This document shows positions 1 through 64,000 of a DNA stretch of 64,000 nucleotides, in pieces; position 1 is the first letter of the stretch, and each line of letters begins with the position of its first letter. The stretch comes from Promethearchaeota archaeon (lineage in GTDB: Archaea > Asgardarchaeota > Lokiarchaeia > Sigyniarchaeales > SOKP01): positions 75,764-139,763 of the forward strand of contig JBHLNF010000010.1 in NCBI GenBank assembly GCA_048937405.1. The letters are read 5' to 3'. The position numbers and the translations under genes are program-made. Below the pieces are notes generated by a model that saw only the letters and a program-made list of their open reading frames with translations, was not told the origin of the DNA and made no database searches.

Positions 1-474
1 TTTGTAGGAGTGATAATAGCGGGTTATGGTTGGTTTTTATTAGGTTGGATTGGTTTTTGGTTATTTTTCTTTGAATTTTGGGAGATTCGAATTCTATGTA
101 GTCATTGTCCTTTCTATGCTGAAGAGGGGAAAACATTACATTGCATTGCTAATTATGGCAGCTTTAAACTATGGAAATTTCACCCAGAACCTATGAATTT
201 GTCTGAAAAAATTCAATTACTAATTGGTTTTATTATTCTTGTTGGGTATCCTTTAATTTTTTTGATATTAGATGCTCAAACAATCTTTTTAATAATTTGT
301 ATTATTGAAATTTCCATTTTCTTTATTTTTTTAATCACAAAAAGGTGCGGAAATTGTTTAAATTTCTCTTGTCCTCTCAATCGTGTAAAAAAAGAAATAG
401 TCGATTGTTTTCTTAAAAAAAATCCAGTAATGGGAATGGCTTGGAAAGATAAAGGATATAAAATCTTAAAATAA
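1..474 (+). CDS. Cys-rich uncharacterised membrane protein (probably 5'-truncated by window)
   Basis: Frame is open from base 1 through the GTG at 10. Hydrophobic segments plus CSHCPFY...C and CGNCLNFSCP Cys clusters. Confidence 0.7.
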   Translation, partial: FVGVIIAGYGWFLLGWIGFWLFFFEFWEIRILCSHCPFYAEEGKTLHCIANYGSFKLWKFHPEPMNLSEKIQLLIGFIILVGYPLIFLILDAQTIFLIICIIEISIFFIFLITKRCGNCLNFSCPLNRVKKEIVDCFLKKNPVMGMAWKDKGYKILK

Positions 475-566
475 TAAATTGTGAATCATTCGAGAATTTA
501 TAATAAACAGTCACAGTATTTAACAGAAAGTATTTATAGAGAATCGCCAAATACTTTTTTCTCTGG

Positions 567-1748
567 CTATTTCTTTACATAACAACGAACTGGAAAACCG
601 TTTGAAATTGCTGCTAGACAACGATTGCAAGAAATACAAGCTGCCTTTTCTTGTTTTCCTTCTTTAAAAGATTTAACTAAATAAGGTTCCCTAATGAATG
701 GTCTTGCCATTGAAATAAAATCTGTAAAGCCTTTTTCTATAATTTCTTCAAAATAAGCTTTATTTCTCAAACCACCTACGACAATTATGGGTAATTTACC
801 AATAATTTTTTTGATTTCTTTTGCAGCTTCAACATTATAACCTTCCTCTAATTCAAATTTTCCTTTCATGTCTAATAAAGATTTTTCTGCTAATGGTTTT
901 ATCTTATCTGGCAAATATTCAGTAAATTCTTTGACTGGAACAGTTCCACGACACATATTAAATATAGAGAAAGTTGTTGAACCAGCGCTAACCTCAATTC
1001 CATCAATACCTGATTTTTTAAGCCATTTTGCATATTTACATGCTAAGGGGATATTGATTCCTTTTCCTGGAGTGTAATCTACAGTATTAAGTTTTAATAA
1101 AAGAGCCATATCTCTTGGAATGACTTTTTTAATGTTTATTATAATTTCTTTGGTATACTTAAAACGATTTTCATCTGTTCCGCCCCACTTATCTTTTCTA
1201 CGATTATAAAAAGGAGAGAGAAACTGATTGATTAAGTATCCATGAGCACCATGCAATTGAATTGCATCCGCGCCTGCTTCAACGGCACGCCTAGCAGCCT
1301 CAATAAATGATTCAATTGACTCTTGGATATCTTCTTCGGTCATTTCTTTTGGTTTGGTAAAGGTTATTGGATTCATAACTTGTTTGGAGGGCCCCAAAGG
1401 AAGAGACCCTATTATTGCTTTATGTGTTTGCAATCCTCCATGTCCTATTTGAAATGCAACTTTTCCATCTTCTCTATGAATCATGTTAACCATTCGTTTT
1501 AGACTAGGAATTAAATCATCATTATGAATTCCTGTTTGATTTTTGGATATCTGTCCTAAAGGATGCACATACATAAAGCCTGTAATAATTAAGCCAATTT
1601 CACCTTTAGCAAGGACACTAAAAAGTTTAATAAGTTGTTCAGATACTTCACCAGATTCATGAGCCAAATTGGTAACTACTGCTGAACGTACAAAACGATT
1701 TTTTACTTCTATTTTTCCAATATTCATTGATTTAAATAAAATTGAAAT
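567..1748 (-). CDS. NADH:flavin oxidoreductase, Old Yellow Enzyme family
   Basis: KNRFVRSA, QIGHGG, LHGAHGYLINQFLSP, ARPFIREP motifs and C-terminal CISCNRC. Proposed start is ATT at 1748 (SILFKSMNIG) behind GGTGAT; the ORF track starts at 1727. Confidence 0.92.
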   Translation of the reverse strand: MSILFKSMNIGKIEVKNRFVRSAVVTNLAHESGEVSEQLIKLFSVLAKGEIGLIITGFMYVHPLGQISKNQTGIHNDDLIPSLKRMVNMIHREDGKVAFQIGHGGLQTHKAIIGSLPLGPSKQVMNPITFTKPKEMTEEDIQESIESFIEAARRAVEAGADAIQLHGAHGYLINQFLSPFYNRRKDKWGGTDENRFKYTKEIIINIKKVIPRDMALLLKLNTVDYTPGKGINIPLACKYAKWLKKSGIDGIEVSAGSTTFSIFNMCRGTVPVKEFTEYLPDKIKPLAEKSLLDMKGKFELEEGYNVEAAKEIKKIIGKLPIIVVGGLRNKAYFEEIIEKGFTDFISMARPFIREPYLVKSFKEGKQEKAACISCNRCLAAISNGFPVRCYVKK

Positions 1749-1975
1749 AATTTATCACCATTTTTACACATTTCATAAATTTTTACTTAATTTTGAGATC
1801 CCTTAGTAAATATAATAGTTCATTAATAGTTGAGGATGATTATAACATTTAAAATTCTTAGATAATATTATTATCTAATTTTTAATGATTTCTTTTATTT
1901 AAATAAAGAAAACACACTTTTTAATTAAAATAAAACCTTTAAATTGTTTAAAGAAACTTAATATAACAGAATATT

Positions 1976-2341
1976 TTGTCTATTTTGGAAATTTTGAAAG
2001 AAAAAAGATGTCGGGTTATTAAGAAATACGAATCGCCATATACAGATCCTTTTTTAATAACTAAGGGAGAAATGTTATCTATTAGTGAAAAAGATAGTGA
2101 ATGGTCAGGATGGATATGGTGTACCAAAAAAAATGGAATAAGTCGTTGGGTACCTGAGAGTTATCTTGAAATCGAGGGAAATTCTGGTAAAGCAAACCAA
2201 GATTATAAGGCAACAGAACTTTCTGTTAATGTGGGAGAAGAATTATTCATTGAACAAGAAGAAGCTGAATGGTATTGGGTTACAAATCAGCAAGGAAAAA
2301 GTGGTTGGGTTCCAATTAAAAATGTTCAATTAATTATGTAA
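1976..2341 (+). CDS. Tandem SH3-domain protein
   Basis: Two SH3-like units: KYESPY..ITKGE..WSGWIWC..WVPESYL and QDYKATELSVNVGE..WYWV..GKSGWVP. Confidence 0.8.
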   Translation: MSILEILKEKRCRVIKKYESPYTDPFLITKGEMLSISEKDSEWSGWIWCTKKNGISRWVPESYLEIEGNSGKANQDYKATELSVNVGEELFIEQEEAEWYWVTNQQGKSGWVPIKNVQLIM

Positions 2342-2921
2342 CGAGATCGGATTTCATACTATTTTGAAACAATTTTAAATGATTTAATCCTTTACTATTA
2401 AGGATTTCTTTCAACATAATCTTAAAGACTATTTCTACGTTCTCTCCTGTTTTTGAAGAACATTCAAGATAAGCATATAATTTGTGTGAATATAATAAAT
2501 CTAATGCTTCTTCTTTTTTACAAATTCTCTGTTGTTCAAGATCTAATTTGCTGCCAACCATTAATATAGGTAGTTTTCCCATTATTTTTCTAATTTCTGG
2601 AAGCCAATTAACTATATTAGTTAGACTTTCATAATTAGTAAGGTCAAACATAAAAATTCCACCAGATGATCCTTTAGCATATGAGGGAATTAGGAATTTA
2701 AACCTATCTTCACCACCAAAATCCCATACTTGAAGTATTATTTGTCCATTCTCAAAATAAAAATATTTTATATGTATCGTTGCTCCAAGAGTTGATTTAA
2801 TGTATTCATGATATTTATTTGTAATATAACGATCTATTAATGTCGTTTTTCCAACACCACTATCACCAAAGATACAAATTTTATATGTTAAATTTATCCG
2901 ATCTTCATTAGATCCTTCCAA
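2334..2921 (-). CDS. Rab-like small GTPase
   Basis: G1 GDSGVGKT, G2 STLG, G3 WDFGGE, G4 SKLD, G5 SSK. No C-terminal prenylation Cys. Confidence 0.92.
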   Translation of the reverse strand: MEGSNEDRINLTYKICIFGDSGVGKTTLIDRYITNKYHEYIKSTLGATIHIKYFYFENGQIILQVWDFGGEDRFKFLIPSYAKGSSGGIFMFDLTNYESLTNIVNWLPEIRKIMGKLPILMVGSKLDLEQQRICKKEEALDLLYSHKLYAYLECSSKTGENVEIVFKIMLKEILNSKGLNHLKLFQNSMKSDLVT

Positions 2922-3330
2922 TTCTGAACATCCTCAACAAAAATAATGAATCTTTATAATTTAATTATAAAAAAACCTATTCTTATACCTTTAATCAAGA
3001 TTTGCTATTTCTTGAAAAAAATATTATATGGTGATTATTTTTTCATTAATTTAAATATTTTACTTTTCAAATTTGTAAATTATATTAGAATAAGAATTAA
3101 ATAACTTCTTATTTCGTATAAATAATAAAAATTTAAGATTTAACGTTTGATTATAAGACAGTAATTATTGGTGGTATTGAACTAAAGTTACAAAGGCAAT
3201 TCCAAACCATATAGTGTTCCACATAAAACAATTCATTGAATGGTTGGATTCCTAGTAAATTGTACAAATAACTAATAAAATATGAATCACTAAATATTAT
3301 CAACAAAACATTAAACTCATTTGTCAAATC

Positions 3331-4140
3331 ATGTCTAAATACTCAAATAGTAAAGATTGGTTCGAAATCATTAAGCAAAAAGATTATTTATATGTTATTC
3401 GAGAAAGATTAGATGAAATTGATCCTCGATTTCATACTACTTATACTAACTTATATTTAATTTTAGGTTCTCATTCTGCTTTATTGATCGATACTGGTTC
3501 TGGATTATTTCCACTTAGGCATATTGTAGATAATTTAATCTTAGATAGAAAATTAAAAGTAATAAATACTCATTCTCACTTTGATCATATTGGTGGAAAT
3601 CATGAATTTGAAAAAATTCACATTCATAATGAAGAACGAGAGCAAATTTTAAAACCTCATGGTATTTCTTTTTTAAAAGAATCTTCTAAAGAAATAACTA
3701 AACTTTATAAAAATAAGAATTATTCCCTTCCACCTGCTAAAGATATCCAACTGGTTAAAGATGAGGAAATTATAGATCTTGGGGATAAATCTGTGAAAGT
3801 TATTCATACACCAGGTCATTCATCTGGTTCAATCTGTTTATATACTAACGAAAATGAACTTTTTACGGGAGATACTGCTCATTATGGAACAATGTATCTT
3901 TCAGAAATAAGGTTTCCTATTTTTCTATCAAGTATCTCAAAATTACTTAATTTGATTCAAAATTTAGAAGATATTGAAATTTTTCCTTCTCATGAAGAAT
4001 TCGCTGTAAGCAAAGATTTACTGATAGATCTTAGGAAGGGTATAAATGAGATTGATAAGATTTGGGATACAAAAACTCGAGATGATTTTTTTGAAGCTTG
4101 GTTATTATCAGATGAAAATTTTAAATATTTGATATTTTGA
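3331..4140 (+). CDS. MBL-fold metallo-hydrolase
   Basis: IDTG, THSHFDHIGG, TPGHS, FTGD and PSH motifs. Confidence 0.9.
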   Translation: MSKYSNSKDWFEIIKQKDYLYVIRERLDEIDPRFHTTYTNLYLILGSHSALLIDTGSGLFPLRHIVDNLILDRKLKVINTHSHFDHIGGNHEFEKIHIHNEEREQILKPHGISFLKESSKEITKLYKNKNYSLPPAKDIQLVKDEEIIDLGDKSVKVIHTPGHSSGSICLYTNENELFTGDTAHYGTMYLSEIRFPIFLSSISKLLNLIQNLEDIEIFPSHEEFAVSKDLLIDLRKGINEIDKIWDTKTRDDFFEAWLLSDENFKYLIF

Positions 4141-4156
4141 ATTGATTTCTCTTTAA

Positions 4157-4612
4157 TTACATTTTCATTTTAACTGCTACTATTTCTCCTGTAGCACATT
4201 CTTTATCTCTAACAAAAAGCGAACATGACACATTAATTTTTCTTTCCTGCATATCCTTTATTCGCGCTCTGAAAATCCATGGTTTATTCAATGGGGCCGG
4301 ATTCAAAAATTTCACAGATAAACTTCCTGTTAAATATAACATTGGTGGATCTGTTCCAAATTCTCGACCTTCAGCTCTGTAAGCGGCGGAAATTGCAGTA
4401 TTAAGACAGTGACAATCAAGAATAGTGGCTATTATTCCCCCACATCCTCTACCAGGAAAGGCACAGTAATATTTTTTTGGTTTCCAAGTGCAAATACACT
4501 CTTCTCCTTCCCAATAGCTCTTTATTTGCAATCCATGTTCATTATTTTTACCACATCCCCAACAATAAGTGCCCATTTCAGGCCATTGATCTTGTATTGC
4601 TCTATTTTCCAT
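4157..4612 (-). CDS. PaaI/hotdog-fold thioesterase family protein
   Basis: CWGCG..N..GL, GGIIATILDC and T..LSVKFL.P motifs. Confidence 0.85.
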   Translation of the reverse strand: MENRAIQDQWPEMGTYCWGCGKNNEHGLQIKSYWEGEECICTWKPKKYYCAFPGRGCGGIIATILDCHCLNTAISAAYRAEGREFGTDPPMLYLTGSLSVKFLNPAPLNKPWIFRARIKDMQERKINVSCSLFVRDKECATGEIVAVKMKM

Positions 4613-4743
4613 AAATAATCCTCTTTTTTGATTTTATATAAAGTTATTTCTTTAATAATACGAAAATAATTAACTATCTTACTATAATTTCTTTATGAAA
4701 TATCAATATTATTTAAAAAGATTTTAAGGATAAATTGAGGAAA

Positions 4744-5457
4744 TTAAGTCTTTTTCCACCAATAAGGAAAGTCTACTGAAATTAATTCATTGGAATTTAA
4801 AAGTAATATCTTATCTTCTAAAAATGTTAAAGCAAATCCTCCTAGATATGATACCCAATTCTTACTTGGAGGAATTCCAAACCAACCAAAACGTAGTGCT
4901 ATTAAAAAAAAATCATGTGTAATATGGATATCTATATTTCTACCAGGCCCCTCTTTTAATTTTTTCAAAAAAAGTTCAGCTGCTTTTTTACAGTATTCCT
5001 GTAGAGGTGTTATTTCATTTGGAGAATATAAACCTGCGATCCAACGAAAAAAGAACTGCTTACCTGAATACTTTTTTATTTGATTTGGGAAAAAATCTCG
5101 CGCAGTTTCTAAATTAAAAAGAGGCCCAAAGGAACCTAAGATTTCACCTTCTCCATCAATATTTTTAAATCCAGATAAAATATCTTCTGCTGTTTCTTGA
5201 CACCTCCAAACAACGCTATGAAATAATCGAATAGATCTATTTCTAGGTAGTTCTTCACCGAATTTTCTAGCAATCATATGTCCTTCAGGAGTTAATCTAA
5301 GTTTGATTATTGTATCTAACTCTTTAGGTTCATCTCTTTGAGAATGTCTAAGAATAAGTAGGATTTTTGAGTTATCTGGAAATTTTTTAAGTCCTTCGAT
5401 TATTTGTCGTGCTTCAGAAGTCCAATCAGCTTCTTCCCAAATTTTATTGATATCCAT
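4744..5457 (-). CDS. Histidine phosphatase (phosphoglycerate mutase-like) family protein
   Basis: LRHS, LTPEG, RCQETA and ITHD motifs. Confidence 0.85.
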   Translation of the reverse strand: MDINKIWEEADWTSEARQIIEGLKKFPDNSKILLILRHSQRDEPKELDTIIKLRLTPEGHMIARKFGEELPRNRSIRLFHSVVWRCQETAEDILSGFKNIDGEGEILGSFGPLFNLETARDFFPNQIKKYSGKQFFFRWIAGLYSPNEITPLQEYCKKAAELFLKKLKEGPGRNIDIHITHDFFLIALRFGWFGIPPSKNWVSYLGGFALTFLEDKILLLNSNELISVDFPYWWKKT

Positions 5458-5560
5458 GTAAATTAGAATATTATATACCTTTAGAAAATTTACTTTTTAT
5501 AAATTAAAAGGATAAGTTAATGATGATGCGATATTTATAATAAAGAAAAATTAAAATAAG

Positions 5561-5896
5561 CTATTTTTCACTCAATCCAGTTAAGACTTGTTCCATTTTC
5601 TTTCGGTAAATTTCAAAAGCTTCTCTACCTTGTTTACTGAGTTTCAAAATGGTTTGTGGTTTTTTACCCTTAAACTTTTTTTCTACTTCCACGTATCCTA
5701 CAGATTCAAGTCTGTTTAAATGAGAAGATAAATTTCCATCAGTTAATCCTGTTTGATTTCTCAAGAAAACGAAATCAGCACTCTCAACAACATATAAAAC
5801 TGACATAATCATCAATCTTGATGGTTCATGAATGATTTTATCAATGTCGCTGAGTGGTTGGATAATATCCTCTGATTCCGCTTTCTTCTTTGCCAT
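5561..5896 (-). CDS. Winged-helix transcriptional regulator (MarR/HTH_34-like)
   Basis: IHEPSRL.IM..L, F..L....LTDGNLSSHL..LE..GYV...K.F.GKKP.T pattern. Last gene of the minus-strand operon. Confidence 0.9.
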   Translation of the reverse strand: MAKKKAESEDIIQPLSDIDKIIHEPSRLMIMSVLYVVESADFVFLRNQTGLTDGNLSSHLNRLESVGYVEVEKKFKGKKPQTILKLSKQGREAFEIYRKKMEQVLTGLSEK

Positions 5897-5906
5897 TGAA
5901 ACACTT

Positions 5907-6542
5907 CTATTTTGTTAACTGATAATTTCTAAAAAATGTTATAAAATAATATAAACCAATTATTACAATTACCCCTCCCATAATACCAAAAGGAAGTAAA
6001 GTATCCAGAGGGGTCCCTACGATTGGATAAAGCAATTCTGTTAAAAAAAAACCTAATCCTGCCAGAATGGCATAAATATATAATCTTGTGAAATCTAAAA
6101 AATAAGCTACTACTACAAAAGGTAAGGTTATTGCCACTAATCCAAGAATTAATGCCATTATAAGTGGTTCGAATTTTATGGAATTAACTAAGTCTGTAAA
6201 AGTTAAAATCAATAGAACGATATTTAAAATTAAAAATGCAAATAAAAATAGCCTGAGTTTTTGTTGCTTTGATTTACGCTTTGGTCCAAATTTAACAATT
6301 CCTAGACGTGGAATAGTGATAAGCTTCTTCCCTAAATAAAATATCAAAAAAGCACTAATATTTAAGATTAAGCTCGGAATAACAGCAATCCATAAGTCAT
6401 CCCAATTGAGAATTGAACTCAAAAAAGTACTAAACCCTAAACTTAATATAATCAAACCGATAAATAAATCCCATAATCCATCCTCGAAAATTGACCTATA
6501 CGCTTTTCTCTCAAGTGATCTTAAATCTACATTTTCAGTCAT
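5907..6542 (-). CDS. Multi-pass membrane protein, paralogue 1 of 4
   Basis: About 6 hydrophobic helices. Shared DG..D...G, PR.G..K.G and R.Y..G/A motifs. Confidence 0.85.
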   Translation of the reverse strand: MTENVDLRSLERKAYRSIFEDGLWDLFIGLIILSLGFSTFLSSILNWDDLWIAVIPSLILNISAFLIFYLGKKLITIPRLGIVKFGPKRKSKQQKLRLFLFAFLILNIVLLILTFTDLVNSIKFEPLIMALILGLVAITLPFVVVAYFLDFTRLYIYAILAGLGFFLTELLYPIVGTPLDTLLPFGIMGGVIVIIGLYYFITFFRNYQLTK

Positions 6543-7184
6543 CTATTGAGTCCTCTCCTCTTTTGGTAGTGGATATCTCTTGAGAAAACGAATAAAAAGT
6601 GCTAAACCCATTAAAAAAATAACGGCTCCTATTATTCCATATGATAAAAGCGATCTAGTAACCCAATCCATTGAATCATATAATAACGCATTGATGAAAT
6701 TTGCTAACCATATAAGCAATCCAATTAGATATAATCGTGGGAATTTCATCAAAAATCCCATTATCGCGAAAGTAGGTATAAAAAGTAAGCCAGTTATTAA
6801 CATAAATATCATTTCTGATACTTTTGATCCCGAGCCACTTCCTGTAAATAATAGGATAAGAAGTATTAATTCTATTAACAATTGAATAGATACTAATATA
6901 AATAACTTCTTTCTTATTGACTTTATAGAGGGACCCGGTTTAACCACTCCAGTTCTGGGTTGAATGATGTATTTGGTAACATAAAAAGTTGATACAAGGG
7001 ATATAAAAACAACAATCAATTGCCACAAAAAATATTTATATGGTGAAGGCAAACTCTCATAAAAGAAGGGAAAAAAACCCATTCCCAAAAGTAAAAAGCC
7101 AAATATTAAATCAATAAAACCATGTTGGTGAGCCGTTTTGAGAATATTTTTCTCAATTTTTTTAAAATTAAAATTCTCTGCCAT
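6543..7184 (-). CDS. Multi-pass membrane protein, paralogue 2 of 4
   Basis: Same motifs as neighbours. Close paralogue of 7188-7826. Confidence 0.85.
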   Translation of the reverse strand: MAENFNFKKIEKNILKTAHQHGFIDLIFGFLLLGMGFFPFFYESLPSPYKYFLWQLIVVFISLVSTFYVTKYIIQPRTGVVKPGPSIKSIRKKLFILVSIQLLIELILLILLFTGSGSGSKVSEMIFMLITGLLFIPTFAIMGFLMKFPRLYLIGLLIWLANFINALLYDSMDWVTRSLLSYGIIGAVIFLMGLALFIRFLKRYPLPKEERTQ

Positions 7185-7187
7185 TTT

Positions 7188-7826
7188 TTAAGTCAACTCC
7201 TCTATTGATAATGGATGTTTCTTAAGAAAACGAATAAAAAGTGATAAACCCATTATAAAAATAATACCTCCCATAATCCCATACGATAAGAGATATCTAA
7301 TTGTATAGTCTATGGAATCCTGTAATAGCTCGTTGATGAATATAGCTAACCATATAAGCAATCCGATTAGATATAATCGGGGATATTTCATCAAATAGCC
7401 AATTATTCCAAAAATAGGTATAATAAATAAACCTATAATTAATATAAACATAATTCCTGTTACTTTTATCCCTGAACCACTTCCTGTAATTAATGAGATA
7501 ATAAGTATTAACTGGATTGTTAATTGAATAATTATCACAATGAATAATTTTTTTCTCATTGATTTTATAGAAGCACCTGGTTTAGCAATCCCTGTTCTCG
7601 GTTGAATGACGTATTTAATAACAGTAATAAGACACACCTCCGCTATTATCACAAGAATTAATGGCCATAAAAAATACTTATATGGTGAGGGTAAGGTTTC
7701 ACGAAAGAAAGGACCAAAACCCATTCCCGCAACTATAAAGCCAATAAGCATATCAAAAGAACCATGCTGGTGGGCTGTTTTGAGAATATTTTTCTCAATT
7801 TTCTTTATATCAATATTTTCAACCAT
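7188..7826 (-). CDS. Multi-pass membrane protein, paralogue 3 of 4
   Basis: Shares KKIEKNILKTAHQHG, LPSPYKYFLW and IQPRTG with paralogue 2. Confidence 0.85.
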   Translation of the reverse strand: MVENIDIKKIEKNILKTAHQHGSFDMLIGFIVAGMGFGPFFRETLPSPYKYFLWPLILVIIAEVCLITVIKYVIQPRTGIAKPGASIKSMRKKLFIVIIIQLTIQLILIISLITGSGSGIKVTGIMFILIIGLFIIPIFGIIGYLMKYPRLYLIGLLIWLAIFINELLQDSIDYTIRYLLSYGIMGGIIFIMGLSLFIRFLKKHPLSIEELT

Positions 7827-7829
7827 TTT

Positions 7830-8477
7830 TTAAGCCATCTCCTCTTTTGATAAAGGGTATTTCCGGAGAAATTTAATTAAAGATACAATTCCCATGATTA
7901 TTGTTATCCCACTTATAATGCTAAATACTACTAGAACGTCAAAAGGTTCAGGTATAAAAATTGATAATAAATCTGACAAAAAGAAACTTAATCCCACCAG
8001 TAAGCCGATGATATAAAAACGAGGATGTTGGATGAAATATGCCGCAAAACATACAGGAGCTGTTATAAAGAGTAATCCTAAAATTAATCCATCTAAATAT
8101 CCTGGAAATTCTAAGCTTAATTCAGGATTAGTAAATCGGATTAAAAATAGGATTAAAAGAATAAGGAGATTTATAGATAATACAACTAAAGTTTTTAATT
8201 TACGTCCTTTTCGTTTAATTCCAAATTTTACTATTCCTAATCTAGGTTGAGTAATCATTTTTTTTGCAGTTAAAAAAAAAGCTAACCCAATTCCAATAAA
8301 AATAATTGGAATAAATTTATCGAGAGGATTAGGCACCACAGGACTAAGAGTCATCCCCATACCAAGCCCTAGAATTAATATACCAAAATAGATATCTAAA
8401 ATTCCATCTTCAAGGGTAGATCTCCATGTTTTTTTCTCAATTTCCTTTAAATCAATCTTTTCTGTTATTTTTTTCAC
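7830..8477 (-). CDS. Multi-pass membrane protein, paralogue 4 of 4
   Basis: Same family. The called GTG is part of a GGTGA SD; alignment to paralogue N-termini suggests a start at ATA 8468 (ITEKIDL vs MTENVDL). Confidence 0.85.
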   Translation of the reverse strand: MKKITEKIDLKEIEKKTWRSTLEDGILDIYFGILILGLGMGMTLSPVVPNPLDKFIPIIFIGIGLAFFLTAKKMITQPRLGIVKFGIKRKGRKLKTLVVLSINLLILLILFLIRFTNPELSLEFPGYLDGLILGLLFITAPVCFAAYFIQHPRFYIIGLLVGLSFFLSDLLSIFIPEPFDVLVVFSIISGITIIMGIVSLIKFLRKYPLSKEEMA

Positions 8478-8491
8478 CTTAATATTATATT

Positions 8492-8587
8492 TTAAGACAT
8501 ATTTTCTAAGAATATCATAATGTTTACTATAAAAATTGCAGAAAACACAATGATTATTATGATTCTTAAAACTAATATCTTTTTCAT
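8492..8587 (-). CDS. 31-aa single-TM small protein (not in ORF track)
   Basis: MKKILVLRIIIIIVFSAIFIVNIMIFLENMS*, with GGAGGA 7 nt before the ATG, co-oriented inside the operon. Confidence 0.55.
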   Translation of the reverse strand: MKKILVLRIIIIIVFSAIFIVNIMIFLENMS

Positions 8588-8677
8588 TAATTTATCCTCC
8601 GTTGATTTATTATTTTTTATTTCTTAATTGATAACCTATTAGAAAAAAGAAAGAAATGAAATTTCTTCGAACTAATT

Positions 8678-10357
8678 TTACTCCAATCTATTCAATTTTT
8701 TCATACCAAAATACAAAAGTGGAAGGCTCACCCCGATATTATACAGAAATAGAGGTGCTTGTATAACTAACCTCATCATCTCTACATTTCCAGGATTAAT
8801 AAATATCAATAATCCTATTGGTATAAACATTAAAGGTTGTAAAAGTAACATAGAGATCATTGTATTTCCTTTCATACTTGAATCTTTTTCTCCGAAAGCG
8901 GGAGAAATACATTGGAGTCCCATCGCTTGACACATTGAAATCTCTGCAAACATCAAAAATTCAACAAAAAAAATCACTGTATTGAAAAGATCTATATCAG
9001 AGAATATCGTAAGCATTGTAGTAATAAATATTGTTAAGAAGATATTAAAGATTAGCATTATAAGCAGATAAGAATATACAATTGCTTTAATTCCCCTTGG
9101 AGATCTCTTGTAAACCCAAATTAAATCCTTTGAATCAATAAAAGCGAGATGCCCAACAATTATACTTCCTATTCCTCCTCCTATAGCTATCAATATAGTA
9201 GAACTGAAAATTGTCATAGCTTCATCCTCAACCATTCTTGAAATAAACCAACTCATAAATCCTAGAAGTCCTACTACATAAGCAACTCTAGCAATATTCG
9301 CCTTTTTTCTGAAAAACCTTTTTAGTTGTATAACAATTAAACCTCCCCACTTACGACCAGAAATTTTTCTCACGAGCTTATAGAAGGGATTTTCATGCTC
9401 AATGATTGTAATACTGCTCTTTTCGACACCACCTTCTAAAGTATAGAAGGATTCCGCTTTTCTATATGAAAGATATAAGGTAATAATTGGTATCCCAACG
9501 GCTAATAACACATTAATCCATATATTCAGTATGAAAGTATTAATTAAAACGGGATCAATTGAGTACAATATAATATTTGAAAACCATAGAGATGGATAAA
9601 AAGCTAGCCAATTTTTTAGTTCAGGATGCTCCAATAGATAGTTAAGGAAAAACATTATCGCGTACATTATTACAACTAAAAGAATGGTAAATACCCATAT
9701 CAATGTCTTTCCTAAATCTCTTGCTTTTTCATTTTTAGAAATTTTATGTTCAATCCAGCTTCCGATGATTGATCCTATTAAATTCGCAAAATATACATGA
9801 CCAAAAACTGTTCCATATATTATGAGATACTGGATCACCGTTAAATTGATAATAGGATTTATCAATCCAACGATGATTGGGGCAATTAATAAGATTGCAA
9901 TTGAATACATGGGAGCTTTACCTAAGAATTCTCCTAAAAAGATATCATTTGCCTTAACGGGGGTTGCCAATAATATTTCTTTGGATCCAATTTCTTCCTC
10001 CTTATATACATTATTTAACGGGTATATTACTAACACTAAAAACAGCATCATCATGATAGACTCAATGGTAATTGCAATCACCGGTTTAAATACATCGGAA
10101 AATTGTTCCGCTAAAGTTGGCATAAACAAATCAAATAGATAAGGCGCAATAACTACTGCCCATATAACTAAAAATGAATACAATGCAATAAAAAATAATA
10201 TTCGATGATTTCTGAAACTACTTGTTCTAATTCTTATCTCATTTTTAGCAATAGCTTTCCATAAACTCTTCTTTTGATGTGCAAGTCTAATAGAGTCTTC
10301 CTTCTTGATATCTGTTTCGGTTGAATCAATTAATTCTTCAGTTGTGAGTACTTTCAT
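8678..10357 (-). CDS. ABC exporter permease (large, about 12-14 TM)
   Basis: Highly hydrophobic, with LLATPV...IFLGEFL ABC-2-type motif and duplicated organisation. Directly downstream of the ATPase. Confidence 0.8.
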   Translation of the reverse strand: MKVLTTEELIDSTETDIKKEDSIRLAHQKKSLWKAIAKNEIRIRTSSFRNHRILFFIALYSFLVIWAVVIAPYLFDLFMPTLAEQFSDVFKPVIAITIESIMMMLFLVLVIYPLNNVYKEEEIGSKEILLATPVKANDIFLGEFLGKAPMYSIAILLIAPIIVGLINPIINLTVIQYLIIYGTVFGHVYFANLIGSIIGSWIEHKISKNEKARDLGKTLIWVFTILLVVIMYAIMFFLNYLLEHPELKNWLAFYPSLWFSNIILYSIDPVLINTFILNIWINVLLAVGIPIITLYLSYRKAESFYTLEGGVEKSSITIIEHENPFYKLVRKISGRKWGGLIVIQLKRFFRKKANIARVAYVVGLLGFMSWFISRMVEDEAMTIFSSTILIAIGGGIGSIIVGHLAFIDSKDLIWVYKRSPRGIKAIVYSYLLIMLIFNIFLTIFITTMLTIFSDIDLFNTVIFFVEFLMFAEISMCQAMGLQCISPAFGEKDSSMKGNTMISMLLLQPLMFIPIGLLIFINPGNVEMMRLVIQAPLFLYNIGVSLPLLYFGMKKLNRLE

Positions 10358-10364
10358 GTGAAAT

Positions 10365-11198
10365 CTACCTCAATTTTTTATTTTTCTTGTTCTTGTCTTT
10401 TTTTATTTCATTATAATTATTATTTAGATTCTCCTCTCGCCAGCCAAGTAAATCATCTATATGGGATGCACCTGTAATTTTTAAGTATGCCTCTTCTAAA
10501 TCCTTAGCTCCAACAGATTCAATTATCTCTTTTGGTGTCCCTTCAACTTTTAGTTTACCATCAACAATGATTCCTATGATATCACATAATTCTTCAGCCG
10601 TATCGAGAAGATGAGTACAAATAAAAATCGTTTTATCTGCTTTCTTAGCTAATTGAGAAATTAAATCTTTTACCATTCTAGCTGCAGCAGGATCTAAATT
10701 TGATGTAGGCTCATCTAAAAATATTATTTCTGGATCTTGAATTAACGCAGCACATAAACAAACTTTTTGTTTCATACCTCTTGAATAACTCTCTAAAAGA
10801 TCATTTTCTCGACCCTCTAAATTAAACAACTCTATTAACTCATTTATTCGAGCGGAAATTACACTTTTTTGCAAATAATATAATTCTCCAATAAATTCTA
10901 AGAATTCCTTAGCAGTGAGTTTCGAATATAATCCAGGTGCCTCTGGTAAAAATCCACATATCATTTTAACTTTATGACTTTCAGTTACTATGTCATATCC
11001 TCCAACAGATGCGCTTCCTGAAGTCTTAGAAATAATAGCATTAAGCATCCTAACAGTTGTGGTTTTTCCAGCCCCGTTTGGTCCTAATAAACCATATGTT
11101 TTTCCATAGGGAATTGTTAAATCTATTTTATTGACCGCAAGAAGATTACCAAAATTCTTGGTAAGATTTTGGGTTTTTATTGCGTATGCTTTACTCAT
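10365..11198 (-). CDS. ABC transporter ATP-binding protein
   Basis: GPNGAGKTT, YSRGMKQK, IFLDEPT and TH motifs. Confidence 0.95.
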   Translation of the reverse strand: MSKAYAIKTQNLTKNFGNLLAVNKIDLTIPYGKTYGLLGPNGAGKTTTVRMLNAIISKTSGSASVGGYDIVTESHKVKMICGFLPEAPGLYSKLTAKEFLEFIGELYYLQKSVISARINELIELFNLEGRENDLLESYSRGMKQKVCLCAALIQDPEIIFLDEPTSNLDPAAARMVKDLISQLAKKADKTIFICTHLLDTAEELCDIIGIIVDGKLKVEGTPKEIIESVGAKDLEEAYLKITGASHIDDLLGWREENLNNNYNEIKKDKNKKNKKLR

Positions 11199-11259
11199 AT
11201 TTTTTACCTCTTTTTTTGATTAATTTTTAATTTTATTTTTTTTGTTTTTAGATTTGAAA

Positions 11260-11532
11260 TTATAATATATAAAGAATTAAATTCATGCCCTCTGATATTA
11301 TCAGACATGTAAGTAATAGCCATAATACTTTTTTATATTGAAAATTTTGATCTTGTTCAGCTTTTAACTGTTGTTTAGTTTCAAAATAAATTGCTGGCAT
11401 AATTATTAGGAATATTGGAATCATATCTCGGCGATCAAAAATAACAGTATATGTAAATAAAAGAATACTTACAATGTCCGAAATAACCAATGCAGCAATT
11501 AAACCCCTCTCAGTGATGTTTAAAGTTTTCAT
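11260..11532 (-). CDS. Small membrane protein (about 3 TM)
   Basis: Hydrophobic 90-aa ORF, co-oriented in the operon. Confidence 0.65.
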   Translation of the reverse strand: MKTLNITERGLIAALVISDIVSILLFTYTVIFDRRDMIPIFLIIMPAIYFETKQQLKAEQDQNFQYKKVLWLLLTCLIISEGMNLILYIL

Positions 11533-11556
11533 TTTTAATACCCTTCAGACTTATTT

Positions 11557-11760
11557 TTATTTTTTGTTTAATTCTGAATTTCTTTCAATTCTTAATTTAA
11601 TTAAAAAGCCTAGATTCATCGTTAATGAAATTCCTGTCAATAAACCACAAATAAAATCAATAATTGTTCCTGCTCCAGCAAATTTATCTAATAAAATAGC
11701 GATTGTTAAAGAAAACATGCCAATTGTGAGCATTGTTTCTTTATTCTTATTGAATAACAT
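11557..11760 (-). CDS. Small membrane protein (2 TM)
   Basis: Start moved to ATG 11760 behind GGTGA, which removes the overlap with the upstream gene. MLFNKNKETMLTIG...DFICGLLTGISL. Confidence 0.65.
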   Translation of the reverse strand: MLFNKNKETMLTIGMFSLTIAILLDKFAGAGTIIDFICGLLTGISLTMNLGFLIKLRIERNSELNKK

Positions 11761-11764
11761 ACTT

Positions 11765-11998
11765 TTATTCTTCACCATTAGATAGTTCTTTAGCATTTGT
11801 TCTCTTCTTTTTTTCTGTTTTGTGTATCCCCAGGTAGTATAAAATAAATGTAACAAAAAAAATCAGGAATGGGCCCCCTAAAAAATCGGTTCCAGTTCCA
11901 TCATTTCCTACGATTATTAATATTGTCACCCATAATGTAGCAATAGCAACCAATAAAGAAATTAAAATTCCTAATAACCAAGCCATTAACTTATCCAT
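11765..11998 (-). CDS. Small membrane protein (2 TM), first gene of operon
   Basis: ATG 11998 behind GTGAT. Two hydrophobic helices and a basic C-tail. Confidence 0.65.
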   Translation of the reverse strand: MDKLMAWLLGILISLLVAIATLWVTILIIVGNDGTGTDFLGGPFLIFFVTFILYYLGIHKTEKKKRTNAKELSNGEE

Positions 11999-12159
11999 TT
12001 TTCTTATCACATTTTTTTTTCTAAACCTAAATTGAACTAATTGATATATTTTAAATTTGATAACCTAAATTAGACTAAGAGTATAAACTATGAATTTGAT
12101 TTTTCTTCTCTTATCCGATAGGACTTTCTTAAGTCTCAATATTATAATAGAAAAGAAAA

Positions 12160-12189
12160 TATTTAAAGCTTTGCATCGCAAAGTACTTT
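12160..12189 (-). promoter_or_regulatory. TATA-like box with adjacent palindromic operator CTTTGC-atc-GCAAAG
   Basis: Perfect 6-bp inverted repeat at 12169-12183, immediately upstream of minus-strand TTTAAATA (12167-12160), 5' of the membrane operon. Confidence 0.55.
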
Positions 12190-12527
12190 ATAGTCCTAAT
12201 TGTTTATTTCATACGTTTATAAATTGTTTCCACTAAAATTTGTATAAGAATTAGTCAGAATCTTTAAATTCCTTACACTTAAATTTTGTATTGAATAATT
12301 ATACAAGTGTAAATATGAAATAATTTGAACTATTCCCAATATTTATTAATAAATTATAAACTTTTTAAAACATTTAAATCAGGTTAAATATAATAACACT
12401 ACTCCGATGATCGATGTATTTTAATATATTTAATATATAAGTTTTTGTGTTATTTTCATATATAAAATCATAGATAATTGAAAGTATAAATAAGGTTAAA
12501 ATTGTATAATTATATTAATCCAAAGTT

Positions 12528-13451
12528 ATGAGTGATTATAGCATGGAAAGTAGTTATGTTCATAGAACAATTAGGAAAAAAGAGGATGTAGGGAGACAAG
12601 GAGAAATAAATTCATTAAAATTTACGCCTGATGGGAAATATATTGTTTGTGCCTCAAAAAACAATATTGAAATATGGGATATTGAGTCTGGCAATCAAGT
12701 TAGAAAAATTAAAGCAACTACAGGTACTTTTAGTTGGGTTAATGATGTTGTGGTTTCACCCAATGGGCAATATATTATTGCTGGAATAGAAAACATTAGA
12801 ACACAAGTATGGGAGTTTTTATCTGGAAATTTGGTATGGGTTGCTAAAACAATTGGAGCCACTGTAAAGGTTAGGGTTTCTACTGATGGAAAATATGTTG
12901 TTGGGGTGACTGGAACCCATGGGATACGTTTATGGGAATTGGAAACAGGAGAGCTAATTGATAAATTTAAAACTCATGGTTCAAGTAGGACATTGGCTCT
13001 CTCTTCAGATAATAAGTATATAGCTTATCAGAAAGGGAAAAAAGCTATTTATATATGGGATATATCAAACAGAATTAACATAAGGGAACTTAAAACTAAA
13101 AAAATTGGGTGGGTGTGGGACCTTGTTATAACTCCTGATATGAAATATGTTATTAGTGGTTCATGGAATAAACTTATACACGTTTGGGAATTTTCAACTG
13201 GTAATAAGATTACTACTCTTGAGGGTCATAAAAGTTCAGTATATTCTCTTGCGGTAACTCCCGATGGAAAATATTTAGTCAGTGGCTCAGGGGATAAAAC
13301 AGTAAAGATATGGGAAATATCTTCGCTTCAATTAATACATAATTTAACCGAGCATAAGGGAGGAGTTTTTGCTGTAGCAACTTCCCCTGATGGGAAATCT
13401 ATTGCCAGTGGATCAACAGATCAAACTATAAAAATATGGGATCTTCCTTAG
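12528..13451 (+). CDS. WD40-repeat beta-propeller protein
   Basis: About 7 repeats of GH...V...TPDGKY..SGS.D.T.KIW[DE]. Confidence 0.95.
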   Translation: MSDYSMESSYVHRTIRKKEDVGRQGEINSLKFTPDGKYIVCASKNNIEIWDIESGNQVRKIKATTGTFSWVNDVVVSPNGQYIIAGIENIRTQVWEFLSGNLVWVAKTIGATVKVRVSTDGKYVVGVTGTHGIRLWELETGELIDKFKTHGSSRTLALSSDNKYIAYQKGKKAIYIWDISNRINIRELKTKKIGWVWDLVITPDMKYVISGSWNKLIHVWEFSTGNKITTLEGHKSSVYSLAVTPDGKYLVSGSGDKTVKIWEISSLQLIHNLTEHKGGVFAVATSPDGKSIASGSTDQTIKIWDLP

Positions 13452-13506
13452 AGAGGAAGATATTTTTTGAATTAGGAATAGATAATATAAAATCTACGAT
13501 TAGAAT

Positions 13507-14097
13507 CTAAATTTTTCTACAAACTAATTCTCCTTTCCCAATAGGAACAACTAAAGCATCTACACGTTTATCAGCCAAGGCTTTATCTAACATCGGTTTT
13601 AACGTTTCATAATGATTAATGGCATTATCCGCAACAAGAATGCCTCCTTTAACCATATTTGGAATCAATAAGTCGTAACAATCTTCATACACTTCCTTCT
13701 CAGCATCTAAAAAACAAAATGAGATGTTATTATAATTTGGAAGGTATTCTCGAGCATCTCCTTGTATTAATTCGATAAACTCTTCTAAATTAGTTAATTT
13801 AAAAGTTTCTCGAGCCATTTTAGCTTTTTCTTCTAAAATTTCAAATGTAATTATTTTGTTTCCAATAAGTTTGCATGCAAGAGCTATCCACATAGTAGAA
13901 TATCCTGCACTAGTCCCTATTTCTAAAAATTCTCCTTTTTGAGCACTCGCAGCCAGAAGAGATATAAATTTTCCCGTTTCGGGAGGAATTTGACGAAGTC
14001 TTTCCATCCTAGTGGTTCCATCGATTCTATCCTTAGCATCTAATTCTTCTAAATATTCCATTCGCGTCCTAATAGGTTCTGATATATTATGAAACAT
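13507..14097 (-). CDS. O-methyltransferase (COMT/CCoAOMT-like)
   Basis: [20 protein letters not shown] and GGILVADN motifs. Confidence 0.9.
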
Positions 14098-14238
14098 TTT
14101 AAATCGAAAACTTTATCGTTATAATATAATTAAGACTAAATCTAATATATTGAGAATAATTCTTGTGTAATTATTATACTAAAAGAATAGTTATTTTAAT
14201 AACTTATATTAGTAATTAACTCATAAATGAGAAAGTAA

Positions 14239-16281
14239 ATGATTGAAATTAAAAAAGCAATAACAAAAGAAGAAATTGAAAGCTACGTAAATTATATTCT
14301 GAAAAATATGAGTTTAAAAGAAAAAGTGGCACAAATGAGTGGCCATGGATTTTTTGAGGCTATATTAGTTGATAGAGGTGTCGGTAAAAGAGTATACGAA
14401 GCTGCAGGTTCAAAAAAGTATAAGATACCCCCATTGAAATTTACAGATGGTCCTCGTGGAGTTATTATTCCAGGTTCTACTTGTTTTCCTGTTTCTATGG
14501 CTCGCGCTGCAACTTGGGATGTAGAATTAGAAGAAAAAATTGGTGATGTCATTGGAAAAGAAGTACGAGCTCATGGAGGAAATCTTTTTGGAGGTGTTTG
14601 TATTAATTTATTACGTCATCCGGCATGGGGTAGAGCTCAAGAAACTTATGGCGAGGATCCATTTTTACTTGGCGAATTTGGCAGTGCTTTAACTCGGGGT
14701 GTCCAAAAACATAATGTTATGGCAACCGCCAAGCATTTTGCTGCAAATAGTATTGAAAAAGCCCGTTTTAAAATAAACGTGAAAATGAATGAGAGAACTT
14801 TACGTGAAGTTTACCTTCCTCATTTCAGACGATGTGTTGAGGAAGGATGTGCTACCATAATGAGTGCATATAATAAATTACGTGGTAAGTATTGTGGGCA
14901 AAATGATTATTTATTGCGTGAAATATTAAAGAAAGAGTGGAATTTTAAAGGGATTGTCCATTCTGATTGGATGTATGGAGTAAAAGACACCGTAGGCGGA
15001 ATAACTGGAGGATTAGATGTTGAAATGCCTCGTCCAAAATATTATAAATATAGAAAGATACAAAAAGCCCTTCAAGAAGGTAAAATTTCTGAAGTTATGA
15101 TTAATGAGGCTGCTGGAAGAGTTATGCGAACGATTCTTGAATTTATCACTAAAGAGGATCCTCAAGATTATGATAAGAGCTTACTAGGTTGTTTAAATCA
15201 TCGTAAGGTAGCATTAGAAGCTGCTGAAAAGAGTATGGTACTTCTAAAAAATGAGAGAGATACCTTACCATTAACCAAAAATAAAATTAGCACTATGCTA
15301 ATATTGGGAGAATATGCAAATGTTAAAAATACAGGAGATCATGGGAGTAGTAATGTAGCAGTCAAAAATGTAGTTACTCCTTTGAAAGGTATCCAGTACC
15401 ATGTAGGAAATGAAATTAAGATTGTATATGATAAGGGTGAAGATCCTAAAAGAGCTAAAAATTTGGCTAAAAAAGCTGATGCAATAGTAATTATTGTTGG
15501 ATTAAATTATAAGGATGAGGGAGAATATATCAGAGAATTTGGAACTGGTGGTGATCGAGATAAATTATCATTACATGATAAGGATATTGCACTTATTAAA
15601 GAAGTTGCAAAGGAAAATAACAATTGTGTTGTAGTTTTAATTGGAGGTAGTGCAATCACTATGGAAGAATGGAAAGATGATGTACCATCCATATTAGTAA
15701 CTTGGTATTCAGGTGTAGAAGGAGGAAATGCTCTTGCAAAAATATTATTCGGTGATATTAATCCAAGTGGAAAATTACCTTTTACCATTCCTAAAGACCC
15801 GAATGATTTGCCTTTTTTCGATAAAAATGCTGATGAAATTGAATATGGATATTATCATGGTTATACACTTTTTGATAAAAAGGGATATGAGCCAGCATTT
15901 CCTTTTGGATATGGGTTAAGCTATACGACATATCATTATAGTAATTTAAATGTTGATGTTGAGGATGATAAAATCATTGCTAGTGTTGATGTAAAAAATA
16001 CTGGAAAAGTTGCGGGCACTGAAGTTGTTCAATTATATATAGGATTCGAAAATTCTAATATCGATCGCCCTATAAAGCTTTTAAAAGGTTTCAAACGTAT
16101 TCAACTGCTACCAAATGAATTGAAAAATGTAAGATTTGAATTTGTAATAAAAAATCTAGCTTGGTATAACCCAGAATCAAAATCTTGGGAGATTGAAAAA
16201 ATTAATTATGGTATTTTTGTGGGATCATCATCAAAAAAAGAAGATCTTTTATCTATTCAATTCAATTTAAATAAAAAGTAA
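14239..16281 (+). CDS. Glycoside hydrolase family 3 (beta-glucosidase-like) with Fn3-like C-terminus
   Basis: DGPRG, WGRAQETYGEDP, KHFAAN, SDW nucleophile motif, FPFGYGLSYT and EVVQLY. Confidence 0.95.
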   Translation: MIEIKKAITKEEIESYVNYILKNMSLKEKVAQMSGHGFFEAILVDRGVGKRVYEAAGSKKYKIPPLKFTDGPRGVIIPGSTCFPVSMARAATWDVELEEKIGDVIGKEVRAHGGNLFGGVCINLLRHPAWGRAQETYGEDPFLLGEFGSALTRGVQKHNVMATAKHFAANSIEKARFKINVKMNERTLREVYLPHFRRCVEEGCATIMSAYNKLRGKYCGQNDYLLREILKKEWNFKGIVHSDWMYGVKDTVGGITGGLDVEMPRPKYYKYRKIQKALQEGKISEVMINEAAGRVMRTILEFITKEDPQDYDKSLLGCLNHRKVALEAAEKSMVLLKNERDTLPLTKNKISTMLILGEYANVKNTGDHGSSNVAVKNVVTPLKGIQYHVGNEIKIVYDKGEDPKRAKNLAKKADAIVIIVGLNYKDEGEYIREFGTGGDRDKLSLHDKDIALIKEVAKENNNCVVVLIGGSAITMEEWKDDVPSILVTWYSGVEGGNALAKILFGDINPSGKLPFTIPKDPNDLPFFDKNADEIEYGYYHGYTLFDKKGYEPAFPFGYGLSYTTYHYSNLNVDVEDDKIIASVDVKNTGKVAGTEVVQLYIGFENSNIDRPIKLLKGFKRIQLLPNELKNVRFEFVIKNLAWYNPESKSWEIEKINYGIFVGSSSKKEDLLSIQFNLNKK

Positions 16282-16618
16282 ATAAATTTACCAATTATAT
16301 TTTTAAAATACTTTATCTTTCTCCAAATTCTAAAGATTTATATAATGTTGATATAAAAAGGAATTATTGACAACAAGTAATTCTGCATGACTTGCCCCAA
16401 ATATTCTGTTTTTATGAAACTAAGGAAAAACGCGTGATCTGCTACTAGAGAAGTCAGATATTAAATTTGAGAAATTTAATTAGTAAATTTGATATTTTCT
16501 TTATAAAAATTCCAAAAATAGAGAAATGTAAAGCTTTTTCAAAACTAAAATTTTAAATTTAAGAAGTTTATCATGCATTCATTAAATGTAACCATTTTAA
16601 TTTTAACTTGGAATTTTT

Positions 16619-17173
16619 ATGAGAACCTCTCACGATTTTTTATTTAAGGTTTCTGTCATAGGAGATGGGAGAGTAGGAAAGACTTCTTTAATAAAAAGAT
16701 TTACGAAAGGCAATTTTGATACTAATTATGCAATTACAATTGGTGCTCAATTTTCTGAATATAAACAGGCGATTGAGGGAGATAAAATCACTCTATTTTT
16801 TTGGGATATCGCAGGACAAGATAGTTTTCATTTTGTACGTCCATCATTTTATGTCAAAAGTCATGCAGCTATAATTGTGTATAGTTTAGAAGCAAATAAA
16901 CTTGGAAAACAAAGTTACCGAAATATTTTAAATTGGTATCGAGAAGTAAAACAATTTTGTGGAGATATTCCTATTGTTCTTTTTGCAAATAAAGCAGATT
17001 TAATTAAAGAAAAAAATTTAAATAAGGCAAAAATCCAAAATGTAATCGATACTTTAGATTTATGGAACTATTATATTACATCAGCTAAATCAGGGAAAGG
17101 AGTTCGTCATGCTTTTAATAGTCTAATAGAGAATTTATATCATCAATATATCTTATTAGCCACAAATCATTAA
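16619..17173 (+). CDS. Rab-like small GTPase
   Basis: GDGRVGKT, TIG, WDIAGQ, NKAD and SAK motifs. No C-terminal Cys. Confidence 0.93.
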   Translation: MRTSHDFLFKVSVIGDGRVGKTSLIKRFTKGNFDTNYAITIGAQFSEYKQAIEGDKITLFFWDIAGQDSFHFVRPSFYVKSHAAIIVYSLEANKLGKQSYRNILNWYREVKQFCGDIPIVLFANKADLIKEKNLNKAKIQNVIDTLDLWNYYITSAKSGKGVRHAFNSLIENLYHQYILLATNH

Positions 17174-17274
17174 GCTATTACCCAAAAAAAAATAAGTTCT
17201 TGTGCATAATGATTAATATCTTTAATGAAATAATAATAATTTTAATCTTAATTTAAAAAATAGTAGAGTTTTAT

Positions 17275-18171
17275 ATGAAATTATTGCATACACCTGAAGC
17301 AAGATTTAAAAATCTTCCTGACTTTCCATTCAAACCTAATTATAGGGAAGTTGATGGAATTCGAATTCATTTTATAGATGAAGGTCCTAAAGATAGTGAA
17401 GTAATTTTATTAATGCATGGTGAGCCATCATGGTCATTCTTATATCGACATATGATTCCAATATTACTTAATGCAGGTTATAGAACAGTAGCACCGGATT
17501 TAGTTGGATTTGGACGATCCGATAAACCAGCTGAACAAAGCGCCCATACTTATCGTAAGCACGTAGAATGGATCACAAAATTAGTAAAAATACTTGATCT
17601 TAAAAATATTACTTTATTCTGCCAAGATTGGGGATCATTAATTGGTTTAAGAGTTGCTATTGAAAATCAAGAACGTTTTGATAGGATAGTACTATCAAAT
17701 GGAGGATTACCTACAGGAGATCAAAAAATGAGTAAAGAATTTTTACAGTGGCAAGAATCCTCTAAAACAAGACCAATATTTTCATGTGGTGAGATTGTAC
17801 AAGAAGCAACTGTATCTGAACTAACTGAAAACGAGATAAAAGCATATGATGCTCCATTTCCAGATGCAACCTTTCAAGCGGGTCCTAGAATTATGCCTTC
17901 GTTGGTTCCAACTACTAAGGATGATCCAGAACATGAGAATAATAAAAAAGCATGGGAGTTATTCTTTCAATGGAAGAAACCGTTTTTGACAGCTTTCTCT
18001 GATAGAGATCCAATAACACGAGGAGCCAACAGATATTGGCAAGAGAAAGTTCCAGGCGCACTGGGACAAAATCATACTATAATTAAAAATGCTGGACATT
18101 TTGTCCAAGAAGATAAAGGTTTTGAATTAGCAAATCTTATTTTAGAATTTATAAGCAAAAATCCTCTTTAG
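17275..18171 (+). CDS. Haloalkane dehalogenase (alpha/beta hydrolase, HLD-I type)
   Basis: TPEARF..LPDFPF, HGEPSWS, PDLVGFGRSDKP, QDWG nucleophile, D.DPIT and AGHFVQED. Confidence 0.88.
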   Translation: MKLLHTPEARFKNLPDFPFKPNYREVDGIRIHFIDEGPKDSEVILLMHGEPSWSFLYRHMIPILLNAGYRTVAPDLVGFGRSDKPAEQSAHTYRKHVEWITKLVKILDLKNITLFCQDWGSLIGLRVAIENQERFDRIVLSNGGLPTGDQKMSKEFLQWQESSKTRPIFSCGEIVQEATVSELTENEIKAYDAPFPDATFQAGPRIMPSLVPTTKDDPEHENNKKAWELFFQWKKPFLTAFSDRDPITRGANRYWQEKVPGALGQNHTIIKNAGHFVQEDKGFELANLILEFISKNPL

Positions 18172-18380
18172 AATCTTAATATATAATTTTTATTGTATAC
18201 TCTAAGTTATTTCTGGATTAATCTTAATCTTTTTTTTCTCATAGCATCCCTTTTTTTTTATATTTTTTCATAATAATCGAGTTTTGGGTGACACTTTATA
18301 TCCCGATATTGGTCTACATAAATAATAAATAAGTACTAAAGAAGTATTAATTATAAATATTTTAACATTAGTTGATTTAA

Positions 18381-18875
18381 ATGAGTAAAAAAAGACATAA
18401 AGGTCATGAGAGGGAAGTTCCGAATGCACATATTTATCATTCTATATTACCGATTGTGTTTGTCTTAGTTTGGTTTTTAGATTCAAATATTTTTAGGTTT
18501 TCTATATTTTTAAACGATTATGTTCCGTTTGTAATTCGATTAATACTTTGTATCATTATTTTAGCTCTTTCGTTTACATTCATTTTCCTTTCCCATCGTA
18601 CATTATTTAAATCGCATCAACCATCTAATTCTTTAATTATAACTGGAATTCTCAAATATACAAGAAATCCAATGTATTTTGGAATACTTTTAATTTATGT
18701 GGCATTTATTTTTCTTTCAATCTCCTTAATTAGCATTGGTCTCTTCATTATCGTGTTTCTAGTTTATAATTGGATGGTAAATTTTGAACAAAAAATTCTT
18801 GAAAATATGTTTGGTGATGAATTCTTAGAATATAAAAAGAGAGTGCCAAAATGGTTTCCAAATCCGTTTAAATAA
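18381..18875 (+). CDS. ICMT/PEMT-family membrane methyltransferase
   Basis: LIITG.LKY.RNPMY.G and E...L...FG.E...YK..VP motifs. Confidence 0.85.
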   Translation: MSKKRHKGHEREVPNAHIYHSILPIVFVLVWFLDSNIFRFSIFLNDYVPFVIRLILCIIILALSFTFIFLSHRTLFKSHQPSNSLIITGILKYTRNPMYFGILLIYVAFIFLSISLISIGLFIIVFLVYNWMVNFEQKILENMFGDEFLEYKKRVPKWFPNPFK

Positions 18876-19062
18876 CCTTATATTCTTATTATAAGAGTTA
18901 AGAGTCTTTACTTTTTTTTTTCAGATTTTTTTAAGAATTAACCATATTTTATGAAAGAAAAAGGTATATTAAGAACGATTATTATGAATATTTTGGAAAA
19001 AAATGTAAAATTTTTCTGAAATTAATTGAGGTATTTAGAATTTTTTAACTCAAGGGTTATAA

Positions 19063-20052
19063 ATGTCAGAAGACAGTTTACGAGAAATACTAGGTTTAGC
19101 TAAAAAGACAAAATGGAATCAGGTAAAAAAATTTATTAAATTCATTGTTCAAAAAACTTTAAAAAAAGGAATAGGCTATAATCTAACGGCTCTTGACGTC
19201 TCAGTTAATAGAAAAAAACAACCAAAATTATCACTAGTAATTAAAAATAACGAAGAAATTAAGGAAATTGATAAATTATTTGATTTTAATCACCTTACTT
19301 TGTATCAAGCAACTCAAAATTCGAATGATCTAATCGAAATTTCGCAAAAAAATGGGACACTTATCGTTTTGGCAAAATATTTAGGTCCAAGTTTGACCAA
19401 TCATGAATTATTTGATTTTTCTGTTCATTTAGATACATTAGATGATCCTTTTTTTACTATTGGAAATGGAAAGAAAATAAATAGTTCTGAATTATTGGAA
19501 ATTATTAATAAAGATTTAGTAACAAAACTAAGAACAAAAGAAAAAGGAAAGAAAAAAACAACGGAAGAAGAAGAGATAAAAGTTGAAGATATTGAAGTTT
19601 TGATATTTGAAAAATTGACTGAAAAAAATGCTTACTGGAATGGAACTAAAACAAAAGCCTATCAAAATTGGAATGCAAAAATGAAAAATAAATATCACAT
19701 AGAATCGGGGAATATTGCTTATTATAAAGGAAAACCTACGAAAAAATATTCACAATATCTTGAAAATCTTCTTAAAAAGAAAGATAAAAAAACCAAAAAA
19801 CCTATAAAAAAAGTCAATAGAAAAGAAAGGAGTACCATAATAGATGATAAAGTGATATCAGAACAATCTATATTTAGTACTCTAACTGGAAAGAATGCAA
19901 TATGGAATGGAACTGAAACAAAAAATTTTCTTGCTTGGAAACGAAAAATACATAAAAAGTACAATAAAGATACAGGCAAAAATCCTTACTATAGAGGAAA
20001 ATTAACCAAAAATTTCCAATTGTATCTTAAAAAACACCTTAAAACTAAATAG
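19063..20052 (+). CDS. Uncharacterised basic protein with four ~29-aa C-terminal repeats
   Basis: Long Lys-rich ORF. Repeat consensus [FY]xxx[TS]GKNAx[WY]xGxxTKx[FY]xx[WY]. Confidence 0.75.
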   Translation: MSEDSLREILGLAKKTKWNQVKKFIKFIVQKTLKKGIGYNLTALDVSVNRKKQPKLSLVIKNNEEIKEIDKLFDFNHLTLYQATQNSNDLIEISQKNGTLIVLAKYLGPSLTNHELFDFSVHLDTLDDPFFTIGNGKKINSSELLEIINKDLVTKLRTKEKGKKKTTEEEEIKVEDIEVLIFEKLTEKNAYWNGTKTKAYQNWNAKMKNKYHIESGNIAYYKGKPTKKYSQYLENLLKKKDKKTKKPIKKVNRKERSTIIDDKVISEQSIFSTLTGKNAIWNGTETKNFLAWKRKIHKKYNKDTGKNPYYRGKLTKNFQLYLKKHLKTK

Positions 20053-20707
20053 AAGTGCTTTGATGAATTATCTCTAATTTGTTAAGTGCTTTCTTCAATA
20101 CTTTTCTATTTGATTCCGGATAGTATTTAGAATATTTTACTATTTTTTCTTCAGAAATCCCCTTCATCAATTTAGAGACTTCAATTAATATTCTATTATC
20201 GTTTATATGATTGTATTGCCATAAATAAATCAAATCTAAGATTGTTTTTTCGTGATCTGAATATTTAATTTTATTTTTTATTATTCCAAAATCGAATAAT
20301 ACATTTTTAAAGGTTAAAAATCGAAATTTTTGTCCCAAAATCTCGATTGGTTTACCTTTTAATATCTGATCATTTATTAGATAAAATAATTCATTTTCAT
20401 GTTTATGTTCAATATTATTTAACTCCAATGCGGTATATAGACCGAAATACCAATTTTTAATATTCTTTATCTTTAATCCTTTCGCTACAAGTTCTAAAAT
20501 TGAATATTTTCGTCTATTATGGTTTAACTCTTCTTCAGTTTTCACATAATAGAGATTGTCTAAGATATTTAATAGATAACCACGTGTTACTAAGTAATCG
20601 CTAATCATTCTATAATCTTGATAGAAATCTTTACTATATTCCTGTAATTCCTCAGAAGAAACAAATTCCTTATTATCTTGCTTTATTTTTTTTAGAACTC
20701 GATACAT
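20045..20707 (-). CDS. AbiEi-like (type IV TA antitoxin / COG5340-like) winged-helix protein
   Basis: L..RGYL..I...LYY wHTH, WYFGLYTAL..N and SD.EKTILD motifs. Confidence 0.65.
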   Translation of the reverse strand: MYRVLKKIKQDNKEFVSSEELQEYSKDFYQDYRMISDYLVTRGYLLNILDNLYYVKTEEELNHNRRKYSILELVAKGLKIKNIKNWYFGLYTALELNNIEHKHENELFYLINDQILKGKPIEILGQKFRFLTFKNVLFDFGIIKNKIKYSDHEKTILDLIYLWQYNHINDNRILIEVSKLMKGISEEKIVKYSKYYPESNRKVLKKALNKLEIIHQSTSI

Positions 20708-21090
20708 AAATCTTTTCTAAAAATATGTTTGAATTTGAAAAAATAATGAAAAATTTTAGGCTATAATATATATAATGTACCTTAATTTTTATTTCTTTCA
20801 AATTTTTAAAAAAAAATTATAAATCTTTTAGAATTTTTTAGAAAGAATACTCATTCATTATGTAAATTACTACAATTAAAATTCTAATAAATAAAAAAAA
20901 CTATTTATTTGCAAATATAAATTTTGGGATTTATTTGTTCTGATTTTCGAGATTTTTTATGAGTTTATGACATTTTCTCAAAAGATAAGCTGTAAACCTT
21001 TTCCAATTTATTGTATTTAAAAGAGTAAGAATTATATTATAAATTGAACTAAGTATTATAGCAAAAAGATTAATAACTGCTGTAATAGAG

Positions 21091-21585
21091 GTGCTACTTT
21101 TTAAAATGTATAATGAAATAAAAAATCCTAATTCCGAATATGAAATTACACTAAATAAGCTATCAGCGCAAATTGAAGATCTTTTTAATAAAATTCATTA
21201 TTATCAAGCATTAATAGCGGAAAAGGATTTTCAAATAAAGAAGCTACTTAATGAGAATCAAAGTTTAATAGCGAAGGTTCAAAAATTGTCATTTCACTCA
21301 GGTTCTTCAAGTGAACCAATTCAGAAATCTTATTCTCCATCAACCCTCCCAACAAATAAACAATTAGTTACTCCTCCACAATCTCCACCAATTCCTTTAA
21401 AACAACCAGAATCCTCAATTACTACAAGTGAAGATTCAAGAGTTAATAAAAGAGTATGTCCTAACTGTGGTGCGATGGGTTTTGCTATAAGAGAAGTAGA
21501 TGATAAAAGCAAAATAATTAGTTATATCCCGAGGAGAATTTATGCAAAAAAGAGAGCATGTACTAAATGCAGATACGAATGGTAA
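21091..21585 (+). CDS. Coiled-coil + Pro/Ser linker + C-terminal Zn-ribbon protein
   Basis: Heptad N-terminus, PS-rich linker, CPNCG...CTKC. The real start is probably ATG 21106, since the called GTG is part of GAGGTG. Confidence 0.75.
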   Translation: MLLFKMYNEIKNPNSEYEITLNKLSAQIEDLFNKIHYYQALIAEKDFQIKKLLNENQSLIAKVQKLSFHSGSSSEPIQKSYSPSTLPTNKQLVTPPQSPPIPLKQPESSITTSEDSRVNKRVCPNCGAMGFAIREVDDKSKIISYIPRRIYAKKRACTKCRYEW

Positions 21586-21606
21586 ATCATATTTAATTCT
21601 CCCGTT

Positions 21607-22560
21607 TTATAAAAAAGGACTCAAATTACGTGGAAATAGTTCATAATAATTAGATAAATCATACTGTTTTATTTTGTTCTGAGTTTCTTGAGGAAGTAGA
21701 TCCAAATCTTGTCCTTTTAGAATTAAATTGGTTTCTTCTTCATTAAATTCAGGTCCAGATTCTATCCAATTTATGACTTTTTTATTAGCCGGACAAACTT
21801 TTTGACAATAAAGACATCCAATTAAACAATTATGCCATTTAAGGTCAATCCAATCCGGAAAAGAAATCTCCGGAGGATGTTCATTATGATAAGTAATGCA
21901 TCGTTCTACTCGTAGTAGAACTCGATCAGTTGGGATTGCTCCAGTAGGACATTTTCTGGTACATGCCTGACATTCCTTACACATATCCATCATTTTTAAT
22001 TCTTGCCAACTATCTTCTTCAGTTGGAAAATCAGAATATAGTGTGGTTAGACGATGAAAACTTCCCATTCCTGGTACATAAGTAATATTATTCCTACCAT
22101 ACTCTGCCAAGCTACTTCGTACAGCTAGTGTTTTTTGAGGTAACCTTGCATATGCAACATTATAACCTCTAGGTGTTAATATTTCAGAAAGCAATTTAAT
22201 CATCTGGTCAATTACTTTTCGTCCATATAAATACGTAGGAGGAATTAGTAAAGATATCTTTTTATTATTACAATGAAAGATAGTTTCAAATTGTGGTTGA
22301 GGAACTGCTATAATAAAAAGGGATTTTATGTCAGCAAAATCAACTTTAGACTCAAATTCAAAATAAGACTTATACTCCTCATAAAAATCCGGATCTAAAT
22401 GCTTTGCTTCTAGATGTTTTTTGATATCTTGACGTAATTCTGGAATGTGTTTTGCCGAAATAATCTTTCCTTTATACCCTCTATCGTCCACTACTTTATA
22501 AAATTTCTGAACAATATTGTTTGTATCCACCATAATTATTACTCTTTTTAAATTGAGCAA
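21607..22560 (-). CDS. QueG-like 2x[4Fe-4S] protein (epoxyqueuosine reductase-like family)
   Basis: YGRNN, GSF, CKECQACTRKCPTGAI, RCITY and GCLYCQKVCPAN. Confidence 0.8.
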   Translation of the reverse strand: MLNLKRVIIMVDTNNIVQKFYKVVDDRGYKGKIISAKHIPELRQDIKKHLEAKHLDPDFYEEYKSYFEFESKVDFADIKSLFIIAVPQPQFETIFHCNNKKISLLIPPTYLYGRKVIDQMIKLLSEILTPRGYNVAYARLPQKTLAVRSSLAEYGRNNITYVPGMGSFHRLTTLYSDFPTEEDSWQELKMMDMCKECQACTRKCPTGAIPTDRVLLRVERCITYHNEHPPEISFPDWIDLKWHNCLIGCLYCQKVCPANKKVINWIESGPEFNEEETNLILKGQDLDLLPQETQNKIKQYDLSNYYELFPRNLSPFL

Positions 22561-22773
22561 TAGCTTATATATTTATTCCTTGAGAATTATAACATTATGG
22601 ATAATGAGTTATAATCATTAGCTCTTGTTAAGATCTTCTTATTATTTATAAAATATATCCAAAAAGAAATATTAAAAAAAAAAATATGAAATTTAAATTG
22701 GTTATAACTTTTTTTAAAAAAATGGTCCAAAAGGTTTGGTTTTTATCTCTCCCAAAAAGAAATAAAGAAAATT

Positions 22774-23931
22774 TTAAATCTTTTTAGGAGCGATAACAGA
22801 TTCTTTGTTTACTTCTTTCTGAAGCATTTTAAAAGCTTTTTTTGATGTTGAAAAGGTTTTCGCATTATGTTTTTTAACAATCTCTTTGAGTTCCTCATCA
22901 AATATACGTACAAACACTTCAATATGTGGATAAAAGAGATTAAGTTTAGAAGTAAGGTAAATAGCCTCATCAAATTCAGATTCCTTTTTCCAACATATAA
23001 AAGCTTGAGTTACATCTTTCAGGTTAACATGAGCTTCTAAATCACTCAAGAAACGAGCATAAATTTTTCGGAAATGTAATTGTTTGTTTACTTCAAATTC
23101 AATACCTTCATGAACGTCATCAAAAAGGTAAACTTCCCGATCTGGTTGTTGGGAGATATGATGTGCGATTCGGTGGGTTAAATGATCTCTCCCCATTACT
23201 AGTACTGTACCAGTTTTATTTTTTGTCCATTTATGGATGTCATCCATTGCCCATTTAGAAGTGGAGAAGGAAAATGCATTTAAAGGAGGTTCTCCAAGAT
23301 ATTCTTGTATGTGGTCTTCAAAAGCACGAACATATATTTGACAACTTGGATTCATTTTACGAATCTTTTCAGTACAAATAATAGCAAGTCTAACATCATT
23401 AACATTGATAAAAACTTCTTTAGCAGATTTTACATTTGCCAATTCAAGGCTAGAATTTTCGGTTGCATCACCAACTACAATTGGATGACCAGCATTAAGT
23501 AAGTCTTCTACCAATTCTTCACAATCTTCAATAATAGCGAACCGTTTTTTATTTTTAACACAATATTCTACGATTCTCTCTGATAAATGATGAAGTCCAA
23601 TTATCACAGCATGATTTCTTTGATGAGTAGCAAGAATTCTACTGGTAATAACAGGGTTATACTTTTCAAATAATTCTCCCGTGATGAATCCAAAAAAAAT
23701 TACTTCTAATAAAATTGGCCAAACTATAGCATAAAACTGACCAAAGTCTCCAGTATCAGAAGGAATTCCTACAGTTATTGAAAATAAGATTATTCTGCCA
23801 AGACTATGGTCTGATTCTGTAATAAGAAAGAAAAGAAAACCTATAAACCAAAATAGAAAGAAAAATATAAACTGTAATTTATACTGTTTGAGTTTCAGAT
23901 GGATGGCTATAAAAGCGTTTAGGAGATGCAT
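22774..23931 (-). CDS. 2-TM ion-channel-like protein with TrkA_N/RCK domains
   Basis: Two TM helices flanking TVGIP. HAVIIG and IVVGDAT....LE.AN...A RCK motifs, plus a second degenerate RCK domain. Confidence 0.75.
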   Translation of the reverse strand: MHLLNAFIAIHLKLKQYKLQFIFFFLFWFIGFLFFLITESDHSLGRIILFSITVGIPSDTGDFGQFYAIVWPILLEVIFFGFITGELFEKYNPVITSRILATHQRNHAVIIGLHHLSERIVEYCVKNKKRFAIIEDCEELVEDLLNAGHPIVVGDATENSSLELANVKSAKEVFINVNDVRLAIICTEKIRKMNPSCQIYVRAFEDHIQEYLGEPPLNAFSFSTSKWAMDDIHKWTKNKTGTVLVMGRDHLTHRIAHHISQQPDREVYLFDDVHEGIEFEVNKQLHFRKIYARFLSDLEAHVNLKDVTQAFICWKKESEFDEAIYLTSKLNLFYPHIEVFVRIFDEELKEIVKKHNAKTFSTSKKAFKMLQKEVNKESVIAPKKI

Positions 23932-24135
23932 ATCATATGATAAAGCACAAAAATATAAAAAAGATATGATTCAAAAACGATTAAATTTTATTTTTTTATA
24001 AATTTATTTCTACTGTTTTTATTTTTATTTTTGCTGGATTATCTTTTATTTTACATACCTTTTGGTCATTTTTTTTAAAAAAAGTTATATCCTGTAGATT
24101 CTAGATATAATCAAGAACTAACAATTTAGATTTTT

Positions 24136-25338
24136 ATGAATATATTAAAGAGTACTGATAGAGTTTTAGAGGATTTGTCAATCATAATAAAAGAAACTGC
24201 TAAAGATTGTGAAATATACGAGAAGCGGTGTAATGAAGTTGAATATGACTTTGATACTACGTTAAAAGAATCAACTCTTAGTGAAATTCCATATATTCCT
24301 TGGGGCTTTTTTAAACAATCCAATAATATGTTTAAGGAATTGCTTAGAGGGAATACTTTTGATAAATTAGAGTATTGGATGGAATCGTCTTCTACATGTG
24401 GAGATCCATCTATTATTGGAAGACTTGATAATGACACTGAAGTCTTAAAAGCAAATTATAATGCTGTTTTCAATTCTTTTTCAAAAAAAGAAAAAGTAAA
24501 TAATTTAATCTTATTTGCTCCAGATATGAGAATTATTAACAAAATACGACATAACTTCTATGGAAAAAATGCGTATTTATTATATAAGAGTATTGTTGAT
24601 ATATGGGAGGGACGAAATGTCAACTTCTTATTACAATTCTTTCTTGGAAAAACACTCTTAAAATTGATTACTACCTTTAAAGCTCGTGCTGTAATAGGAA
24701 TTAATGGAGAATTATTAAAATCTGAACTAAACCGTGTTGAGAAAAATAATATCCCAACAATTATGGCTAATTCACCTCTCTGGATGCATAGAGTGTTGAA
24801 GGATTATTATCAAAAAGAAAAAAGAACGTTTGATTTAAGTGATAATTTTTATATTATCACTGGAGGTGGAGGTTGGGATGGAACTAAAGGGAGGATTAAA
24901 CTCGGATATAGCGTGAGAAAACCAGAATTCATAGAACAAATGTGTAATATGTTTAATATAACTCCAGATAAATTTTGTGATAATTTCGCTGCTACTGAAA
25001 GTCCAATGGCATGTGGAGGGCATTGGTCAAGAAAATATGCTGATTTCATTCTGCACGTTAATCATAAGCAAGGACGAATTGTAGTTCGAGATATTGAATC
25101 ATTAGAACCGATTAATAAAACAGGACAACCCGGACTTTTAGAATTGATAACTCCTTATGGTGTTGATAGTTATGCTGGTGTTGCAGTATTATTGGACGAT
25201 ATCGTACAAGTAGAAAATTGGGAAAGATGCCAAGAATGTGGTAGAGAAGGAACTATTTTTAGAGTTCTTGGACGCTTAACACCATCAATAGGAAAAGGAT
25301 GTAGTTCCTTGTTTAGTCTAGATGCATTTAAGTTGTAA
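24136..25338 (+). CDS. LuxE-like acyl-protein synthetase
   Basis: SSSTCGDPS (SSGTSG-like), TGGGGW, PGLLELITP...SY.G.AVL.DD and C-terminal GR.....KGCS. Confidence 0.75.
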   Translation: MNILKSTDRVLEDLSIIIKETAKDCEIYEKRCNEVEYDFDTTLKESTLSEIPYIPWGFFKQSNNMFKELLRGNTFDKLEYWMESSSTCGDPSIIGRLDNDTEVLKANYNAVFNSFSKKEKVNNLILFAPDMRIINKIRHNFYGKNAYLLYKSIVDIWEGRNVNFLLQFFLGKTLLKLITTFKARAVIGINGELLKSELNRVEKNNIPTIMANSPLWMHRVLKDYYQKEKRTFDLSDNFYIITGGGGWDGTKGRIKLGYSVRKPEFIEQMCNMFNITPDKFCDNFAATESPMACGGHWSRKYADFILHVNHKQGRIVVRDIESLEPINKTGQPGLLELITPYGVDSYAGVAVLLDDIVQVENWERCQECGREGTIFRVLGRLTPSIGKGCSSLFSLDAFKL

Positions 25339-25348
25339 ATAATAATGT

Positions 25349-26275
25349 TTAAGGATTGTAATCAGTATGTCTGACACCTAGTTCCTCTAAAAGCGGGATT
25401 AAAAATTCTGTATGAAAATCTCTTATATGCAAAACTTTACCTAAATATAAATCCAAGAATTCTTGAATGTCATATTTTATTTCATTAATATCAATAAAAT
25501 CATGTTCTGGTTCAATTTTTATTTTGTCTAAATTCAAGGGATTTAATTGTTTCTTTACTAAATAACGCATAAATTGTATAAATGTACTCTCAACCAACTG
25601 TTCTTCTTCTTCATTTAATTCATATACTTCATGAGCAATTTTATTTCTTAATTCATCAACATTTTTTGCTAATATATCAAGATTCTTCGGTAAATTTAGA
25701 GCTTCGATTTTTTGTATTACTGTTTTATTATTATAATCTTCAACTTGAGAATCCAGATAATCTATTAAAGTTGTGTAGAAACGTATTAAAAATTTGAAGG
25801 AATCAATGGATTTATCCTCTTTCCATTTATTATAGGAACTTCCCCAATGATCAAAATTTACTTCATCTAAGGCATTTTTTATACTAATTTTTATTTTATC
25901 CACTTTTTCTATAAAATAGTCTGAATAATCCATATAGGGTTTGTTATTCATGTCAAATTGATATTTATGGGTTTTCCCAAATTCCTTAAAACCTCCCAAT
26001 TTTTTTATAAGAGAGGGATCTTCTAATATTTGTTTTTTCCCAATTTCAGCTGCAAATTTTATTAGATATCTACATTCAGGACAATATGTCACATAAGAAC
26101 TCCGAAAAGATGTAAATGGTTTGAGCTCAAGTTGATGCTTACCATTCGGAAATTCTATAAGTTCACCTTTAGATTCTATATGATCAAAATGTGTCTTTTC
26201 AAATTGAAAGGATTCTGGGATAAATTGGCAACCGCAAACAGGACATTTTACCTTCTCTCTTTTTGGTTTCATCAT
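25349..26275 (-). CDS. Zn-ribbon + putative HEPN-domain protein
   Basis: N-terminal CPVC...CPEC. Helical C-terminal half with LRNKIAH (RxxxxH). Confidence 0.6.
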   Translation of the reverse strand: MMKPKREKVKCPVCGCQFIPESFQFEKTHFDHIESKGELIEFPNGKHQLELKPFTSFRSSYVTYCPECRYLIKFAAEIGKKQILEDPSLIKKLGGFKEFGKTHKYQFDMNNKPYMDYSDYFIEKVDKIKISIKNALDEVNFDHWGSSYNKWKEDKSIDSFKFLIRFYTTLIDYLDSQVEDYNNKTVIQKIEALNLPKNLDILAKNVDELRNKIAHEVYELNEEEEQLVESTFIQFMRYLVKKQLNPLNLDKIKIEPEHDFIDINEIKYDIQEFLDLYLGKVLHIRDFHTEFLIPLLEELGVRHTDYNP

Positions 26276-26558
26276 ATCTCACTGATTTATTTTATTTATA
26301 ATAGAATGCCAAGTGATAAGATAGTAAAAACTTATATATTAGGTTTATTGAAAAATTTGACAAAATCTAATATTAAATATTATAATATCTGTAAATTAGT
26401 AAATCCTATATTTAAATGAAATAATGATATGCAATCAAAATTTAGGAAATCTAATCATATTTCAAATAACTGAGGGATAATCACAAACATTTTCATAAGT
26501 ATAGAATATTTAAAGAAAAAAAAAGAATTAATATTAAAATCTTATGCATATTAGCTAT

Positions 26559-26774
26559 TTAGAAGTACTTAATCGCTAATAATATATCGTCTCGTGTTAT
26601 TTTCTTACGTTTTGCGTGTTTAGTTAATTGTAACGCGGTTTTTGTCAATTTCTCTGCAGATGTACCCAACCACTCAACTAATTCATCTACAGCATCACGA
26701 GCAACGATTATAGCCCCATTATGTTTCATTAATCTTCTAATTGGACTCCAACTTATATATTCAGAACCTGCCAT
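26559..26774 (-). CDS. Archaeal histone (HMf-like, single histone fold)
   Basis: SPIRRLMK..GA..VARDA...L......E.....A.....HAKRK.I..DDI.LA. Start at ATG 26774 behind GGAGG. Confidence 0.93.
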   Translation of the reverse strand: MAGSEYISWSPIRRLMKHNGAIIVARDAVDELVEWLGTSAEKLTKTALQLTKHAKRKKITRDDILLAIKYF

Positions 26775-27090
26775 TTTTATTTCCTCCACTTTTTTAATTA
26801 TTTTGTTAATTTTTTACTTAATTTTATTATTTTTTAAGAGAATGTTATATAGATATACATCTTTTATATATTTAAAGATTTATATCCCAATTCAATTTTA
26901 TGGAAATAAAAATCAAAAAAATTAAACGACAAAATTCGAAATTAAAGAGTTGATCAATTTCGTGGAAGTTAAGATTTTTTTATTAATTCATTAAAAATCT
27001 AGTTTTTAAACAAAATATATATTTTCAAGAGAATAAAATAATACAGAAAAAATCAAATTTTATGTTTTTTATTATTAGAACTTAGTATAC

Positions 27091-27984
27091 TTGATAAAAA
27101 TGATATGGAACACAAAAATCACAAAAATGGCTGGAGTCCAGTATCCAATAATAATGGGGGCTTTTTTTAGCATAGGTAAGGCTGAATTCGCAGCAGCTTT
27201 TTCAAATGCGGGAGGATTGGGAATTCTAACAGCGGGAAATTTTAAAACTGTTGATGAGTTCCAAGAAGAAATTGAAAAAATAAAAAATTTGACAAATAAA
27301 CCATATGGTGTAAATTTTACAATAATGCCTCCACAAGTTATGGAAAAAACGGGAAGAGGAAGGACCGAGGAATCTTTTCTTGATTATATAGACATAGCAA
27401 TTGATGCGGGAGTTAGAATTTTTACGACAGCTGCATATAAAGCAGAAAAAATAGGCAAAAAAGTACACGATGCTGATTGTTATTGGTTTCATAAATGCGC
27501 AACAGTAAAACATGCCTTATCAGCTGAAAAAGTAGGGGCTGATGCTGTGACTATTGTAGGGATTGAGGGAACAGGATTCAAAAATCCTTTCCAAAATACA
27601 ACACTTGTAAATATGACCATGGCCAAGAAATTATTAAAAATTCCAGTTATCGCAGCAGGAGGCATTGGAGATGCGAGAGGTTTTCTTGCAGCTCTTGCTA
27701 TGGGAGCTGATGCCGTATGTTTTGGAACAGCAATTATTCCAACTAAAGAAAGTCCTGCCTCAAACTCATGGAAAGAGTCAATATTAAACCAAGATATTTT
27801 TGACGAGAATTTTTATAGGAAAATTTTCCATTTTCAATCAAGAGACTCTGGAATTGGCTCTATGGCTGCTGGTCATTGCAATGAAATTTTCTCACTTAAA
27901 GAATTTATTGATAATATCATATCAAATGCTGAAAAAATCTTACAAAAATGGGGATATCAGGGTAATAAATTCAATACTTTGTGA
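27091..27984 (+). CDS. Nitronate monooxygenase / FabK-like flavoprotein
   Basis: YPII.G, SNAGGLG, KPYGVN and PVIAAGGIGDARG..AALAMGAD motifs. Confidence 0.9.
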   Translation: MIKMIWNTKITKMAGVQYPIIMGAFFSIGKAEFAAAFSNAGGLGILTAGNFKTVDEFQEEIEKIKNLTNKPYGVNFTIMPPQVMEKTGRGRTEESFLDYIDIAIDAGVRIFTTAAYKAEKIGKKVHDADCYWFHKCATVKHALSAEKVGADAVTIVGIEGTGFKNPFQNTTLVNMTMAKKLLKIPVIAAGGIGDARGFLAALAMGADAVCFGTAIIPTKESPASNSWKESILNQDIFDENFYRKIFHFQSRDSGIGSMAAGHCNEIFSLKEFIDNIISNAEKILQKWGYQGNKFNTL

Positions 27985-28124
27985 GATTTATTACTTTTTA
28001 TTTTAAGGTAGAATCTCTCAAGCAGAAGTTACATATAAAAATATTGATCTCTTAAAATCATAAGAAATCTTTTAAAATTAGATAGAGCAAATTAATTCAA
28101 TAGATAAAGAGCACTGAAAAATTT

Positions 28125-28679
28125 TTAAACTTTTATAAAGATCCCTGCGAATCTTTTACCGACTTTTGATAATCCAATTTTAGCAAATTCCCATTTTGAA
28201 ATTTCTCCTTCCTTGCATTTTTGCCAAGAATTCTTGAGGACTTTCCAATCTGAACCTAAATTTTCTTTCATATAATCTTCAATATTCTCATTTTTCTCCA
28301 TAAGTTGTTCAATTAAAGTTGCTACATCTGAAATATCTAATCTAATCTTCTTAGTATCTTCCCTTATTTCAGAAATCTTAGAATCCATTTCTTTTACCTT
28401 GTTATAGAGTTTAGCCAGCCGTTTATGTTTAGGATCCAAATTTCTGAACTTTTTTATCATATTTTTCCATGAATTCTTAAATTTTCCCCAATCACTCTCA
28501 ACATTTTTCTTTACTTCTAAGAAATACTCCCCAGATTTTTCAGAAAATTCTTCAATATCATCTCTCATGTCTATAAAAAATTGGCTGAGTGGATTTTTTT
28601 TATCCTCTTGTATTAATAAAATATCATTTTCATTTTGAGGTATTTCTTTATCGTCAGATTCTTTCATTTTCTTGATCAA
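28125..28679 (-). CDS. Uncharacterised coiled-coil protein
   Basis: Heptad-rich centre and a helical C-terminal domain LGSDW..LK..W..CK.GEISK. Confidence 0.7.
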   Translation of the reverse strand: MIKKMKESDDKEIPQNENDILLIQEDKKNPLSQFFIDMRDDIEEFSEKSGEYFLEVKKNVESDWGKFKNSWKNMIKKFRNLDPKHKRLAKLYNKVKEMDSKISEIREDTKKIRLDISDVATLIEQLMEKNENIEDYMKENLGSDWKVLKNSWQKCKEGEISKWEFAKIGLSKVGKRFAGIFIKV

Positions 28680-28885
28680 CCTTGGAATTCTATTTATATT
28701 TATCTTAAGAATAAATAAGAATTGATAACTATTTATTACTAATGGTTTCTCTCGATTTGGATAACACTTTAAAGATACAAAAACCTTTGGATCAATAATA
28801 CTATTGGAAATTAAGGCTTTTCAAATTATAAAAAAAAACTTTACTATTATTTATAAGATAAAATAATCAATTGTGAGAAAGGAAT

Positions 28886-29059
28886 TTGGCAAAGAAAAGA
28901 ATTAAGAAAAAAGAAAAGAAAAATGAAAAATTTAATATAAAAAGCTCTGAAGTAAAGGAATATGGAGTTGTTTTAACTAAAGATGAAAAATATCGTCATC
29001 GTATTTATCCGCAAAAGGGAAAAATCCCCGAAGATGATGAGGACTATAAAATCGTGTAA
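28886..29059 (+). CDS. 57-aa small protein, basic N-terminus and acidic C-terminus (not in ORF track)
   Basis: TTG start, MAKKRIKKKEKKNEKF...PEDDEDYKIV*, followed by a T12 tract. Confidence 0.55.
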   Translation: MAKKRIKKKEKKNEKFNIKSSEVKEYGVVLTKDEKYRHRIYPQKGKIPEDDEDYKIV

Positions 29060-29080
29060 TTTTATTACTAAATATTTCTC

Positions 29081-29092
29081 TTTTTTTTTTTT
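29081..29092 (+). terminator. Poly-T archaeal-type terminator candidate
   Basis: T12 run 22 nt after the stop of 28886-29059. Confidence 0.4.
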
Positions 29093-29268
29093 GGAAGAGC
29101 TGGTTTCTGAAATTAATAGCATGAGTAATTTATTTGGAAATTATTAATGTTCTAAAGGAATCAAAGTTAATTAGAACAAGAAAGATTGAAGTTTAAAAGA
29201 AGTGTTTCGCTATTGCATGTATCATGTTATCAAAACTAGGAAAATTTACCTAATCTTATTTAAAATTA

Positions 29269-30459
29269 TCAAGAAATCTTGACAACTTGTGGGTTTAACA
29301 CCAAACCCTGTATCCCATCATCATTTATGGAATTTGGGAATGCTTTCTTCATGATGTTATATCCTGCATTCACATCGGCATTAATAAGCGTTCCATTGTG
29401 AGATTTGAATAATCCTCTTTGAATTCTCTTACCTGCATACGTGGAATGTCTCTTGATTTCTTCTCCATCTAAAAACGAGCATTTACTAGTATAACTCTCA
29501 TCTATTAACACTACATCAATTCCAATCAACTTTCCTTTATAAGAAATTTGCTGAAATAATTTATTGAAAGGAATTTGAACAAATTTTTGATTATTTATCC
29601 TCCCTATATTGCATTTTTGCTTCCAACATTCGTTATGTCCAATTACTACCATCCCTATTTCATTTTCTTTACAATATTTAATCACATTCTTAGAGATCTT
29701 GTGAAAGTAATCTATAATCTTGTTATTTCTCTTCAAGTGTAATCTCCTAATCCTTTTTGTATCTATAAGATTACCCTTCTTACTTTCAATGCTTCTATAT
29801 CGTGCTAATTGTTTGTTGTAATAATGATTTACAGATTTGACATTCCCACCTTTAACAATAAAAGGCTTCAAACCTTTATTATTTACAGCAGTTATGAGAT
29901 TGTTCAAACCCAAATCAATGCTTAATACAGCATCCTTATTCAAACCTAAATCTTTTACTTCTCTCTCGTATATTATTTCGATTTTATATATATCCCCTAA
30001 CGGTATAATCCTAACCTGTTGAAATTGTTTAATGCGAGTCTTAACAGGTTTTAAATCACATTTCTTGGGAAAATGAAGGCACCCATCATCTTTTAATCTT
30101 GCATTCTGATTCGTGAAAATGACAATGGACTCTCCGTCTTTTCTCTTGTATCTTGGTATCTTAGGAACACGTTTAAACTTGAACTTATTCATGTTCCATT
30201 CTCTTTTGGCTCTAAAGTAAGATTTCCAATTCTTAATTACCAACTTTAATACTTGTTGAGAAGTTTGAGCTGGCAAGTTATTATAGCATTTATGATGTTT
30301 TAACATAAAATCTAAATCGTAATAACTGAGAAAATTACCCAGTTTGAAGAACTCTTGTCTATAATACCAATTAGATAAATTATATAAATTCTTAGCTAAG
30401 TGGCACAGTTTAGATAGTTCCTTTGATTTCTTTATCTGGATGATCTCAGTTAATTTCAT
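29269..30459 (-). CDS. tnpB: TnpB RNA-guided endonuclease
   Basis: RuvC-I SIDLGLNN, VVIGHN at the RuvC-II position, DESYTSKC, RGLF and RuvC-III NADVNA. Confidence 0.93.
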   Translation of the reverse strand: MKLTEIIQIKKSKELSKLCHLAKNLYNLSNWYYRQEFFKLGNFLSYYDLDFMLKHHKCYNNLPAQTSQQVLKLVIKNWKSYFRAKREWNMNKFKFKRVPKIPRYKRKDGESIVIFTNQNARLKDDGCLHFPKKCDLKPVKTRIKQFQQVRIIPLGDIYKIEIIYEREVKDLGLNKDAVLSIDLGLNNLITAVNNKGLKPFIVKGGNVKSVNHYYNKQLARYRSIESKKGNLIDTKRIRRLHLKRNNKIIDYFHKISKNVIKYCKENEIGMVVIGHNECWKQKCNIGRINNQKFVQIPFNKLFQQISYKGKLIGIDVVLIDESYTSKCSFLDGEEIKRHSTYAGKRIQRGLFKSHNGTLINADVNAGYNIMKKAFPNSINDDGIQGLVLNPQVVKIS

Positions 30460-31055
30460 TTAAGCACCATCTTTTGATATTAATTATTGAATTATAGGTC
30501 TTTTTCGTTTACTATACATCTTATTGGTAAAGCAATGCATTAAAGAAATAATCTCGTCCATTACTTCTTGTGAATCTAATTTTTCATTGCCTACTTCAAA
30601 AATTACTATTATTTCACATCCAAGTTGATTAAATAAATATAGAAATAAGCCAAATCCACCCCTAGTAAGTCTATCTTTATAAGTAATAATAATTTTCTTC
30701 ACTTTTTTTGAATGACCTCATTAAGCGTTGTAAAAAACTGATTGCGTCTTTCAAACGATATCCCAGAAGCAGTATCACTAAATAATCCATTCAATTGAAT
30801 ACAGTTTGAAAAACACCAATTTTTAAGTATTTAAATTTGATTTTCTAGATCTTTCTTCTGTTTATTTGTAGAAACTCTTGCATAAGCATAAATCTTTCGT
30901 GGAATATCTTTATTAAAAAATGAATATACTGATTCTTCATCAAAATTCCAATATCTATTAGGTAAACGATTTGCTTTTACAAATCCATTTTCTTTATATT
31001 TATATAATGTAGGCTGTGTAACTTGTAGTAGTTTACAAGCATCTGAAGATTTCAT
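30460..31055 (-). pseudogene. tnpA: IS607 serine recombinase/transposase TnpA, disrupted
   Basis: MerR-like HTH, YARVST..QKKDL..Q, SD.ASG and ITYKDRLTR.GF. In-frame TAA at 30831-30833, frameshift in the A-run at about 30703-30709, and another TAA at 30484-30486 before the likely original stop at 30460. Confidence 0.88.
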
Positions 31056-31166
31056 AATAATTTTATATAAAAGTTGTATATTTAAATCAAAATACTTATG
31101 AGACTTTCTAGTTTTTAGAACCATATAACTGTTGATTTTAAACATATTTACATATGTGTATTAGAT

Positions 31167-32561
31167 TTGTATCATTCCGAATCCGAACCAAATAATCGAA
31201 AAATGTCAAAATTAAATAATGTAACTCCAGATTTTAATTATATGATTCGAATTACTTTTTGGAATGGTTTGGGCTTTATTTTTTTCATGTTTATAAAATC
31301 TTACGTTGTTATTTATTTCTTTGGTGGTTCTGGAATAACACTAGGTATTATTATGGCGTTACAACCTTTTGCTAGACTTATTTCAATGCCTTTAATTGGA
31401 TATTTAACAGATCATAAATCCAAAAAACTATTAGTTTTAATCGGTTCATTGGGTCGAACTTTATCCTACATTTTATACTGGATCTCACTTGTTATTCAAA
31501 ATTTATTTTTATTTGGGGCTGGTACTTTTTGTCAAGGTTTACTAGTAGCTTTTTTTTGGCCACCATTTTTTGCATTACTTTCTGATAAATCTTTTAAAGG
31601 TAGTAGAACTCAGTCTTTAGCTACAGGTAGAGGAAAAATGATTGGATATGGATTTCTTTTGGGGGCTCTCATCAGTATCCCAATTTTTGCTCTAGTATCT
31701 ATTTTTCTTCCAGGAAATATAGCATTGATGTATAGTCCACTATTGATCTTTGCGACAATTAATTTAATCGCAGGACGTCATTTTTATTTGAAAGTAGATG
31801 AAAATCTTACCTTTGAGAAATATTACAATTCTTTAGATGATTCAAATTTAAATCCAATTAATATTGAGCAAGAAAGTGAAATTTTTGAAAATAAAGAGGA
31901 AAAAAATATAAAACAAGATAAAGTATTTTATTTTGGTTTTTTTATTTTGATTCTGGCAATCACGGTTAGTTCTATAACCGCAACAATATATTCGCCATTT
32001 ATCTCAGCATTTTTAATTGAAAATCTTTTACCTAATTTTTCTGAGAGAATAATTCCAATAATAGTAATGATTGTATATTTTCCTGCTCAAGTTATTTCCC
32101 AATTAATAGCACCATCATTAGGAAAAGTATTTGACCGTATTTCTCCTTCATTAAGCATAATTAGTATTGAAATTTTCAAAGCTTTAATGATATGGTTGTT
32201 ACTTTTGGCGTTTTCACCCTATGATTTTGCACTTTTTCTGATATTTTTATATATAGCACTAGAAGCAAGTATATACCTTATCCAAGCAATAATGAGTCGA
32301 ATATCTATAAAACATAGAGGAAAAATATTTGGATTGAATATATGGATTGACCAATTAGGAAGAGTAATTGGTCCTTTAATTGGGGGAATATTATGGGATT
32401 CATTTGGTTATGACATCCCGTTTTTAATCTCAATTTACATTGGTTTATGTTTTATTCCAATTTTTATTTTTGCAATTCGATCATTAGGACCATATATGGT
32501 TGAACAAACTAAAATAGATAAGATTGGAATTATTACTGTGAAAAAAAAAAATCCTAGGTAG
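31167..32561 (+). CDS. MFS transporter
   Basis: About 12 TM helices, GYLTD.K.KK motif A and RG...G......GR.IGPLIGG. Confidence 0.88.
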   Translation: MYHSESEPNNRKMSKLNNVTPDFNYMIRITFWNGLGFIFFMFIKSYVVIYFFGGSGITLGIIMALQPFARLISMPLIGYLTDHKSKKLLVLIGSLGRTLSYILYWISLVIQNLFLFGAGTFCQGLLVAFFWPPFFALLSDKSFKGSRTQSLATGRGKMIGYGFLLGALISIPIFALVSIFLPGNIALMYSPLLIFATINLIAGRHFYLKVDENLTFEKYYNSLDDSNLNPINIEQESEIFENKEEKNIKQDKVFYFGFFILILAITVSSITATIYSPFISAFLIENLLPNFSERIIPIIVMIVYFPAQVISQLIAPSLGKVFDRISPSLSIISIEIFKALMIWLLLLAFSPYDFALFLIFLYIALEASIYLIQAIMSRISIKHRGKIFGLNIWIDQLGRVIGPLIGGILWDSFGYDIPFLISIYIGLCFIPIFIFAIRSLGPYMVEQTKIDKIGIITVKKKNPR

Positions 32562-32614
32562 AAATTTTTCTTACATATTAACTTTAAAGTTTAGTAATAA
32601 TTTAATTTAATATC

Positions 32615-33403
32615 TTGCCAGAACTTCCAGAAGTGGAGACATTCAAGCGATACCTAGATAAAACATCATTGAATCAAACTATTAAAAATATAAAAGTAAC
32701 TGATGATAGAGTTTTAAATATTGATGAGTCTTATCTGAAAAAAACGGTTATTAACAATAAATTTGAATCATCCACCCGACATGGAAAATATATTCTAATA
32801 AATATCGGGAAAAGATATCTTATTTTTCATTTTGGTATGACGGGAGATATAAAATATTTCAATAAGAAAGAACATGAGCCAAAATACAGTAAGGTGATAT
32901 TTCAATTTAATAATGACTTTAACTTAGCATATATTTCTCTTAGAATGTTTGGTAAATTAGATATTGCTGAATCTATTGAAGAATTTAAAAAAAAGAAAAA
33001 ATTAGGACCAGATGCATATAAAATGAATTTCGATCAATTTAAGGAAGCACTAAGAAGGAGAACTGGTATTGTTAAAACGCTCTTATTAGAACAAAGTTTT
33101 GTTGCTGGTATTGGAAATATTTATTCGGATGAAATTCTATTTAAAACGAAGGTGCATCCTAAAACTAAAATAGATTCTCTAAGCGAGAGTAAGATTAATG
33201 AGCTTTATACTAATATTAAAGAAGTATTAAGATTTGGTATTGATAAGAAAGGTGATTTAAATACTTATCCAGACCATTTTCTAATTGCACATCGTAAAAA
33301 GGATGAATATTGTCCAACTTGTAAAAGCGAGATCAAACGTCTTGAAATATCTGGAAGACATGGGTTTTATTGTCCAAATTGTCAAAAAGAAGGAAATTCT
33401 TGA
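32615..33403 (+). CDS. mutM: Fpg/Nei family DNA glycosylase (formamidopyrimidine-DNA glycosylase)
   Basis: N-terminal PELPEVE, RHGK, HFGMTG, H2TH GIGNIYSDEILF and C-terminal CPTC...R...CPNCQ Zn finger. Confidence 0.93.
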   Translation: MPELPEVETFKRYLDKTSLNQTIKNIKVTDDRVLNIDESYLKKTVINNKFESSTRHGKYILINIGKRYLIFHFGMTGDIKYFNKKEHEPKYSKVIFQFNNDFNLAYISLRMFGKLDIAESIEEFKKKKKLGPDAYKMNFDQFKEALRRRTGIVKTLLLEQSFVAGIGNIYSDEILFKTKVHPKTKIDSLSESKINELYTNIKEVLRFGIDKKGDLNTYPDHFLIAHRKKDEYCPTCKSEIKRLEISGRHGFYCPNCQKEGNS

Positions 33404-33531
33404 ATATATTAATATTTAATTAAGAGCTCTCTTTTAGTTTTAAGAAATACAAAAGAAATTTTATTTTTTATACCATCTAGTAGAATTTTTAATACTTGAA
33501 AAAAACATGAAAAAAGGTTTAATGATCTTTT

Positions 33532-34407
33532 TTATCTTCCCTTCTGTTTGTAAATGTACATAATAATCTCAACAAATAAAATAACAGTTAACCCAATTAA
33601 GATAAATATATATTGATTCGGAATTCGCTCATTCTCTGGAATGTAATCACCAGCTATAAACTTAACAAGTTTTAGTCCCCCATATAAAAATTCATAATTT
33701 GAAAGAACACCTTTTGAATTATAGTTAACTTTTATATTTATAGCGGCACTATTGTTTTCAAATCCTAAAGGTGGGACATAGATTAAGAAGCCATTTGATT
33801 GTGCTGTAGCAGAAATATTTTTATACAGTCCTCCCCTAGAACTCATTACTGCGGGGATTTCATTTACAAATATTGACCAGTCAATAGATATAGGTGCAAA
33901 AAGAACACGAAACATAGCAGCATAGGGACTAAACCAGCGATTTAAATTAAAAGATTGTCGTAAGAAACTTGATGTATCGTTTACTATATGCCATGTCTGG
34001 TCCCATTCATCAGTATAATCTGGTGTAATTTCCCATTTCAATTTACCATATATTGGGGTAGATGTAACTGTTGTATTATCATAAGGAGGATAAAATGGAC
34101 CAATTTGTTCAACACCAATATCATTGACGGTAAGTTGCCAATTTGATTGCGGTGGTTCAAGAGTCCTCCAATCATAATAGACAAAATTCAAGTTAGAGTC
34201 TCCTAATGGTATAAGATTTTCCAATATAGCTCCTAAATCATCTTCCATATATGCCTTCCAGTTTTCTGTATATACACTAAGAGTCCATTCATATTCATCA
34301 CCATTTTTTATTCCAACATAAGAATCTTGGGCATTACAAATTCTTATGAAAGGGATTAAGAGAAAAATTCCAAGAAGAACAAAACTCGCGACTTTTCTTT
34401 TCATCAA
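33532..34407 (-). CDS. Secreted/surface protein with signal peptide and C-terminal TM anchor
   Basis: Basic + hydrophobic N-terminus, YVGI..GD.Y.W domain start, C-terminal TM plus basic tail. Confidence 0.75.
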   Translation of the reverse strand: MMKRKVASFVLLGIFLLIPFIRICNAQDSYVGIKNGDEYEWTLSVYTENWKAYMEDDLGAILENLIPLGDSNLNFVYYDWRTLEPPQSNWQLTVNDIGVEQIGPFYPPYDNTTVTSTPIYGKLKWEITPDYTDEWDQTWHIVNDTSSFLRQSFNLNRWFSPYAAMFRVLFAPISIDWSIFVNEIPAVMSSRGGLYKNISATAQSNGFLIYVPPLGFENNSAAINIKVNYNSKGVLSNYEFLYGGLKLVKFIAGDYIPENERIPNQYIFILIGLTVILFVEIIMYIYKQKGR

Positions 34408-34467
34408 ACTTTATCATCTCTTTTTTTATTCATTAAAATTTATCAAAAATTATCTAAATAAAAAAAA

Positions 34468-35238
34468 TTAAGCTTTACCGTACTTTTTGAATAATATAAT
34501 TCCTCCAATAAATATCACAAGACTGAACATTATAAGTATTATCAAATCCCACCAAATCCTTAAATTACTTAGAGCAACACCATTAAATAGGAGAGTTAAA
34601 GCATCAGATACATAATACAATGGCATGAACATACCAATTAATTGTGTTTCGGGGGGTAAGGGGTATAAACCCGAAGCAAGCATCTGTTGTGGAAACATAA
34701 AAATCCAGACAATCCCCCCTGCAGCTTTAGGATTCTTTGCAATAGTTGCTGTTAATAATCCAAAGCCAATGGAGGATAGAGAGAAAACTATCATAAACAC
34801 AAACGCAAGGGTAATCCCCGCAATTGCTCCATCAGGACGATATCCTAATAGAAAAGAGATAATACCAACTATTATTACTTGGATAATCGCCATACACATA
34901 TTTGATATCACATGACTTCCCATGAATTCTACCGCCGTCATGGGCGTCGTATTGATTCTTTTTAACAATCCTTGTTCTCGATCTTCTGAAAAAGATAAAG
35001 CAACAGGCATTGCCATGAAAAGCGCGCTAATAGCAAATAATCCAGGAACCATAAAATCAAAAATGTTCCCTGTTTGTCCTGTCCAACCATAGTCTTCAAC
35101 AACTACTGACCCAAACGCAAGTCCCATTGTCAGTGTTAGTGCTATGGGGAGTAAAAGTATTATAAACAATGCTGTTGGTACCCTTATAAGAGCTTTAAAC
35201 TGTAATTTTACGAGAGCTAAAATTCTTTGGCGTTTCAT
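34468..35238 (-). CDS. ABC-2 type transporter permease
   Basis: DRE.G.LKR..TTP, SG..P and PL.Y..DAL motifs; 6 TM. Confidence 0.9.
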   Translation of the reverse strand: MKRQRILALVKLQFKALIRVPTALFIILLLPIALTLTMGLAFGSVVVEDYGWTGQTGNIFDFMVPGLFAISALFMAMPVALSFSEDREQGLLKRINTTPMTAVEFMGSHVISNMCMAIIQVIIVGIISFLLGYRPDGAIAGITLAFVFMIVFSLSSIGFGLLTATIAKNPKAAGGIVWIFMFPQQMLASGLYPLPPETQLIGMFMPLYYVSDALTLLFNGVALSNLRIWWDLIILIMFSLVIFIGGIILFKKYGKA

Positions 35239-35240
35239 TT

Positions 35241-36050
35241 TTAAAATCCCTCCAAGATTCTTCTTCCTGTAATTTTCATGAAGACTTCCTCCAAATCTTT
35301 AGCACTATGCTTCTCGATTAATTCTTTTGGTGATCCTATAGCAATTAATTTACCGTAATCGATTATAGCTACCCTATCACAAAGTGCTTCTGCTTCTTCA
35401 ATATAATGTGTCGTTAAGATAATGGTTTTATTCTGTTCTTTTAATGAACCAATAAATTTCCAAGTTGTACGCCTGACTCGTGGGTCCATTCCGACCGTAG
35501 GCTCATCTAAAAATACAATAGGAGGATCACTTATCAAAGCTATAATAAGATTTAATTGCCGTATCATTCCACCACTATAATTTTTTGCTTTTCTATTACT
35601 AGCTTCTAGTAAGCCTAATAAATCTAGAAATCTATCCATCCTTTCATATATCTTCTCTTTTTTCACGAGATGTAAATTTCCGAAAAATTCGATATTTTCC
35701 TTAGCATTTAAAAATTTATATACTGCTGCTTCTTGTGGACATACGCCAATTAATTCCTTGATCTTGTTGAGGTCTTTTTTAACATTATATCCTCCTACAA
35801 AAGCGTCTCCTTCAGTTTGGTTTATTAAACCACACAAAATGTTTATTGTAGTGGTTTTTCCTGCCCCATTTGGTCCTAAAAGCCCAAAAATCTCCCCTAT
35901 GTTGATTGAAAATGATATTCCATCAACAGCTTTGACTTCCTTGATAACCTTCTTGCCGGCATAAATTTTTCTCAAATCTTTGACTTCAATGGCATTCGGA
36001 TTATCAGATCCAAATGTTAATTCATTGATTTTTGATTTTGATTTTGACAT
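35241..36050 (-). CDS. ABC transporter ATP-binding protein (DrrA-like)
   Basis: GPNGAGKTT, YSGGM, FLDEPT and LTTHY motifs. Confidence 0.95.
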   Translation of the reverse strand: MSKSKSKINELTFGSDNPNAIEVKDLRKIYAGKKVIKEVKAVDGISFSINIGEIFGLLGPNGAGKTTTINILCGLINQTEGDAFVGGYNVKKDLNKIKELIGVCPQEAAVYKFLNAKENIEFFGNLHLVKKEKIYERMDRFLDLLGLLEASNRKAKNYSGGMIRQLNLIIALISDPPIVFLDEPTVGMDPRVRRTTWKFIGSLKEQNKTIILTTHYIEEAEALCDRVAIIDYGKLIAIGSPKELIEKHSAKDLEEVFMKITGRRILEGF

Positions 36051-36186
36051 TTTTTTAGAATCATATAAATTTTTATAATTTTACTTAAATTAGGTTTAAT
36101 AGTTGTTTAATTTATTACTTAAATTGTTTTTTTTTTTTAATTATAATAGAACCTTTAAAGAATGTAAAAGAAGAAATATAAAAAAG

Positions 36187-36648
36187 CTATTTTAAAAAAT
36201 CTTTTAAGATTGAGATAAAACCTTCAATTTTTGCATCAGTACCCTCTATAGCGGGACCCTCTGGTTTTTGCATTTTTATTTCAAGATATTCAGGACAGAT
36301 ATCCTCAACACAACCGATTTTTCCAAGAGTCTTTTTTATTCCTTTAATGAAGAATTTTTTCCAACCCAAAGCATGAGTAGAAAAATAAGCAACTTTCGAA
36401 ATTGGTTTTTTGATGACTTTATCCATATTACTAACAAATTTTCGTATTTCCTTATCTGAACTAAAAGCAATAATTCGAACTGCTATGATCAAACCATAAG
36501 GCTCGTCTTGGGTGATATCTTCAGGGCTAATATTTTTAATGCTACCAACACTTACATAATATTCATCTTTTAATCCCTCAGCAAGTTGTTTTGAAATCTT
36601 TTCAGAATTCCCATGCAGAGAGTTATGAATTATCCAAATCTTTTTCAT
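36187..36648 (-). CDS. Flavodoxin-like protein
   Basis: IIHNSLHGNSEKIS (S..GNT-type FMN loop) and KVAYFST. Confidence 0.7.
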   Translation of the reverse strand: MKKIWIIHNSLHGNSEKISKQLAEGLKDEYYVSVGSIKNISPEDITQDEPYGLIIAVRIIAFSSDKEIRKFVSNMDKVIKKPISKVAYFSTHALGWKKFFIKGIKKTLGKIGCVEDICPEYLEIKMQKPEGPAIEGTDAKIEGFISILKDFLK

Positions 36649-36948
36649 TTTTTATACCTCAAATTTGTATTAAAATGCATTTTATTTATAATATGGGAAA
36701 AAGTAAATTCTATATGAAATTTCAATAGTCCATTTTTTATTCATATCTATCTTTTTTTCCCAAGTCTAATTTGTGGAATCCTTTTACCATATCATAATTC
36801 TATGCATATCCATTGATCTTCATTTAATGATATGGATTGAAATTTTAAAATTTGAATTTCCAAAATGAAAAAATTTATGAGATATTTAAAATAACATTTA
36901 TTAAGAACCAATAGTTTTTGATTTCAATAAAGCTAAAAACGGGTTAAA

Positions 36949-37794
36949 ATGGATAAAGAAAAATTATTATATTGTTTAAATTGTGGTAAAGAATTTACAG
37001 CAGAAAACAAATCAGGTAGTCACTTTTGTGCTGAATGTGTTTTAGGTTTAAATTTTCAAATTACAGAATTAAAGCATGAAGAAATAGATAAATATCTACA
37101 GAGAATCTTAGATTTTTTTATTTCAGATGTAAATGTTGCTTTTAATAAAGATCCAGCGGCAAAATCTCTCATTGAGGTCTTAACAAGTTATCCTGGGATA
37201 AAAGCGATTCTTTTATATCGTATTGCGCATTTTTTTTGGAAAATTGGAATGCCATTTATCCCTAGATATATATCTGAAATTGCACGGGAGTTAACTGGTA
37301 TTGAGATTCATCCTGGTGCGGAAATAGGTGGTGATTTTTTTATTGATCATGGGACAGGTTGTGTTATTGGGGAAACTACAGAAATTGGTAATAATGTCAC
37401 CATATTTTCAGGTGTAGTTTTTGGAGGAACCAATATCAATCCGGTTAAGAGGCACCCTACTTTAGGAAATAATATTGTTGTGGGTACAGGAGCAAAAATT
37501 CTAGGACCTGTCAAAATTGGAGATAATGTAAAAGTTGGAGCAAATTCCGTGGTAGTGAATGATGTACCACCAAATTCAGTAGTAGTGGGTGTACCAGGTA
37601 AAGTTATTACAAGAGAGGGTGAAAAAATTGAGAAGATAGATTTACGTCATGGCGACTTACCTGATCCCCTCACTCTTACTATAAAGACTTTAGATAATAG
37701 AATAAAAGAATTGGAAAATAAGATTTTAACCCAAAAGGAAAAGAAAAAGGAAGATTTTGAAATCTTTTTTGGGGAATATGGAGAGGGAATTTAG
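36949..37794 (+). CDS. cysE: Serine O-acetyltransferase with N-terminal Zn-ribbon
   Basis: DPAA, YPG, TGIEIHPGA.IG..FFIDHG.G.VIGET and RHPTLG hexapeptide repeats. Upstream of cysK. Confidence 0.93.
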   Translation: MDKEKLLYCLNCGKEFTAENKSGSHFCAECVLGLNFQITELKHEEIDKYLQRILDFFISDVNVAFNKDPAAKSLIEVLTSYPGIKAILLYRIAHFFWKIGMPFIPRYISEIARELTGIEIHPGAEIGGDFFIDHGTGCVIGETTEIGNNVTIFSGVVFGGTNINPVKRHPTLGNNIVVGTGAKILGPVKIGDNVKVGANSVVVNDVPPNSVVVGVPGKVITREGEKIEKIDLRHGDLPDPLTLTIKTLDNRIKELENKILTQKEKKKEDFEIFFGEYGEGI

Positions 37795-37825
37795 TATTTA
37801 TTAAAGGAAATTTTAAAAGCTTTGT

Positions 37826-38761
37826 GTGAGGTTTATGGGAGTATATAATAATATAATTGAAACAATAGGGAACACTCCGTTAGTAAAATTTAACAAGATT
37901 GCAAAAGATATCAAACCTTCTATTTATGGAAAATTAGAGTATTTTAATCCGGGAGGTAGTGTGAAAGATAGAATTGGAATGTCAATGATACAAAAAGCTG
38001 AAGAAGAAGGTGTGATTTCTCAAGATACGATTATTGTGGAACCAACTTCAGGAAACACAGGAATAGGATTAGCGCTTGTTTGTGCAGCAAAAGGATATCA
38101 ATTAATTCTTACAATGCCCGATAACATGTCTATTGAAAGACAAAAGATATTGAAAGCATATGGTGCTAAAATTGAATTAACTCCTGCTTCGGGGGGCTTA
38201 AAAGCTGCAATTGAAAAAGCAGAAGAATTAAAAAAGGAAAGAGGAAATGTATTCATTCCTCAGCAGTTTAAAAACTCAGCTAATCCAGAGATTCATAGAA
38301 AAACAACAGCTAAAGAAATTTTTAACGATTTAGCCGGACACGTTGATGGATTTGTAGCAGGAGTCGGAACAGGTGGAACTTTAACGGGGATTGGTGAAAT
38401 TTTAAAAGACAGAGTTGGAGCAAGATTAAAAATCTATGCTGTGGAACCAAAAGATTCACCTGTATTGTCTGGTGGAACTTCTGGTCCTCATAAAATTCAG
38501 GGAATTGGGGCAGGATTCATTCCGGATGTATTAAATAGAGATATTATCGATAAGATAATAACAGTTAAATATGAAGATGCTATTCAAACTGCTAGAAAAT
38601 TGGCTCGATTAGAGGGTATCTTCGTTGGGATATCCTCTGGAGCAAATGCGTGGGCGGCGTTGTATGAAGCTTCAAAAGATTTTGATAAAGGAGATAATAT
38701 AGTTACAATTATGTGTGATACGGGAGAAAGATATCTCACAACCGAATTATTCGAGGCCTAA
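37826..38761 (+). CDS. cysK: Cysteine synthase A
   Basis: IGNTP, KLE.FNPGGSVKDR, EPTSGNTG, GVGTGGT, HKIQGIGAG and DTGERY. Confidence 0.96.
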   Translation: MRFMGVYNNIIETIGNTPLVKFNKIAKDIKPSIYGKLEYFNPGGSVKDRIGMSMIQKAEEEGVISQDTIIVEPTSGNTGIGLALVCAAKGYQLILTMPDNMSIERQKILKAYGAKIELTPASGGLKAAIEKAEELKKERGNVFIPQQFKNSANPEIHRKTTAKEIFNDLAGHVDGFVAGVGTGGTLTGIGEILKDRVGARLKIYAVEPKDSPVLSGGTSGPHKIQGIGAGFIPDVLNRDIIDKIITVKYEDAIQTARKLARLEGIFVGISSGANAWAALYEASKDFDKGDNIVTIMCDTGERYLTTELFEA

Positions 38762-38802
38762 TAATCTACAATTATATCTTACTCAAAATTTTTCGTTATT
38801 TT

Positions 38803-39939
38803 TTATGTTTTTGGTCCTCTTTTTGAACCTTTTAAACCACTTCCATCAATTTTTTTAACAGCCTTTATAAATTCTGGATCAAAATCAGCAGCCTTTTTAT
38901 AAATTCGTGAAAGGAATAAAGTCATCCAAGGAGAAGGTACTTTTTTCTGTCCAAATGAAAAATTCTTAAACCATAGATAAACGGATTGAGGAATAAAAAC
39001 ACCATTTAAGTTAAATTTTAATACGCTAATAGCAGCTAATTCTCGAAATGCTTGAGTTTTAACCAATTCCGGATAATGTCTAATAGAGTCTAAAACAGTT
39101 CCAATATTATACCAAAAAAAAGGTGCTCTGGGTAGACGAAAGTTTTTACCATGCCCAAACATATATGGTTTATCTTTGGATCTATTGATCCAACAATTCA
39201 ATAGTGTTATTCCTGCTTTAATTAAGTCATCTGGCCATTTATTTTGAGGAATCACCCAATAACCTCTTAGCGCGTCAGCAACAATCATAGGGCATACATC
39301 ATTTACTCTTCCAGGACCTCGACGCTTGTAATAAAGCCATGGTTCACACTTCCAACCTTTACCTTGAGTAGTGTCTTTTAATAGTTCATTCATCCTTTTA
39401 AGACCGAATTCGACACGTTTATCATTCTCTAATCCTGCTAATAAGAGTACAGAAACAATAAGGTTATGATCACATAATGCACTTGACCACATTGGATATT
39501 TTGTTTTTGTTTTTCGATCATAAGTTTCAATATAAGCAAGAAATTGCCCTTTTTCTTCATCTTGATGTAATAAGATTTTATTTATTGCTTCTTGCATTCT
39601 ATTATCATCTTCTGGTTTTATCCCCCAATCTAATAACAACCATAATTGGTTTGGAAGATAATCTGCCTTGCTATGGGCTTTTGTAAGATTTTTTTCCCAA
39701 TCTGAAAGATGATCTAACAAAAAATTCACAAGGGGATCTTTTAAAACATAATTATGGGCTTTTATAACCTCAGGATGATCTAAGGGTAAATCAAATAAAT
39801 CAGTTAACGTTCGAAAAACTGAAAATGATTCACCAGATTCGATGAGAAACTGTCTTGGATCATTGGGAAGTATCTTAACCCAATCTGCTTCTTCATGAAT
39901 TTTTTCTTGAATATCACTCGATTTAATATCCATTTTCAC
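38803..39939 (-). CDS. Uncharacterised alpha/alpha-barrel (prenyltransferase/terpene-cyclase-like) protein
   Basis: IL..Q...G.F and GW.C (QW-like) motifs, PFFWYN and PSPWMT. Function not assignable. Confidence 0.55.
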   Translation of the reverse strand: MKMDIKSSDIQEKIHEEADWVKILPNDPRQFLIESGESFSVFRTLTDLFDLPLDHPEVIKAHNYVLKDPLVNFLLDHLSDWEKNLTKAHSKADYLPNQLWLLLDWGIKPEDDNRMQEAINKILLHQDEEKGQFLAYIETYDRKTKTKYPMWSSALCDHNLIVSVLLLAGLENDKRVEFGLKRMNELLKDTTQGKGWKCEPWLYYKRRGPGRVNDVCPMIVADALRGYWVIPQNKWPDDLIKAGITLLNCWINRSKDKPYMFGHGKNFRLPRAPFFWYNIGTVLDSIRHYPELVKTQAFRELAAISVLKFNLNGVFIPQSVYLWFKNFSFGQKKVPSPWMTLFLSRIYKKAADFDPEFIKAVKKIDGSGLKGSKRGPKT

Positions 39940-39971
39940 AATTGTTACATCTGTGAATATTGGTTGGATTA

Positions 39972-40517
39972 CTACGTGGACTCAAATAAGTTTACAGAAA
40001 GATCAATAAGATCTCTATTAGATTTCCCATCTTTGATCATTTTTTCGATATCTGAATTTACTTTAACCTTTTTACCTTCAGCAATTGCAATTAAATTCTT
40101 TACATTCCAATTTTTATATCGTTTTGATAGACCTTGGAAAAAAATCGGAGCAGGAGGCATCATTGGAAATTTAGATGGTTTTGGAATTCCTTTACATGTT
40201 CCAGCGTCTAAATCAAGAAATTCACATTCACTACATGATTTAATGTTTTTTTGTTTAGTACATTGATTAATTACACAGTTGATTCTCCCTTGACAGCCTG
40301 GACATGGTGGATAGGATTTTAATATTTCTAAAGTTTTAATAAATCCTTTGAAGTTCTCCTTATTAAATTTTGGGTTAACAATTAGGAGTAACCCTTGAAA
40401 CATTGGATCCTCAGATATTTTAAATAAGTATTTTGCTGCATCTTGAAGTTTAGTAGTATTACTATCACACAAATCGCAACTTAATCCACATGATGTTAAA
40501 TTATAATCTTTAACCAT
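39972..40517 (-). CDS. DUF3795-like Cys-rich protein
   Basis: CGLSCDLC, CPGC and C.I..C...K.I..C.EC pattern. Confidence 0.75.
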   Translation of the reverse strand: MVKDYNLTSCGLSCDLCDSNTTKLQDAAKYLFKISEDPMFQGLLLIVNPKFNKENFKGFIKTLEILKSYPPCPGCQGRINCVINQCTKQKNIKSCSECEFLDLDAGTCKGIPKPSKFPMMPPAPIFFQGLSKRYKNWNVKNLIAIAEGKKVKVNSDIEKMIKDGKSNRDLIDLSVNLFEST

Positions 40518-40676
40518 TTTTACTCACAAATTGTATGCTTTTTTCTTATTCAAATTAATTTAATTAATTATTTTATTATAAATAGTTTTATAATTTAAAG
40601 AATATTGTAAAAAAAGAGTAAAGAAAGCGAAATTTTAAATTGAATAATGTCCATTTTTTTTCATGCAATATTATAA

Positions 40677-41576
40677 TTGGGACATAAATTGGATGCTAGA
40701 GATTTTGAAATATTAAAAATATTAGATAGAAACTGCCGAATCTCATATTCTAAGATTGCTGAAATGATTAATTTACCACTACGAAACGTTTCAAAGAGAA
40801 TCGATAATTTAACCAAGCAAAATGTTATTACACGTTTTACTGTACAATTTAATTATAATTCTCTTGGATATCGGCATTATATTGGCTTAGTAGAGCCATT
40901 TGAAGGAAAAAAGACTAATGATATTTTTCTAGAACTCAAATGTATCAATGAAATATATCGTATTTGGGAATTGATTGACGGAACTTTCACTATATCTTTT
41001 TTCTGTAGAGATGCAAAGCATCTTGAAGAATTTATAACCAGCATCTTAAACACCGGGGCCGAAATGAATGATTATTCAGAAACACGAGTACATTTTACGT
41101 CAGATATTCCCTATTCGATAACCGATTGGCAAATTATCTTTTATTTGTTAAACAATAGTAGAGCTTCTAAAAAAGATATTGCACATGCATTAAATATAAG
41201 TGAAAAAACTGTTAATCGTAGAATTAGGAGGATGGTAAATATGAAACTAATTACTTTTATACCAGAAATTAATTTTGAAGCAATTTCAGGATTCATACCT
41301 GCAGAAGTTTCTTTAGAAACTGTAGGTCCCTCGAAACAAATATATTTGAAAATAAAAAAAGATCCTTCAATTAAATATTGGAGAAACGCCGGTTCAGTCT
41401 CTCCTTCAATTGTATTATTTATTTATGGACGAAACATGAATGATATATATAATATGTACCAGAAACTTGAAAATAGAGAGGATATAAAAAAAGCTAGTCT
41501 AACCTTTGTTGTAAGAAATTTCGAAAACTCAACATTAATAGAAGATGCTGTTTTAGAAAGAATTCAGGGTAATTAG
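40677..41576 (+). CDS. Lrp/AsnC-family regulator with two tandem HTH-RAM units
   Basis: LDARD.EIL..L..NCR.S...IA and TD.QI...L..NSR.S...IA..L.ISEKTV.RRI. Confidence 0.85.
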   Translation: MGHKLDARDFEILKILDRNCRISYSKIAEMINLPLRNVSKRIDNLTKQNVITRFTVQFNYNSLGYRHYIGLVEPFEGKKTNDIFLELKCINEIYRIWELIDGTFTISFFCRDAKHLEEFITSILNTGAEMNDYSETRVHFTSDIPYSITDWQIIFYLLNNSRASKKDIAHALNISEKTVNRRIRRMVNMKLITFIPEINFEAISGFIPAEVSLETVGPSKQIYLKIKKDPSIKYWRNAGSVSPSIVLFIYGRNMNDIYNMYQKLENREDIKKASLTFVVRNFENSTLIEDAVLERIQGN

Positions 41577-41693
41577 TACCTATATGAATAGCACTCTATT
41601 TTGTTTTGTAATTTAATATATTTAGTTTAAATAAAACACTTCTTTATTAGAACTAATATAATTTGTTCAGAAATCAAATTAAAATGTGATTTT

Positions 41694-43049
41694 ATGAAAA
41701 AAAAAAATTACTTTCAGATTTTATTAGTCTTCTCTTTTTTTACTCTTAGCTTTACTTTATTAGGAAATACTGTGATTGATATTGATAATTTACCAGAGTT
41801 AGATAATCTTGATTTTAATCTTAAACAATCGGCAAATATGACAGAAGTCTTTGAATGGAATCAAATATGGGATAATGAATCTAGTGGATTTGATCTGGGT
41901 ATTGCTTTTGATTCTTTTAATAATATCTATGTTGCAGGATATACTGCAGATGAAGATGAAAAAATTAATATTTTAAAGTATAATGCTTCAGGGAGTCTTC
42001 AATTTCATATAGCATGGCCTACAAATCAGTTAGAACTTGGAACGGGGGTAGCAATAGATTCTCAAGATAATATTTATTTTATTGCAGGGAACTTTAATGA
42101 CACTTCAAGTGATTATAATCTAACCTTAGTAAAATATAATAGTTCGGGATATCACCAATGGAATATATCATGGGGAGGATTAAGTTATGAGGTAGCTTGG
42201 GATTTAGCCATAGATAATTCAGATAATATATATGTTGTTGGAAATACTTGGGGTTATAGTAATGACTTGCTTATTGTAAAATTTAATAGCGCAGGTGATT
42301 ATCTGTGGAATAAAACAGTTGGGGGAACAATACCCGAAACAGGTGTAGACATTGTTTATGACTCATCTAATAATTTTTATATTATTGGTACAGTGTCAAA
42401 TTATAATCAAGGAACAGACAACATGTTTTTATTTTGTTTTGATCAGAATGGAAATTATCAATGGAATACTACATGGGGTAATTCCCTTAATATAAGGGGT
42501 TCTGGAATTGCTTTGAATTCATTAAATGAATTATTTACTGTAGGAACGTTCAATAATACAAATTCAGGAAATATGGATGTTATAATGGTGTGTTTTGATA
42601 ATAATGGTAATTATAAATGGAATAAAACATGGGCAACTCTTGAAAGTGAAGTTGGAAATAGTATTACAATAGACTCCAAAGATAATATTTATATTACGGG
42701 TGTTATAGCTAATTACACTTCTCAGGATGCTGATTTATTATTGTTAAATTATAACAATTCTGGAGATTATATATTAGACCGGATAATAACAGGTCCTCCT
42801 GAAACTGCAGGTATTAACATTAAAGCAGATACTTCAGATAATATTTATGTAGCAGGTATTATTGGTAATTATAGTCTAAATGGATATGATATTTTCCTTG
42901 GAAAAGTAAATCCTGAAATATTTCCAGAATCCACACCAGATGAAAATGGTAAGAAGATATTTGGCTTTGATCTCATATTATTCTTGAGTATATTTTTTAT
43001 TTGTTCTACTGTTACAATCAGAAAGTTAAGAAAAAGCATTAATAAATGA
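41694..43049 (+). CDS. SBBP-repeat beta-propeller surface protein with C-terminal anchor
   Basis: Repeats of IA.DS.DNIYV.G...L.KYN.SG..QWN.TWG, signal peptide, and IFGF + TM + basic tail. Confidence 0.85.
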   Translation: MKKKNYFQILLVFSFFTLSFTLLGNTVIDIDNLPELDNLDFNLKQSANMTEVFEWNQIWDNESSGFDLGIAFDSFNNIYVAGYTADEDEKINILKYNASGSLQFHIAWPTNQLELGTGVAIDSQDNIYFIAGNFNDTSSDYNLTLVKYNSSGYHQWNISWGGLSYEVAWDLAIDNSDNIYVVGNTWGYSNDLLIVKFNSAGDYLWNKTVGGTIPETGVDIVYDSSNNFYIIGTVSNYNQGTDNMFLFCFDQNGNYQWNTTWGNSLNIRGSGIALNSLNELFTVGTFNNTNSGNMDVIMVCFDNNGNYKWNKTWATLESEVGNSITIDSKDNIYITGVIANYTSQDADLLLLNYNNSGDYILDRIITGPPETAGINIKADTSDNIYVAGIIGNYSLNGYDIFLGKVNPEIFPESTPDENGKKIFGFDLILFLSIFFICSTVTIRKLRKSINK

Positions 43050-43275
43050 TACTTAAATCCCTCTTTTTATTTTTTGATATCAATATCAAAATAGAAGTTA
43101 TTTTAATTTACCAATGAATTGATAAATTAGATATCCTAAATATAGATATTTATGAATTGATATCGAAAAGAGTATTGCTATAAATAAAGACTATAGGTTC
43201 CTAGCCACGATTTACCCTTACATACTTAAATATCATTACGTTCATTTATATAATAATATTTTCTCAGGTGTAATT

Positions 43276-44007
43276 ATGGAAAAAATCGGAAATGAAAAAA
43301 ATGGATTAATTCAAAACCAAGAAATTTTATATCAAAGATTAAAAAAAATAAATAAATTATTTAAAATTCATTTCTCCTCGCTAATCTTGTTATTTTTATT
43401 TGCAGTGACGTTTATGATTCTATGGACATATCTGTTAATCACTGGACAGATAATAATGACCATATCTCAACGATATGGCTTATTTGGATTAATAGTGGAT
43501 ACATTAATGACTATAATCCTGGTTATTCTAATCATTCAAATAGGATATCAGATTTATATTTTAAGCTTATTTATATTCAAAGGAAACAGTTCTCTTAAAC
43601 AAGCTAAAGGTAAAGAAGAAACAAGTACTGTTCTTTACAAAGGGATTGTCCCATATATAGCAAATTTTTATACCTTTTTCAATCGTTATGCAAAAGAAAA
43701 AACAAATTTGAGTAAATTAGTGAGAACTTTCATTTTCCTTAATTTCTTTTCGGGTTTTTATGGAATATTTTTAATTACACGCCTTTTGGGTGCTGAAATT
43801 TCGAATGAATTACTGATGTTTATTTTGGCGATGTTATTTATAGCAATGACAGGCTTTTGGTTAATGAATTTAGGTACCTCAATTAAAGTAATGAATGAGG
43901 TCGATAAATGGGAAAGATTATTCCCTAAATTAGAAGAATGGGCTCAGGAATTAGAACAATTTTCTAATGAGAGTTCATTTCTTTATGATAAGGAGCAACC
44001 CTCATAA
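43276..44007 (+). CDS. Uncharacterised 4-TM membrane protein
   Basis: Four hydrophobic helices. Upstream of a wHTH gene. Confidence 0.7.
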   Translation: MEKIGNEKNGLIQNQEILYQRLKKINKLFKIHFSSLILLFLFAVTFMILWTYLLITGQIIMTISQRYGLFGLIVDTLMTIILVILIIQIGYQIYILSLFIFKGNSSLKQAKGKEETSTVLYKGIVPYIANFYTFFNRYAKEKTNLSKLVRTFIFLNFFSGFYGIFLITRLLGAEISNELLMFILAMLFIAMTGFWLMNLGTSIKVMNEVDKWERLFPKLEEWAQELEQFSNESSFLYDKEQPS

Positions 44008-44028
44008 TATTTTTTTGGTGATATTTAA

Positions 44029-44307
44029 ATGAGTTCTTCAAGGCGTAGTAAATTCGAAATCTGGGCAGAGGTATTAGAATTTTGCCTAAGGGAAAAGAGA
44101 ACTCAAACTTGGCTATTAAGAGAAACACGATTAAAGACAAGCGCCATAAAAGAAATTCTTCAATTTCTCTTATCTCGAAATTTAATCAAACAATTAAATG
44201 ATGGTGATATAATAAAATATCAAACAACAGAACGAGGGGAGGAAGTATTAAAAAGATTCTATACCCTAGTAAATGATTACTTTGATTTGAATCAAGGCAA
44301 AAGATAA
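44029..44307 (+). CDS. Archaeal winged-helix regulator (HTH_45/COG3432-like)
   Basis: RRSKFEI..E.L and L....LI.......Y.TTERG..L motifs. GGTGAT SD. Confidence 0.8.
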   Translation: MSSSRRSKFEIWAEVLEFCLREKRTQTWLLRETRLKTSAIKEILQFLLSRNLIKQLNDGDIIKYQTTERGEEVLKRFYTLVNDYFDLNQGKR

Positions 44308-44366
44308 AACGAAAACCAATGGTAATAAATTCTATTTACTCTCTTAGGTTACTTTCAGAATAAGAT

Positions 44367-45608
44367 CTAATAATCTTCATCTCTAATCTTAGAGGGTATT
44401 TCTTTTACTAGATGTGCTAATTCCATTGCTAATTTTTCGCCTTTTTCAAGCTCTTCTGATGTGGGATACCCATTAAAAGTGAGTGGTTCAAGAATATCCC
44501 AATGCATATTTTCAGCTAATTTTTCAAAATCTTTCTTAGCTCCCCCACTCCACCCATAAGATCCAAAATATAATACTTTTTTATATAAAATACGTTTTTT
44601 TCGTAATAATTCCATGAAGTATTTCATTGGTGGAAACATGCCATATTCATAAGTAGGTGCTCCTATTATTACCCCAGAAGATCTATAAGCATTTGAAAGG
44701 GCAAATGAAGGATCCTCATTAGGTAACCGATGTACTTTTACGGGTACCCCAACTTTTCCAATGCCTCTTAAAACAGAATTCAACATTACTTCTGTGTTTC
44801 CATACATACTCCCCCAGACAACACAAATTGATGGTTCAGCATAATCTTTATTGTAATTTGAGTAACGTTTGTATTTCTTTAGGATTACATCTGGAGCGCT
44901 CCGCCAAATTAAACCGTGTGAGGGTGCAATCATATTGATCTTTAATTCTGATAACTTCTCAATTGCGTTCAAAACGTTACCTGAGAATGTAGATATGATA
45001 TTGGCATAATAACGTAGCGTTTCCTCTTCCCAATATGGTTTACTTTCATCTGAGGTCTCATCCTCAAAAATACATCCTTGATGGACACCAAAAGCTCCAA
45101 AAGCATCCCCTGAAAATAATATTCCTGAATCTTTTTCATAAGTAACCATAGTTTCTGGCCAGTGAACATTAGGGATTTCAGTAAATTCTAGTTTTTTATC
45201 GTTTCCTAAATCTATTACATCGCCGGTTTTAACAGCTTTTAAATTGTTTTCAATCTGGTAAAATGCTTTTACTAAATTCACTCCTTTCTGTGTTGATACA
45301 ATTTCAGCATCTGGAGATAAAGAATTAACCATGTAGGTAAAACCTGTATGATCAGGTTCAAGGTGATTTAAAATTATATAATCTATATCTTTTAATTCCA
45401 CTGAAATTGATTTGAGATTTCTAATAAGCGTTAGAGCTGCTCCACCCCATTCTCTAACTAATTCGATTATCGCTATCTTTTCTCCTTTCACCAGATAAGA
45501 ATTTAAAGCAACTCCGTTAGGAATTGGCCATATACCCTCAAATAGATCTTCTGTATGAACATTAGCGCCCACCCAATAAATGTCATCAGTTAGTTTTATA
45601 GCAACCAT
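44367..45608 (-). CDS. fprA: Flavodiiron protein (A-type flavoprotein, O2/NO reductase)
   Basis: NH.EPDH, HWPE, FSGDAFG, PSHG and flavodoxin SMYGNT, FGSYGWSG. Confidence 0.93.
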   Translation of the reverse strand: MVAIKLTDDIYWVGANVHTEDLFEGIWPIPNGVALNSYLVKGEKIAIIELVREWGGAALTLIRNLKSISVELKDIDYIILNHLEPDHTGFTYMVNSLSPDAEIVSTQKGVNLVKAFYQIENNLKAVKTGDVIDLGNDKKLEFTEIPNVHWPETMVTYEKDSGILFSGDAFGAFGVHQGCIFEDETSDESKPYWEEETLRYYANIISTFSGNVLNAIEKLSELKINMIAPSHGLIWRSAPDVILKKYKRYSNYNKDYAEPSICVVWGSMYGNTEVMLNSVLRGIGKVGVPVKVHRLPNEDPSFALSNAYRSSGVIIGAPTYEYGMFPPMKYFMELLRKKRILYKKVLYFGSYGWSGGAKKDFEKLAENMHWDILEPLTFNGYPTSEELEKGEKLAMELAHLVKEIPSKIRDEDY

Positions 45609-45711
45609 TAATTTTCATACGCCTATTCAGATAGTAACAATATTTTGATAACCTTATTTAATTATACTCTAAGAGTCGTAGATCATATATAATCATATAA
45701 TATTTTATATT

Positions 45712-45867
45712 CTACTTTGATTCTCTTCTTAAACCTTTACATATCTCTTCAATAAAAATATCTTCATCTATCTCAATATCTTTTAATATATTTTGGGTAC
45801 TGTGAGGAATTATTTTTTTATCCTTAACTTTTTCAATACATTCCTGATATTCTTTTATAGTTTTCAC
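45712..45867 (-). CDS. ~50-aa small protein downstream of TFB (not in ORF track)
   Basis: KTIKEYQECIEKVKDKKIIPHSTQNILKDIEIDEDIFIEEICKGLRRESK*. GTG 45867 lies within GGTGTG; ATA 45858 is an alternative start. Confidence 0.45.
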   Translation of the reverse strand: MKTIKEYQECIEKVKDKKIIPHSTQNILKDIEIDEDIFIEEICKGLRRESK

Positions 45868-45918
45868 ACCTTATCGATAATTTTATTTTAATAATTTTAC
45901 TTATATTATATTAATATT

Positions 45919-46845
45919 TTAGCAGTTTAAATCATCTATAACACTGCAAATATCTTTTACTCTACTTCTTAAAGTTACTTCTGTAATTTTTGCAATTTCT
46001 GCCACTTCAACTTGAGTTTTTCTAAAAATAGTTTCTTTAGCAACTAAATATAACGCAGCAGCAGCTAACCCTTTTGGGTCTTTTCCAATAGTAGGTAATC
46101 CTTTTTTAGAGCTTTGTTGAAGAATATTTAGCGCTTTTATTTTTATTTCTTCAGGTAATCCTAATTTATTACCAAAAAGAAATATGAGCTTATCAGCGGA
46201 AATTGGATGATATTCTAAATGTAAAATTGGAAGAATCTGCCTGATAATCATACCTAAAGACCTAAATAATGTACGGTTAGGTACCATAGAGGCATCCGCC
46301 ACATCATCAAGTAATTTTGGGAATTCATGAATTCTTATAGCAGCATATAATGAAGCGGCAATAAATCCTTCAATTGACCTTCCCATCGTTAGTTTTTGCT
46401 TAGCTACTTCACAATATATTCTCCAAGCTGTTTCAGTAATGTAAATAGGAATATTAAGTTTTGAAGCAAACAATTTTAATTTTGGTTGTGCTTCCCAAAA
46501 GTTTCTTTCTAAAGAATTGATAAGAGATCTTTGAATTTTTGAAAGTCTTGAAAACAGTAAATTACTTTTAGCATTTAGAAGGTTTCCATTGGAATCAATT
46601 TTATTACTTGGAAGTATTGTTCTTGGACCAAAGTCTCTCCATGAAGGCTCAGTTTGTCTTCTTTTATTAACTTCTTCAACATTATAAGCTCTTCTTTCAC
46701 TTTCTACTAAAATTTGACCTAGAATAGTTCCACAATTTATACAAACCTTACTCCCTCCTGTATATTTAATACATGGATTATCACAACAATGTTCTACTTC
46801 TGGACAATAATTAATTGGTTCCTGCCTATTTTCATATTTATAAAT
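45919..46845 (-). CDS. tfb: Transcription initiation factor IIB (TFB) paralogue
   Basis: Two cyclin repeats (GRSIE...AASLY and GKDP.GLAAAALY...TQ.EVA....ITEVTLR.R). The frame is open 124 codons upstream of the called TTG and encodes the Zn ribbon (CCDNP...VCINCG) and ERRAY. Proposed start is ATT 46845. Confidence 0.9.
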   Translation of the reverse strand: MYKYENRQEPINYCPEVEHCCDNPCIKYTGGSKVCINCGTILGQILVESERRAYNVEEVNKRRQTEPSWRDFGPRTILPSNKIDSNGNLLNAKSNLLFSRLSKIQRSLINSLERNFWEAQPKLKLFASKLNIPIYITETAWRIYCEVAKQKLTMGRSIEGFIAASLYAAIRIHEFPKLLDDVADASMVPNRTLFRSLGMIIRQILPILHLEYHPISADKLIFLFGNKLGLPEEIKIKALNILQQSSKKGLPTIGKDPKGLAAAALYLVAKETIFRKTQVEVAEIAKITEVTLRSRVKDICSVIDDLNC

Positions 46846-47203
46846 ATTAAATTATCCCCCTCATATTTGTTTTTAAAATTCCGATAATTTTAAAAAAAGA
46901 TATTCAATTTTGTTTCCGATATTATGATAAAAATGTAAGTAGAAAAAATTGTGTCTTATAATTAATAAGCATTTGTCCAGTTTCTCAAGGTAATAATCTC
47001 AAAAAAAATTTAATCTCTTTTACATATTAATTAATTTCATCCATTAAACCGAAAATTCTTTTTTTTTATCTTAATAAATTAAAAATTTTGTGAGATTAGC
47101 TATTTTCTTATTAATCTCAAAATCTAAAAACTTTTATATAAAAATGTCAAAAGTTTATGTACAATAAATTAAAAATTATAAAATCTAAAATTGGGTAAAT
47201 TTA

Positions 47204-47608
47204 ATGAGTCAAGAAATGAGTTTACCAGAAAAAATTGTAAAAACTCTTCCTGGAGAAGCTTTAGTAGTTATATCGTTTGCTAAAACTTTTGTTAATCAAA
47301 ATTTACAAACATTACCAACATGGCAAATACAATTAGCTATTATTGGAAGTATTATAGGGGTGGGATTTTTAACATTTATTTTAAAATTTTTTGCAACAGG
47401 AATAGCTAATACTAAGAGTATAACATTAGAAACGAGAAATAAGATTATTTACACTATAATTTCTACAATTCAAGCAGTACTCTATAGTTTCGCAATATTT
47501 AATGATCTTCTTATACCTGAAAATCTTGTAGCTTTGATTACATTTCTCTGTTTTTTAGCAGGCTTTATTTTTAGTGTCATTGGATCCTTATTTCCAAAAC
47601 TAAAGTAA
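47204..47608 (+). CDS. Small multi-TM membrane protein
   Basis: Hydrophobic 134-aa ORF with N-terminal KIVKTLPGE. Confidence 0.7.
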   Translation: MSQEMSLPEKIVKTLPGEALVVISFAKTFVNQNLQTLPTWQIQLAIIGSIIGVGFLTFILKFFATGIANTKSITLETRNKIIYTIISTIQAVLYSFAIFNDLLIPENLVALITFLCFLAGFIFSVIGSLFPKLK

Positions 47609-47794
47609 TACTTAGATTAATTATATCTAAGAATTTTTTTTTATTAAGGGATATTTATGTGATTTTATTAAAAAACTAAAACAATCTTTTTAAACATAAA
47701 GATATATAAATGGTATTCCCTAATAGGATATTTTTAAATTTATATCTTACACAATAATTATTATTATTTTATTAGAAATAATTGGCGTTTAAAA

Positions 47795-49012
47795 ATGTTT
47801 AAAGTTAAAGTTGATAAATCATTGATCCAAGGTTCTATAGACCCTGGGTTTGAAGAAGTGAAAGAAGAGTTTATCAATAATTTTGAAAAAGGAGAAGAAG
47901 TTGGTGCCGCTTTTGCGGCGTATTATAAGGGTAAGAAAGTTGTGGATTTATGGGGTGGTTATCGTGATGCAAAAACCAAAGATCCATGGCAGGAGGATAC
48001 TCTAATACTTGTTTTTTCTACAACTAAAGGTATTTCTGGATTAGCATGTGCCCTCGCACATTCGAAGGGATATTTTGAGTATGATGAGAAAGTGTCAAAA
48101 TATTGGCCTAATTTTGCCCATAATGGAAAAGAAAACATTACAGTAAGACAATTATTATCACACAAAGCAGGATTATGTGCAATAGATGAACCATTAGATT
48201 TAGATAAGCTTGGAGATCCTGATAAGATGAAATCTGCAATTGAAATACAAAAGCCTTTATGGGAGCCAGGAAAAATGCATGGATATCATGGAATTACTCT
48301 TGGTTGGTATGAGAGTGAATTAATCAGAAAAACTGATCCTCAACATCGAACTATTGGTCAATTCTTTCGTGATGAAATTGCACAACCATTAGGATTAGAG
48401 ATTTATATAGGTTTACCAGACGAAGTGCCTGATCATCGGATTGCTAATTTATATTCTCCATTTTATAAGTTTCGAATGATTTTTAATACTGATAAATATC
48501 CTAAACCTTTTGTAAAAGCATTCATGAAAAAAGGTACCATTTCTAATAGGACTTTTTCCAATCCTAAAGTCTTACAAACTGCTAAGAATTTTAACAAACG
48601 GGAATTGCGTAAAATAGAATTGCCCGCTGCAAATGGGATAGTTCAAGTCAGAGATGTGGCAAAATTATACAGTATTTTTGCATCTGGTGGTAAAGACTTA
48701 AATATTAAGACCGAAACGATGAATGCTTTAATGGAACCCGCAGTTGTTCCAGATTTAGGAACTCTTGATCAAGTCCTTCAGATTAATTTGCGCTACTCTT
48801 TAGGATTTTTAAAACCATCGGTTGACTTTCAATTTGGTACAGATGAAAAAGCATTCGGTACATTTGGAACTGGTGGCTCATTTGGATGTGCTGATCCAAC
48901 CACTCAATCAAGTTATTGCTATGCTATGAACAATCTTGGTTTTTATATAGTTGCTGATCCTCGTGAAAAAGTATTAGCAGACACTTTTTTTAAGTGTATC
49001 AAAAAATTATAA
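47795..49012 (+). CDS. Serine hydrolase, beta-lactamase fold (EstB/family VIII esterase-like)
   Basis: VVDLWGG, FSTTK (SxxK), LLSHKAGL, WEPG..HGYH and FG..G.GGS. Confidence 0.9.
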   Translation: MFKVKVDKSLIQGSIDPGFEEVKEEFINNFEKGEEVGAAFAAYYKGKKVVDLWGGYRDAKTKDPWQEDTLILVFSTTKGISGLACALAHSKGYFEYDEKVSKYWPNFAHNGKENITVRQLLSHKAGLCAIDEPLDLDKLGDPDKMKSAIEIQKPLWEPGKMHGYHGITLGWYESELIRKTDPQHRTIGQFFRDEIAQPLGLEIYIGLPDEVPDHRIANLYSPFYKFRMIFNTDKYPKPFVKAFMKKGTISNRTFSNPKVLQTAKNFNKRELRKIELPAANGIVQVRDVAKLYSIFASGGKDLNIKTETMNALMEPAVVPDLGTLDQVLQINLRYSLGFLKPSVDFQFGTDEKAFGTFGTGGSFGCADPTTQSSYCYAMNNLGFYIVADPREKVLADTFFKCIKKL

Positions 49013-49143
49013 TTTATATATAAAATATTTTCTATTTTTCTTTCAATAATTAGTATGGTTAAAAATTAATAAAAAAAAGCTTTTTATGAATAATAGCCTT
49101 GAGAATTCTTTATTAAATCCAAATAACTTTCTTAGTATATAGA

Positions 49144-50316
49144 TTATAGAGGAACTATTTTTCCATTTTTTATTAAGTATTTTTCCTTTAGTATATTTGG
49201 ATTTTCCATAATTGTTTTCATGAGGTGGGCATCAGTTTTTTTCTTTTTCTCAAAAATATTAAGTATTGGTGTTTCACCAATAGCCATTTGTGCTAATTCA
49301 GTAATATAATATGAATTGATATTCTTTTTAATAGCATATGTCGATAAATTTGAAAGACACCCTGTGCAAATATGAGCTATTATATCTGCATTTATATTTT
49401 CTGCTTCTGATATTCTCTCTTCTGCGGTTTTAGTTCCCATAGCTCTACTTGATGCAGAAACAGGCAAACCACAACAATGAGAATTTTCTCGATTGTATTT
49501 CATTTCTACAACCTCTGCGCCAAGAATCTCAAGAAATTCCCTTGGACCATCGTATATTTTCTTGTCGTATCTCCTCCACGTGCAGGGATCTTGAAATGCG
49601 ATTCTTTTATTTATCTTTTGTTTGATTTTGAACTCACCTTTATGATATTTTTCAATAAAATAATCAATAACAGTTTGAGCTTCTATGTTAAAGTCTTCAA
49701 TAATCGAAGGATAAGTAAATCTAATCATAGTATCACATCCTGGACAGAAAGTAATAAGTTTTTTTATTCCAAGTGTCTTGAGTTTTTCATATAATTCTAA
49801 TCCTTTTATTTTACCCTCTTCTTCACCAAAACAAGAATATGCATAAGCAGAACAACAATATTTCATTCCACCCAATAAGGGGAAATCCTCAAACAATTTG
49901 GTTTTAGCCAACTCTTGATAAAAATAAGAAATACCACACCCCAAATAGAACATTGTATCACATTTTGGGGGATTTTCATATTTAATTATTTGTTGTTGTT
50001 TTTGCTCCTTATCAATCTCAAATCCAATTGCCATTAAGTTATAAGGCATTTCTTCACTAATAATTCCTAAACCTCTAACACCATTCTCACGATAGTTTTT
50101 CAATCGTATTTCTCTTATTAGTTCAATTGGATTTGATCCCATAGGACAAATTATATTACAGTAACCACAACCTGTACATTCTTTAATTATTTTTTCTGAT
50201 GTTTTCGTCTCAATCATTTTAATAACTTCTTCTTTAGCTTTCTGTATAGGCATTTGAATTGTTGGACACTGTTCAAGACATATACCACATTTTAGACAAG
50301 TTTCTTCATTAAAAAT
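49144..50316 (-). CDS. Fe-S oxidoreductase with CCG domains (HdrD/GlpC-like)
   Basis: CTGCGYCNIICP plus an upstream in-frame CLKCGICLEQCP, YLGC, CCS, CPGC, QDPC and CCG. Proposed start is ATT 50316 behind GAGGT. Confidence 0.88.
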   Translation of the reverse strand: MFNEETCLKCGICLEQCPTIQMPIQKAKEEVIKMIETKTSEKIIKECTGCGYCNIICPMGSNPIELIREIRLKNYRENGVRGLGIISEEMPYNLMAIGFEIDKEQKQQQIIKYENPPKCDTMFYLGCGISYFYQELAKTKLFEDFPLLGGMKYCCSAYAYSCFGEEEGKIKGLELYEKLKTLGIKKLITFCPGCDTMIRFTYPSIIEDFNIEAQTVIDYFIEKYHKGEFKIKQKINKRIAFQDPCTWRRYDKKIYDGPREFLEILGAEVVEMKYNRENSHCCGLPVSASSRAMGTKTAEERISEAENINADIIAHICTGCLSNLSTYAIKKNINSYYITELAQMAIGETPILNIFEKKKKTDAHLMKTIMENPNILKEKYLIKNGKIVPL

Positions 50317-50347
50317 TTTAATAACCTCAAATATTTTATTTTAAAAT

Positions 50348-51829
50348 TTAATAATTCCCTATTATTCCATCCCAAGCTTTTCGTTCTTTTTCGAACAATG
50401 CATTAACAACTTTACATTCTTTTCCAAATAATAGTGTAGCTCTTTTTTCCTTATCATAAGCGGGCCATTTTGGAATTCCATCATGGTTTGGATTTCCAGT
50501 ACGAGCAAATGAAAGCCAAGCATCCATCATATTTTCAGGTAAATTTTCTACATCACTGACATCACCCAATAATAATAACATACCTGGTTGATCAAGAGTA
50601 TTAAATACAAAGGGGAGTTCAAGAGCATGACAAGCGCCATATTTCCCATTAAATGCCTTAGATTCCCATGTAAAAAGGTAATTATAAGTATTTTGTTGAA
50701 ATTGGGATTGTGCTTCAAGCATCTGAAGTGTTGCAACTCGAAACATTAGATCAGTAGCAATAGAATCCAACAATTCTTTAGGATTATTTAATAAAAGTTC
50801 TGGTTGAGCTTCTTTGTAAATATCCATAATATTTCTTGCTTTTTCAGAATTTATTCCATATGTGCTTAAGTACCCAATTATTGCTTTTTCATCTTTTATT
50901 TCACGTGTAATTGGATTCAAGGCAGTAAAAAGTTTAGCTTCATGTAGATTAGTTCCCATCATTAAATCGATATTTTTTAACTTTCCTTCCTTGAATAAAG
51001 TTAAAGGATGTGCGAGAATTATATCACCATCTATATAAGGTCGAAAAACTAGCCCTCCTTTTTTTGTGATTTCATTTTGTACTTTCATTATTTCTTCTGT
51101 GGGTATTTTCCGTAAAGCATCAAAATCTCCTTCTTTAATCCCAAGAGCCTTTAAAATATCTTTTGAAACTTGTTCTGATACTTTAGGATTGATTGTTGGC
51201 ATACTTTGTGCGATAATCCGACGATAAAGTCCATCTGCAATAGGCATTGCCGCAATAGTGATAACTGAATAGGCACCAGCAGATTCTCCAAAAATCGTAA
51301 TATTATTTGGATCACCTCCAAATTTATCAATATTATCATGAACCCATTTTAATGCTAAAACCTGATCTAATTGTCCTACATTTGCAGTTTCTCCGGGAAC
51401 GTAGAGATACCCAAATATGCCCAATCTGTAATTTATTGTTACTATGACAATATCACCACGTTGAGCTAAGGGTGCCCCGTCATAAGTTGGTGCTCTACTT
51501 CCTCCTATAAGATAACCCCCACCGTGTATCCAAAACATTACTGGTCTTTTTTTATTATCAATACCGGGAGTCCAAATATTAAGTGTTAAACAATCCTCAC
51601 TTTCAGGTTGAAGTTTTCCGGTTAATTTGGTAAGATCTGAATATGCTTGAAATGCACAGGGTCCAAATTCCATAGTTTCTAACACACCTTCCCAAGATTT
51701 TTTGACTTGAGGCGGTTTAAATCGTAACTCATCAATAGGTGGCTTTGCAAAAGGAATACCTTTAAAGATTTCCAAATTATTTTCGGTATAACCTTTTATT
51801 TTTCCAAAAGTAGTTTGTACAATTGTCAT
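50348..51829 (-). CDS. Type-B carboxylesterase (pNB esterase-like)
   Basis: FKGIPFA.PP...LRF.PP, SEDCLTLN, WIHGGG, FGESAG and HALEL. Confidence 0.94.
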   Translation of the reverse strand: MTIVQTTFGKIKGYTENNLEIFKGIPFAKPPIDELRFKPPQVKKSWEGVLETMEFGPCAFQAYSDLTKLTGKLQPESEDCLTLNIWTPGIDNKKRPVMFWIHGGGYLIGGSRAPTYDGAPLAQRGDIVIVTINYRLGIFGYLYVPGETANVGQLDQVLALKWVHDNIDKFGGDPNNITIFGESAGAYSVITIAAMPIADGLYRRIIAQSMPTINPKVSEQVSKDILKALGIKEGDFDALRKIPTEEIMKVQNEITKKGGLVFRPYIDGDIILAHPLTLFKEGKLKNIDLMMGTNLHEAKLFTALNPITREIKDEKAIIGYLSTYGINSEKARNIMDIYKEAQPELLLNNPKELLDSIATDLMFRVATLQMLEAQSQFQQNTYNYLFTWESKAFNGKYGACHALELPFVFNTLDQPGMLLLLGDVSDVENLPENMMDAWLSFARTGNPNHDGIPKWPAYDKEKRATLLFGKECKVVNALFEKERKAWDGIIGNY

Positions 51830-52124
51830 AATTTCATAAAAATCTGCAATAAATATAAACTATATATTTAATAGAAAATTGATTAAAATTTTCATTTTTA
51901 CCTTATATTAAATAAGCTTTCTTATTCTCTTTCCTTTAAGACAATATTTATTTATCTATCCTAAAATATATTGTTTAACAGGTTCATTATACTTATGAAA
52001 CAATTATAAGGTTTGAATTCTAACTTGAAATATTAAAACTGGAATAAAATTTCTAGCTTTAATAGATATTTTTATTATTAAAATAAGTTATTATCTTTGA
52101 AATAATAGATTCTTTAATACCTTT

Positions 52125-52889
52125 TCATTTGATACCGTATAATAAGCCCATAGTTTTCAATTCAGCCTTGATCATTTTGGGCATAGTTATCTCATCTACT
52201 GTTTCAATAAAGTTAACCTGTTGAATTCCCCAGTCCTTTATTTGTCTTATTAAATCCTCAATTGCTCCATATCTTCTCTTATTTAAAAAGGTATCCTGTA
52301 GGGAGAATTTACCTCCCTTCTTTAAAACTCGTAAGGATTCATTGATGAGCTCTCTTTTATCTCTTGTATCTCTGACTTCATGATATACAAAATTACTTAC
52401 AATCACATCAAATTCACCATCTTCAAAAGGCAAATCTGAGGCACTTGCTTTCTGAAATAAGATTTGATCTGCTACTCCCTCATGTTTAGCATTTTCTTCG
52501 CATTGTTGTTTTGAATAATCCCAGGTTTTTCCCCAATAATCAATTCCCCATATGTTAGATTCAGGAAACTTTTTTGCTAGTTGAATTGCCAATCCTCCTG
52601 ATCCTGTCCCAACGTCAAGTGCTTTTCCTTGTCCATTCCAAAGTAATTTCTGTATAACTAAATTCCATGTTTTATATTGAAATGCTTTATTATTTGCTGA
52701 AAAATAAAAATAAAGATGCATCATAAACATGAAGGGTAAAAGCCATACTCCCGCTAATATCCATAATACAATTTTTATTATTGAAAGTATTGGAAATAAT
52801 GTAGGAATTAATAATACTAAAAATACTCCTAAAAAGAAATATATTACACTTCGAGGAACCCAATTTCCATAATTTATTGATTCATCCAT
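52125..52889 (-). CDS. Class I SAM-dependent methyltransferase with N-terminal TM hairpin
   Basis: LDVGTGSG, LPFEDGEFD and E..RVLKKGG. Confidence 0.9.
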   Translation of the reverse strand: MDESINYGNWVPRSVIYFFLGVFLVLLIPTLFPILSIIKIVLWILAGVWLLPFMFMMHLYFYFSANNKAFQYKTWNLVIQKLLWNGQGKALDVGTGSGGLAIQLAKKFPESNIWGIDYWGKTWDYSKQQCEENAKHEGVADQILFQKASASDLPFEDGEFDVIVSNFVYHEVRDTRDKRELINESLRVLKKGGKFSLQDTFLNKRRYGAIEDLIRQIKDWGIQQVNFIETVDEITMPKMIKAELKTMGLLYGIK

Positions 52890-52947
52890 TTCATATCACT
52901 ATTATTTGTTCTTTTTAAGTATTGATAATATATGATAATATTTAAAT

Positions 52948-52961
52948 TTAGGCATGCCTAA
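52948..52961. promoter_or_regulatory. Perfect 14-bp palindrome TTAGGCATGCCTAA, candidate operator
   Basis: Self-complementary. Abuts minus-strand TTTAAAT about 60 nt upstream of the methyltransferase start. Confidence 0.45.
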
Positions 52962-53147
52962 TTCGGATTATTAAAGATCATAAAATAGTCATGAATGAGA
53001 AGAATATATCCAACTAACGGACTATTATAATGGTCTTTAATATCTCAAATATTTTTTAATTTCTAAATGATAATTTAATCAGAGATTAATAATCGTTTTG
53101 AATTTAAATTGCAATATTATACATGATTGTACTTAATAGTAGAAGAT

Positions 53148-54182
53148 TTAATGGCATTCACCTTCTATAATATAGAGAGCTAGTGGCGTAGGTATAATTT
53201 TAGTTAATTTAAATCCTGCATTGTTAAAAAGTTCTCGAAATTCACTTTCTGTACGTTCACGCCCTTCTCCAAGTATCATCATCTCTATATCTCCCATTAT
53301 TTCATCTCCTAATCCGCTTTTCAATGAAATCACTTTGTCTATGACTAGTAATTTACCGTATGAATTGATACAGTCTCGACAATTTCGTAAAATCTTTAAG
53401 GCATTCTCATCGCTCCAATCATGAATAACATATTTCATAATGTACGCATCTGCTCCTTTTGGAACACTCTGTAAGAAATCACCTCCATTGACTTTACATC
53501 GATCACTCATATTTTTCTTTTCTATATTTTTTCTTGCTCTGTCTGCTACTTCTGGCAGATCATATAAAACTCCCTGTAAAGATGGATTGTTTTTGAGGAT
53601 TGCCATTAAGAGATAACCTTCTCCACCCCCAACATCTACAATAGTTCTGAAGTTGGAAAAATCATAGGATTTAACTATCTGCATTGCTTGACCGTTAGAA
53701 AAAAACGTCATTGCATCACTCAGGTTGTTAAAATCTTCTGGATTCTTTTGAAAGTATTCAAAACCTTTCGTTCCATATATCTCCCAAAAAGACGGCTTAC
53801 CTGTTTTTACGCTATATAAAAGATTCATCCAAGATCTACTATGCCATTCGCTCCCATTTAATATCGCCCAATCCTTCACAGAAAATGGTATGTCTGTTCT
53901 TAAAAGGTTGGAAACATCTGTTAATGAAAAAATTTCTGGTGATTCTTCATAAAATACTCCCATACGATCCAAAACGCGTAATACACGATAAAGACTTGAA
54001 GTATGAGTCTTCGTCGCAATAGAGAGTTCTTTTACAGACTTTGGTCCATCTGCTAGTAAATCAGCTATTCCTAATTTGGCTGCAACGGATATTACATGTG
54101 TATATGTTTTTCCTGCTATATAAGTCATTAGTTGAGCTATAGGGGATTGTCTAGAGGCTCTTTGATTTTGCTTTTCTTTCAT
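53148..54182 (-). CDS. O-methyltransferase (Methyltransf_2, dimerisation domain)
   Basis: AAKLGIADLL..GP, VDVGGGEG, GGDF, KYVIHDWSD and G.ERT..EF. Confidence 0.92.
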   Translation of the reverse strand: MKEKQNQRASRQSPIAQLMTYIAGKTYTHVISVAAKLGIADLLADGPKSVKELSIATKTHTSSLYRVLRVLDRMGVFYEESPEIFSLTDVSNLLRTDIPFSVKDWAILNGSEWHSRSWMNLLYSVKTGKPSFWEIYGTKGFEYFQKNPEDFNNLSDAMTFFSNGQAMQIVKSYDFSNFRTIVDVGGGEGYLLMAILKNNPSLQGVLYDLPEVADRARKNIEKKNMSDRCKVNGGDFLQSVPKGADAYIMKYVIHDWSDENALKILRNCRDCINSYGKLLVIDKVISLKSGLGDEIMGDIEMMILGEGRERTESEFRELFNNAGFKLTKIIPTPLALYIIEGECH

Positions 54183-54379
54183 TTTCTTTCAGCTTAATAA
54201 TTATGTTTTGATCAACTAGATTATATTTAAAGGTTAATATGCATAAATATACAGAAATTAATATTAATTTCTAATTTTCTAATTTACACTAGTTTTGCTA
54301 TATTACATATTAAAACCAATATGCTTAGCATATTCTACGTTAGTGAATGTAATTAGTTCAATAAAACAATCAAATTTAA

Positions 54380-54582
54380 TTAACTCTCATAGACTGAACG
54401 ACCAATTTTATAAGAATTTTTGATAACTTCTCCGAAGGCTCTAGAATCTTCATCATTTGTACTTAAGGACATTAATTTAGGTTTTTTGAAATAATTTTTA
54501 CCTTTTTTAAATATTCCTTAATTGCATAAGTATCTACGATTTCACCGATAAAAATATAATGAGATTCTCCAAAATCAATAAT
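54380..54582 (-). pseudogene. Remnant of a flavin reductase/flavoredoxin gene (C-terminal part)
   Basis: IIDFGESHYIFIGEIVDTY..KEYL, frameshift in an A-run at about 54503-54508, then ...GEVIKNSYKIGRS*. The N-terminal part is missing or stop-laden. Confidence 0.55.
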
Positions 54583-54634
54583 TTTAATTTAGAGAACTTA
54601 AAAGCACTGATTAATCCCAACTCATTATGGAATA

Positions 54635-55735
54635 TTAGTCAACTTCAATAAACTTCGGAGTAGGTATAAATACTTTTCTTAATCCTGTTTTTTTCAGAGT
54701 TATAGCTTTCTCAGGACAATGATGAGCACAGACTCCACATCCAATACATCTTTCTACATTCACAATAGAATGATTACCTTCCAACTTTGTTGCTTCCATA
54801 GGGCATTTTTCAACGCAAATATCACAACCAATACATTTCTCTGGATCAACAATTGCTATGGAAGATGTCAGCGTATGAAAAGGAAAAATCCCTCGTTTAA
54901 AGAATTGAAAGATCTGACAACAACATGTACAACAATTACAAATAGTTAGTTCCTCTAATTCAGGATTTCGCTTAGCATGGAATGCTTTATGTACAACACC
55001 ATAATCTTCAGCTTTTTTTACCATTTTAAGTGCGTCTTCTTTCGAGATAGGTTCTGCAAAATCGTGATCTATAAGGAATTTAGCCCAACTTCCAAAACAT
55101 AGACAATTAATATCTGAAATACCTAATTTACATGGTTCATTCAGGTTTTCTTTCCAACTTCTACAATAGCAGTGATTGGTACTAATTAAATCGTTTTTTT
55201 CTATAATCTTTTTTATATCTTCATAAGGTAAAACTAATTCCTGACCCACCTCAACTTCTTCTTCAACAGGAATAACTCGATCTAAAGGTGGAGTATCCTT
55301 AAAATGTTTTTCTATCACTTCATTAAAATTTTGAGCCCATTTCTTCAACTCATCAAAAAATTTATGGTATAATTTGGCTAATTTTTTCTGTTTTTCACCT
55401 CTTTCACCTCTCATAAATGGAAATTCAAAAAGTCCGTAAAGAGGAGTACTTAAATGATAAACCATGATGCCCGTTGTTCTACTCGGGATTCCTACTAGTA
55501 TTCCCTTATTCATTAATCCCTTGAGCATATTATTTAATGCCGCATCGTCCAATTCAGTTTTAGCTTTGATTTGATTAATATTCAATGAACGCTTTCTAAA
55601 AATCTGAAGAAATTTAATTTGATCTTCGGTTATTAGAGTTCTTAATATCTCTAAGAATGTATCGTTGACCGAAAAAGGGATTACTCCCGCATTTATAAAA
55701 TTTCTTGCTACTTTATTCCATAATTTTTCTGAAAT
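54635..55735 (-). CDS. 4Fe-4S binding protein (wHTH-like N-terminus, C-terminal 2x[4Fe-4S])
   Basis: CYCR, ICNCCTCCC, CIGCDICVEKCP and CIGCGVCAHHCP. The frame extends 50 codons upstream to ATT 55735 behind GAGGTGA. Confidence 0.88.
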   Translation of the reverse strand: MSEKLWNKVARNFINAGVIPFSVNDTFLEILRTLITEDQIKFLQIFRKRSLNINQIKAKTELDDAALNNMLKGLMNKGILVGIPSRTTGIMVYHLSTPLYGLFEFPFMRGERGEKQKKLAKLYHKFFDELKKWAQNFNEVIEKHFKDTPPLDRVIPVEEEVEVGQELVLPYEDIKKIIEKNDLISTNHCYCRSWKENLNEPCKLGISDINCLCFGSWAKFLIDHDFAEPISKEDALKMVKKAEDYGVVHKAFHAKRNPELEELTICNCCTCCCQIFQFFKRGIFPFHTLTSSIAIVDPEKCIGCDICVEKCPMEATKLEGNHSIVNVERCIGCGVCAHHCPEKAITLKKTGLRKVFIPTPKFIEVD

Positions 55736-56106
55736 TTTTATTCACCTCATTGATTTTATTGGATATTTTAATGATAATTAAAGTAAAAATTCTATATATC
55801 TCTATTTTTTTATAACAATCTTCTTTATATCTCTTGAGATTGACAAGAAATAGTTATTTATATTTCAAAATATTAAAAATCCTCTTTATTCAATTGAGAA
55901 TTAGAGAGTTGATTGGATTTTTGAAAATATGGATTTTCCCGGATCACATGAAAGAACTCAACCTTTTCATATTATATCCAAGCATTATTTAAGCTCTAGG
56001 TAATAAAGGATTAAAAGAACTCCTTTTCTAATAATATTCAAATTAAATTTATATATGATCGTCGCTATTAGACAACTTAACTACTTTAAGTAAAGTGGGG
56101 TTTTAT

Positions 56107-58422
56107 ATGAAGAAATTCAAATTTAAATTGAAAAACAAAAACAAAATAAAAATTTTACCAATAGTACTACTTATTATGGCATTTTTAATAATCCCAAATG
56201 TATTATTTGGAACTAAGAGAGATATTAAAGTACATAGTGAAGAAAAGGTTATCAATGGATTTACCTCTCCATATGATCTCAAAGAATCCTCTGTCTATTA
56301 CGAAAATACAACCGGAGAAGCAAATGGAGTCTATGTGGACGGAGATTATGTATATATAGCTGCAGGTAGTTCAGGTTTAGCAGTAATAGATATTTCAGAT
56401 CCAACCAATCCTGGTACTCCAGTATATGAGGATACCACTGGAGAAGCCTCAGGAGTTTATGTGGATGGAGATTATGCTTATGTGGCAGATGGATCAAGTG
56501 GGTTGGCAGTTATTGATATTACAGATCCAACCACCCCGGGTACTCCAGTATATGAGGATACAACTGGAAGTGCCGTTGATATATTTATTAGTGGAAATTA
56601 TGCTTTTTTGGCAGATTATAATTTGGGATTAATGATAGTAGAAATCTCAGATCCGACCAACCCAGATACTCCAGTATATAAGGGGTCTGTTGGAAGTTCC
56701 ACAGGAGTTTATGTGGATGGAGATTATGCTTATGTGGCTGGCACAAATGGGTTGACAGTTATAGATGTTTCAGATCCAGCTAATCCTGGTACTCCAGTAT
56801 ATGAGGATATCAGCGAAGGGGCAGAGGACGTTTATGTTAGTGGAAATTATGCTTATTTAGCGGGTGGCACAAGTGGGTTGGCAGTTATAGATATTTCAGA
56901 TCCAACCAATCCTAGTACTCCAGTATATGAGGATACCACTGGAGAAGCCTCAGGAGTTTATGTGGATGGAGATTATGCTTATGTGGCAGATGGATCAAGT
57001 GGGTTGGCAGTTATTGATATTACAGATCCAATCTCCCCAGGTACTCCAGTATATGAGAATACCACTGGAGAAGCCTTAAGAGTTTATGTAGATGGAAACT
57101 ATGCTTATGTGGCAGATGGATCAAGTGGGTTGGCAGTTATTGATATTGCAGATCCAACTTCCCCAGGTACTCCAGTATATAAGGATACCACTGGAAGTGC
57201 CGTTGATATAATTATTAGTGGAAATTATGCTTATGTGGCGGATGATGATGAAGGCATAGTAACTATTAATATATCTGATCCAACCCATCTAGATGAACTT
57301 TCTAATGTGGAATGGACTGGATATAAATACGGTGTTTATGTGAGTGGAGATTTTCTTTATGCAGCTGCAGATGGTGATGGATTAATGGTATTCAATATTT
57401 CCGATCCTGCACACCCTGCAAATCCTGTTACTGTAAATACATTTGGAGTCCCTTATGATGTTTATGTAAGTGGAGATTATGCTTACGTGGCAAATGGAGC
57501 AGCAGGTTTGGCGGTTGTTGATATTTCAGATCCCACAAGTCCAGGACTCCTCGTAACAGTTCCTATTATTGGGGGGACAGCTTATGAGATATATATAAGT
57601 GGAGACTATGCCTATATAGCAGATGGAACAAACGGTTTGGCGGTTGTTGATATTTCAAATCCTACAAGTCCAGGACTCATCGGATTTCAGGATACCTATG
57701 GAGAAGCCTTAGGAGTTTATGTGAGTGGAGATTATGCCTACTTGACAAGTGGACCAGCAGGTTTGGCGGTTGTTAATATTTCAGATCCTACAATTCTAGG
57801 ACTTGCCGCATTACATGACACCACTGGAGAAGCCTCAGGAGTTTATGTGAGTGGAGATTATGCCTATGTAGCAGATGGATCAAGTGGTTTGGTGGTTGTT
57901 GATATTTCAGATCCAACAAGTCCAGGAGTCGCCGCATTACAGGACACTACTGGAGGTGCCTTAGGAGTTTATGTGAGTGGAGATTATGCCTATGTAGCAG
58001 ATGGATCAAGTGGTTTGGCGGTAATTAAAATCCGGAATAGAGTTGATATGATAGATCCAATAATAACAACAGCTCCAAGTGATTTTTCCGTTGATGAAGG
58101 ATATACAGGAGTAAATATCTCATGGACGGCAACAGATTCTAACCCTAGCATATATACGATTGGCCTCGAGGGAACTGGAACTGTTGTTAGTGCTACACCA
58201 TGGTCAAATGGTATAGCTGTTGTTTATCTTGTTCCAGATGGAGCGCCTGCGGGGGAATATGACTATACAATTACCTTTACTGATGATGCTGCTAATCTTG
58301 TTACTGATACAGTAACTATGACTGTTAAATCTGAAAGGGGAATTTCTTTTGGTAACTTTTTCATAATTTTTCTAGTAATTGGAATAATTTCATTAGTGAT
58401 TATCCAAAAACGAAAAAATTAG
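56107..58422 (+). CDS. LVIVD-repeat cell-surface protein with Ig-like domain and C-terminal TM anchor
   Basis: 14 repeats of V.V.G[DN]YAYVA.G..GLAVIDISDP..P, signal-like N-terminus, ISFG + TM + KRK tail. Confidence 0.92.
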   Translation: MKKFKFKLKNKNKIKILPIVLLIMAFLIIPNVLFGTKRDIKVHSEEKVINGFTSPYDLKESSVYYENTTGEANGVYVDGDYVYIAAGSSGLAVIDISDPTNPGTPVYEDTTGEASGVYVDGDYAYVADGSSGLAVIDITDPTTPGTPVYEDTTGSAVDIFISGNYAFLADYNLGLMIVEISDPTNPDTPVYKGSVGSSTGVYVDGDYAYVAGTNGLTVIDVSDPANPGTPVYEDISEGAEDVYVSGNYAYLAGGTSGLAVIDISDPTNPSTPVYEDTTGEASGVYVDGDYAYVADGSSGLAVIDITDPISPGTPVYENTTGEALRVYVDGNYAYVADGSSGLAVIDIADPTSPGTPVYKDTTGSAVDIIISGNYAYVADDDEGIVTINISDPTHLDELSNVEWTGYKYGVYVSGDFLYAAADGDGLMVFNISDPAHPANPVTVNTFGVPYDVYVSGDYAYVANGAAGLAVVDISDPTSPGLLVTVPIIGGTAYEIYISGDYAYIADGTNGLAVVDISNPTSPGLIGFQDTYGEALGVYVSGDYAYLTSGPAGLAVVNISDPTILGLAALHDTTGEASGVYVSGDYAYVADGSSGLVVVDISDPTSPGVAALQDTTGGALGVYVSGDYAYVADGSSGLAVIKIRNRVDMIDPIITTAPSDFSVDEGYTGVNISWTATDSNPSIYTIGLEGTGTVVSATPWSNGIAVVYLVPDGAPAGEYDYTITFTDDAANLVTDTVTMTVKSERGISFGNFFIIFLVIGIISLVIIQKRKN
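56300..58030 (+). repeat. ~126-nt coding tandem repeats (LVIVD blades)
   Basis: Recurrent units. 56414-56530 is identical to 56915-57031 (117 nt). Confidence 0.9.
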
Positions 58423-58497
58423 CTAATTCATAATTGAGATTTTTTTTTTTATTTATTTCTTTATTTTTTTTGACTAATTAGAATTATCCCCGTTAAT

Positions 58498-61400
58498 CTA
58501 TGCCTCAGGTAATAAAATAACAAAAGAATCTCCTTCAACCCATATTTTTCCATCGTAATTATCTAGGATTCGCTCGACTAAAAGAAACCCTAGAATTACT
58601 TCTTTAATCTTACTATCTTTTTCTCTTTCTTTATGGAAAATCATTTCTTTTCTCATATTTAATATATCTTTTTGATAATCAACGAATTGTATTTTAAGGT
58701 AATTTATGTTATCCTCTCGGCTTCTAAAGATAATAATTTTAATCTCAATAGTTGGGTTTCTATTGTATCTAATGGAACTAATAAGGATATTGATAAAAAC
58801 ATCTATTAAAAATTTATCAGCTTTTACATATAGATCCTCAGAGGGATGTTCAACAAGTATATTTATTTTCTTATTTGAATAACTATTAGTAATAAATTCT
58901 TTAACCTCATCAATGACATTATTAAGATTTACTGATTCAATTAAAACTTTTGTTTCATTAATCAATTTTAATTGTTCTACTATATATATCAATAAGCGAG
59001 CATTTATACATTGTTCTTTAATAAAATCCAGTAATTCTCGTTTAGAACTAATTATAAGTTGATTCTCTTGCTTTTTACTTTCATCTAATTGTAATTGAAT
59101 ATTCTTTATTATAGAATTTACATCATTTATGAATAGTTCCTTGTAAAAATATTCTCTATCTAATTCTTGATGCATAGATTCTTCACTTATACGTAAGTTT
59201 TCTTCAGCTAATTTACGTAGGATTACATTTTTAAGAATTTCTGGAATAATAGTTAATAAGTCAAAATTTTCTTCTATCCAATAATTCTTATCTGCTATAT
59301 TATCAAAACATAATATTCCTTCTAAGAGTTGATTAATTTTTATTGAATATACTAAAAAGTTTTCAACTTTTTGATTTTCAAGAAAGTACTTTAAATTCAC
59401 TGCTTCTCTTGGAAGATTCTTCATTCTTTTAACATAAAAATAATCAAATTCTTTTAATCTCTTGATTAACCATGGAAAGTTATCAATTTCTATCTTTTCA
59501 GGTAATATAATTTGAGGCGTAATCAACTTTCGAGACCAGAAATAATTTCTTTTTATAATATTAAATTTACTATTAAAAATGTAGAGGTATACTCGTGTAG
59601 CATCAACAAATTCACCGATATCTCTAAGTGAATCAATTATTGCTTGATTAAATTCGTGTATACCTACAAACCTAGATACAATTCCAGTAATAATAGCCTT
59701 TAATTTAGATATCTTTTTTAATTCAGTTTCTATTTTTTTCATTTCTGTTATATTCTGACAAATAATTTGATAGAATGTTTCATCACCAATATTAACTAAG
59801 GATGATTGCAGATTTACCCAGATGAGGTTACCATTTTTTTTATAAAGTTGAATTTCTAATGGAGAATAAATCTTACCTCTTTCTTCTTTCAGACTTTTAA
59901 GAACATCTACTAAATAATCTTTATGTATTATTGATAGATCTACAAATTTCCTTCCCATTAGTTCATCTTTAGTATATCCTAAGGTTTCCTCTAGTACAGG
60001 ATTGAAATCAACTAAGGTTCCATTAGAATCAATTAAGAAAATAGAAAAGGGTGAATTTTCGAAGAGATGACGATACTTTATTTCAGAATGCTTTAATTTA
60101 ATTTCTGCTTCTACTCTCTTACTAATATTTCGAATTATATATTGGACAAACAATTGTCCCCCCATCTGTACTTCATTCACATTAATTTCTACTGGAATTA
60201 AATTGCCGGAACTATCAATCACTTCTAATCTTAAAGGAAATGGATAATTAAGTTCGTCAAATACTTCTTCATTAAAATCTATATTAATTATATCACTTAA
60301 TATTTGGCTTGAATGCAAACCAATAAAATCCTCGAATGGTCGTTGAAATAAATTCTCCGCTTCTTTGTTCGCATCCATTATAATTCCTGAATTTTTATCA
60401 ATTATTATAATAGCATCTCGAGCAGCTTTAAATAAAGCCTCATAACGCAATTCAGCTATTTTTAGTGCTTCAATTGAAGGACGATATAAATCAATTTGAT
60501 GATTTATTGTATTATAAATAACTTCAAGAACATTTATTACTTGATTTTTATCTAAATAATTGCTTTTTAATTCACCAAATTGTTGAACTATAAAAGAACT
60601 AAATTGGTTAATGATATTCTTAGGTATATTTTCATTGTAATAAATTATTAAGCATAATGGAAATACACCACCTCTTATACTTTCATCTTCAACAGAATCA
60701 AAATAAATTGCTGCATTTGAATTTAGGTGAGGAATAGGAAGAATTACTGAGGTTGGTTTAATCTGATCTCCTCCAAAAATAAACTGTGATATTGAAAAGC
60801 TTTTTATAGCAATCAGTTCTGGATTTTCAAAAGCATCTTCAGGATAAATTGCATCAATTTTAATTCCAAGATTTTCATCCCAACGACAAAATATTATCCC
60901 AACATCTTTTCTGGGCGAATATTGCTCAACTCTCTCAGCGATTTTAAGTGTAAGCCAATTAAATGCCTCATCAATATTTATGTTTTTAATCGCACTTGTT
61001 AAAAACGATTTTATTGGTCTCTTTCCAAGCTTCTTTACACCCATAGCTTCTTCTAATTCATTTAAATCTTGTTTTTTCAAATCAACCTTATTAAAAAGGA
61101 TAAGTAGTGGTAATTCACTTAATTCGGGTTTTCCAGCAATTTCATGTAGTAATTCACGTGCAAATGAGAATTTTATTTTATCCATGACATCTAAAACAAA
61201 AATTAATCCATCTTGATTTTTTAGATAAGGTTTCCATAGTTGCTTAACTCTGTATTTTCCCGGTATATCATATGTTAATAAAGAGACATTATTGACTAAA
61301 ATTCTAGAAATATCTACATTTATAGTAGGAAATGTTGTTTTTGACACGGATTTTCTTCTAGTCCTGATAATAGTCGTCTTTCCTGCTAAAGAAAGCCCAA

Positions 61401-61887
61401 AGATTAGTACTTTTGCCTCTTTTTGCTCAAAAATAACTTCTTCTTCAGGAAAAGAAGTATAATATGTATTAAACAATGTTTTTATTTCTTCTAGTTTATT
61501 AGGATCTCCTTTGTCAATTCTAGATTCTACATAAAAAGCTTTATATGCATTTTCGATTTTTCTGAATTCCTCTACAAAACTCTCCAGAAACTCTTCTGCA
61601 TAAGTAGCTTTAATTTTAGATTTACTATCAATAATTAATGAAACTAAAAGGCGCTCCTTTTTTGTATTTGAATATTCGCTTGGAATGTCAAAGATTAGAT
61701 TAGCTGTATGAAAAGTTCCAAAAGTATGCTTAAAAAAACCATTTTCATAGAGATCTATCAATATAGGAACCTGTTTAATATCATCTCTTTGAATATTTTC
61801 AGGCGATTTCAAAAAAATATAAGGAGGAAAGTATGGATTGCGATGACTTAAAATTAAAATTCTCATATCTAAATATCCTCTAATCAC
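58498..61887 (-). CDS. Multidomain signalling protein: longin/uDENN-like, Arf-like GTPase, longin/uDENN-like, PAS, PAS, GAF, degenerate histidine kinase
   Basis: G1 GLSLAGKTT, PT, DIPGK, NKVD, SAI. PAS starts RYEALFKAARDAIIIID and KYRHLFENSPFSIFLID. GAF RVYLY...GILCFD....W. The kinase tail has degenerate H/N/G1/G2 boxes. Confidence 0.85.
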   Translation of the reverse strand: MIRGYLDMRILILSHRNPYFPPYIFLKSPENIQRDDIKQVPILIDLYENGFFKHTFGTFHTANLIFDIPSEYSNTKKERLLVSLIIDSKSKIKATYAEEFLESFVEEFRKIENAYKAFYVESRIDKGDPNKLEEIKTLFNTYYTSFPEEEVIFEQKEAKVLIFGLSLAGKTTIIRTRRKSVSKTTFPTINVDISRILVNNVSLLTYDIPGKYRVKQLWKPYLKNQDGLIFVLDVMDKIKFSFARELLHEIAGKPELSELPLLILFNKVDLKKQDLNELEEAMGVKKLGKRPIKSFLTSAIKNINIDEAFNWLTLKIAERVEQYSPRKDVGIIFCRWDENLGIKIDAIYPEDAFENPELIAIKSFSISQFIFGGDQIKPTSVILPIPHLNSNAAIYFDSVEDESIRGGVFPLCLIIYYNENIPKNIINQFSSFIVQQFGELKSNYLDKNQVINVLEVIYNTINHQIDLYRPSIEALKIAELRYEALFKAARDAIIIIDKNSGIIMDANKEAENLFQRPFEDFIGLHSSQILSDIINIDFNEEVFDELNYPFPLRLEVIDSSGNLIPVEINVNEVQMGGQLFVQYIIRNISKRVEAEIKLKHSEIKYRHLFENSPFSIFLIDSNGTLVDFNPVLEETLGYTKDELMGRKFVDLSIIHKDYLVDVLKSLKEERGKIYSPLEIQLYKKNGNLIWVNLQSSLVNIGDETFYQIICQNITEMKKIETELKKISKLKAIITGIVSRFVGIHEFNQAIIDSLRDIGEFVDATRVYLYIFNSKFNIIKRNYFWSRKLITPQIILPEKIEIDNFPWLIKRLKEFDYFYVKRMKNLPREAVNLKYFLENQKVENFLVYSIKINQLLEGILCFDNIADKNYWIEENFDLLTIIPEILKNVILRKLAEENLRISEESMHQELDREYFYKELFINDVNSIIKNIQLQLDESKKQENQLIISSKRELLDFIKEQCINARLLIYIVEQLKLINETKVLIESVNLNNVIDEVKEFITNSYSNKKINILVEHPSEDLYVKADKFLIDVFINILISSIRYNRNPTIEIKIIIFRSREDNINYLKIQFVDYQKDILNMRKEMIFHKEREKDSKIKEVILGFLLVERILDNYDGKIWVEGDSFVILLPEA

Positions 61888-62092
61888 TATTGTTTAATTA
61901 TTTAAGTTCTATTACTGTATAACCAAATTATTTTATAAAAAAAATATGGTTGTAATATCTGCGTTAGTGTAGACATTAATTCTTTTGAGATAAAGTATTG
62001 AAATTAATTATATAATATTAGCACAATAATAAAAATTCGAATAAAAAAATATTTTAAATTTCTAGTTAATTCTTCAGATAAAAAAGATTAAA

Positions 62093-62719
62093 TTAATTTT
62101 TCTTTGATTCCTCATCCAATATTATATTAATAACTTTTTTAAAAACATCGTAAGGTTGAGCGCCAAAAATTAGTCTATTTCCTATAATGAATGCAGGAAC
62201 GCCATTTATTCCCATTTTCCTTATTTCATTTAAGGATTTTTGCAAAATTTCAAAAGGTTCATTTGTATGCAAGTAGTGATCTATTTCATTCTTATCTAGT
62301 CCGATCGATTCAGCAAGATCTAATAATAGATCTATACTTCCAATATCTTTTCCTTCAAACCAATAAGCTTCCAATACTAACTTATGAAATTCTTCAAATT
62401 TCCCCTCTTTTCGAGCATATTCAGAAATAAAAAGAGCTAAACGTGAATTAGGTAAAAATTCTGAAAACTTAAGTGTTAATCCATCCTCATCCGCAAGACG
62501 TTTAATATGGGTACGTAATCCTTCTAAATATCCCTTATGAGCAGCCAAGTCTTCTTTTAGAACCCCCCAAGCTGGTGTTTCAGGATGGATTTCGAAGGGT
62601 CTCCATTCAACAGTAAGATTATACTCTTTTTTGAGTTTTTCTATTCGATGATATCCGATATAGCAAAATGGACAAATATAATCAGAATAAGCTATGACTT
62701 TTAATTTTGTTTGACTCAT
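62093..62719 (-). CDS. DsbA-family (FrnE-like) oxidoreductase
   Basis: SDYICPFCY, WRPFEIHP and GINGVPAF...GAQP. Start taken as ATG 62719. Confidence 0.9.
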   Translation of the reverse strand: MSQTKLKVIAYSDYICPFCYIGYHRIEKLKKEYNLTVEWRPFEIHPETPAWGVLKEDLAAHKGYLEGLRTHIKRLADEDGLTLKFSEFLPNSRLALFISEYARKEGKFEEFHKLVLEAYWFEGKDIGSIDLLLDLAESIGLDKNEIDHYLHTNEPFEILQKSLNEIRKMGINGVPAFIIGNRLIFGAQPYDVFKKVINIILDEESKKN

Positions 62720-63004
62720 ATCTGTTTTTATAAAAAAGAACAATCTTATATACTTTTTTAAAATAAAAATTAGTCAATCTTTTATAATTTGATTAATCCA
62801 GTCATTCATATTAATTCTCAAAAATAAATGGTCATTATTTCATTGTTTTAAGAGGTTTAGTGGATTTCACACCAAAGTCTAATTATTAAAGTCATTAATT
62901 CACGTAAGGAAACATTTTTATTAAATTATTCAATTAAAAAAATGTGTCATTTTTAAATTTAAAATAGATTTATATTATTTATCTGTAAAAAAGGTGAAAC
63001 CATC

Positions 63005-63193
63005 ATAGATATATGCCAATCTTGTGGAGAATCAAAATCCACTACAAACGTTCAAGATGAATTTCCCCTCATATTCATTAGTGATAATCCCCCAACTAGT
63101 TATCTAATATGTGAAGATTGTAAAAGAAAGTTAGTAAAATATGGGTTTCTTATCTCCAAAGATGGAAAATGTACTGCTTTTATAGAAACTTAA
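63005..63193 (+). CDS. 62-aa Zn-finger protein with non-canonical start (not in ORF track)
   Basis: IDICQSCGES...YLICEDCKRKLVKYGF...ET*. GGTGA at 62993-62997 and ATA 7 nt later. No in-frame ATG/GTG/TTG after the upstream TAA (62960). Confidence 0.6.
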   Translation: MDICQSCGESKSTTNVQDEFPLIFISDNPPTSYLICEDCKRKLVKYGFLISKDGKCTAFIET

Positions 63194-63351
63194 AAAAATA
63201 GATTAAATTGTGAAATAACCGAATTTTACTAACATTAAAATGAAGAAAGCAATAACAAAAACAGAAATTAATACCTAAAATATATAGTTTTTAAGTTATT
63301 ATTGATAATTTAATTTAATTGCCAAATTCTATTTAGTAAAGAGAAGGTAAA

Positions 63352-63846
63352 ATGGGAATAAATTCTGAAGCGGCTAAATTTGTATTACTTGGTGTTGGTT
63401 TAGGTGCTTTAAATCTATTGTTTTATTATGGTTTTGTCGCACCATTCCAAAAATTTGGAAACTTTATCGCATTTTTTAATTTTGGATTAGAAATAATATT
63501 AATGTTTCTTTTCGCTAAGTTTAAAGATTATTTATCTAAGAGAAAACCCCCCCTCACAGAAGAAGAACAAACACAAAAATATGGAGGACGTGTCATTTTC
63601 TCAATGGAAAAAACAGAAGCTGTAAAATATTTTTATATCTTTATACTTATCTATATTTATGTGATTATTTTCGTTCCAATTTTTACCATGCCCACAGGAG
63701 TAGCAATTAGTGAGACCGAAGCGTACGCTATTATCAGATCTTCTACTGAAGTAGATTTATTAATATTTGGACTGATGCAATTCATTTTTATTCCTGCACT
63801 TCATTTTGTATCTATTGTCTTAGGTGGGTTTGGATTAGAAAAATGA
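63352..63846 (+). CDS. Uncharacterised 4-TM membrane protein
   Basis: Four hydrophobic segments. Confidence 0.7.
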   Translation: MGINSEAAKFVLLGVGLGALNLLFYYGFVAPFQKFGNFIAFFNFGLEIILMFLFAKFKDYLSKRKPPLTEEEQTQKYGGRVIFSMEKTEAVKYFYIFILIYIYVIIFVPIFTMPTGVAISETEAYAIIRSSTEVDLLIFGLMQFIFIPALHFVSIVLGGFGLEK

Positions 63847-63853
63847 TATCCTT

Positions 63854-64000
63854 TCACCATATGAAGTACTTGGGTGTTGTAGATTCGAGCGACTCATAGA
63901 TACCATCATCCTTTATGTAATACTTAGGTGTTGTAGATTCTGGGGATTCATAGATGCAATCATCCTTAATGTAATACTCAGGTATTATAGATACTCGAGA
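63854..64000 (-). CDS. C-terminus of a protein with 18-aa tandem repeats (runs off window)
   Basis: Translates as ...PEYYIKDDCIYESPESTT PKYYIKDDGIYESLESTT PKYFIW*, with 54-nt periodicity. Confidence 0.7.
   Translation of the reverse strand, partial: SRVSIIPEYYIKDDCIYESPESTTPKYYIKDDGIYESLESTTPKYFIW

Follow-up and report, generated by a model that had tools for sequence, protein, structure and literature searches.

The window analysed here is a 64,000-nt stretch from a metagenome-assembled genome (MAG) of a Promethearchaeota archaeon (GCA_048937405.1, contig JBHLNF010000010.1, positions 75,764-139,763 of the forward strand). A sequence-only reading of this window had described six unrelated genes in which an SD motif and a short spacer are followed by ATT or ATA instead of a conventional start codon, and all six arrangements are indeed present (Table 1). 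The genes encode an OYE protein, a membrane protein belonging to a set of paralogues, a TFB paralogue, a CCG-domain Fe-S protein, a 4Fe-4S protein and a small Zn-finger ORF, and Pfam agrees with the named families.

Table 1. SD motifs and coding sequences at the six ATT/ATA sites (coordinates within the 64,000-nt window)
Feature	Coordinates	Strand	Remarks
SD GGTGAT of OYE gene	1754..1759	-	5 nt before ATT
OYE (Oxidored_FMN) CDS, ATT start 1748-1746	570..1748	-	Pfam match from residue 4
SD AGGTGA of membrane paralogue 4	8474..8479	-	AAGGTGA kept in 12 species
Membrane protein CDS (paralogue 4), ATA start 8468-8466	7833..8468	-	ATA in 12 species; 5-nt spacer
G-rich SD GAGGGGGAT of TFB paralogue	46854..46862	-	8 nt before ATT
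TFB paralogue CDS, ATT start 46845-46843	45922..46845	-	TFIIB repeats (Pfam)
SD GAGGT of CCG/Fer4 gene	50324..50328	-	7 nt before ATT
CCG-domain Fe-S protein CDS, ATT start 50316-50314	49147..50316	-	Fer4 match from residue 2
SD GAGGTGA of 4Fe-4S gene	55742..55748	-	6 nt before ATT; its TGA is the in-frame stop at -3
4Fe-4S protein CDS, ATT start 55735-55733	54638..55735	-	ATT also in closest orthologues G004, G002
GGTGA before Zn-finger ORF (SD, or codons GGT-GAA)	62993..62997	+	7 nt before ATA
Small CxxC...CxxC ORF, putative ATA start at 63005	63005..63193	+	

In the first five of these genes, the homologous codon is ATG, GTG, ATT or ATA in orthologues drawn from as many as 18 species of this genus, and it is this exchange at a single codon that upholds the earlier claim of SD-guided ATT/ATA initiation in unrelated genes. 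Because ATT and ATA are both isoleucine codons, their swapping alone is not diagnostic; we regarded an ATH codon as the start because ATG or GTG occupies the same position in orthologues, stop codons are found immediately upstream and the canonical codons come only after conserved domains. In several of the five genes, conserved N-terminal motifs precede any canonical start. In the TFB paralogue, a TAA lies two codons upstream of the ATT, and no canonical start occurs until +124. GGGGA or GGG is found at an equal distance in four orthologues, and the ATT is kept in G018, G005, G014 and G008 (70-80% amino acid identity; five species counting this genome), none of which has a canonical start upstream of the Zn ribbon. 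The first ATG of the CCG gene, at +21, lies past the first CxxCxxCxxxCP motif, and the codon homologous to its ATT is ATG in three relatives, GTG in another, and ATA following GAGGT in G006 and G009. For the 4Fe-4S gene, canonical starts begin at +50, and ATG or TTG stands at the same codon in more than 12 other orthologues or paralogues, which read MSEKLWYKVARN; counting against this start, the two closest orthologues have no clear SD and carry a TTG at +4. The ATT of the OYE gene is preceded by a TAA one codon upstream and followed by an ATG at +7; in two orthologues, (GA)GGTGA and a 6-nt spacer likewise lead to ATT, and the homologous codon is ATA in one further relative and ATG in four.

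The assertion that no canonical start precedes these codons fails for the membrane gene of this genome, in which an in-frame GTG at -3, overlooked in the sequence-only reading, lies within the SD itself. We nevertheless assign its start to the ATA because, in four orthologues with a 6-nt spacer (G008, G018, G010 and G015), the GTG of the SD is out of frame; the first canonical start of these orthologues comes only at +30 to +36. A further orthologue has ATG at the codon equivalent to the ATA. A flag of one internal TAG on the membrane paralogues proved to be merely the terminal stop codon.

The Zn-finger ORF contains no ATG, GTG or TTG over its whole length. No homologue was found among 30 relatives, and a single one (88% identity) occurs in another Promethearchaeota MAG, where AGTGA occupies the equivalent bases inside a PGAP-called CDS. 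The TTG start of that CDS, 10 codons upstream, corresponds to TTA here, so that the ATA start is not supported in the form in which it had been proposed. We describe this gene as a conserved small ORF without a canonical start, whose ATA start is putative and unproven.

How widely might such codons be used in the genome? The MAG contains no 16S rRNA, and the SD motif was therefore taken from k-mers enriched upstream of ATG. Of the in-frame ATT or ATA codons ahead of the canonical start, 2.4-2.9% had an SD upstream, compared with 0.4-1.0% of AT-only control codons; at a spacing of 6, there were 41 ATT/ATA codons versus 11 controls (odds ratio 9.6, or approximately 10-fold; p=4e-14). Where a strict 6-mer SD preceded a long ORF without a canonical start, ATT or ATA lay in the start window in 44 of 64 cases (69%), against an expectation of 24.8% (binomial p=1.7e-13). 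Three decoys that do not resemble an SD, one complement and two scrambles, gave 29%, 22% and 20%, which is the chance level; a third scramble, which contains GGTGA, gave 56%, like the true SD. Near-cognate initiation is statistically dependent on SD strength and spacing: the near-cognate share climbs from 12% behind a 4-mer to 19% behind a 5-mer and 22% behind a 6-mer, and the spacing of ATH codons has its maximum at 6-7 nt. Serine occupies the second position in 17% of ATH cases, compared with 20% of SD-led ATG genes and 7% of controls. Coding potential based on codon usage (20 codons) separates coding from non-coding sequence only moderately and was used as supporting evidence only. We estimate that at least 90-120 genes have near-cognate starts, corresponding to 12-22% of SD-led genes. 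The earlier figure of one AUH-started gene in ten thus holds for the window (approximately 5 of 50 genes), whereas the genome-wide lower bound is approximately 3% of genes.

The genes with near-cognate starts include uL15, uS4, IscU, XPD, EtfA, an actin paralogue and the TFB paralogue. Among orthologues of uL15, ATG, GTG, ATT and ATA exchange at one codon; ATT or ATA is kept without a canonical alternative in XPD (6/6), EtfA-Fer4, IscU, DUF3592 and the actin paralogue; and in unk127, a GyrI-like gene and uS4, the ATH codon stands where orthologues have ATG or GTG. The ATA of uS4, read from this assembly alone, is seen in this genome only, with ATG in 28 relatives. In an unbiased sample of eight strict candidates, five were supported, one was false, one was ambiguous and one was without an orthologue. 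The candidate unk146 is a false positive, in that its apparent SD encodes Ala-Gly-Glu; with in-frame stops in relatives, it appears to be decaying or recoded. An ABC ATPase candidate is ambiguous, with an ATG at +6, and a beta-helix candidate has no clear orthologue. The SD-ATH enrichment was detected in the genome studied here (G000) and in G006, whose genome is closed and which belongs to the same genus (p=0.02). It was absent from G026 (p=0.17), a negative control from a different family with a similar GC content (31%). Across these three genomes, the view that the signal is lineage-specific gains support. From these comparisons of sequences, we consider it very likely that dozens of ordinary and essential genes, together with the gene for aIF1, start at ATT or ATA approximately six bases past an SD.

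It is the factor aIF1/eIF1 that guards against non-AUG starts. In 79 Promethearchaeota genomes, its own start codon is ATT in 75, ATC in three and ATA in one, and AGGTTGTGA is invariant upstream of it, the leader reading AGGUUGUGA...AUU. In the 76 close copies, a stop codon lies 1-3 codons ahead of the ATH codon, and canonical starts begin only at +15 to +106, past the Zn knuckle. The other three copies are divergent (61-64% identity), with a GTG or ATG in frame 4-6 codons upstream; in the sister clade, aIF1 proteins begin four codons upstream, with M or V. The genes for aIF1A and aIF2-beta have ATG or GTG starts. The conserved AUU that would mark an infC-type fidelity-factor gene is thus found in aIF1, and this start, along with the lineage-specific signal, strengthens the earlier suggestion of relaxed start-codon selection. 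A conserved 5-codon mini-ORF beginning with GTG ends in a TAA that overlaps the aIF1 ATT; we rejected a programmed +1 frameshift from this mini-ORF into aIF1, as the P-site codons TAT and CAT cannot re-pair on ATT. In G006, the aIF1 N-terminus is masked with N.

We considered whether translation might instead begin at the next downstream ATG, GTG or TTG, the upstream open frame being an untranslated leader. Such a start would cost little in the OYE gene, the ABC ATPase candidate and IscU (+5/+6), but it would deprive TFB of its Zn ribbon, B-reader and linker, the CCG protein of its first Fe-S motif, the 4Fe-4S protein of 50 conserved residues, the actin paralogue of 48 residues, uS4 of its MGDPRR N-terminus, and aIF1 of its Zn knuckle or, at +86, of nearly the whole protein. 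All of these segments are conserved in amino acid sequence across species, and a downstream start is very improbable. It is scarcely credible that base-call or assembly errors in the MAG converted ATG into ATT or ATA, or that the genes are pseudogenes. The ATA confined to uS4 of this genome and the decaying or recoded unk146 would suit such an origin, but identical ATH codons are seen again in many species whose genomes were assembled independently, among them the closed chromosome of G006, and the ORFs are intact and conserved. As a check on miscalls, independent contigs that come from a second sample and a second study span the TFB ATT with 0 differences. A combination of ATG in the relatives with pseudogene defects here was not what these comparisons revealed.

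The position of some sites also raises the question of whether the ATH codons are reached by reinitiation, translational coupling or another SD-independent route rather than by de novo SD-guided initiation. The CCG gene begins 8 nt past the stop of the preceding gene, and the mini-ORF that overlaps the aIF1 ATT would lend itself to coupling; against this, the TFB, 4Fe-4S and OYE genes are each the first gene after a divergent intergenic region, and the enrichment tracks SD strength and the 6-7 nt spacing, so that we regard this route as improbable. A change in decoding, by a second initiator-like tRNA, a modified anticodon reading AUU/AUA or initiation with isoleucine, would find room in the tRNA inventory, for ARAGORN and Rfam yielded only approximately 20 tRNA genes, a low count that we attribute to introns. 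However, the sole initiator-type tRNA identified in this incomplete inventory (GGGCTCATAA, C3(-), by pattern search) has the anticodon CAT and the usual GGG/CCC anticodon stem, ATG is still the majority start, and the need of ATH codons for a strong SD is what would be expected from the mismatch-tolerant use of one tRNA. Altered decoding is accordingly highly unlikely.

We therefore favour, with considerable confidence, the reading that AUU and AUA truly serve as near-cognate initiation codons in this Lokiarchaeia genus, as judged from sequence conservation. A strong SD duplex (the complement of GGAGGUGAU) would position the small ribosomal subunit, and initiation would then take place at AUU or AUA approximately 6-7 nt past GGUGA, with AUC, ACG and CUG serving more rarely. 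The ordinary initiator tRNA with a CAU anticodon would presumably read the near-cognate codon with a third-position mismatch. AT mutational pressure (29% GC) may turn ATG into ATA or ATT, which the lineage may tolerate since start-codon stringency would be lowered. A possible, tentatively proposed cause is an infC-like negative feedback on aIF1, in which less aIF1 would allow more AUU initiation and hence more aIF1; the factor might thereby be held at an amount that still permits efficient SD-assisted initiation at AUU/AUA. We likewise offer as a conjecture that, in a clade of at least 76 species, stringency was lowered via an AUU-started aIF1 behind an extended SD, and AUU/AUA spread to approximately 100 genes in each genome, those for ribosomal proteins among them. 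In E. coli, infC starts at AUU although AUU use is very rare, and an AUU-started aIF1 alone therefore does not explain the genome-wide relaxation.

The bacterial infC gene, which encodes IF3, has an autoregulated AUU start, and rare AUU/AUA starts are also known in pcnB and Enterococcus EbpA (PMC4447247). The resemblance lies in a near-cognate AUU behind an SD and in a fidelity factor made from its own AUU, which is conserved over many species; in contrast to IF3, aIF1 is an eIF1 homologue unrelated to it, AUU/AUA are used here in approximately 100 genes, ribosomal proteins among them, rather than in two or three, and the feedback is our own inference. Eukaryotic eIF1 autoregulates by means of an AUG in a poor context (Ivanov et al. 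2010, as cited in PMC4705826 and PMC6237735). It belongs to the same SUI1 family and likewise governs stringency while its own start site is weak, but its codon is an AUG of weak context reached by scanning, whereas here it is an AUU positioned by an SD. According to the summary in PMC4705826, S. solfataricus aIF1 discriminates against AUU in vitro. This establishes aIF1 as the factor by which archaea reject AUU and predicts the exclusion of this codon, and yet the present lineage uses it widely. AT-rich organelle genomes use ATT/ATA starts (NCBI tables 2 and 5). They share with this genome a high AT content and the acceptance of AUH initiators; this archaeon, however, is free-living, keeps the standard code, uses an SD mechanism and still has ATG as its majority start. 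The only remark on ATT starts in Asgard archaea that we found in the literature concerns a single gene, the tubulin Kari AtubA, for which a 'rare ATT start codon' with a plausible RBS was proposed (PMC13394414); ribosome profiling in Haloferax has also indicated near-cognate sites (PMC7261190). These hints are confined to a single gene or were not pursued, and involve neither a systematic lineage-wide pattern nor aIF1.

If the proposed feedback exists, aIF1 would be a third independent origin, after infC and eIF1, of a fidelity factor that senses its own weak start. A lineage next to the eukaryotic stem that uses AUU/AUA for uL15 and uS4 should provide a test case for how start-codon stringency is set and evolves. 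The start codons also appear to display a mutation-selection balance under strong AT pressure, some flipping between ATG, GTG, ATT and ATA and others being fixed as ATH over many species. Either mutation-selection drift or a deliberate layer of control might underlie their use.

Gene callers of the Prodigal type accept only ATG, GTG and TTG, and genes in this clade are therefore truncated or lost. This had been anticipated in the sequence-only reading, and aIF1 bears it out: JGI/ENA annotations give 84, 76 or 65-70 aa, without the Zn knuckle, whereas some NCBI PGAP calls use the ATT and give 105 aa. TFB would lose 124 residues in the same manner, as would the actin paralogue its N-terminal segment. 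Such mis-calls would bias both the catalogues of eukaryotic signature proteins in Asgard genomes and the estimates of how complete those genomes are. TATA-like AT-rich boxes are found near some ATH sites, where the leaders could be very short.

The window lies at 75764-139763 of contig C10 in genome G000, a 4.47-Mb MAG of 29 contigs with 28.9% GC. The sequence-only reading had described six sites in the window at which a Shine-Dalgarno (SD) motif and a short spacer precede ATT or ATA (with ATC, ATH codons) rather than a canonical start (ATG, GTG or TTG), and inspection of the sequence found all six present as described. Pfam matches among the proteins at these sites confirm OYE, TFIIB repeats, CCG with Fer4, and Fer4. 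The ORF of the TFB paralogue contains no ATG, GTG or TTG throughout its first 124 codons, and in the CCG Fe-S protein the first ferredoxin motif precedes the first ATG. The membrane gene has an in-frame GTG within its own SD, which the sequence-only reading had overlooked. Three further window ORFs (Table) continue for 20-47 codons ahead of the first canonical start with no obvious SD-ATH; they may start at near-cognate codons without an SD, or merely have leaders that happen to be open.

How are these starts conserved? Each protein was searched against 30 relatives, 18 of them from the same genus, and the codon aligned with the proposed start was recorded. In the TFB paralogue, ATT behind GGGGA/GGG is kept in all four orthologues (70-80% identity), and in none of them is the Zn ribbon preceded by a canonical start; the first codons of other TFB paralogues are ATG-AGT-TAT. 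TFB homologues number 12 in G000 and 3-11 per relative, a large expansion of this general transcription factor. The membrane protein starts with ATA in 12 species and ATG in one, and in four of the 12 a 6-nt spacer places the GTG of the SD out of frame, so that ATA is the only option. The start of the CCG protein is ATT in G000; three species have ATG and one has GTG, and two others have ATA behind GAGGT, with the first canonical start at codons +33 and +19 from the proposed one. ATT begins the 4Fe-4S protein in the three closest species, and more than 12 others carry ATG or TTG in that position; for OYE, three species have ATT, four have ATG and one has ATA. No homologue of the Zn-finger ORF was found in the 30 relatives; a single one elsewhere (88% identity) has an annotated TTG start that is TTA in the window. 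This ORF is real and lacks any canonical start in the window, but its ATA start is only putative.

The SD inferred from regions upstream of ATG is GGAGGTGA(T). It is carried by a minority of G000 genes, in agreement with a review that describes SD as rare in Lokiarchaea (PMC12993045). In the open frame at least 10 codons upstream of the first canonical start, 2.4% of ATT and 2.9% of ATA codons follow an SD, versus 0.4-1.0% of TTT, AAA, AAT, TTA and TAT. When ORFs of at least 100 codons are scanned over their first 40 codons, the rates are 1.31% for ATT/ATA and 0.70% for controls (p=4e-9), and at spacing 6 the SD counts are 41 versus 11 (odds ratio 9.6, p=4e-14). A strict test (6-mer SD, ORF of at least 100 codons, no canonical codon upstream) gave 166 pairs; 102 had ATG, TTG or GTG within the start window, and 44 of the remaining 64 (69%) had ATT/ATA, versus 24.8% by chance (p=1.7e-13). 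Three non-SD-like decoy motifs gave 20-29%; a fourth, containing GGTGA, gave 56%, like the true SD. After GGTGA, ATH peaks at 6-7 nt and ATG is spread over 4-9 nt. Ser is the second codon in 17% of SD-ATH and 20% of SD-ATG starts versus 7% of controls, and the stretch from SD-ATH to the first canonical codon scores as coding in 78% of cases.

Estimated as excess over control codons, genes behind a 5-mer SD comprise 46 ATT, 27 ATA, 16 ATC, 5 ACG and 3 CTG, with 409 canonical; a 4-mer gives about 120 near-cognates in total and 874 canonical. Stronger SDs go with a larger near-cognate share: 12% (4-mer), 19% (5-mer) and 22% (6-mer). With about 3,500 ORFs looking coding, this excess sets a lower bound of about 3% of genes. 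The proposal that one gene in ten uses an AUH start therefore fits the window (5 verified of about 50 genes), whose frequency exceeds the genome average, but not the genome-wide lower bound.

The strict candidates include, by Pfam, uL15, uS4, IscU, XPD, EtfA-Fer4, an actin paralogue and others. Of eight drawn at random, five were supported, one was a false positive, one was ambiguous and one had no orthologue, which agrees with an estimate that about 85% are true. Most of the genus keeps GGTGA-N6-ATT (N, spacer length) in uL15; nine species lack any canonical alternative, ATG lies one codon upstream in two, and one sub-clade and 11/11 genomes outside the genus use ATG. The essential gene uS4 has ATA in G000 only and ATG in 28/28 relatives, which on the assembled sequence is a G000-specific ATG-to-ATA change. 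The main lokiactin is universal, with ATG everywhere; the second actin paralogue occurs in only three searched species, keeps GAGGTGG-N7-ATT and, in two of the three, reaches a canonical start only at +48. Three paralogues that share the N-terminus ISIDW(A/V)K(A/V)EEKP all have a non-canonical start, retained through gene duplication. A small conserved ORF extends upstream of its apparent SD, and in two relatives, G006 and G018, the orthologous frame is interrupted by TGA plus TAA/TAG; the gene may be decaying or recoded.

Coordinates of the features discussed (C, contig of G000)
Feature	Coordinates	Strand	Remark
aIF1 (SUI1)	C29:21977-22300	-	outside window; 107-codon ORF; relatives L359-L438
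uS4	C28:552390-552893	+	ATT-ATA-GGA-GAT-CCA; relatives ATG-GGA-GAT-CCA
Actin gene	C7:555876-557018	-	85% identical to the next
Actin gene	C25:219072-220199	-	
ISIDW(A/V)K(A/V)EEKP paralogue	C16:15658-16383		ATT/ATA behind AAGGTGA
ISIDW(A/V)K(A/V)EEKP paralogue	C16:16541-17269		ATT/ATA behind AAGGTGA
ISIDW(A/V)K(A/V)EEKP paralogue	C28:527627-528487		ATT/ATA behind AAGGTGA
Small conserved ORF	C20:73761-74198	+	relatives L249-L252
Initiator tRNA	C3, ~10337	-	intron after anticodon loop
ORF	window 28125-28820	-	
ORF	window 41631-43049	+	
ORF	window 34468-35298	-	

We considered four other explanations, each contradicted for most cases and possible for single genes. One is that translation begins at the downstream canonical codons. 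Another is that errors or pseudogenes lie behind the ATH codons; the TFB start shows no differences in contigs from another sample and another study. The remaining two are reinitiation at ATH codons and a special tRNA that reads them; the initiator tRNA of G000 has the anticodon CAT. The tRNA genes of G000 are heavily interrupted, ARAGORN and Rfam finding only about 20, and the initiator tRNA probably has more introns than one.

The comparative and statistical evidence instead shows, at the level of genome sequence, that ATT and ATA are working start codons in the genus given a strong SD 6-7 nt upstream, and that ATC, ACG and CTG work less frequently under the same condition. The signal recurs in 0.8 Mb of the closed, same-genus genome G006 (1.42% versus 0.81%, p=0.02; spacing 6, 9 versus 4). 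The same tests gave no signal in 1.2 Mb of G026, which belongs to another family and has 31% GC (0.83% versus 0.55%, p=0.17; spacing 6, 3 versus 3), and an equal-sized part of G000 gave 1.23% versus 0.64% (spacing 6, 13 versus 1). A high AT content is thus not a sufficient explanation. AT pressure would supply the mutations that the lineage tolerates. ATG is still preferred, because a neutral third base would bring ATH to roughly 85% of SD-led starts, and its share is about 20%. Since some ATH starts are long-lived (aIF1, the membrane protein, XPD, the TFB paralogue) and others flip (CCG, OYE, uL15), a regulatory role may concern a subset only.

The gene for the start-codon proofreading factor aIF1 is itself such a gene; in G000, aIF1A and aIF2-beta have canonical starts. 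No canonical start precedes the N-terminal Zn knuckle of aIF1, which fits the published archaeal motif CX2C..PX3C-phi-C (PMC6237735). Of 79 Promethearchaeota genomes, 75 have ATT as the N-terminal codon, three have ATC and one has ATA. The 76 close copies have a stop in frame 1-3 codons upstream and reach their first canonical codon at +15 to +106, often at +86 of a protein of 105 aa. In the three divergent copies (61-64% identity), GTG or ATG occurs in frame 4-6 codons upstream, and in the sister clade the protein begins four codons further upstream, at M or V. The element AGGTTGTGA, 10-18 nt upstream of the start, is invariant in 74 aligned sequences and could pair with the anti-SD at 8/10 positions. 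Some NCBI (PGAP) calls start at ATT (105 aa, MKDDDIC...); those by JGI, ENA and Logan (84, 76 or 65-70 aa) bear out the expectation that gene callers truncate AUH-started genes. Because the aIF1 of Sulfolobus reportedly rejects AUU in vitro (PMC4705826), the arrangement resembles the autoregulation of infC/IF3 and of eIF1, and an AUU-started aIF1 may keep stringency low. We found no description of it in the searchable literature; the nearest precedent concerns one gene, an Asgard tubulin for which a 'rare ATT start codon' was proposed (PMC13394414). In L359-L434, a conserved 5-codon mini-ORF (GTG ... TAT/CAT TAA) spans -13 to +5 of the aIF1 ATT, which its stop overlaps; it may act in termination-reinitiation, or may simply follow from the SD together with AAA, the conserved second codon.

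Follow-up and report, generated by a model that had tools for sequence, protein, structure and literature searches.

Sensing modules of prokaryotic type and GTPase parts of eukaryotic type are physically joined in one chain in a Lokiarchaeial signalling protein of about 1122 aa, which is real and under purifying selection. It is encoded on the reverse strand of the window (the whole stretch of 64,000 nucleotides that was analysed), and its domains follow in the order longin-like, Arf-like GTPase, longin-like, helical linker, PAS, PAS, GAF, DHp-like hairpin and degenerate CA. The protein is soluble, and no transmembrane or hydrophobic segment was found in it.

Reading frame and domain composition

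The whole open frame begins at a GTG and runs uninterrupted for 1129 codons, followed by the stop (58498..61887, reverse strand). The likely coding sequence comprises 1122 aa from the ATG encoding Met8 (58498..61866, reverse strand): P0002, the identical protein in the database, is 1122 aa long, and the N-termini of the homologues read M[RK]ILILSH, matching Met8 of the window. As the homologues begin at the residue equivalent to Met8, the ATG at 61866 is probably the true start. No RNA runs carrying the gene are listed among public runs. The initial annotation, made from the letters alone, had recognised a single 1129-aa ORF with an Arf-like G domain, two PAS domains, a GAF domain and a tail shaped like a histidine kinase, all of which are confirmed by profile and fold matches, but it had overlooked two folded domains, at aa 8-145 and 325-445, on either side of the G domain.

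The Arf-like G domain

The G domain (aa 154-315; 60943..61428, reverse strand) belongs to the Arf family. It matches the Pfam Arf profile PF00025 over aa 154-313 with 121.9 bits (cut-off 22.3, E 2.6e-35), and its top PDB sequence matches are all Arf, Arl or Sar proteins, with Arf1 as the best (E 8.6e-26). Every motif listed for it in the initial annotation is present, namely GLSLAGKTT at 164-172 (G1), T188 in switch I, DIPG at 207-210 (G3), NKVD at 266-269 (G4) and SAI at 298-300, the last overlapping the G5 motif TSA. The integrity of the domain also holds across the family, since GxxxxGK[ST]T, T188, DxPG, NKxD and TS[GA] are invariant or almost invariant and every nucleotide-binding motif is kept in all 103 homologues. 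What had gone unnoticed is the residue that follows G3, where K211 (codon 61255..61257, reverse strand) aligns with Q71 of Arf1, so that the catalytic glutamine of Arf proteins is absent. This position is Lys in 48 and Gln in another 48 of the 103 homologues. The tree shows a single origin of the Lys state, at the root of the crown clade, and the state is confined to that clade, in which all kinase motifs are lost. Proteins of the Arf family bind membranes through an N-terminal amphipathic helix or a myristoylated Gly2. Here, no such anchor is found, as the G domain is preceded by a folded domain of 140 residues and there is no hydrophobic segment.

The flanking longin-like domains

The N-terminal domain (aa 8-145; 61453..61866, reverse strand) has the AF2-predicted topology beta-beta-alpha-beta-beta-beta-alpha-alpha, with pLDDT values mostly of 81-93. 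Just ahead of its strand 2 lies an x-Pro motif, P21-P22 in the window protein and Gly-Pro in 25 relatives, whose proline P22 is kept in all 80 homologues that have a residue at this position. There are six paralogous copies of this domain in the genome, one of them in a protein of the order N-domain-PAS-GAF-PAS, and a word-based search for shorter proteins related to it yielded nothing but fragments belonging to this same family.

The second domain (aa 325-445; 60553..60915, reverse strand), with the predicted topology beta-beta-alpha-beta-beta-beta-alpha, carries the motifs W336-D337-E-N-L-G341 and R405-G-G. The W, D, G and R of these motifs are found in 102-103 of the 103 homologues (R405 in 102). 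The wider family of this mid-domain comprises 166 representative clusters, in which the motifs take the form WDExxGP (W in 140, D in 121, G in 140 and P in 107 of 142) and VRGG (R in 126 of about 135 representatives). Within the fused family the proline is replaced by Ile, Val or Leu and occurs in only two of the 103 proteins. The spacing of W-D and G equals that of W33-D34 and G38-P39 in C9orf72, as numbered in PMC12290439, a study in which a GP motif, a WD motif and an arginine finger mark GAP longins of the C9orf72/SMCR8/FLCN type. The WDxxxG motif and the invariant arginine of the mid-domain would thus match the signature reported for GAP longins (PMC12290439), and R405, beside the WD/G motif, is a candidate arginine finger.

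The longin assignment of both flanking domains is a putative one, drawn from short motifs, weak leads and the topology that AF2 predicts. No significant match emerged when 30 members of each domain were scanned with Pfam and PDB sequences were searched with profiles, and scans of ten stand-alone relatives gave sub-threshold matches only. Isolated weak matches were obtained to Folliculin (E 0.007 and 0.17) and Afi1 (E 0.076), and among the language-model neighbours is a cluster with Pfam NPR2 in 19% of its members. When the two flanking domains were compared with each other by hhalign, the alignments of the fused family gave a probability of 1.2%, and the N-domain gave a weak in-register match to the broader mid-domain profile (E 9.5e-4, probability 22%). 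Fold searches with a model of aa 8-487 (Foldseek against PDB, VIA wide and ESM Atlas) returned lists filled by GTPase matches, which are uninformative on the flanks. The AF2 model of these residues has a pTM of 0.41 and no confident packing between domains, and a predicted complex of the N-domain, mid-domain and G domain as separate chains scored 0.00, which counts neither way.

Linker and sensor domains

A helical linker (aa 446-487; 60427..60552, reverse strand) leads from the second longin-like domain into PAS1. AF2 predicts long helices at model residues 440-479, and the residues ELRY..LFKAA vary little or not at all. PAS domain 1 (about aa 488-600; 60088..60426, reverse strand) includes a Diguanyl_cycl_sensor match at 488-540, and PAS domain 2 (about aa 601-725; 59713..60087, reverse strand) matches PAS_9 at 614-715 and TIGR00229 at 600-723. 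The PAS profile matches are above cut-off, TIGR00229 covering two stretches with 126 bits (E 8.3e-37) and PAS_9 two stretches with 81.2 bits. The GAF-fold domain (aa 726-898; 59194..59712, reverse strand) is likewise recognised by profile or fold match.

The degenerate kinase tail

The tail has the fold of a histidine kinase, with a helical DHp hairpin (aa 899-985; 58933..59193, reverse strand), whose fold matches HK853 and DivL, followed by an alpha/beta CA domain of HATPase_c-like type (aa 986-1129; 58501..58932, reverse strand). In the hairpin, the phospho-acceptor His is replaced by Asn921 (codon 59125-59127), which aligns with the His of four kinases from the same genome (YKDxFxHD[IM]NN) and with that of fused relatives. 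Across the family, the acceptor position is Asn in 68, His in 19 and Gln in 8 of 103 proteins, while the surrounding FYKELF-x-[NH]-D does not vary and retains the acidic residue after the His position.

The losses in the CA domain were mapped by residue-level alignment to ThkA, PhoQ and ZraS and to the paralogues in the same genome. The N-box has Ile in place of Glu and Ser (S1037) in place of its second, Mg-binding Asn, G1 DxGxG reads DYQKD and G2 GxGxG reads EVILG; N1033, the adenine-contacting D1070, G1100 and the F-box are retained. The Pfam HATPase_c match (aa 1026-1128) reaches 24.1 bits, under the cut-off of 26.4, whereas fused relatives with an intact kinase score 52-61 bits and stand-alone paralogues 60-68 bits. 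The kinase paralogues of the same genome keep the acceptor His, the Mg-binding Asn and the G1/G2 glycines. The designation of the tail as a dead histidine kinase, given in the initial annotation, is therefore upheld by these alignments to paralogues and structures: with the acceptor His, the Mg-binding Asn and the G1/G2 boxes lost, canonical autophosphorylation appears very unlikely. Since the CA domain is still 79% identical pairwise despite the loss of motifs, the tail looks like a working pseudokinase, and the retention of N1033, D1070 and the acidic residue means that it may bind a nucleotide or a response regulator.

Distribution and evolution

A search for the same architecture returned more than 100 full-length homologues from independent Lokiarchaeial assemblies (39-100% identity). 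The fusion sits in one GTDB family, where it occurs in 60 of 133 genomes. In all, 54 loci of the fusion were located in named MAGs. No fusion was found outside the class Lokiarchaeia, and no cultured host was found with the queries used, the named records all being MAGs. The labels Thor-, Hod-, Hermod- and Odinarchaeota attached to MAGs with proteins of 75-90% identity were left out of use, because they conflict with the placement in one GTDB genus or family.

The family represents a natural series that runs from kinase-competent to kinase-dead forms. Fused relatives that lack the GAF domain retain the acceptor His, the Mg-binding Asn and the G1/G2 glycines; clade A relatives retain the ATP-binding motifs and often also the His; and basal members of clade B retain the His without ATP-binding motifs. 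The state of the His position switched at least eight times across the family, also in members with intact ATP motifs. Because fused relatives with intact kinase motifs exist, a kinase-competent fused ancestor is the parsimonious origin, which supports part of the earlier proposal, by which GTPase cycling would have taken the place of phosphotransfer in a rewired sensor kinase, and the intact ATP-binding motifs of the GAF-less relatives suggest that the ancestral output was the kinase. Within the crown clade, pairwise identity amounts to 83% in the Arf domain, 79% in the CA domain and 65% in the DHp, which is among the least conserved portions of these proteins.

Gene neighbourhood and two-component links

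The initial annotation had seen no response regulator in the window, and in fact there is no REC domain anywhere on the contig of the window. The 26 PF00072 matches of the genome all lie on other contigs; 25 of these REC domains exceed the cut-off and many are stand-alone. The neighbours of the window gene are unrelated to it (DsbA-like, LVIVD-repeat, ferredoxin and methyltransferase genes). When ORFs within 4 kb of the fusion gene were clustered across 50 loci, no conserved partner gene was found, and neither a roadblock gene nor a response regulator nor a kinase was recurrent. The commonest neighbour cluster encodes a Ras-type small GTPase (11 of the 50 loci), with varying position and strand, and a Gtr1/RagA-type GTPase is a neighbour in 6 of 50. 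Elsewhere in the genome, two REC response regulators carry the mid-domain longin, one of them directly downstream of a MASE3-PAS-HisKA-HATPase_c kinase.

Possible modes of action

Given the longin-like domains missed earlier and the replacement of Gln by Lys, a longin-type regulator of the GTPase within the same molecule becomes the more specific hypothesis. The reading tentatively preferred here, whose probability falls a little short of one half, is a sensor-controlled dimeric Arf switch with a built-in longin regulator, akin to a single-chain conservon. The protein would form dimers in the fashion of sensor kinases, held together by the helical spine and the DHp-like four-helix bundle, and small ligands on the PAS and GAF domains would shift the register of this spine, a movement that would be relayed to the longin-GTPase-longin module. 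There, the two longin-like domains would form a built-in regulatory platform, like the paired longins of C9orf72-SMCR8, FLCN-FNIP and GATOR1, in which R405, next to the WD/G motif, may act as an arginine finger. The platform would decide whether the Arf-like domain is in its GTP or its GDP state, this nucleotide state would be the output, read by partners, and the dead kinase domain would serve as a scaffold for dimerisation and docking. A bolder extension holds that longin-Arf-longin is a self-contained unit of a GTPase and its longin-type GAP, which would be an early archaeal form of the nutrient-sensing GAPs C9orf72-SMCR8, FLCN and GATOR1, directed at an Arf-family GTPase and gated by PAS and GAF through a retired histidine kinase chassis; it is possible but rather unlikely.

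The G module lies N-terminal to the sensors, the usual input position in sensor kinases, so the signal may flow either way. The longin-GTPase-longin module could accordingly be an extra sensor at the N-terminus, responding to a partner protein or to the GTP/GDP state. The output would then be the non-catalytic DHp/CA scaffold, which would bind a response regulator, sequester it or remove its phosphate, or else modulate a true kinase, like DivL. Besides the position of the module, this doubtful alternative can draw on clade A, whose ATP-binding motifs and frequent His indicate that the ancestral output was probably phosphotransfer, on the high conservation of the CA domain even after catalysis was lost, on the invariant FYKELF-x-[NH]-D with its retained acidic residue, and on the 25 REC domains above the cut-off in the genome, many of which are stand-alone. 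However, a response regulator or kinase is never a conserved neighbour in the 50 loci, the DHp is among the least conserved parts in the crown clade, and the repeated changes of the His state, even with ATP motifs intact, argue that phosphotransfer is not the constrained function.

An unusual working kinase, whose CA domain would bind ATP and phosphorylate another residue or partner, or whose DHp would be phosphorylated in trans by a paralogous kinase, is improbable. The retained N1033, D1070, F-box and G1100, the basal clade B members with a His but no ATP-binding motifs and the purifying selection on the tail are consistent with it, but the window protein has neither the acceptor His nor the Mg-binding Asn nor the G1 glycines, keeps a single G2 glycine and scores under the Pfam HATPase_c cut-off. 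Finally, an assembly chimera, named in the initial annotation as a condition of refutation, is ruled out, and a decaying pseudogene has a negligible chance: exact contigs from sediment metagenomes tile the gene region, and although these Logan contigs are short, none of the listed ones reaching across the whole gene, the same full-length frame without stops recurs in dozens of independent MAGs from different studies at 39-91% identity, with every domain conserved.

Relation to known systems

The closest parallel in bacteria is the actinobacterial conservon or AGPS, which consists of the kinase-like sensor CvnA, the roadblock protein CvnB, CvnC and the small GTPase CvnD, has no response regulator and is thought to use the GTPase as its output (PMC4316618, PMC13343842). 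Both systems combine a sensor of histidine kinase type, a protein of the roadblock/longin superfamily and a GTPase of the Ras superfamily without a response regulator. However, the conservon is made of four separate operon proteins (cvnA-D), with a GTPase of MglA type and a membrane-bound CvnA that autophosphorylates, whereas the Lokiarchaeial protein is one soluble chain with an Arf-type GTPase, two longin-like domains, PAS-PAS-GAF and a degenerate kinase, and no CvnC-like part is seen in it. As a single chain without conserved neighbours rather than an operon, it would be a functional analogue only.

The eukaryotic longin GAPs (C9orf72-SMCR8 for Arf; FLCN-FNIP and GATOR1 NPRL2-NPRL3 for Rag) likewise pair two longins with an Arf/Rag-type GTPase, and the mid-domain has the WD...G(P) motif, spaced as in C9orf72, and an invariant Arg, features said to be marks of GAP longins (PMC12290439). 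Their longins are separate subunits with DENN domains that act in trans at lysosomes, whereas the Lokiarchaeial ones, a putative GAP, are fused in cis around the GTPase, are joined to bacterial-type sensors and have a hydrophobic residue in place of the GP-motif proline in the fused family.

Within the same lineage, the building blocks recur in Asgard longin/roadblock-GTPase and NPRL2-like longin fusions. MK-D1 has longin-GTPase, GTPase-roadblock and longin-GTPase-roadblock proteins (PMC10933270), and NPRL2-like longins fused to two-component domains, as well as longin-GTPase fusions, have been reported from Asgard genomes (bioRxiv 10.1101/2020.10.19.343400; PMC10933270). The bridge between the two kinds of signalling proposed at the outset is not as novel as first presented, since Asgard longin/two-component fusions and the bacterial conservon precede it. 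In the literature searched, no paper was found to describe a chain of these eight domains, its state as a pseudokinase or the replacement of the catalytic Gln by Lys; Fig. 5c of the bioRxiv preprint may draw a related architecture.

Among proteins with a degenerate kinase, DivL of Caulobacter has Tyr in place of His, and differs in its ATP-binding CA domain, membrane anchor and lack of a GTPase or longin. In ROCO proteins (Roc GTPase-COR-kinase, e.g. LRRK2), a Ras-like G domain lies N-terminal to a kinase-type domain in a single chain, within a dimer. ROCO proteins dimerise through a COR domain and carry a Ser/Thr kinase, in contrast to the longin-like domains and histidine-kinase fold described here, and no homology is implied except in the G domain.

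Biological significance

Asgard archaea possess many eukaryote-like small GTPases and longin/roadblock proteins, whose genes are seldom in operons (PMC10933270), so that gene order does not reveal their partners, for which no genomic clue is stronger than a conserved fusion. The clients of GP-motif Asgard longins were left undecided in PMC12290439; if the self-contained GTPase-GAP reading is true, Rosetta-stone logic would make Arf-like GTPases such clients and, together with the REC-longin regulators, would mean that Lokiarchaeia wire two-component sensing straight onto eukaryote-type GTPase regulation. As the protein is soluble and modular, assays of GTP binding and hydrolysis and ligand screens are practical. 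If the biochemistry holds, the fusion would provide a testable link between prokaryotic two-component sensing and Arf/Rag-type GTPase control, one that bears on the origin of the eukaryotic nutrient-sensing GAP complexes.

Architecture and Distribution of the Fused Protein

The minus-strand frame at 58498-61887 of the window runs through 1129 codons without interruption in a frame scan, as the initial annotation had described, and its translation probably starts at the ATG at 61866 (Met8, counting from the GTG), because homologues begin at the equivalent of Met8 and an identical database entry is 1122 aa long. Along the chain, the order of domains is longin-like, Arf, longin-like, helical linker, PAS, PAS, GAF, DHp-like and CA-like. 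Pfam and NCBIfam identify the Arf-family domain (aa 154-313, E 2.6e-35; aa 149-313 in the structural model) and the two PAS domains, and place a HATPase_c match at aa 1026-1128 with 24.1 bits, under the 26.4 cut-off. Six of the eight domains had been named at the outset, and the two longin-like domains flanking the GTPase had been overlooked. Both are read as longin-like from AlphaFold2 models run on family alignments, which are usable (mean pLDDT ~80): the N-domain (aa 8-145) is predicted to adopt the beta-beta-alpha-beta-beta-beta-alpha-alpha arrangement of the longin topology, and the mid-domain (aa 322-435) a beta-beta-alpha-beta-beta-beta-alpha arrangement followed by a long helix into the first PAS domain.

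The search for the same architecture that had been proposed retrieved, among 5.8 billion proteins, more than 100 full-length relatives with 39-100% identity, all of them from Asgard (Promethearchaeota, Lokiarchaeia-type) metagenome bins and distributed over many contigs and several data sources. A pattern scan located 54 loci in named MAGs, and exact contigs tile the gene stretch in sediment metagenomes from two studies, in short pieces and with one of the runs possibly being the source of the window assembly. The source genome comprises 4.47 Mb in 29 contigs. When the N-terminal 480 residues were used as query against 399 genomes of the phylum, this region was found within frames of 1120-1150 aa in 60 of the 133 genomes belonging to the same GTDB family as the window; other families of the class yielded a two-domain version made up of N-domain and GTPase (~325 aa), and no match was obtained outside the class. 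In the related genome G156, an 826-aa frame (G156:C141:3166-4233) matches query aa 1-167 and 323-479 with only ~32 residues between them; it looks like a naturally occurring form of the family from which the G domain was lost. Proteins 75-90% identical to the window protein also occur in MAGs submitted as Odin-, Hermod-, Hod-, Thor- or Heimdallarchaeota, which GTDB assigns to the genus or family of the window; the submitters' phylum labels on these MAGs (sequence stretches L010, L012, L015, L019 and others) look unreliable.

The GTPase and Its Flanking Longin-like Domains

Every G motif quoted in the initial annotation is present in the window protein. When 103 relatives are aligned, little or no variation is seen in GxxxxGK[ST]T, the switch I Thr, DxPG, NKxD and TS[GA], which argues for retained nucleotide binding by the G domain. 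The proteins of known structure that match best in sequence are the eukaryotic Arf1 (E 8.6e-26, ~30% identity), Arf6, Arl and Sar1, and the similarity takes in the Arf-type LWxxY...GLIFV[VL]D stretch. Arf proteins carry an N-terminal amphipathic helix, whereas the window protein has a longin-like domain in its place. The catalytic glutamine of Arf1, Q71, aligns with K211, a position occupied by Lys in 48 and by Gln in another 48 of the 103 relatives; in a tree calculated from the non-kinase columns, the Lys has a single origin, at the root of the crown clade.

Neither flanking domain has a significant Pfam or PDB-sequence match. A mid-domain profile run against 1.84 billion representative proteins retrieved 166 clusters in four settings: as a stand-alone protein (~150 aa), as the N-terminal part of TPR proteins (~680 aa), behind the GTPase of the fused proteins, and following a REC receiver domain (proteins of ~300 aa). 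The TPR proteins form a large set; they and the stand-alone form are found among database proteins P0160-P0281 (e.g., P0168, P0172 and P0178). The family logo is dominated by WDExxGP (W 140, D 121, G 140 and P 107 of 142) and VRGG (R 126), and this domain looks like a sizeable, unnamed Asgard family. The longins of the eukaryotic GAP complexes that act on Arf (C9orf72-SMCR8) or on Rag (FLCN-FNIP and GATOR1) were defined in a 2025 study by an arginine finger, by a GP motif immediately preceding strand 2 and, for C9orf72, by an adjacent W33-D34 with G38-P39; the same study noted that some Asgard longins bear such motifs and posed the question of their client GTPases (PMC12290439). In the mid-domain of the window protein, W336-D-E-N-L-G341 reproduces the spacing of W33-D34...G38 and is accompanied by R405-G-G; the W, D, G and R are present in 102-103 of the 103 relatives, whereas the Pro of the GP motif is replaced by Ile, Val or Leu in the fused family. 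The mid-domain is a likely member of the GP/WD/Arg longin class. In the N-domain, an x-Pro pair precedes strand 2, Pro-Pro in the window protein and Gly-Pro in 25 relatives. One archaeal cluster, with Pfam NPR2 in 19% of its members, is among the language-model neighbours of both domains, and an hhalign comparison of the N-domain with the mid-domain through a broad profile is in register but weak (E 9.5e-4, probability 22%).

Degeneration of the Kinase Tail

The closest paralogues of the tail are four stand-alone PAS kinases from the same genome, of which the two scanned score 60-68 bits for HATPase_c. Where these have YKDxFxHD[IM]NN in the H-box, the window protein has FYKELFINDVN, with Asn921 replacing the His; their N-box, DVFENIL..INA[VI]KYN, corresponds to DVFINILISSIRYN (Glu to Ile, Mg-binding Asn to Ser), their G1 box DNGIGI to DYQKDI, and their G2 box GMG[IL]GL to EVILGF. 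Residue-level alignment to ThkA, PhoQ and ZraS agrees with this mapping. The view, proposed at first, that the histidine kinase is dead is well supported by sequence as far as canonical autophosphorylation is concerned; the stronger claim that the tail can bind neither nucleotide nor partners is not well supported. Kept in the tail are N1033, D1070, which contacts adenine, and the acidic residue that follows the lost His. The family has two clades. In the 24 representatives of clade A, most of them ~950 aa long and without GAF, the N-box and the G1 motif are intact, the His is often present, and HATPase_c scores 52-61 bits; P0117 and P0103 are examples with intact motifs. Clade B, which includes the window protein, has 78 representatives, nearly all with a GAF domain, and has lost the ATP-binding motifs. 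Switches between His and non-His occurred at least eight times on the family tree. With the intact paralogues serving as outgroup, the dead state is derived. Pairwise identity within the crown clade reaches 83% in the Arf domain, 79% in the CA domain and 65% in both GAF and DHp; since the CA domain is this well conserved, the tail is not decaying and retains constraint.

Genomic Context and Two-Component Parts Elsewhere in the Genome

Unrelated genes surround the locus: a DsbA-like gene lies upstream, the gene of an LVIVD-repeat protein is convergent, and the others encode a ferredoxin and methyltransferases. No conserved neighbour gene was found across 50 loci. The LVIVD-repeat protein (56095-58422, plus strand; 775 aa) contains 14 beta-propeller repeats (E 2.9e-145) in a stretch with 39% G+C vs ~29% in the remaining window, and a 164-aa frame upstream of the DsbA-like gene (63352-63846, plus strand) has no Pfam match. 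The initial annotation saw no response regulator, and REC domains are indeed absent from the whole contig. Elsewhere in the source genome, two response regulators combine REC with a mid-type longin domain. The first (313 aa, longin of the WD/GP/RGG type) lies directly downstream of a canonical MASE3-PAS-HisKA-HATPase_c kinase of 645 aa; the two together (contig C7:402623-405563; L066:124-3064) would make up a phosphorelay whose output domain resembles the GAP longins. The second (297 aa, with NWDDVVGP...YRGG) is found elsewhere on that contig (C7:275719-276612; L065:320-1213); at least 10 further REC-sized fusions occur among database representatives. The N-domain has six paralogous copies in the source genome, one of them in an N-domain-PAS-GAF-PAS protein of 552 aa without GTPase and kinase tail (contig C28:443576-445234, minus strand; L063:277-1935). 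Because REC-longin regulators and N-domain paralogues occur elsewhere in the genome, the joining of such longins with two-component parts is, judging from the gene content, a recurrent theme of the organism.

Proposed Mechanism and Alternatives

At the level of sequence, the comparisons establish the architecture, the intact nucleotide-binding motifs without the catalytic Gln, and the loss of kinase residues from a tail that stays constrained. The initial idea of a sensor kinase rewired toward GTPase cycling is partly supported, as to architecture and lost kinase residues, and can be sharpened by the longin-Arf-longin platform. The reading tentatively preferred, at slightly less than even odds, is a sensor-gated longin-Arf-longin switch with the state of the GTPase as output. 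The protein would dimerise via the DHp-like bundle, and PAS and GAF ligands would displace the helical spine; the displacement would be passed on to the longin-Arf-longin module. There the two longins would together control the nucleotide state, R405 being the candidate finger, and the dead kinase would act as a scaffold. The main rival, judged less likely, is a reversed flow, in which the G module would be the input and the pseudokinase would bind or dephosphorylate a response regulator or modulate a true kinase in a DivL-like manner: the domain order and the kinase-competent clade A agree with it, but there is no conserved partner gene and the His has been lost repeatedly even where ATP motifs remain. 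Residual kinase activity of an unusual kind is judged highly improbable for a tail with these box changes, even with N1033 and D1070 in place. The chance of an artefact is negligible, and an assembly chimera, raised at the outset, is excluded by the recurrence of the full-length frame across the relatives, their many contigs and the 54 MAG loci.

Relation to Known Systems

Functionally, the nearest analogue is the conservon/AGPS of actinobacteria, in which a small GTPase is combined with a roadblock protein and a kinase-like sensor and no response regulator takes part (PMC4316618, PMC13343842). The logic of the parts is similar, but the conservon consists of four proteins, its GTPase is of the MglA type and its kinase is active, whereas the window protein is one chain with a degenerate kinase. 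In structural logic, eukaryotic longin GAP complexes are the closest. Among the closest prior descriptions are the longin-GTPase(-roadblock) proteins of MK-D1 (PMC10933270), and a preprint reports NPRL2-like longins often fused with two-component domains in Asgard genomes (bioRxiv 10.1101/2020.10.19.343400). In the searchable literature, no paper was found describing the full chain, the pseudokinase state or the Gln-to-Lys change. By its domain content, the window protein would belong with the Asgard longin/GTPase fusions joined to two-component parts. The fusion is confined to one Lokiarchaeial family and partly foreshadowed by earlier papers; it is clean, conserved and testable, and in its predicted function an Arf-like GTPase and ligand sensing would be coupled with longins of the GAP type.
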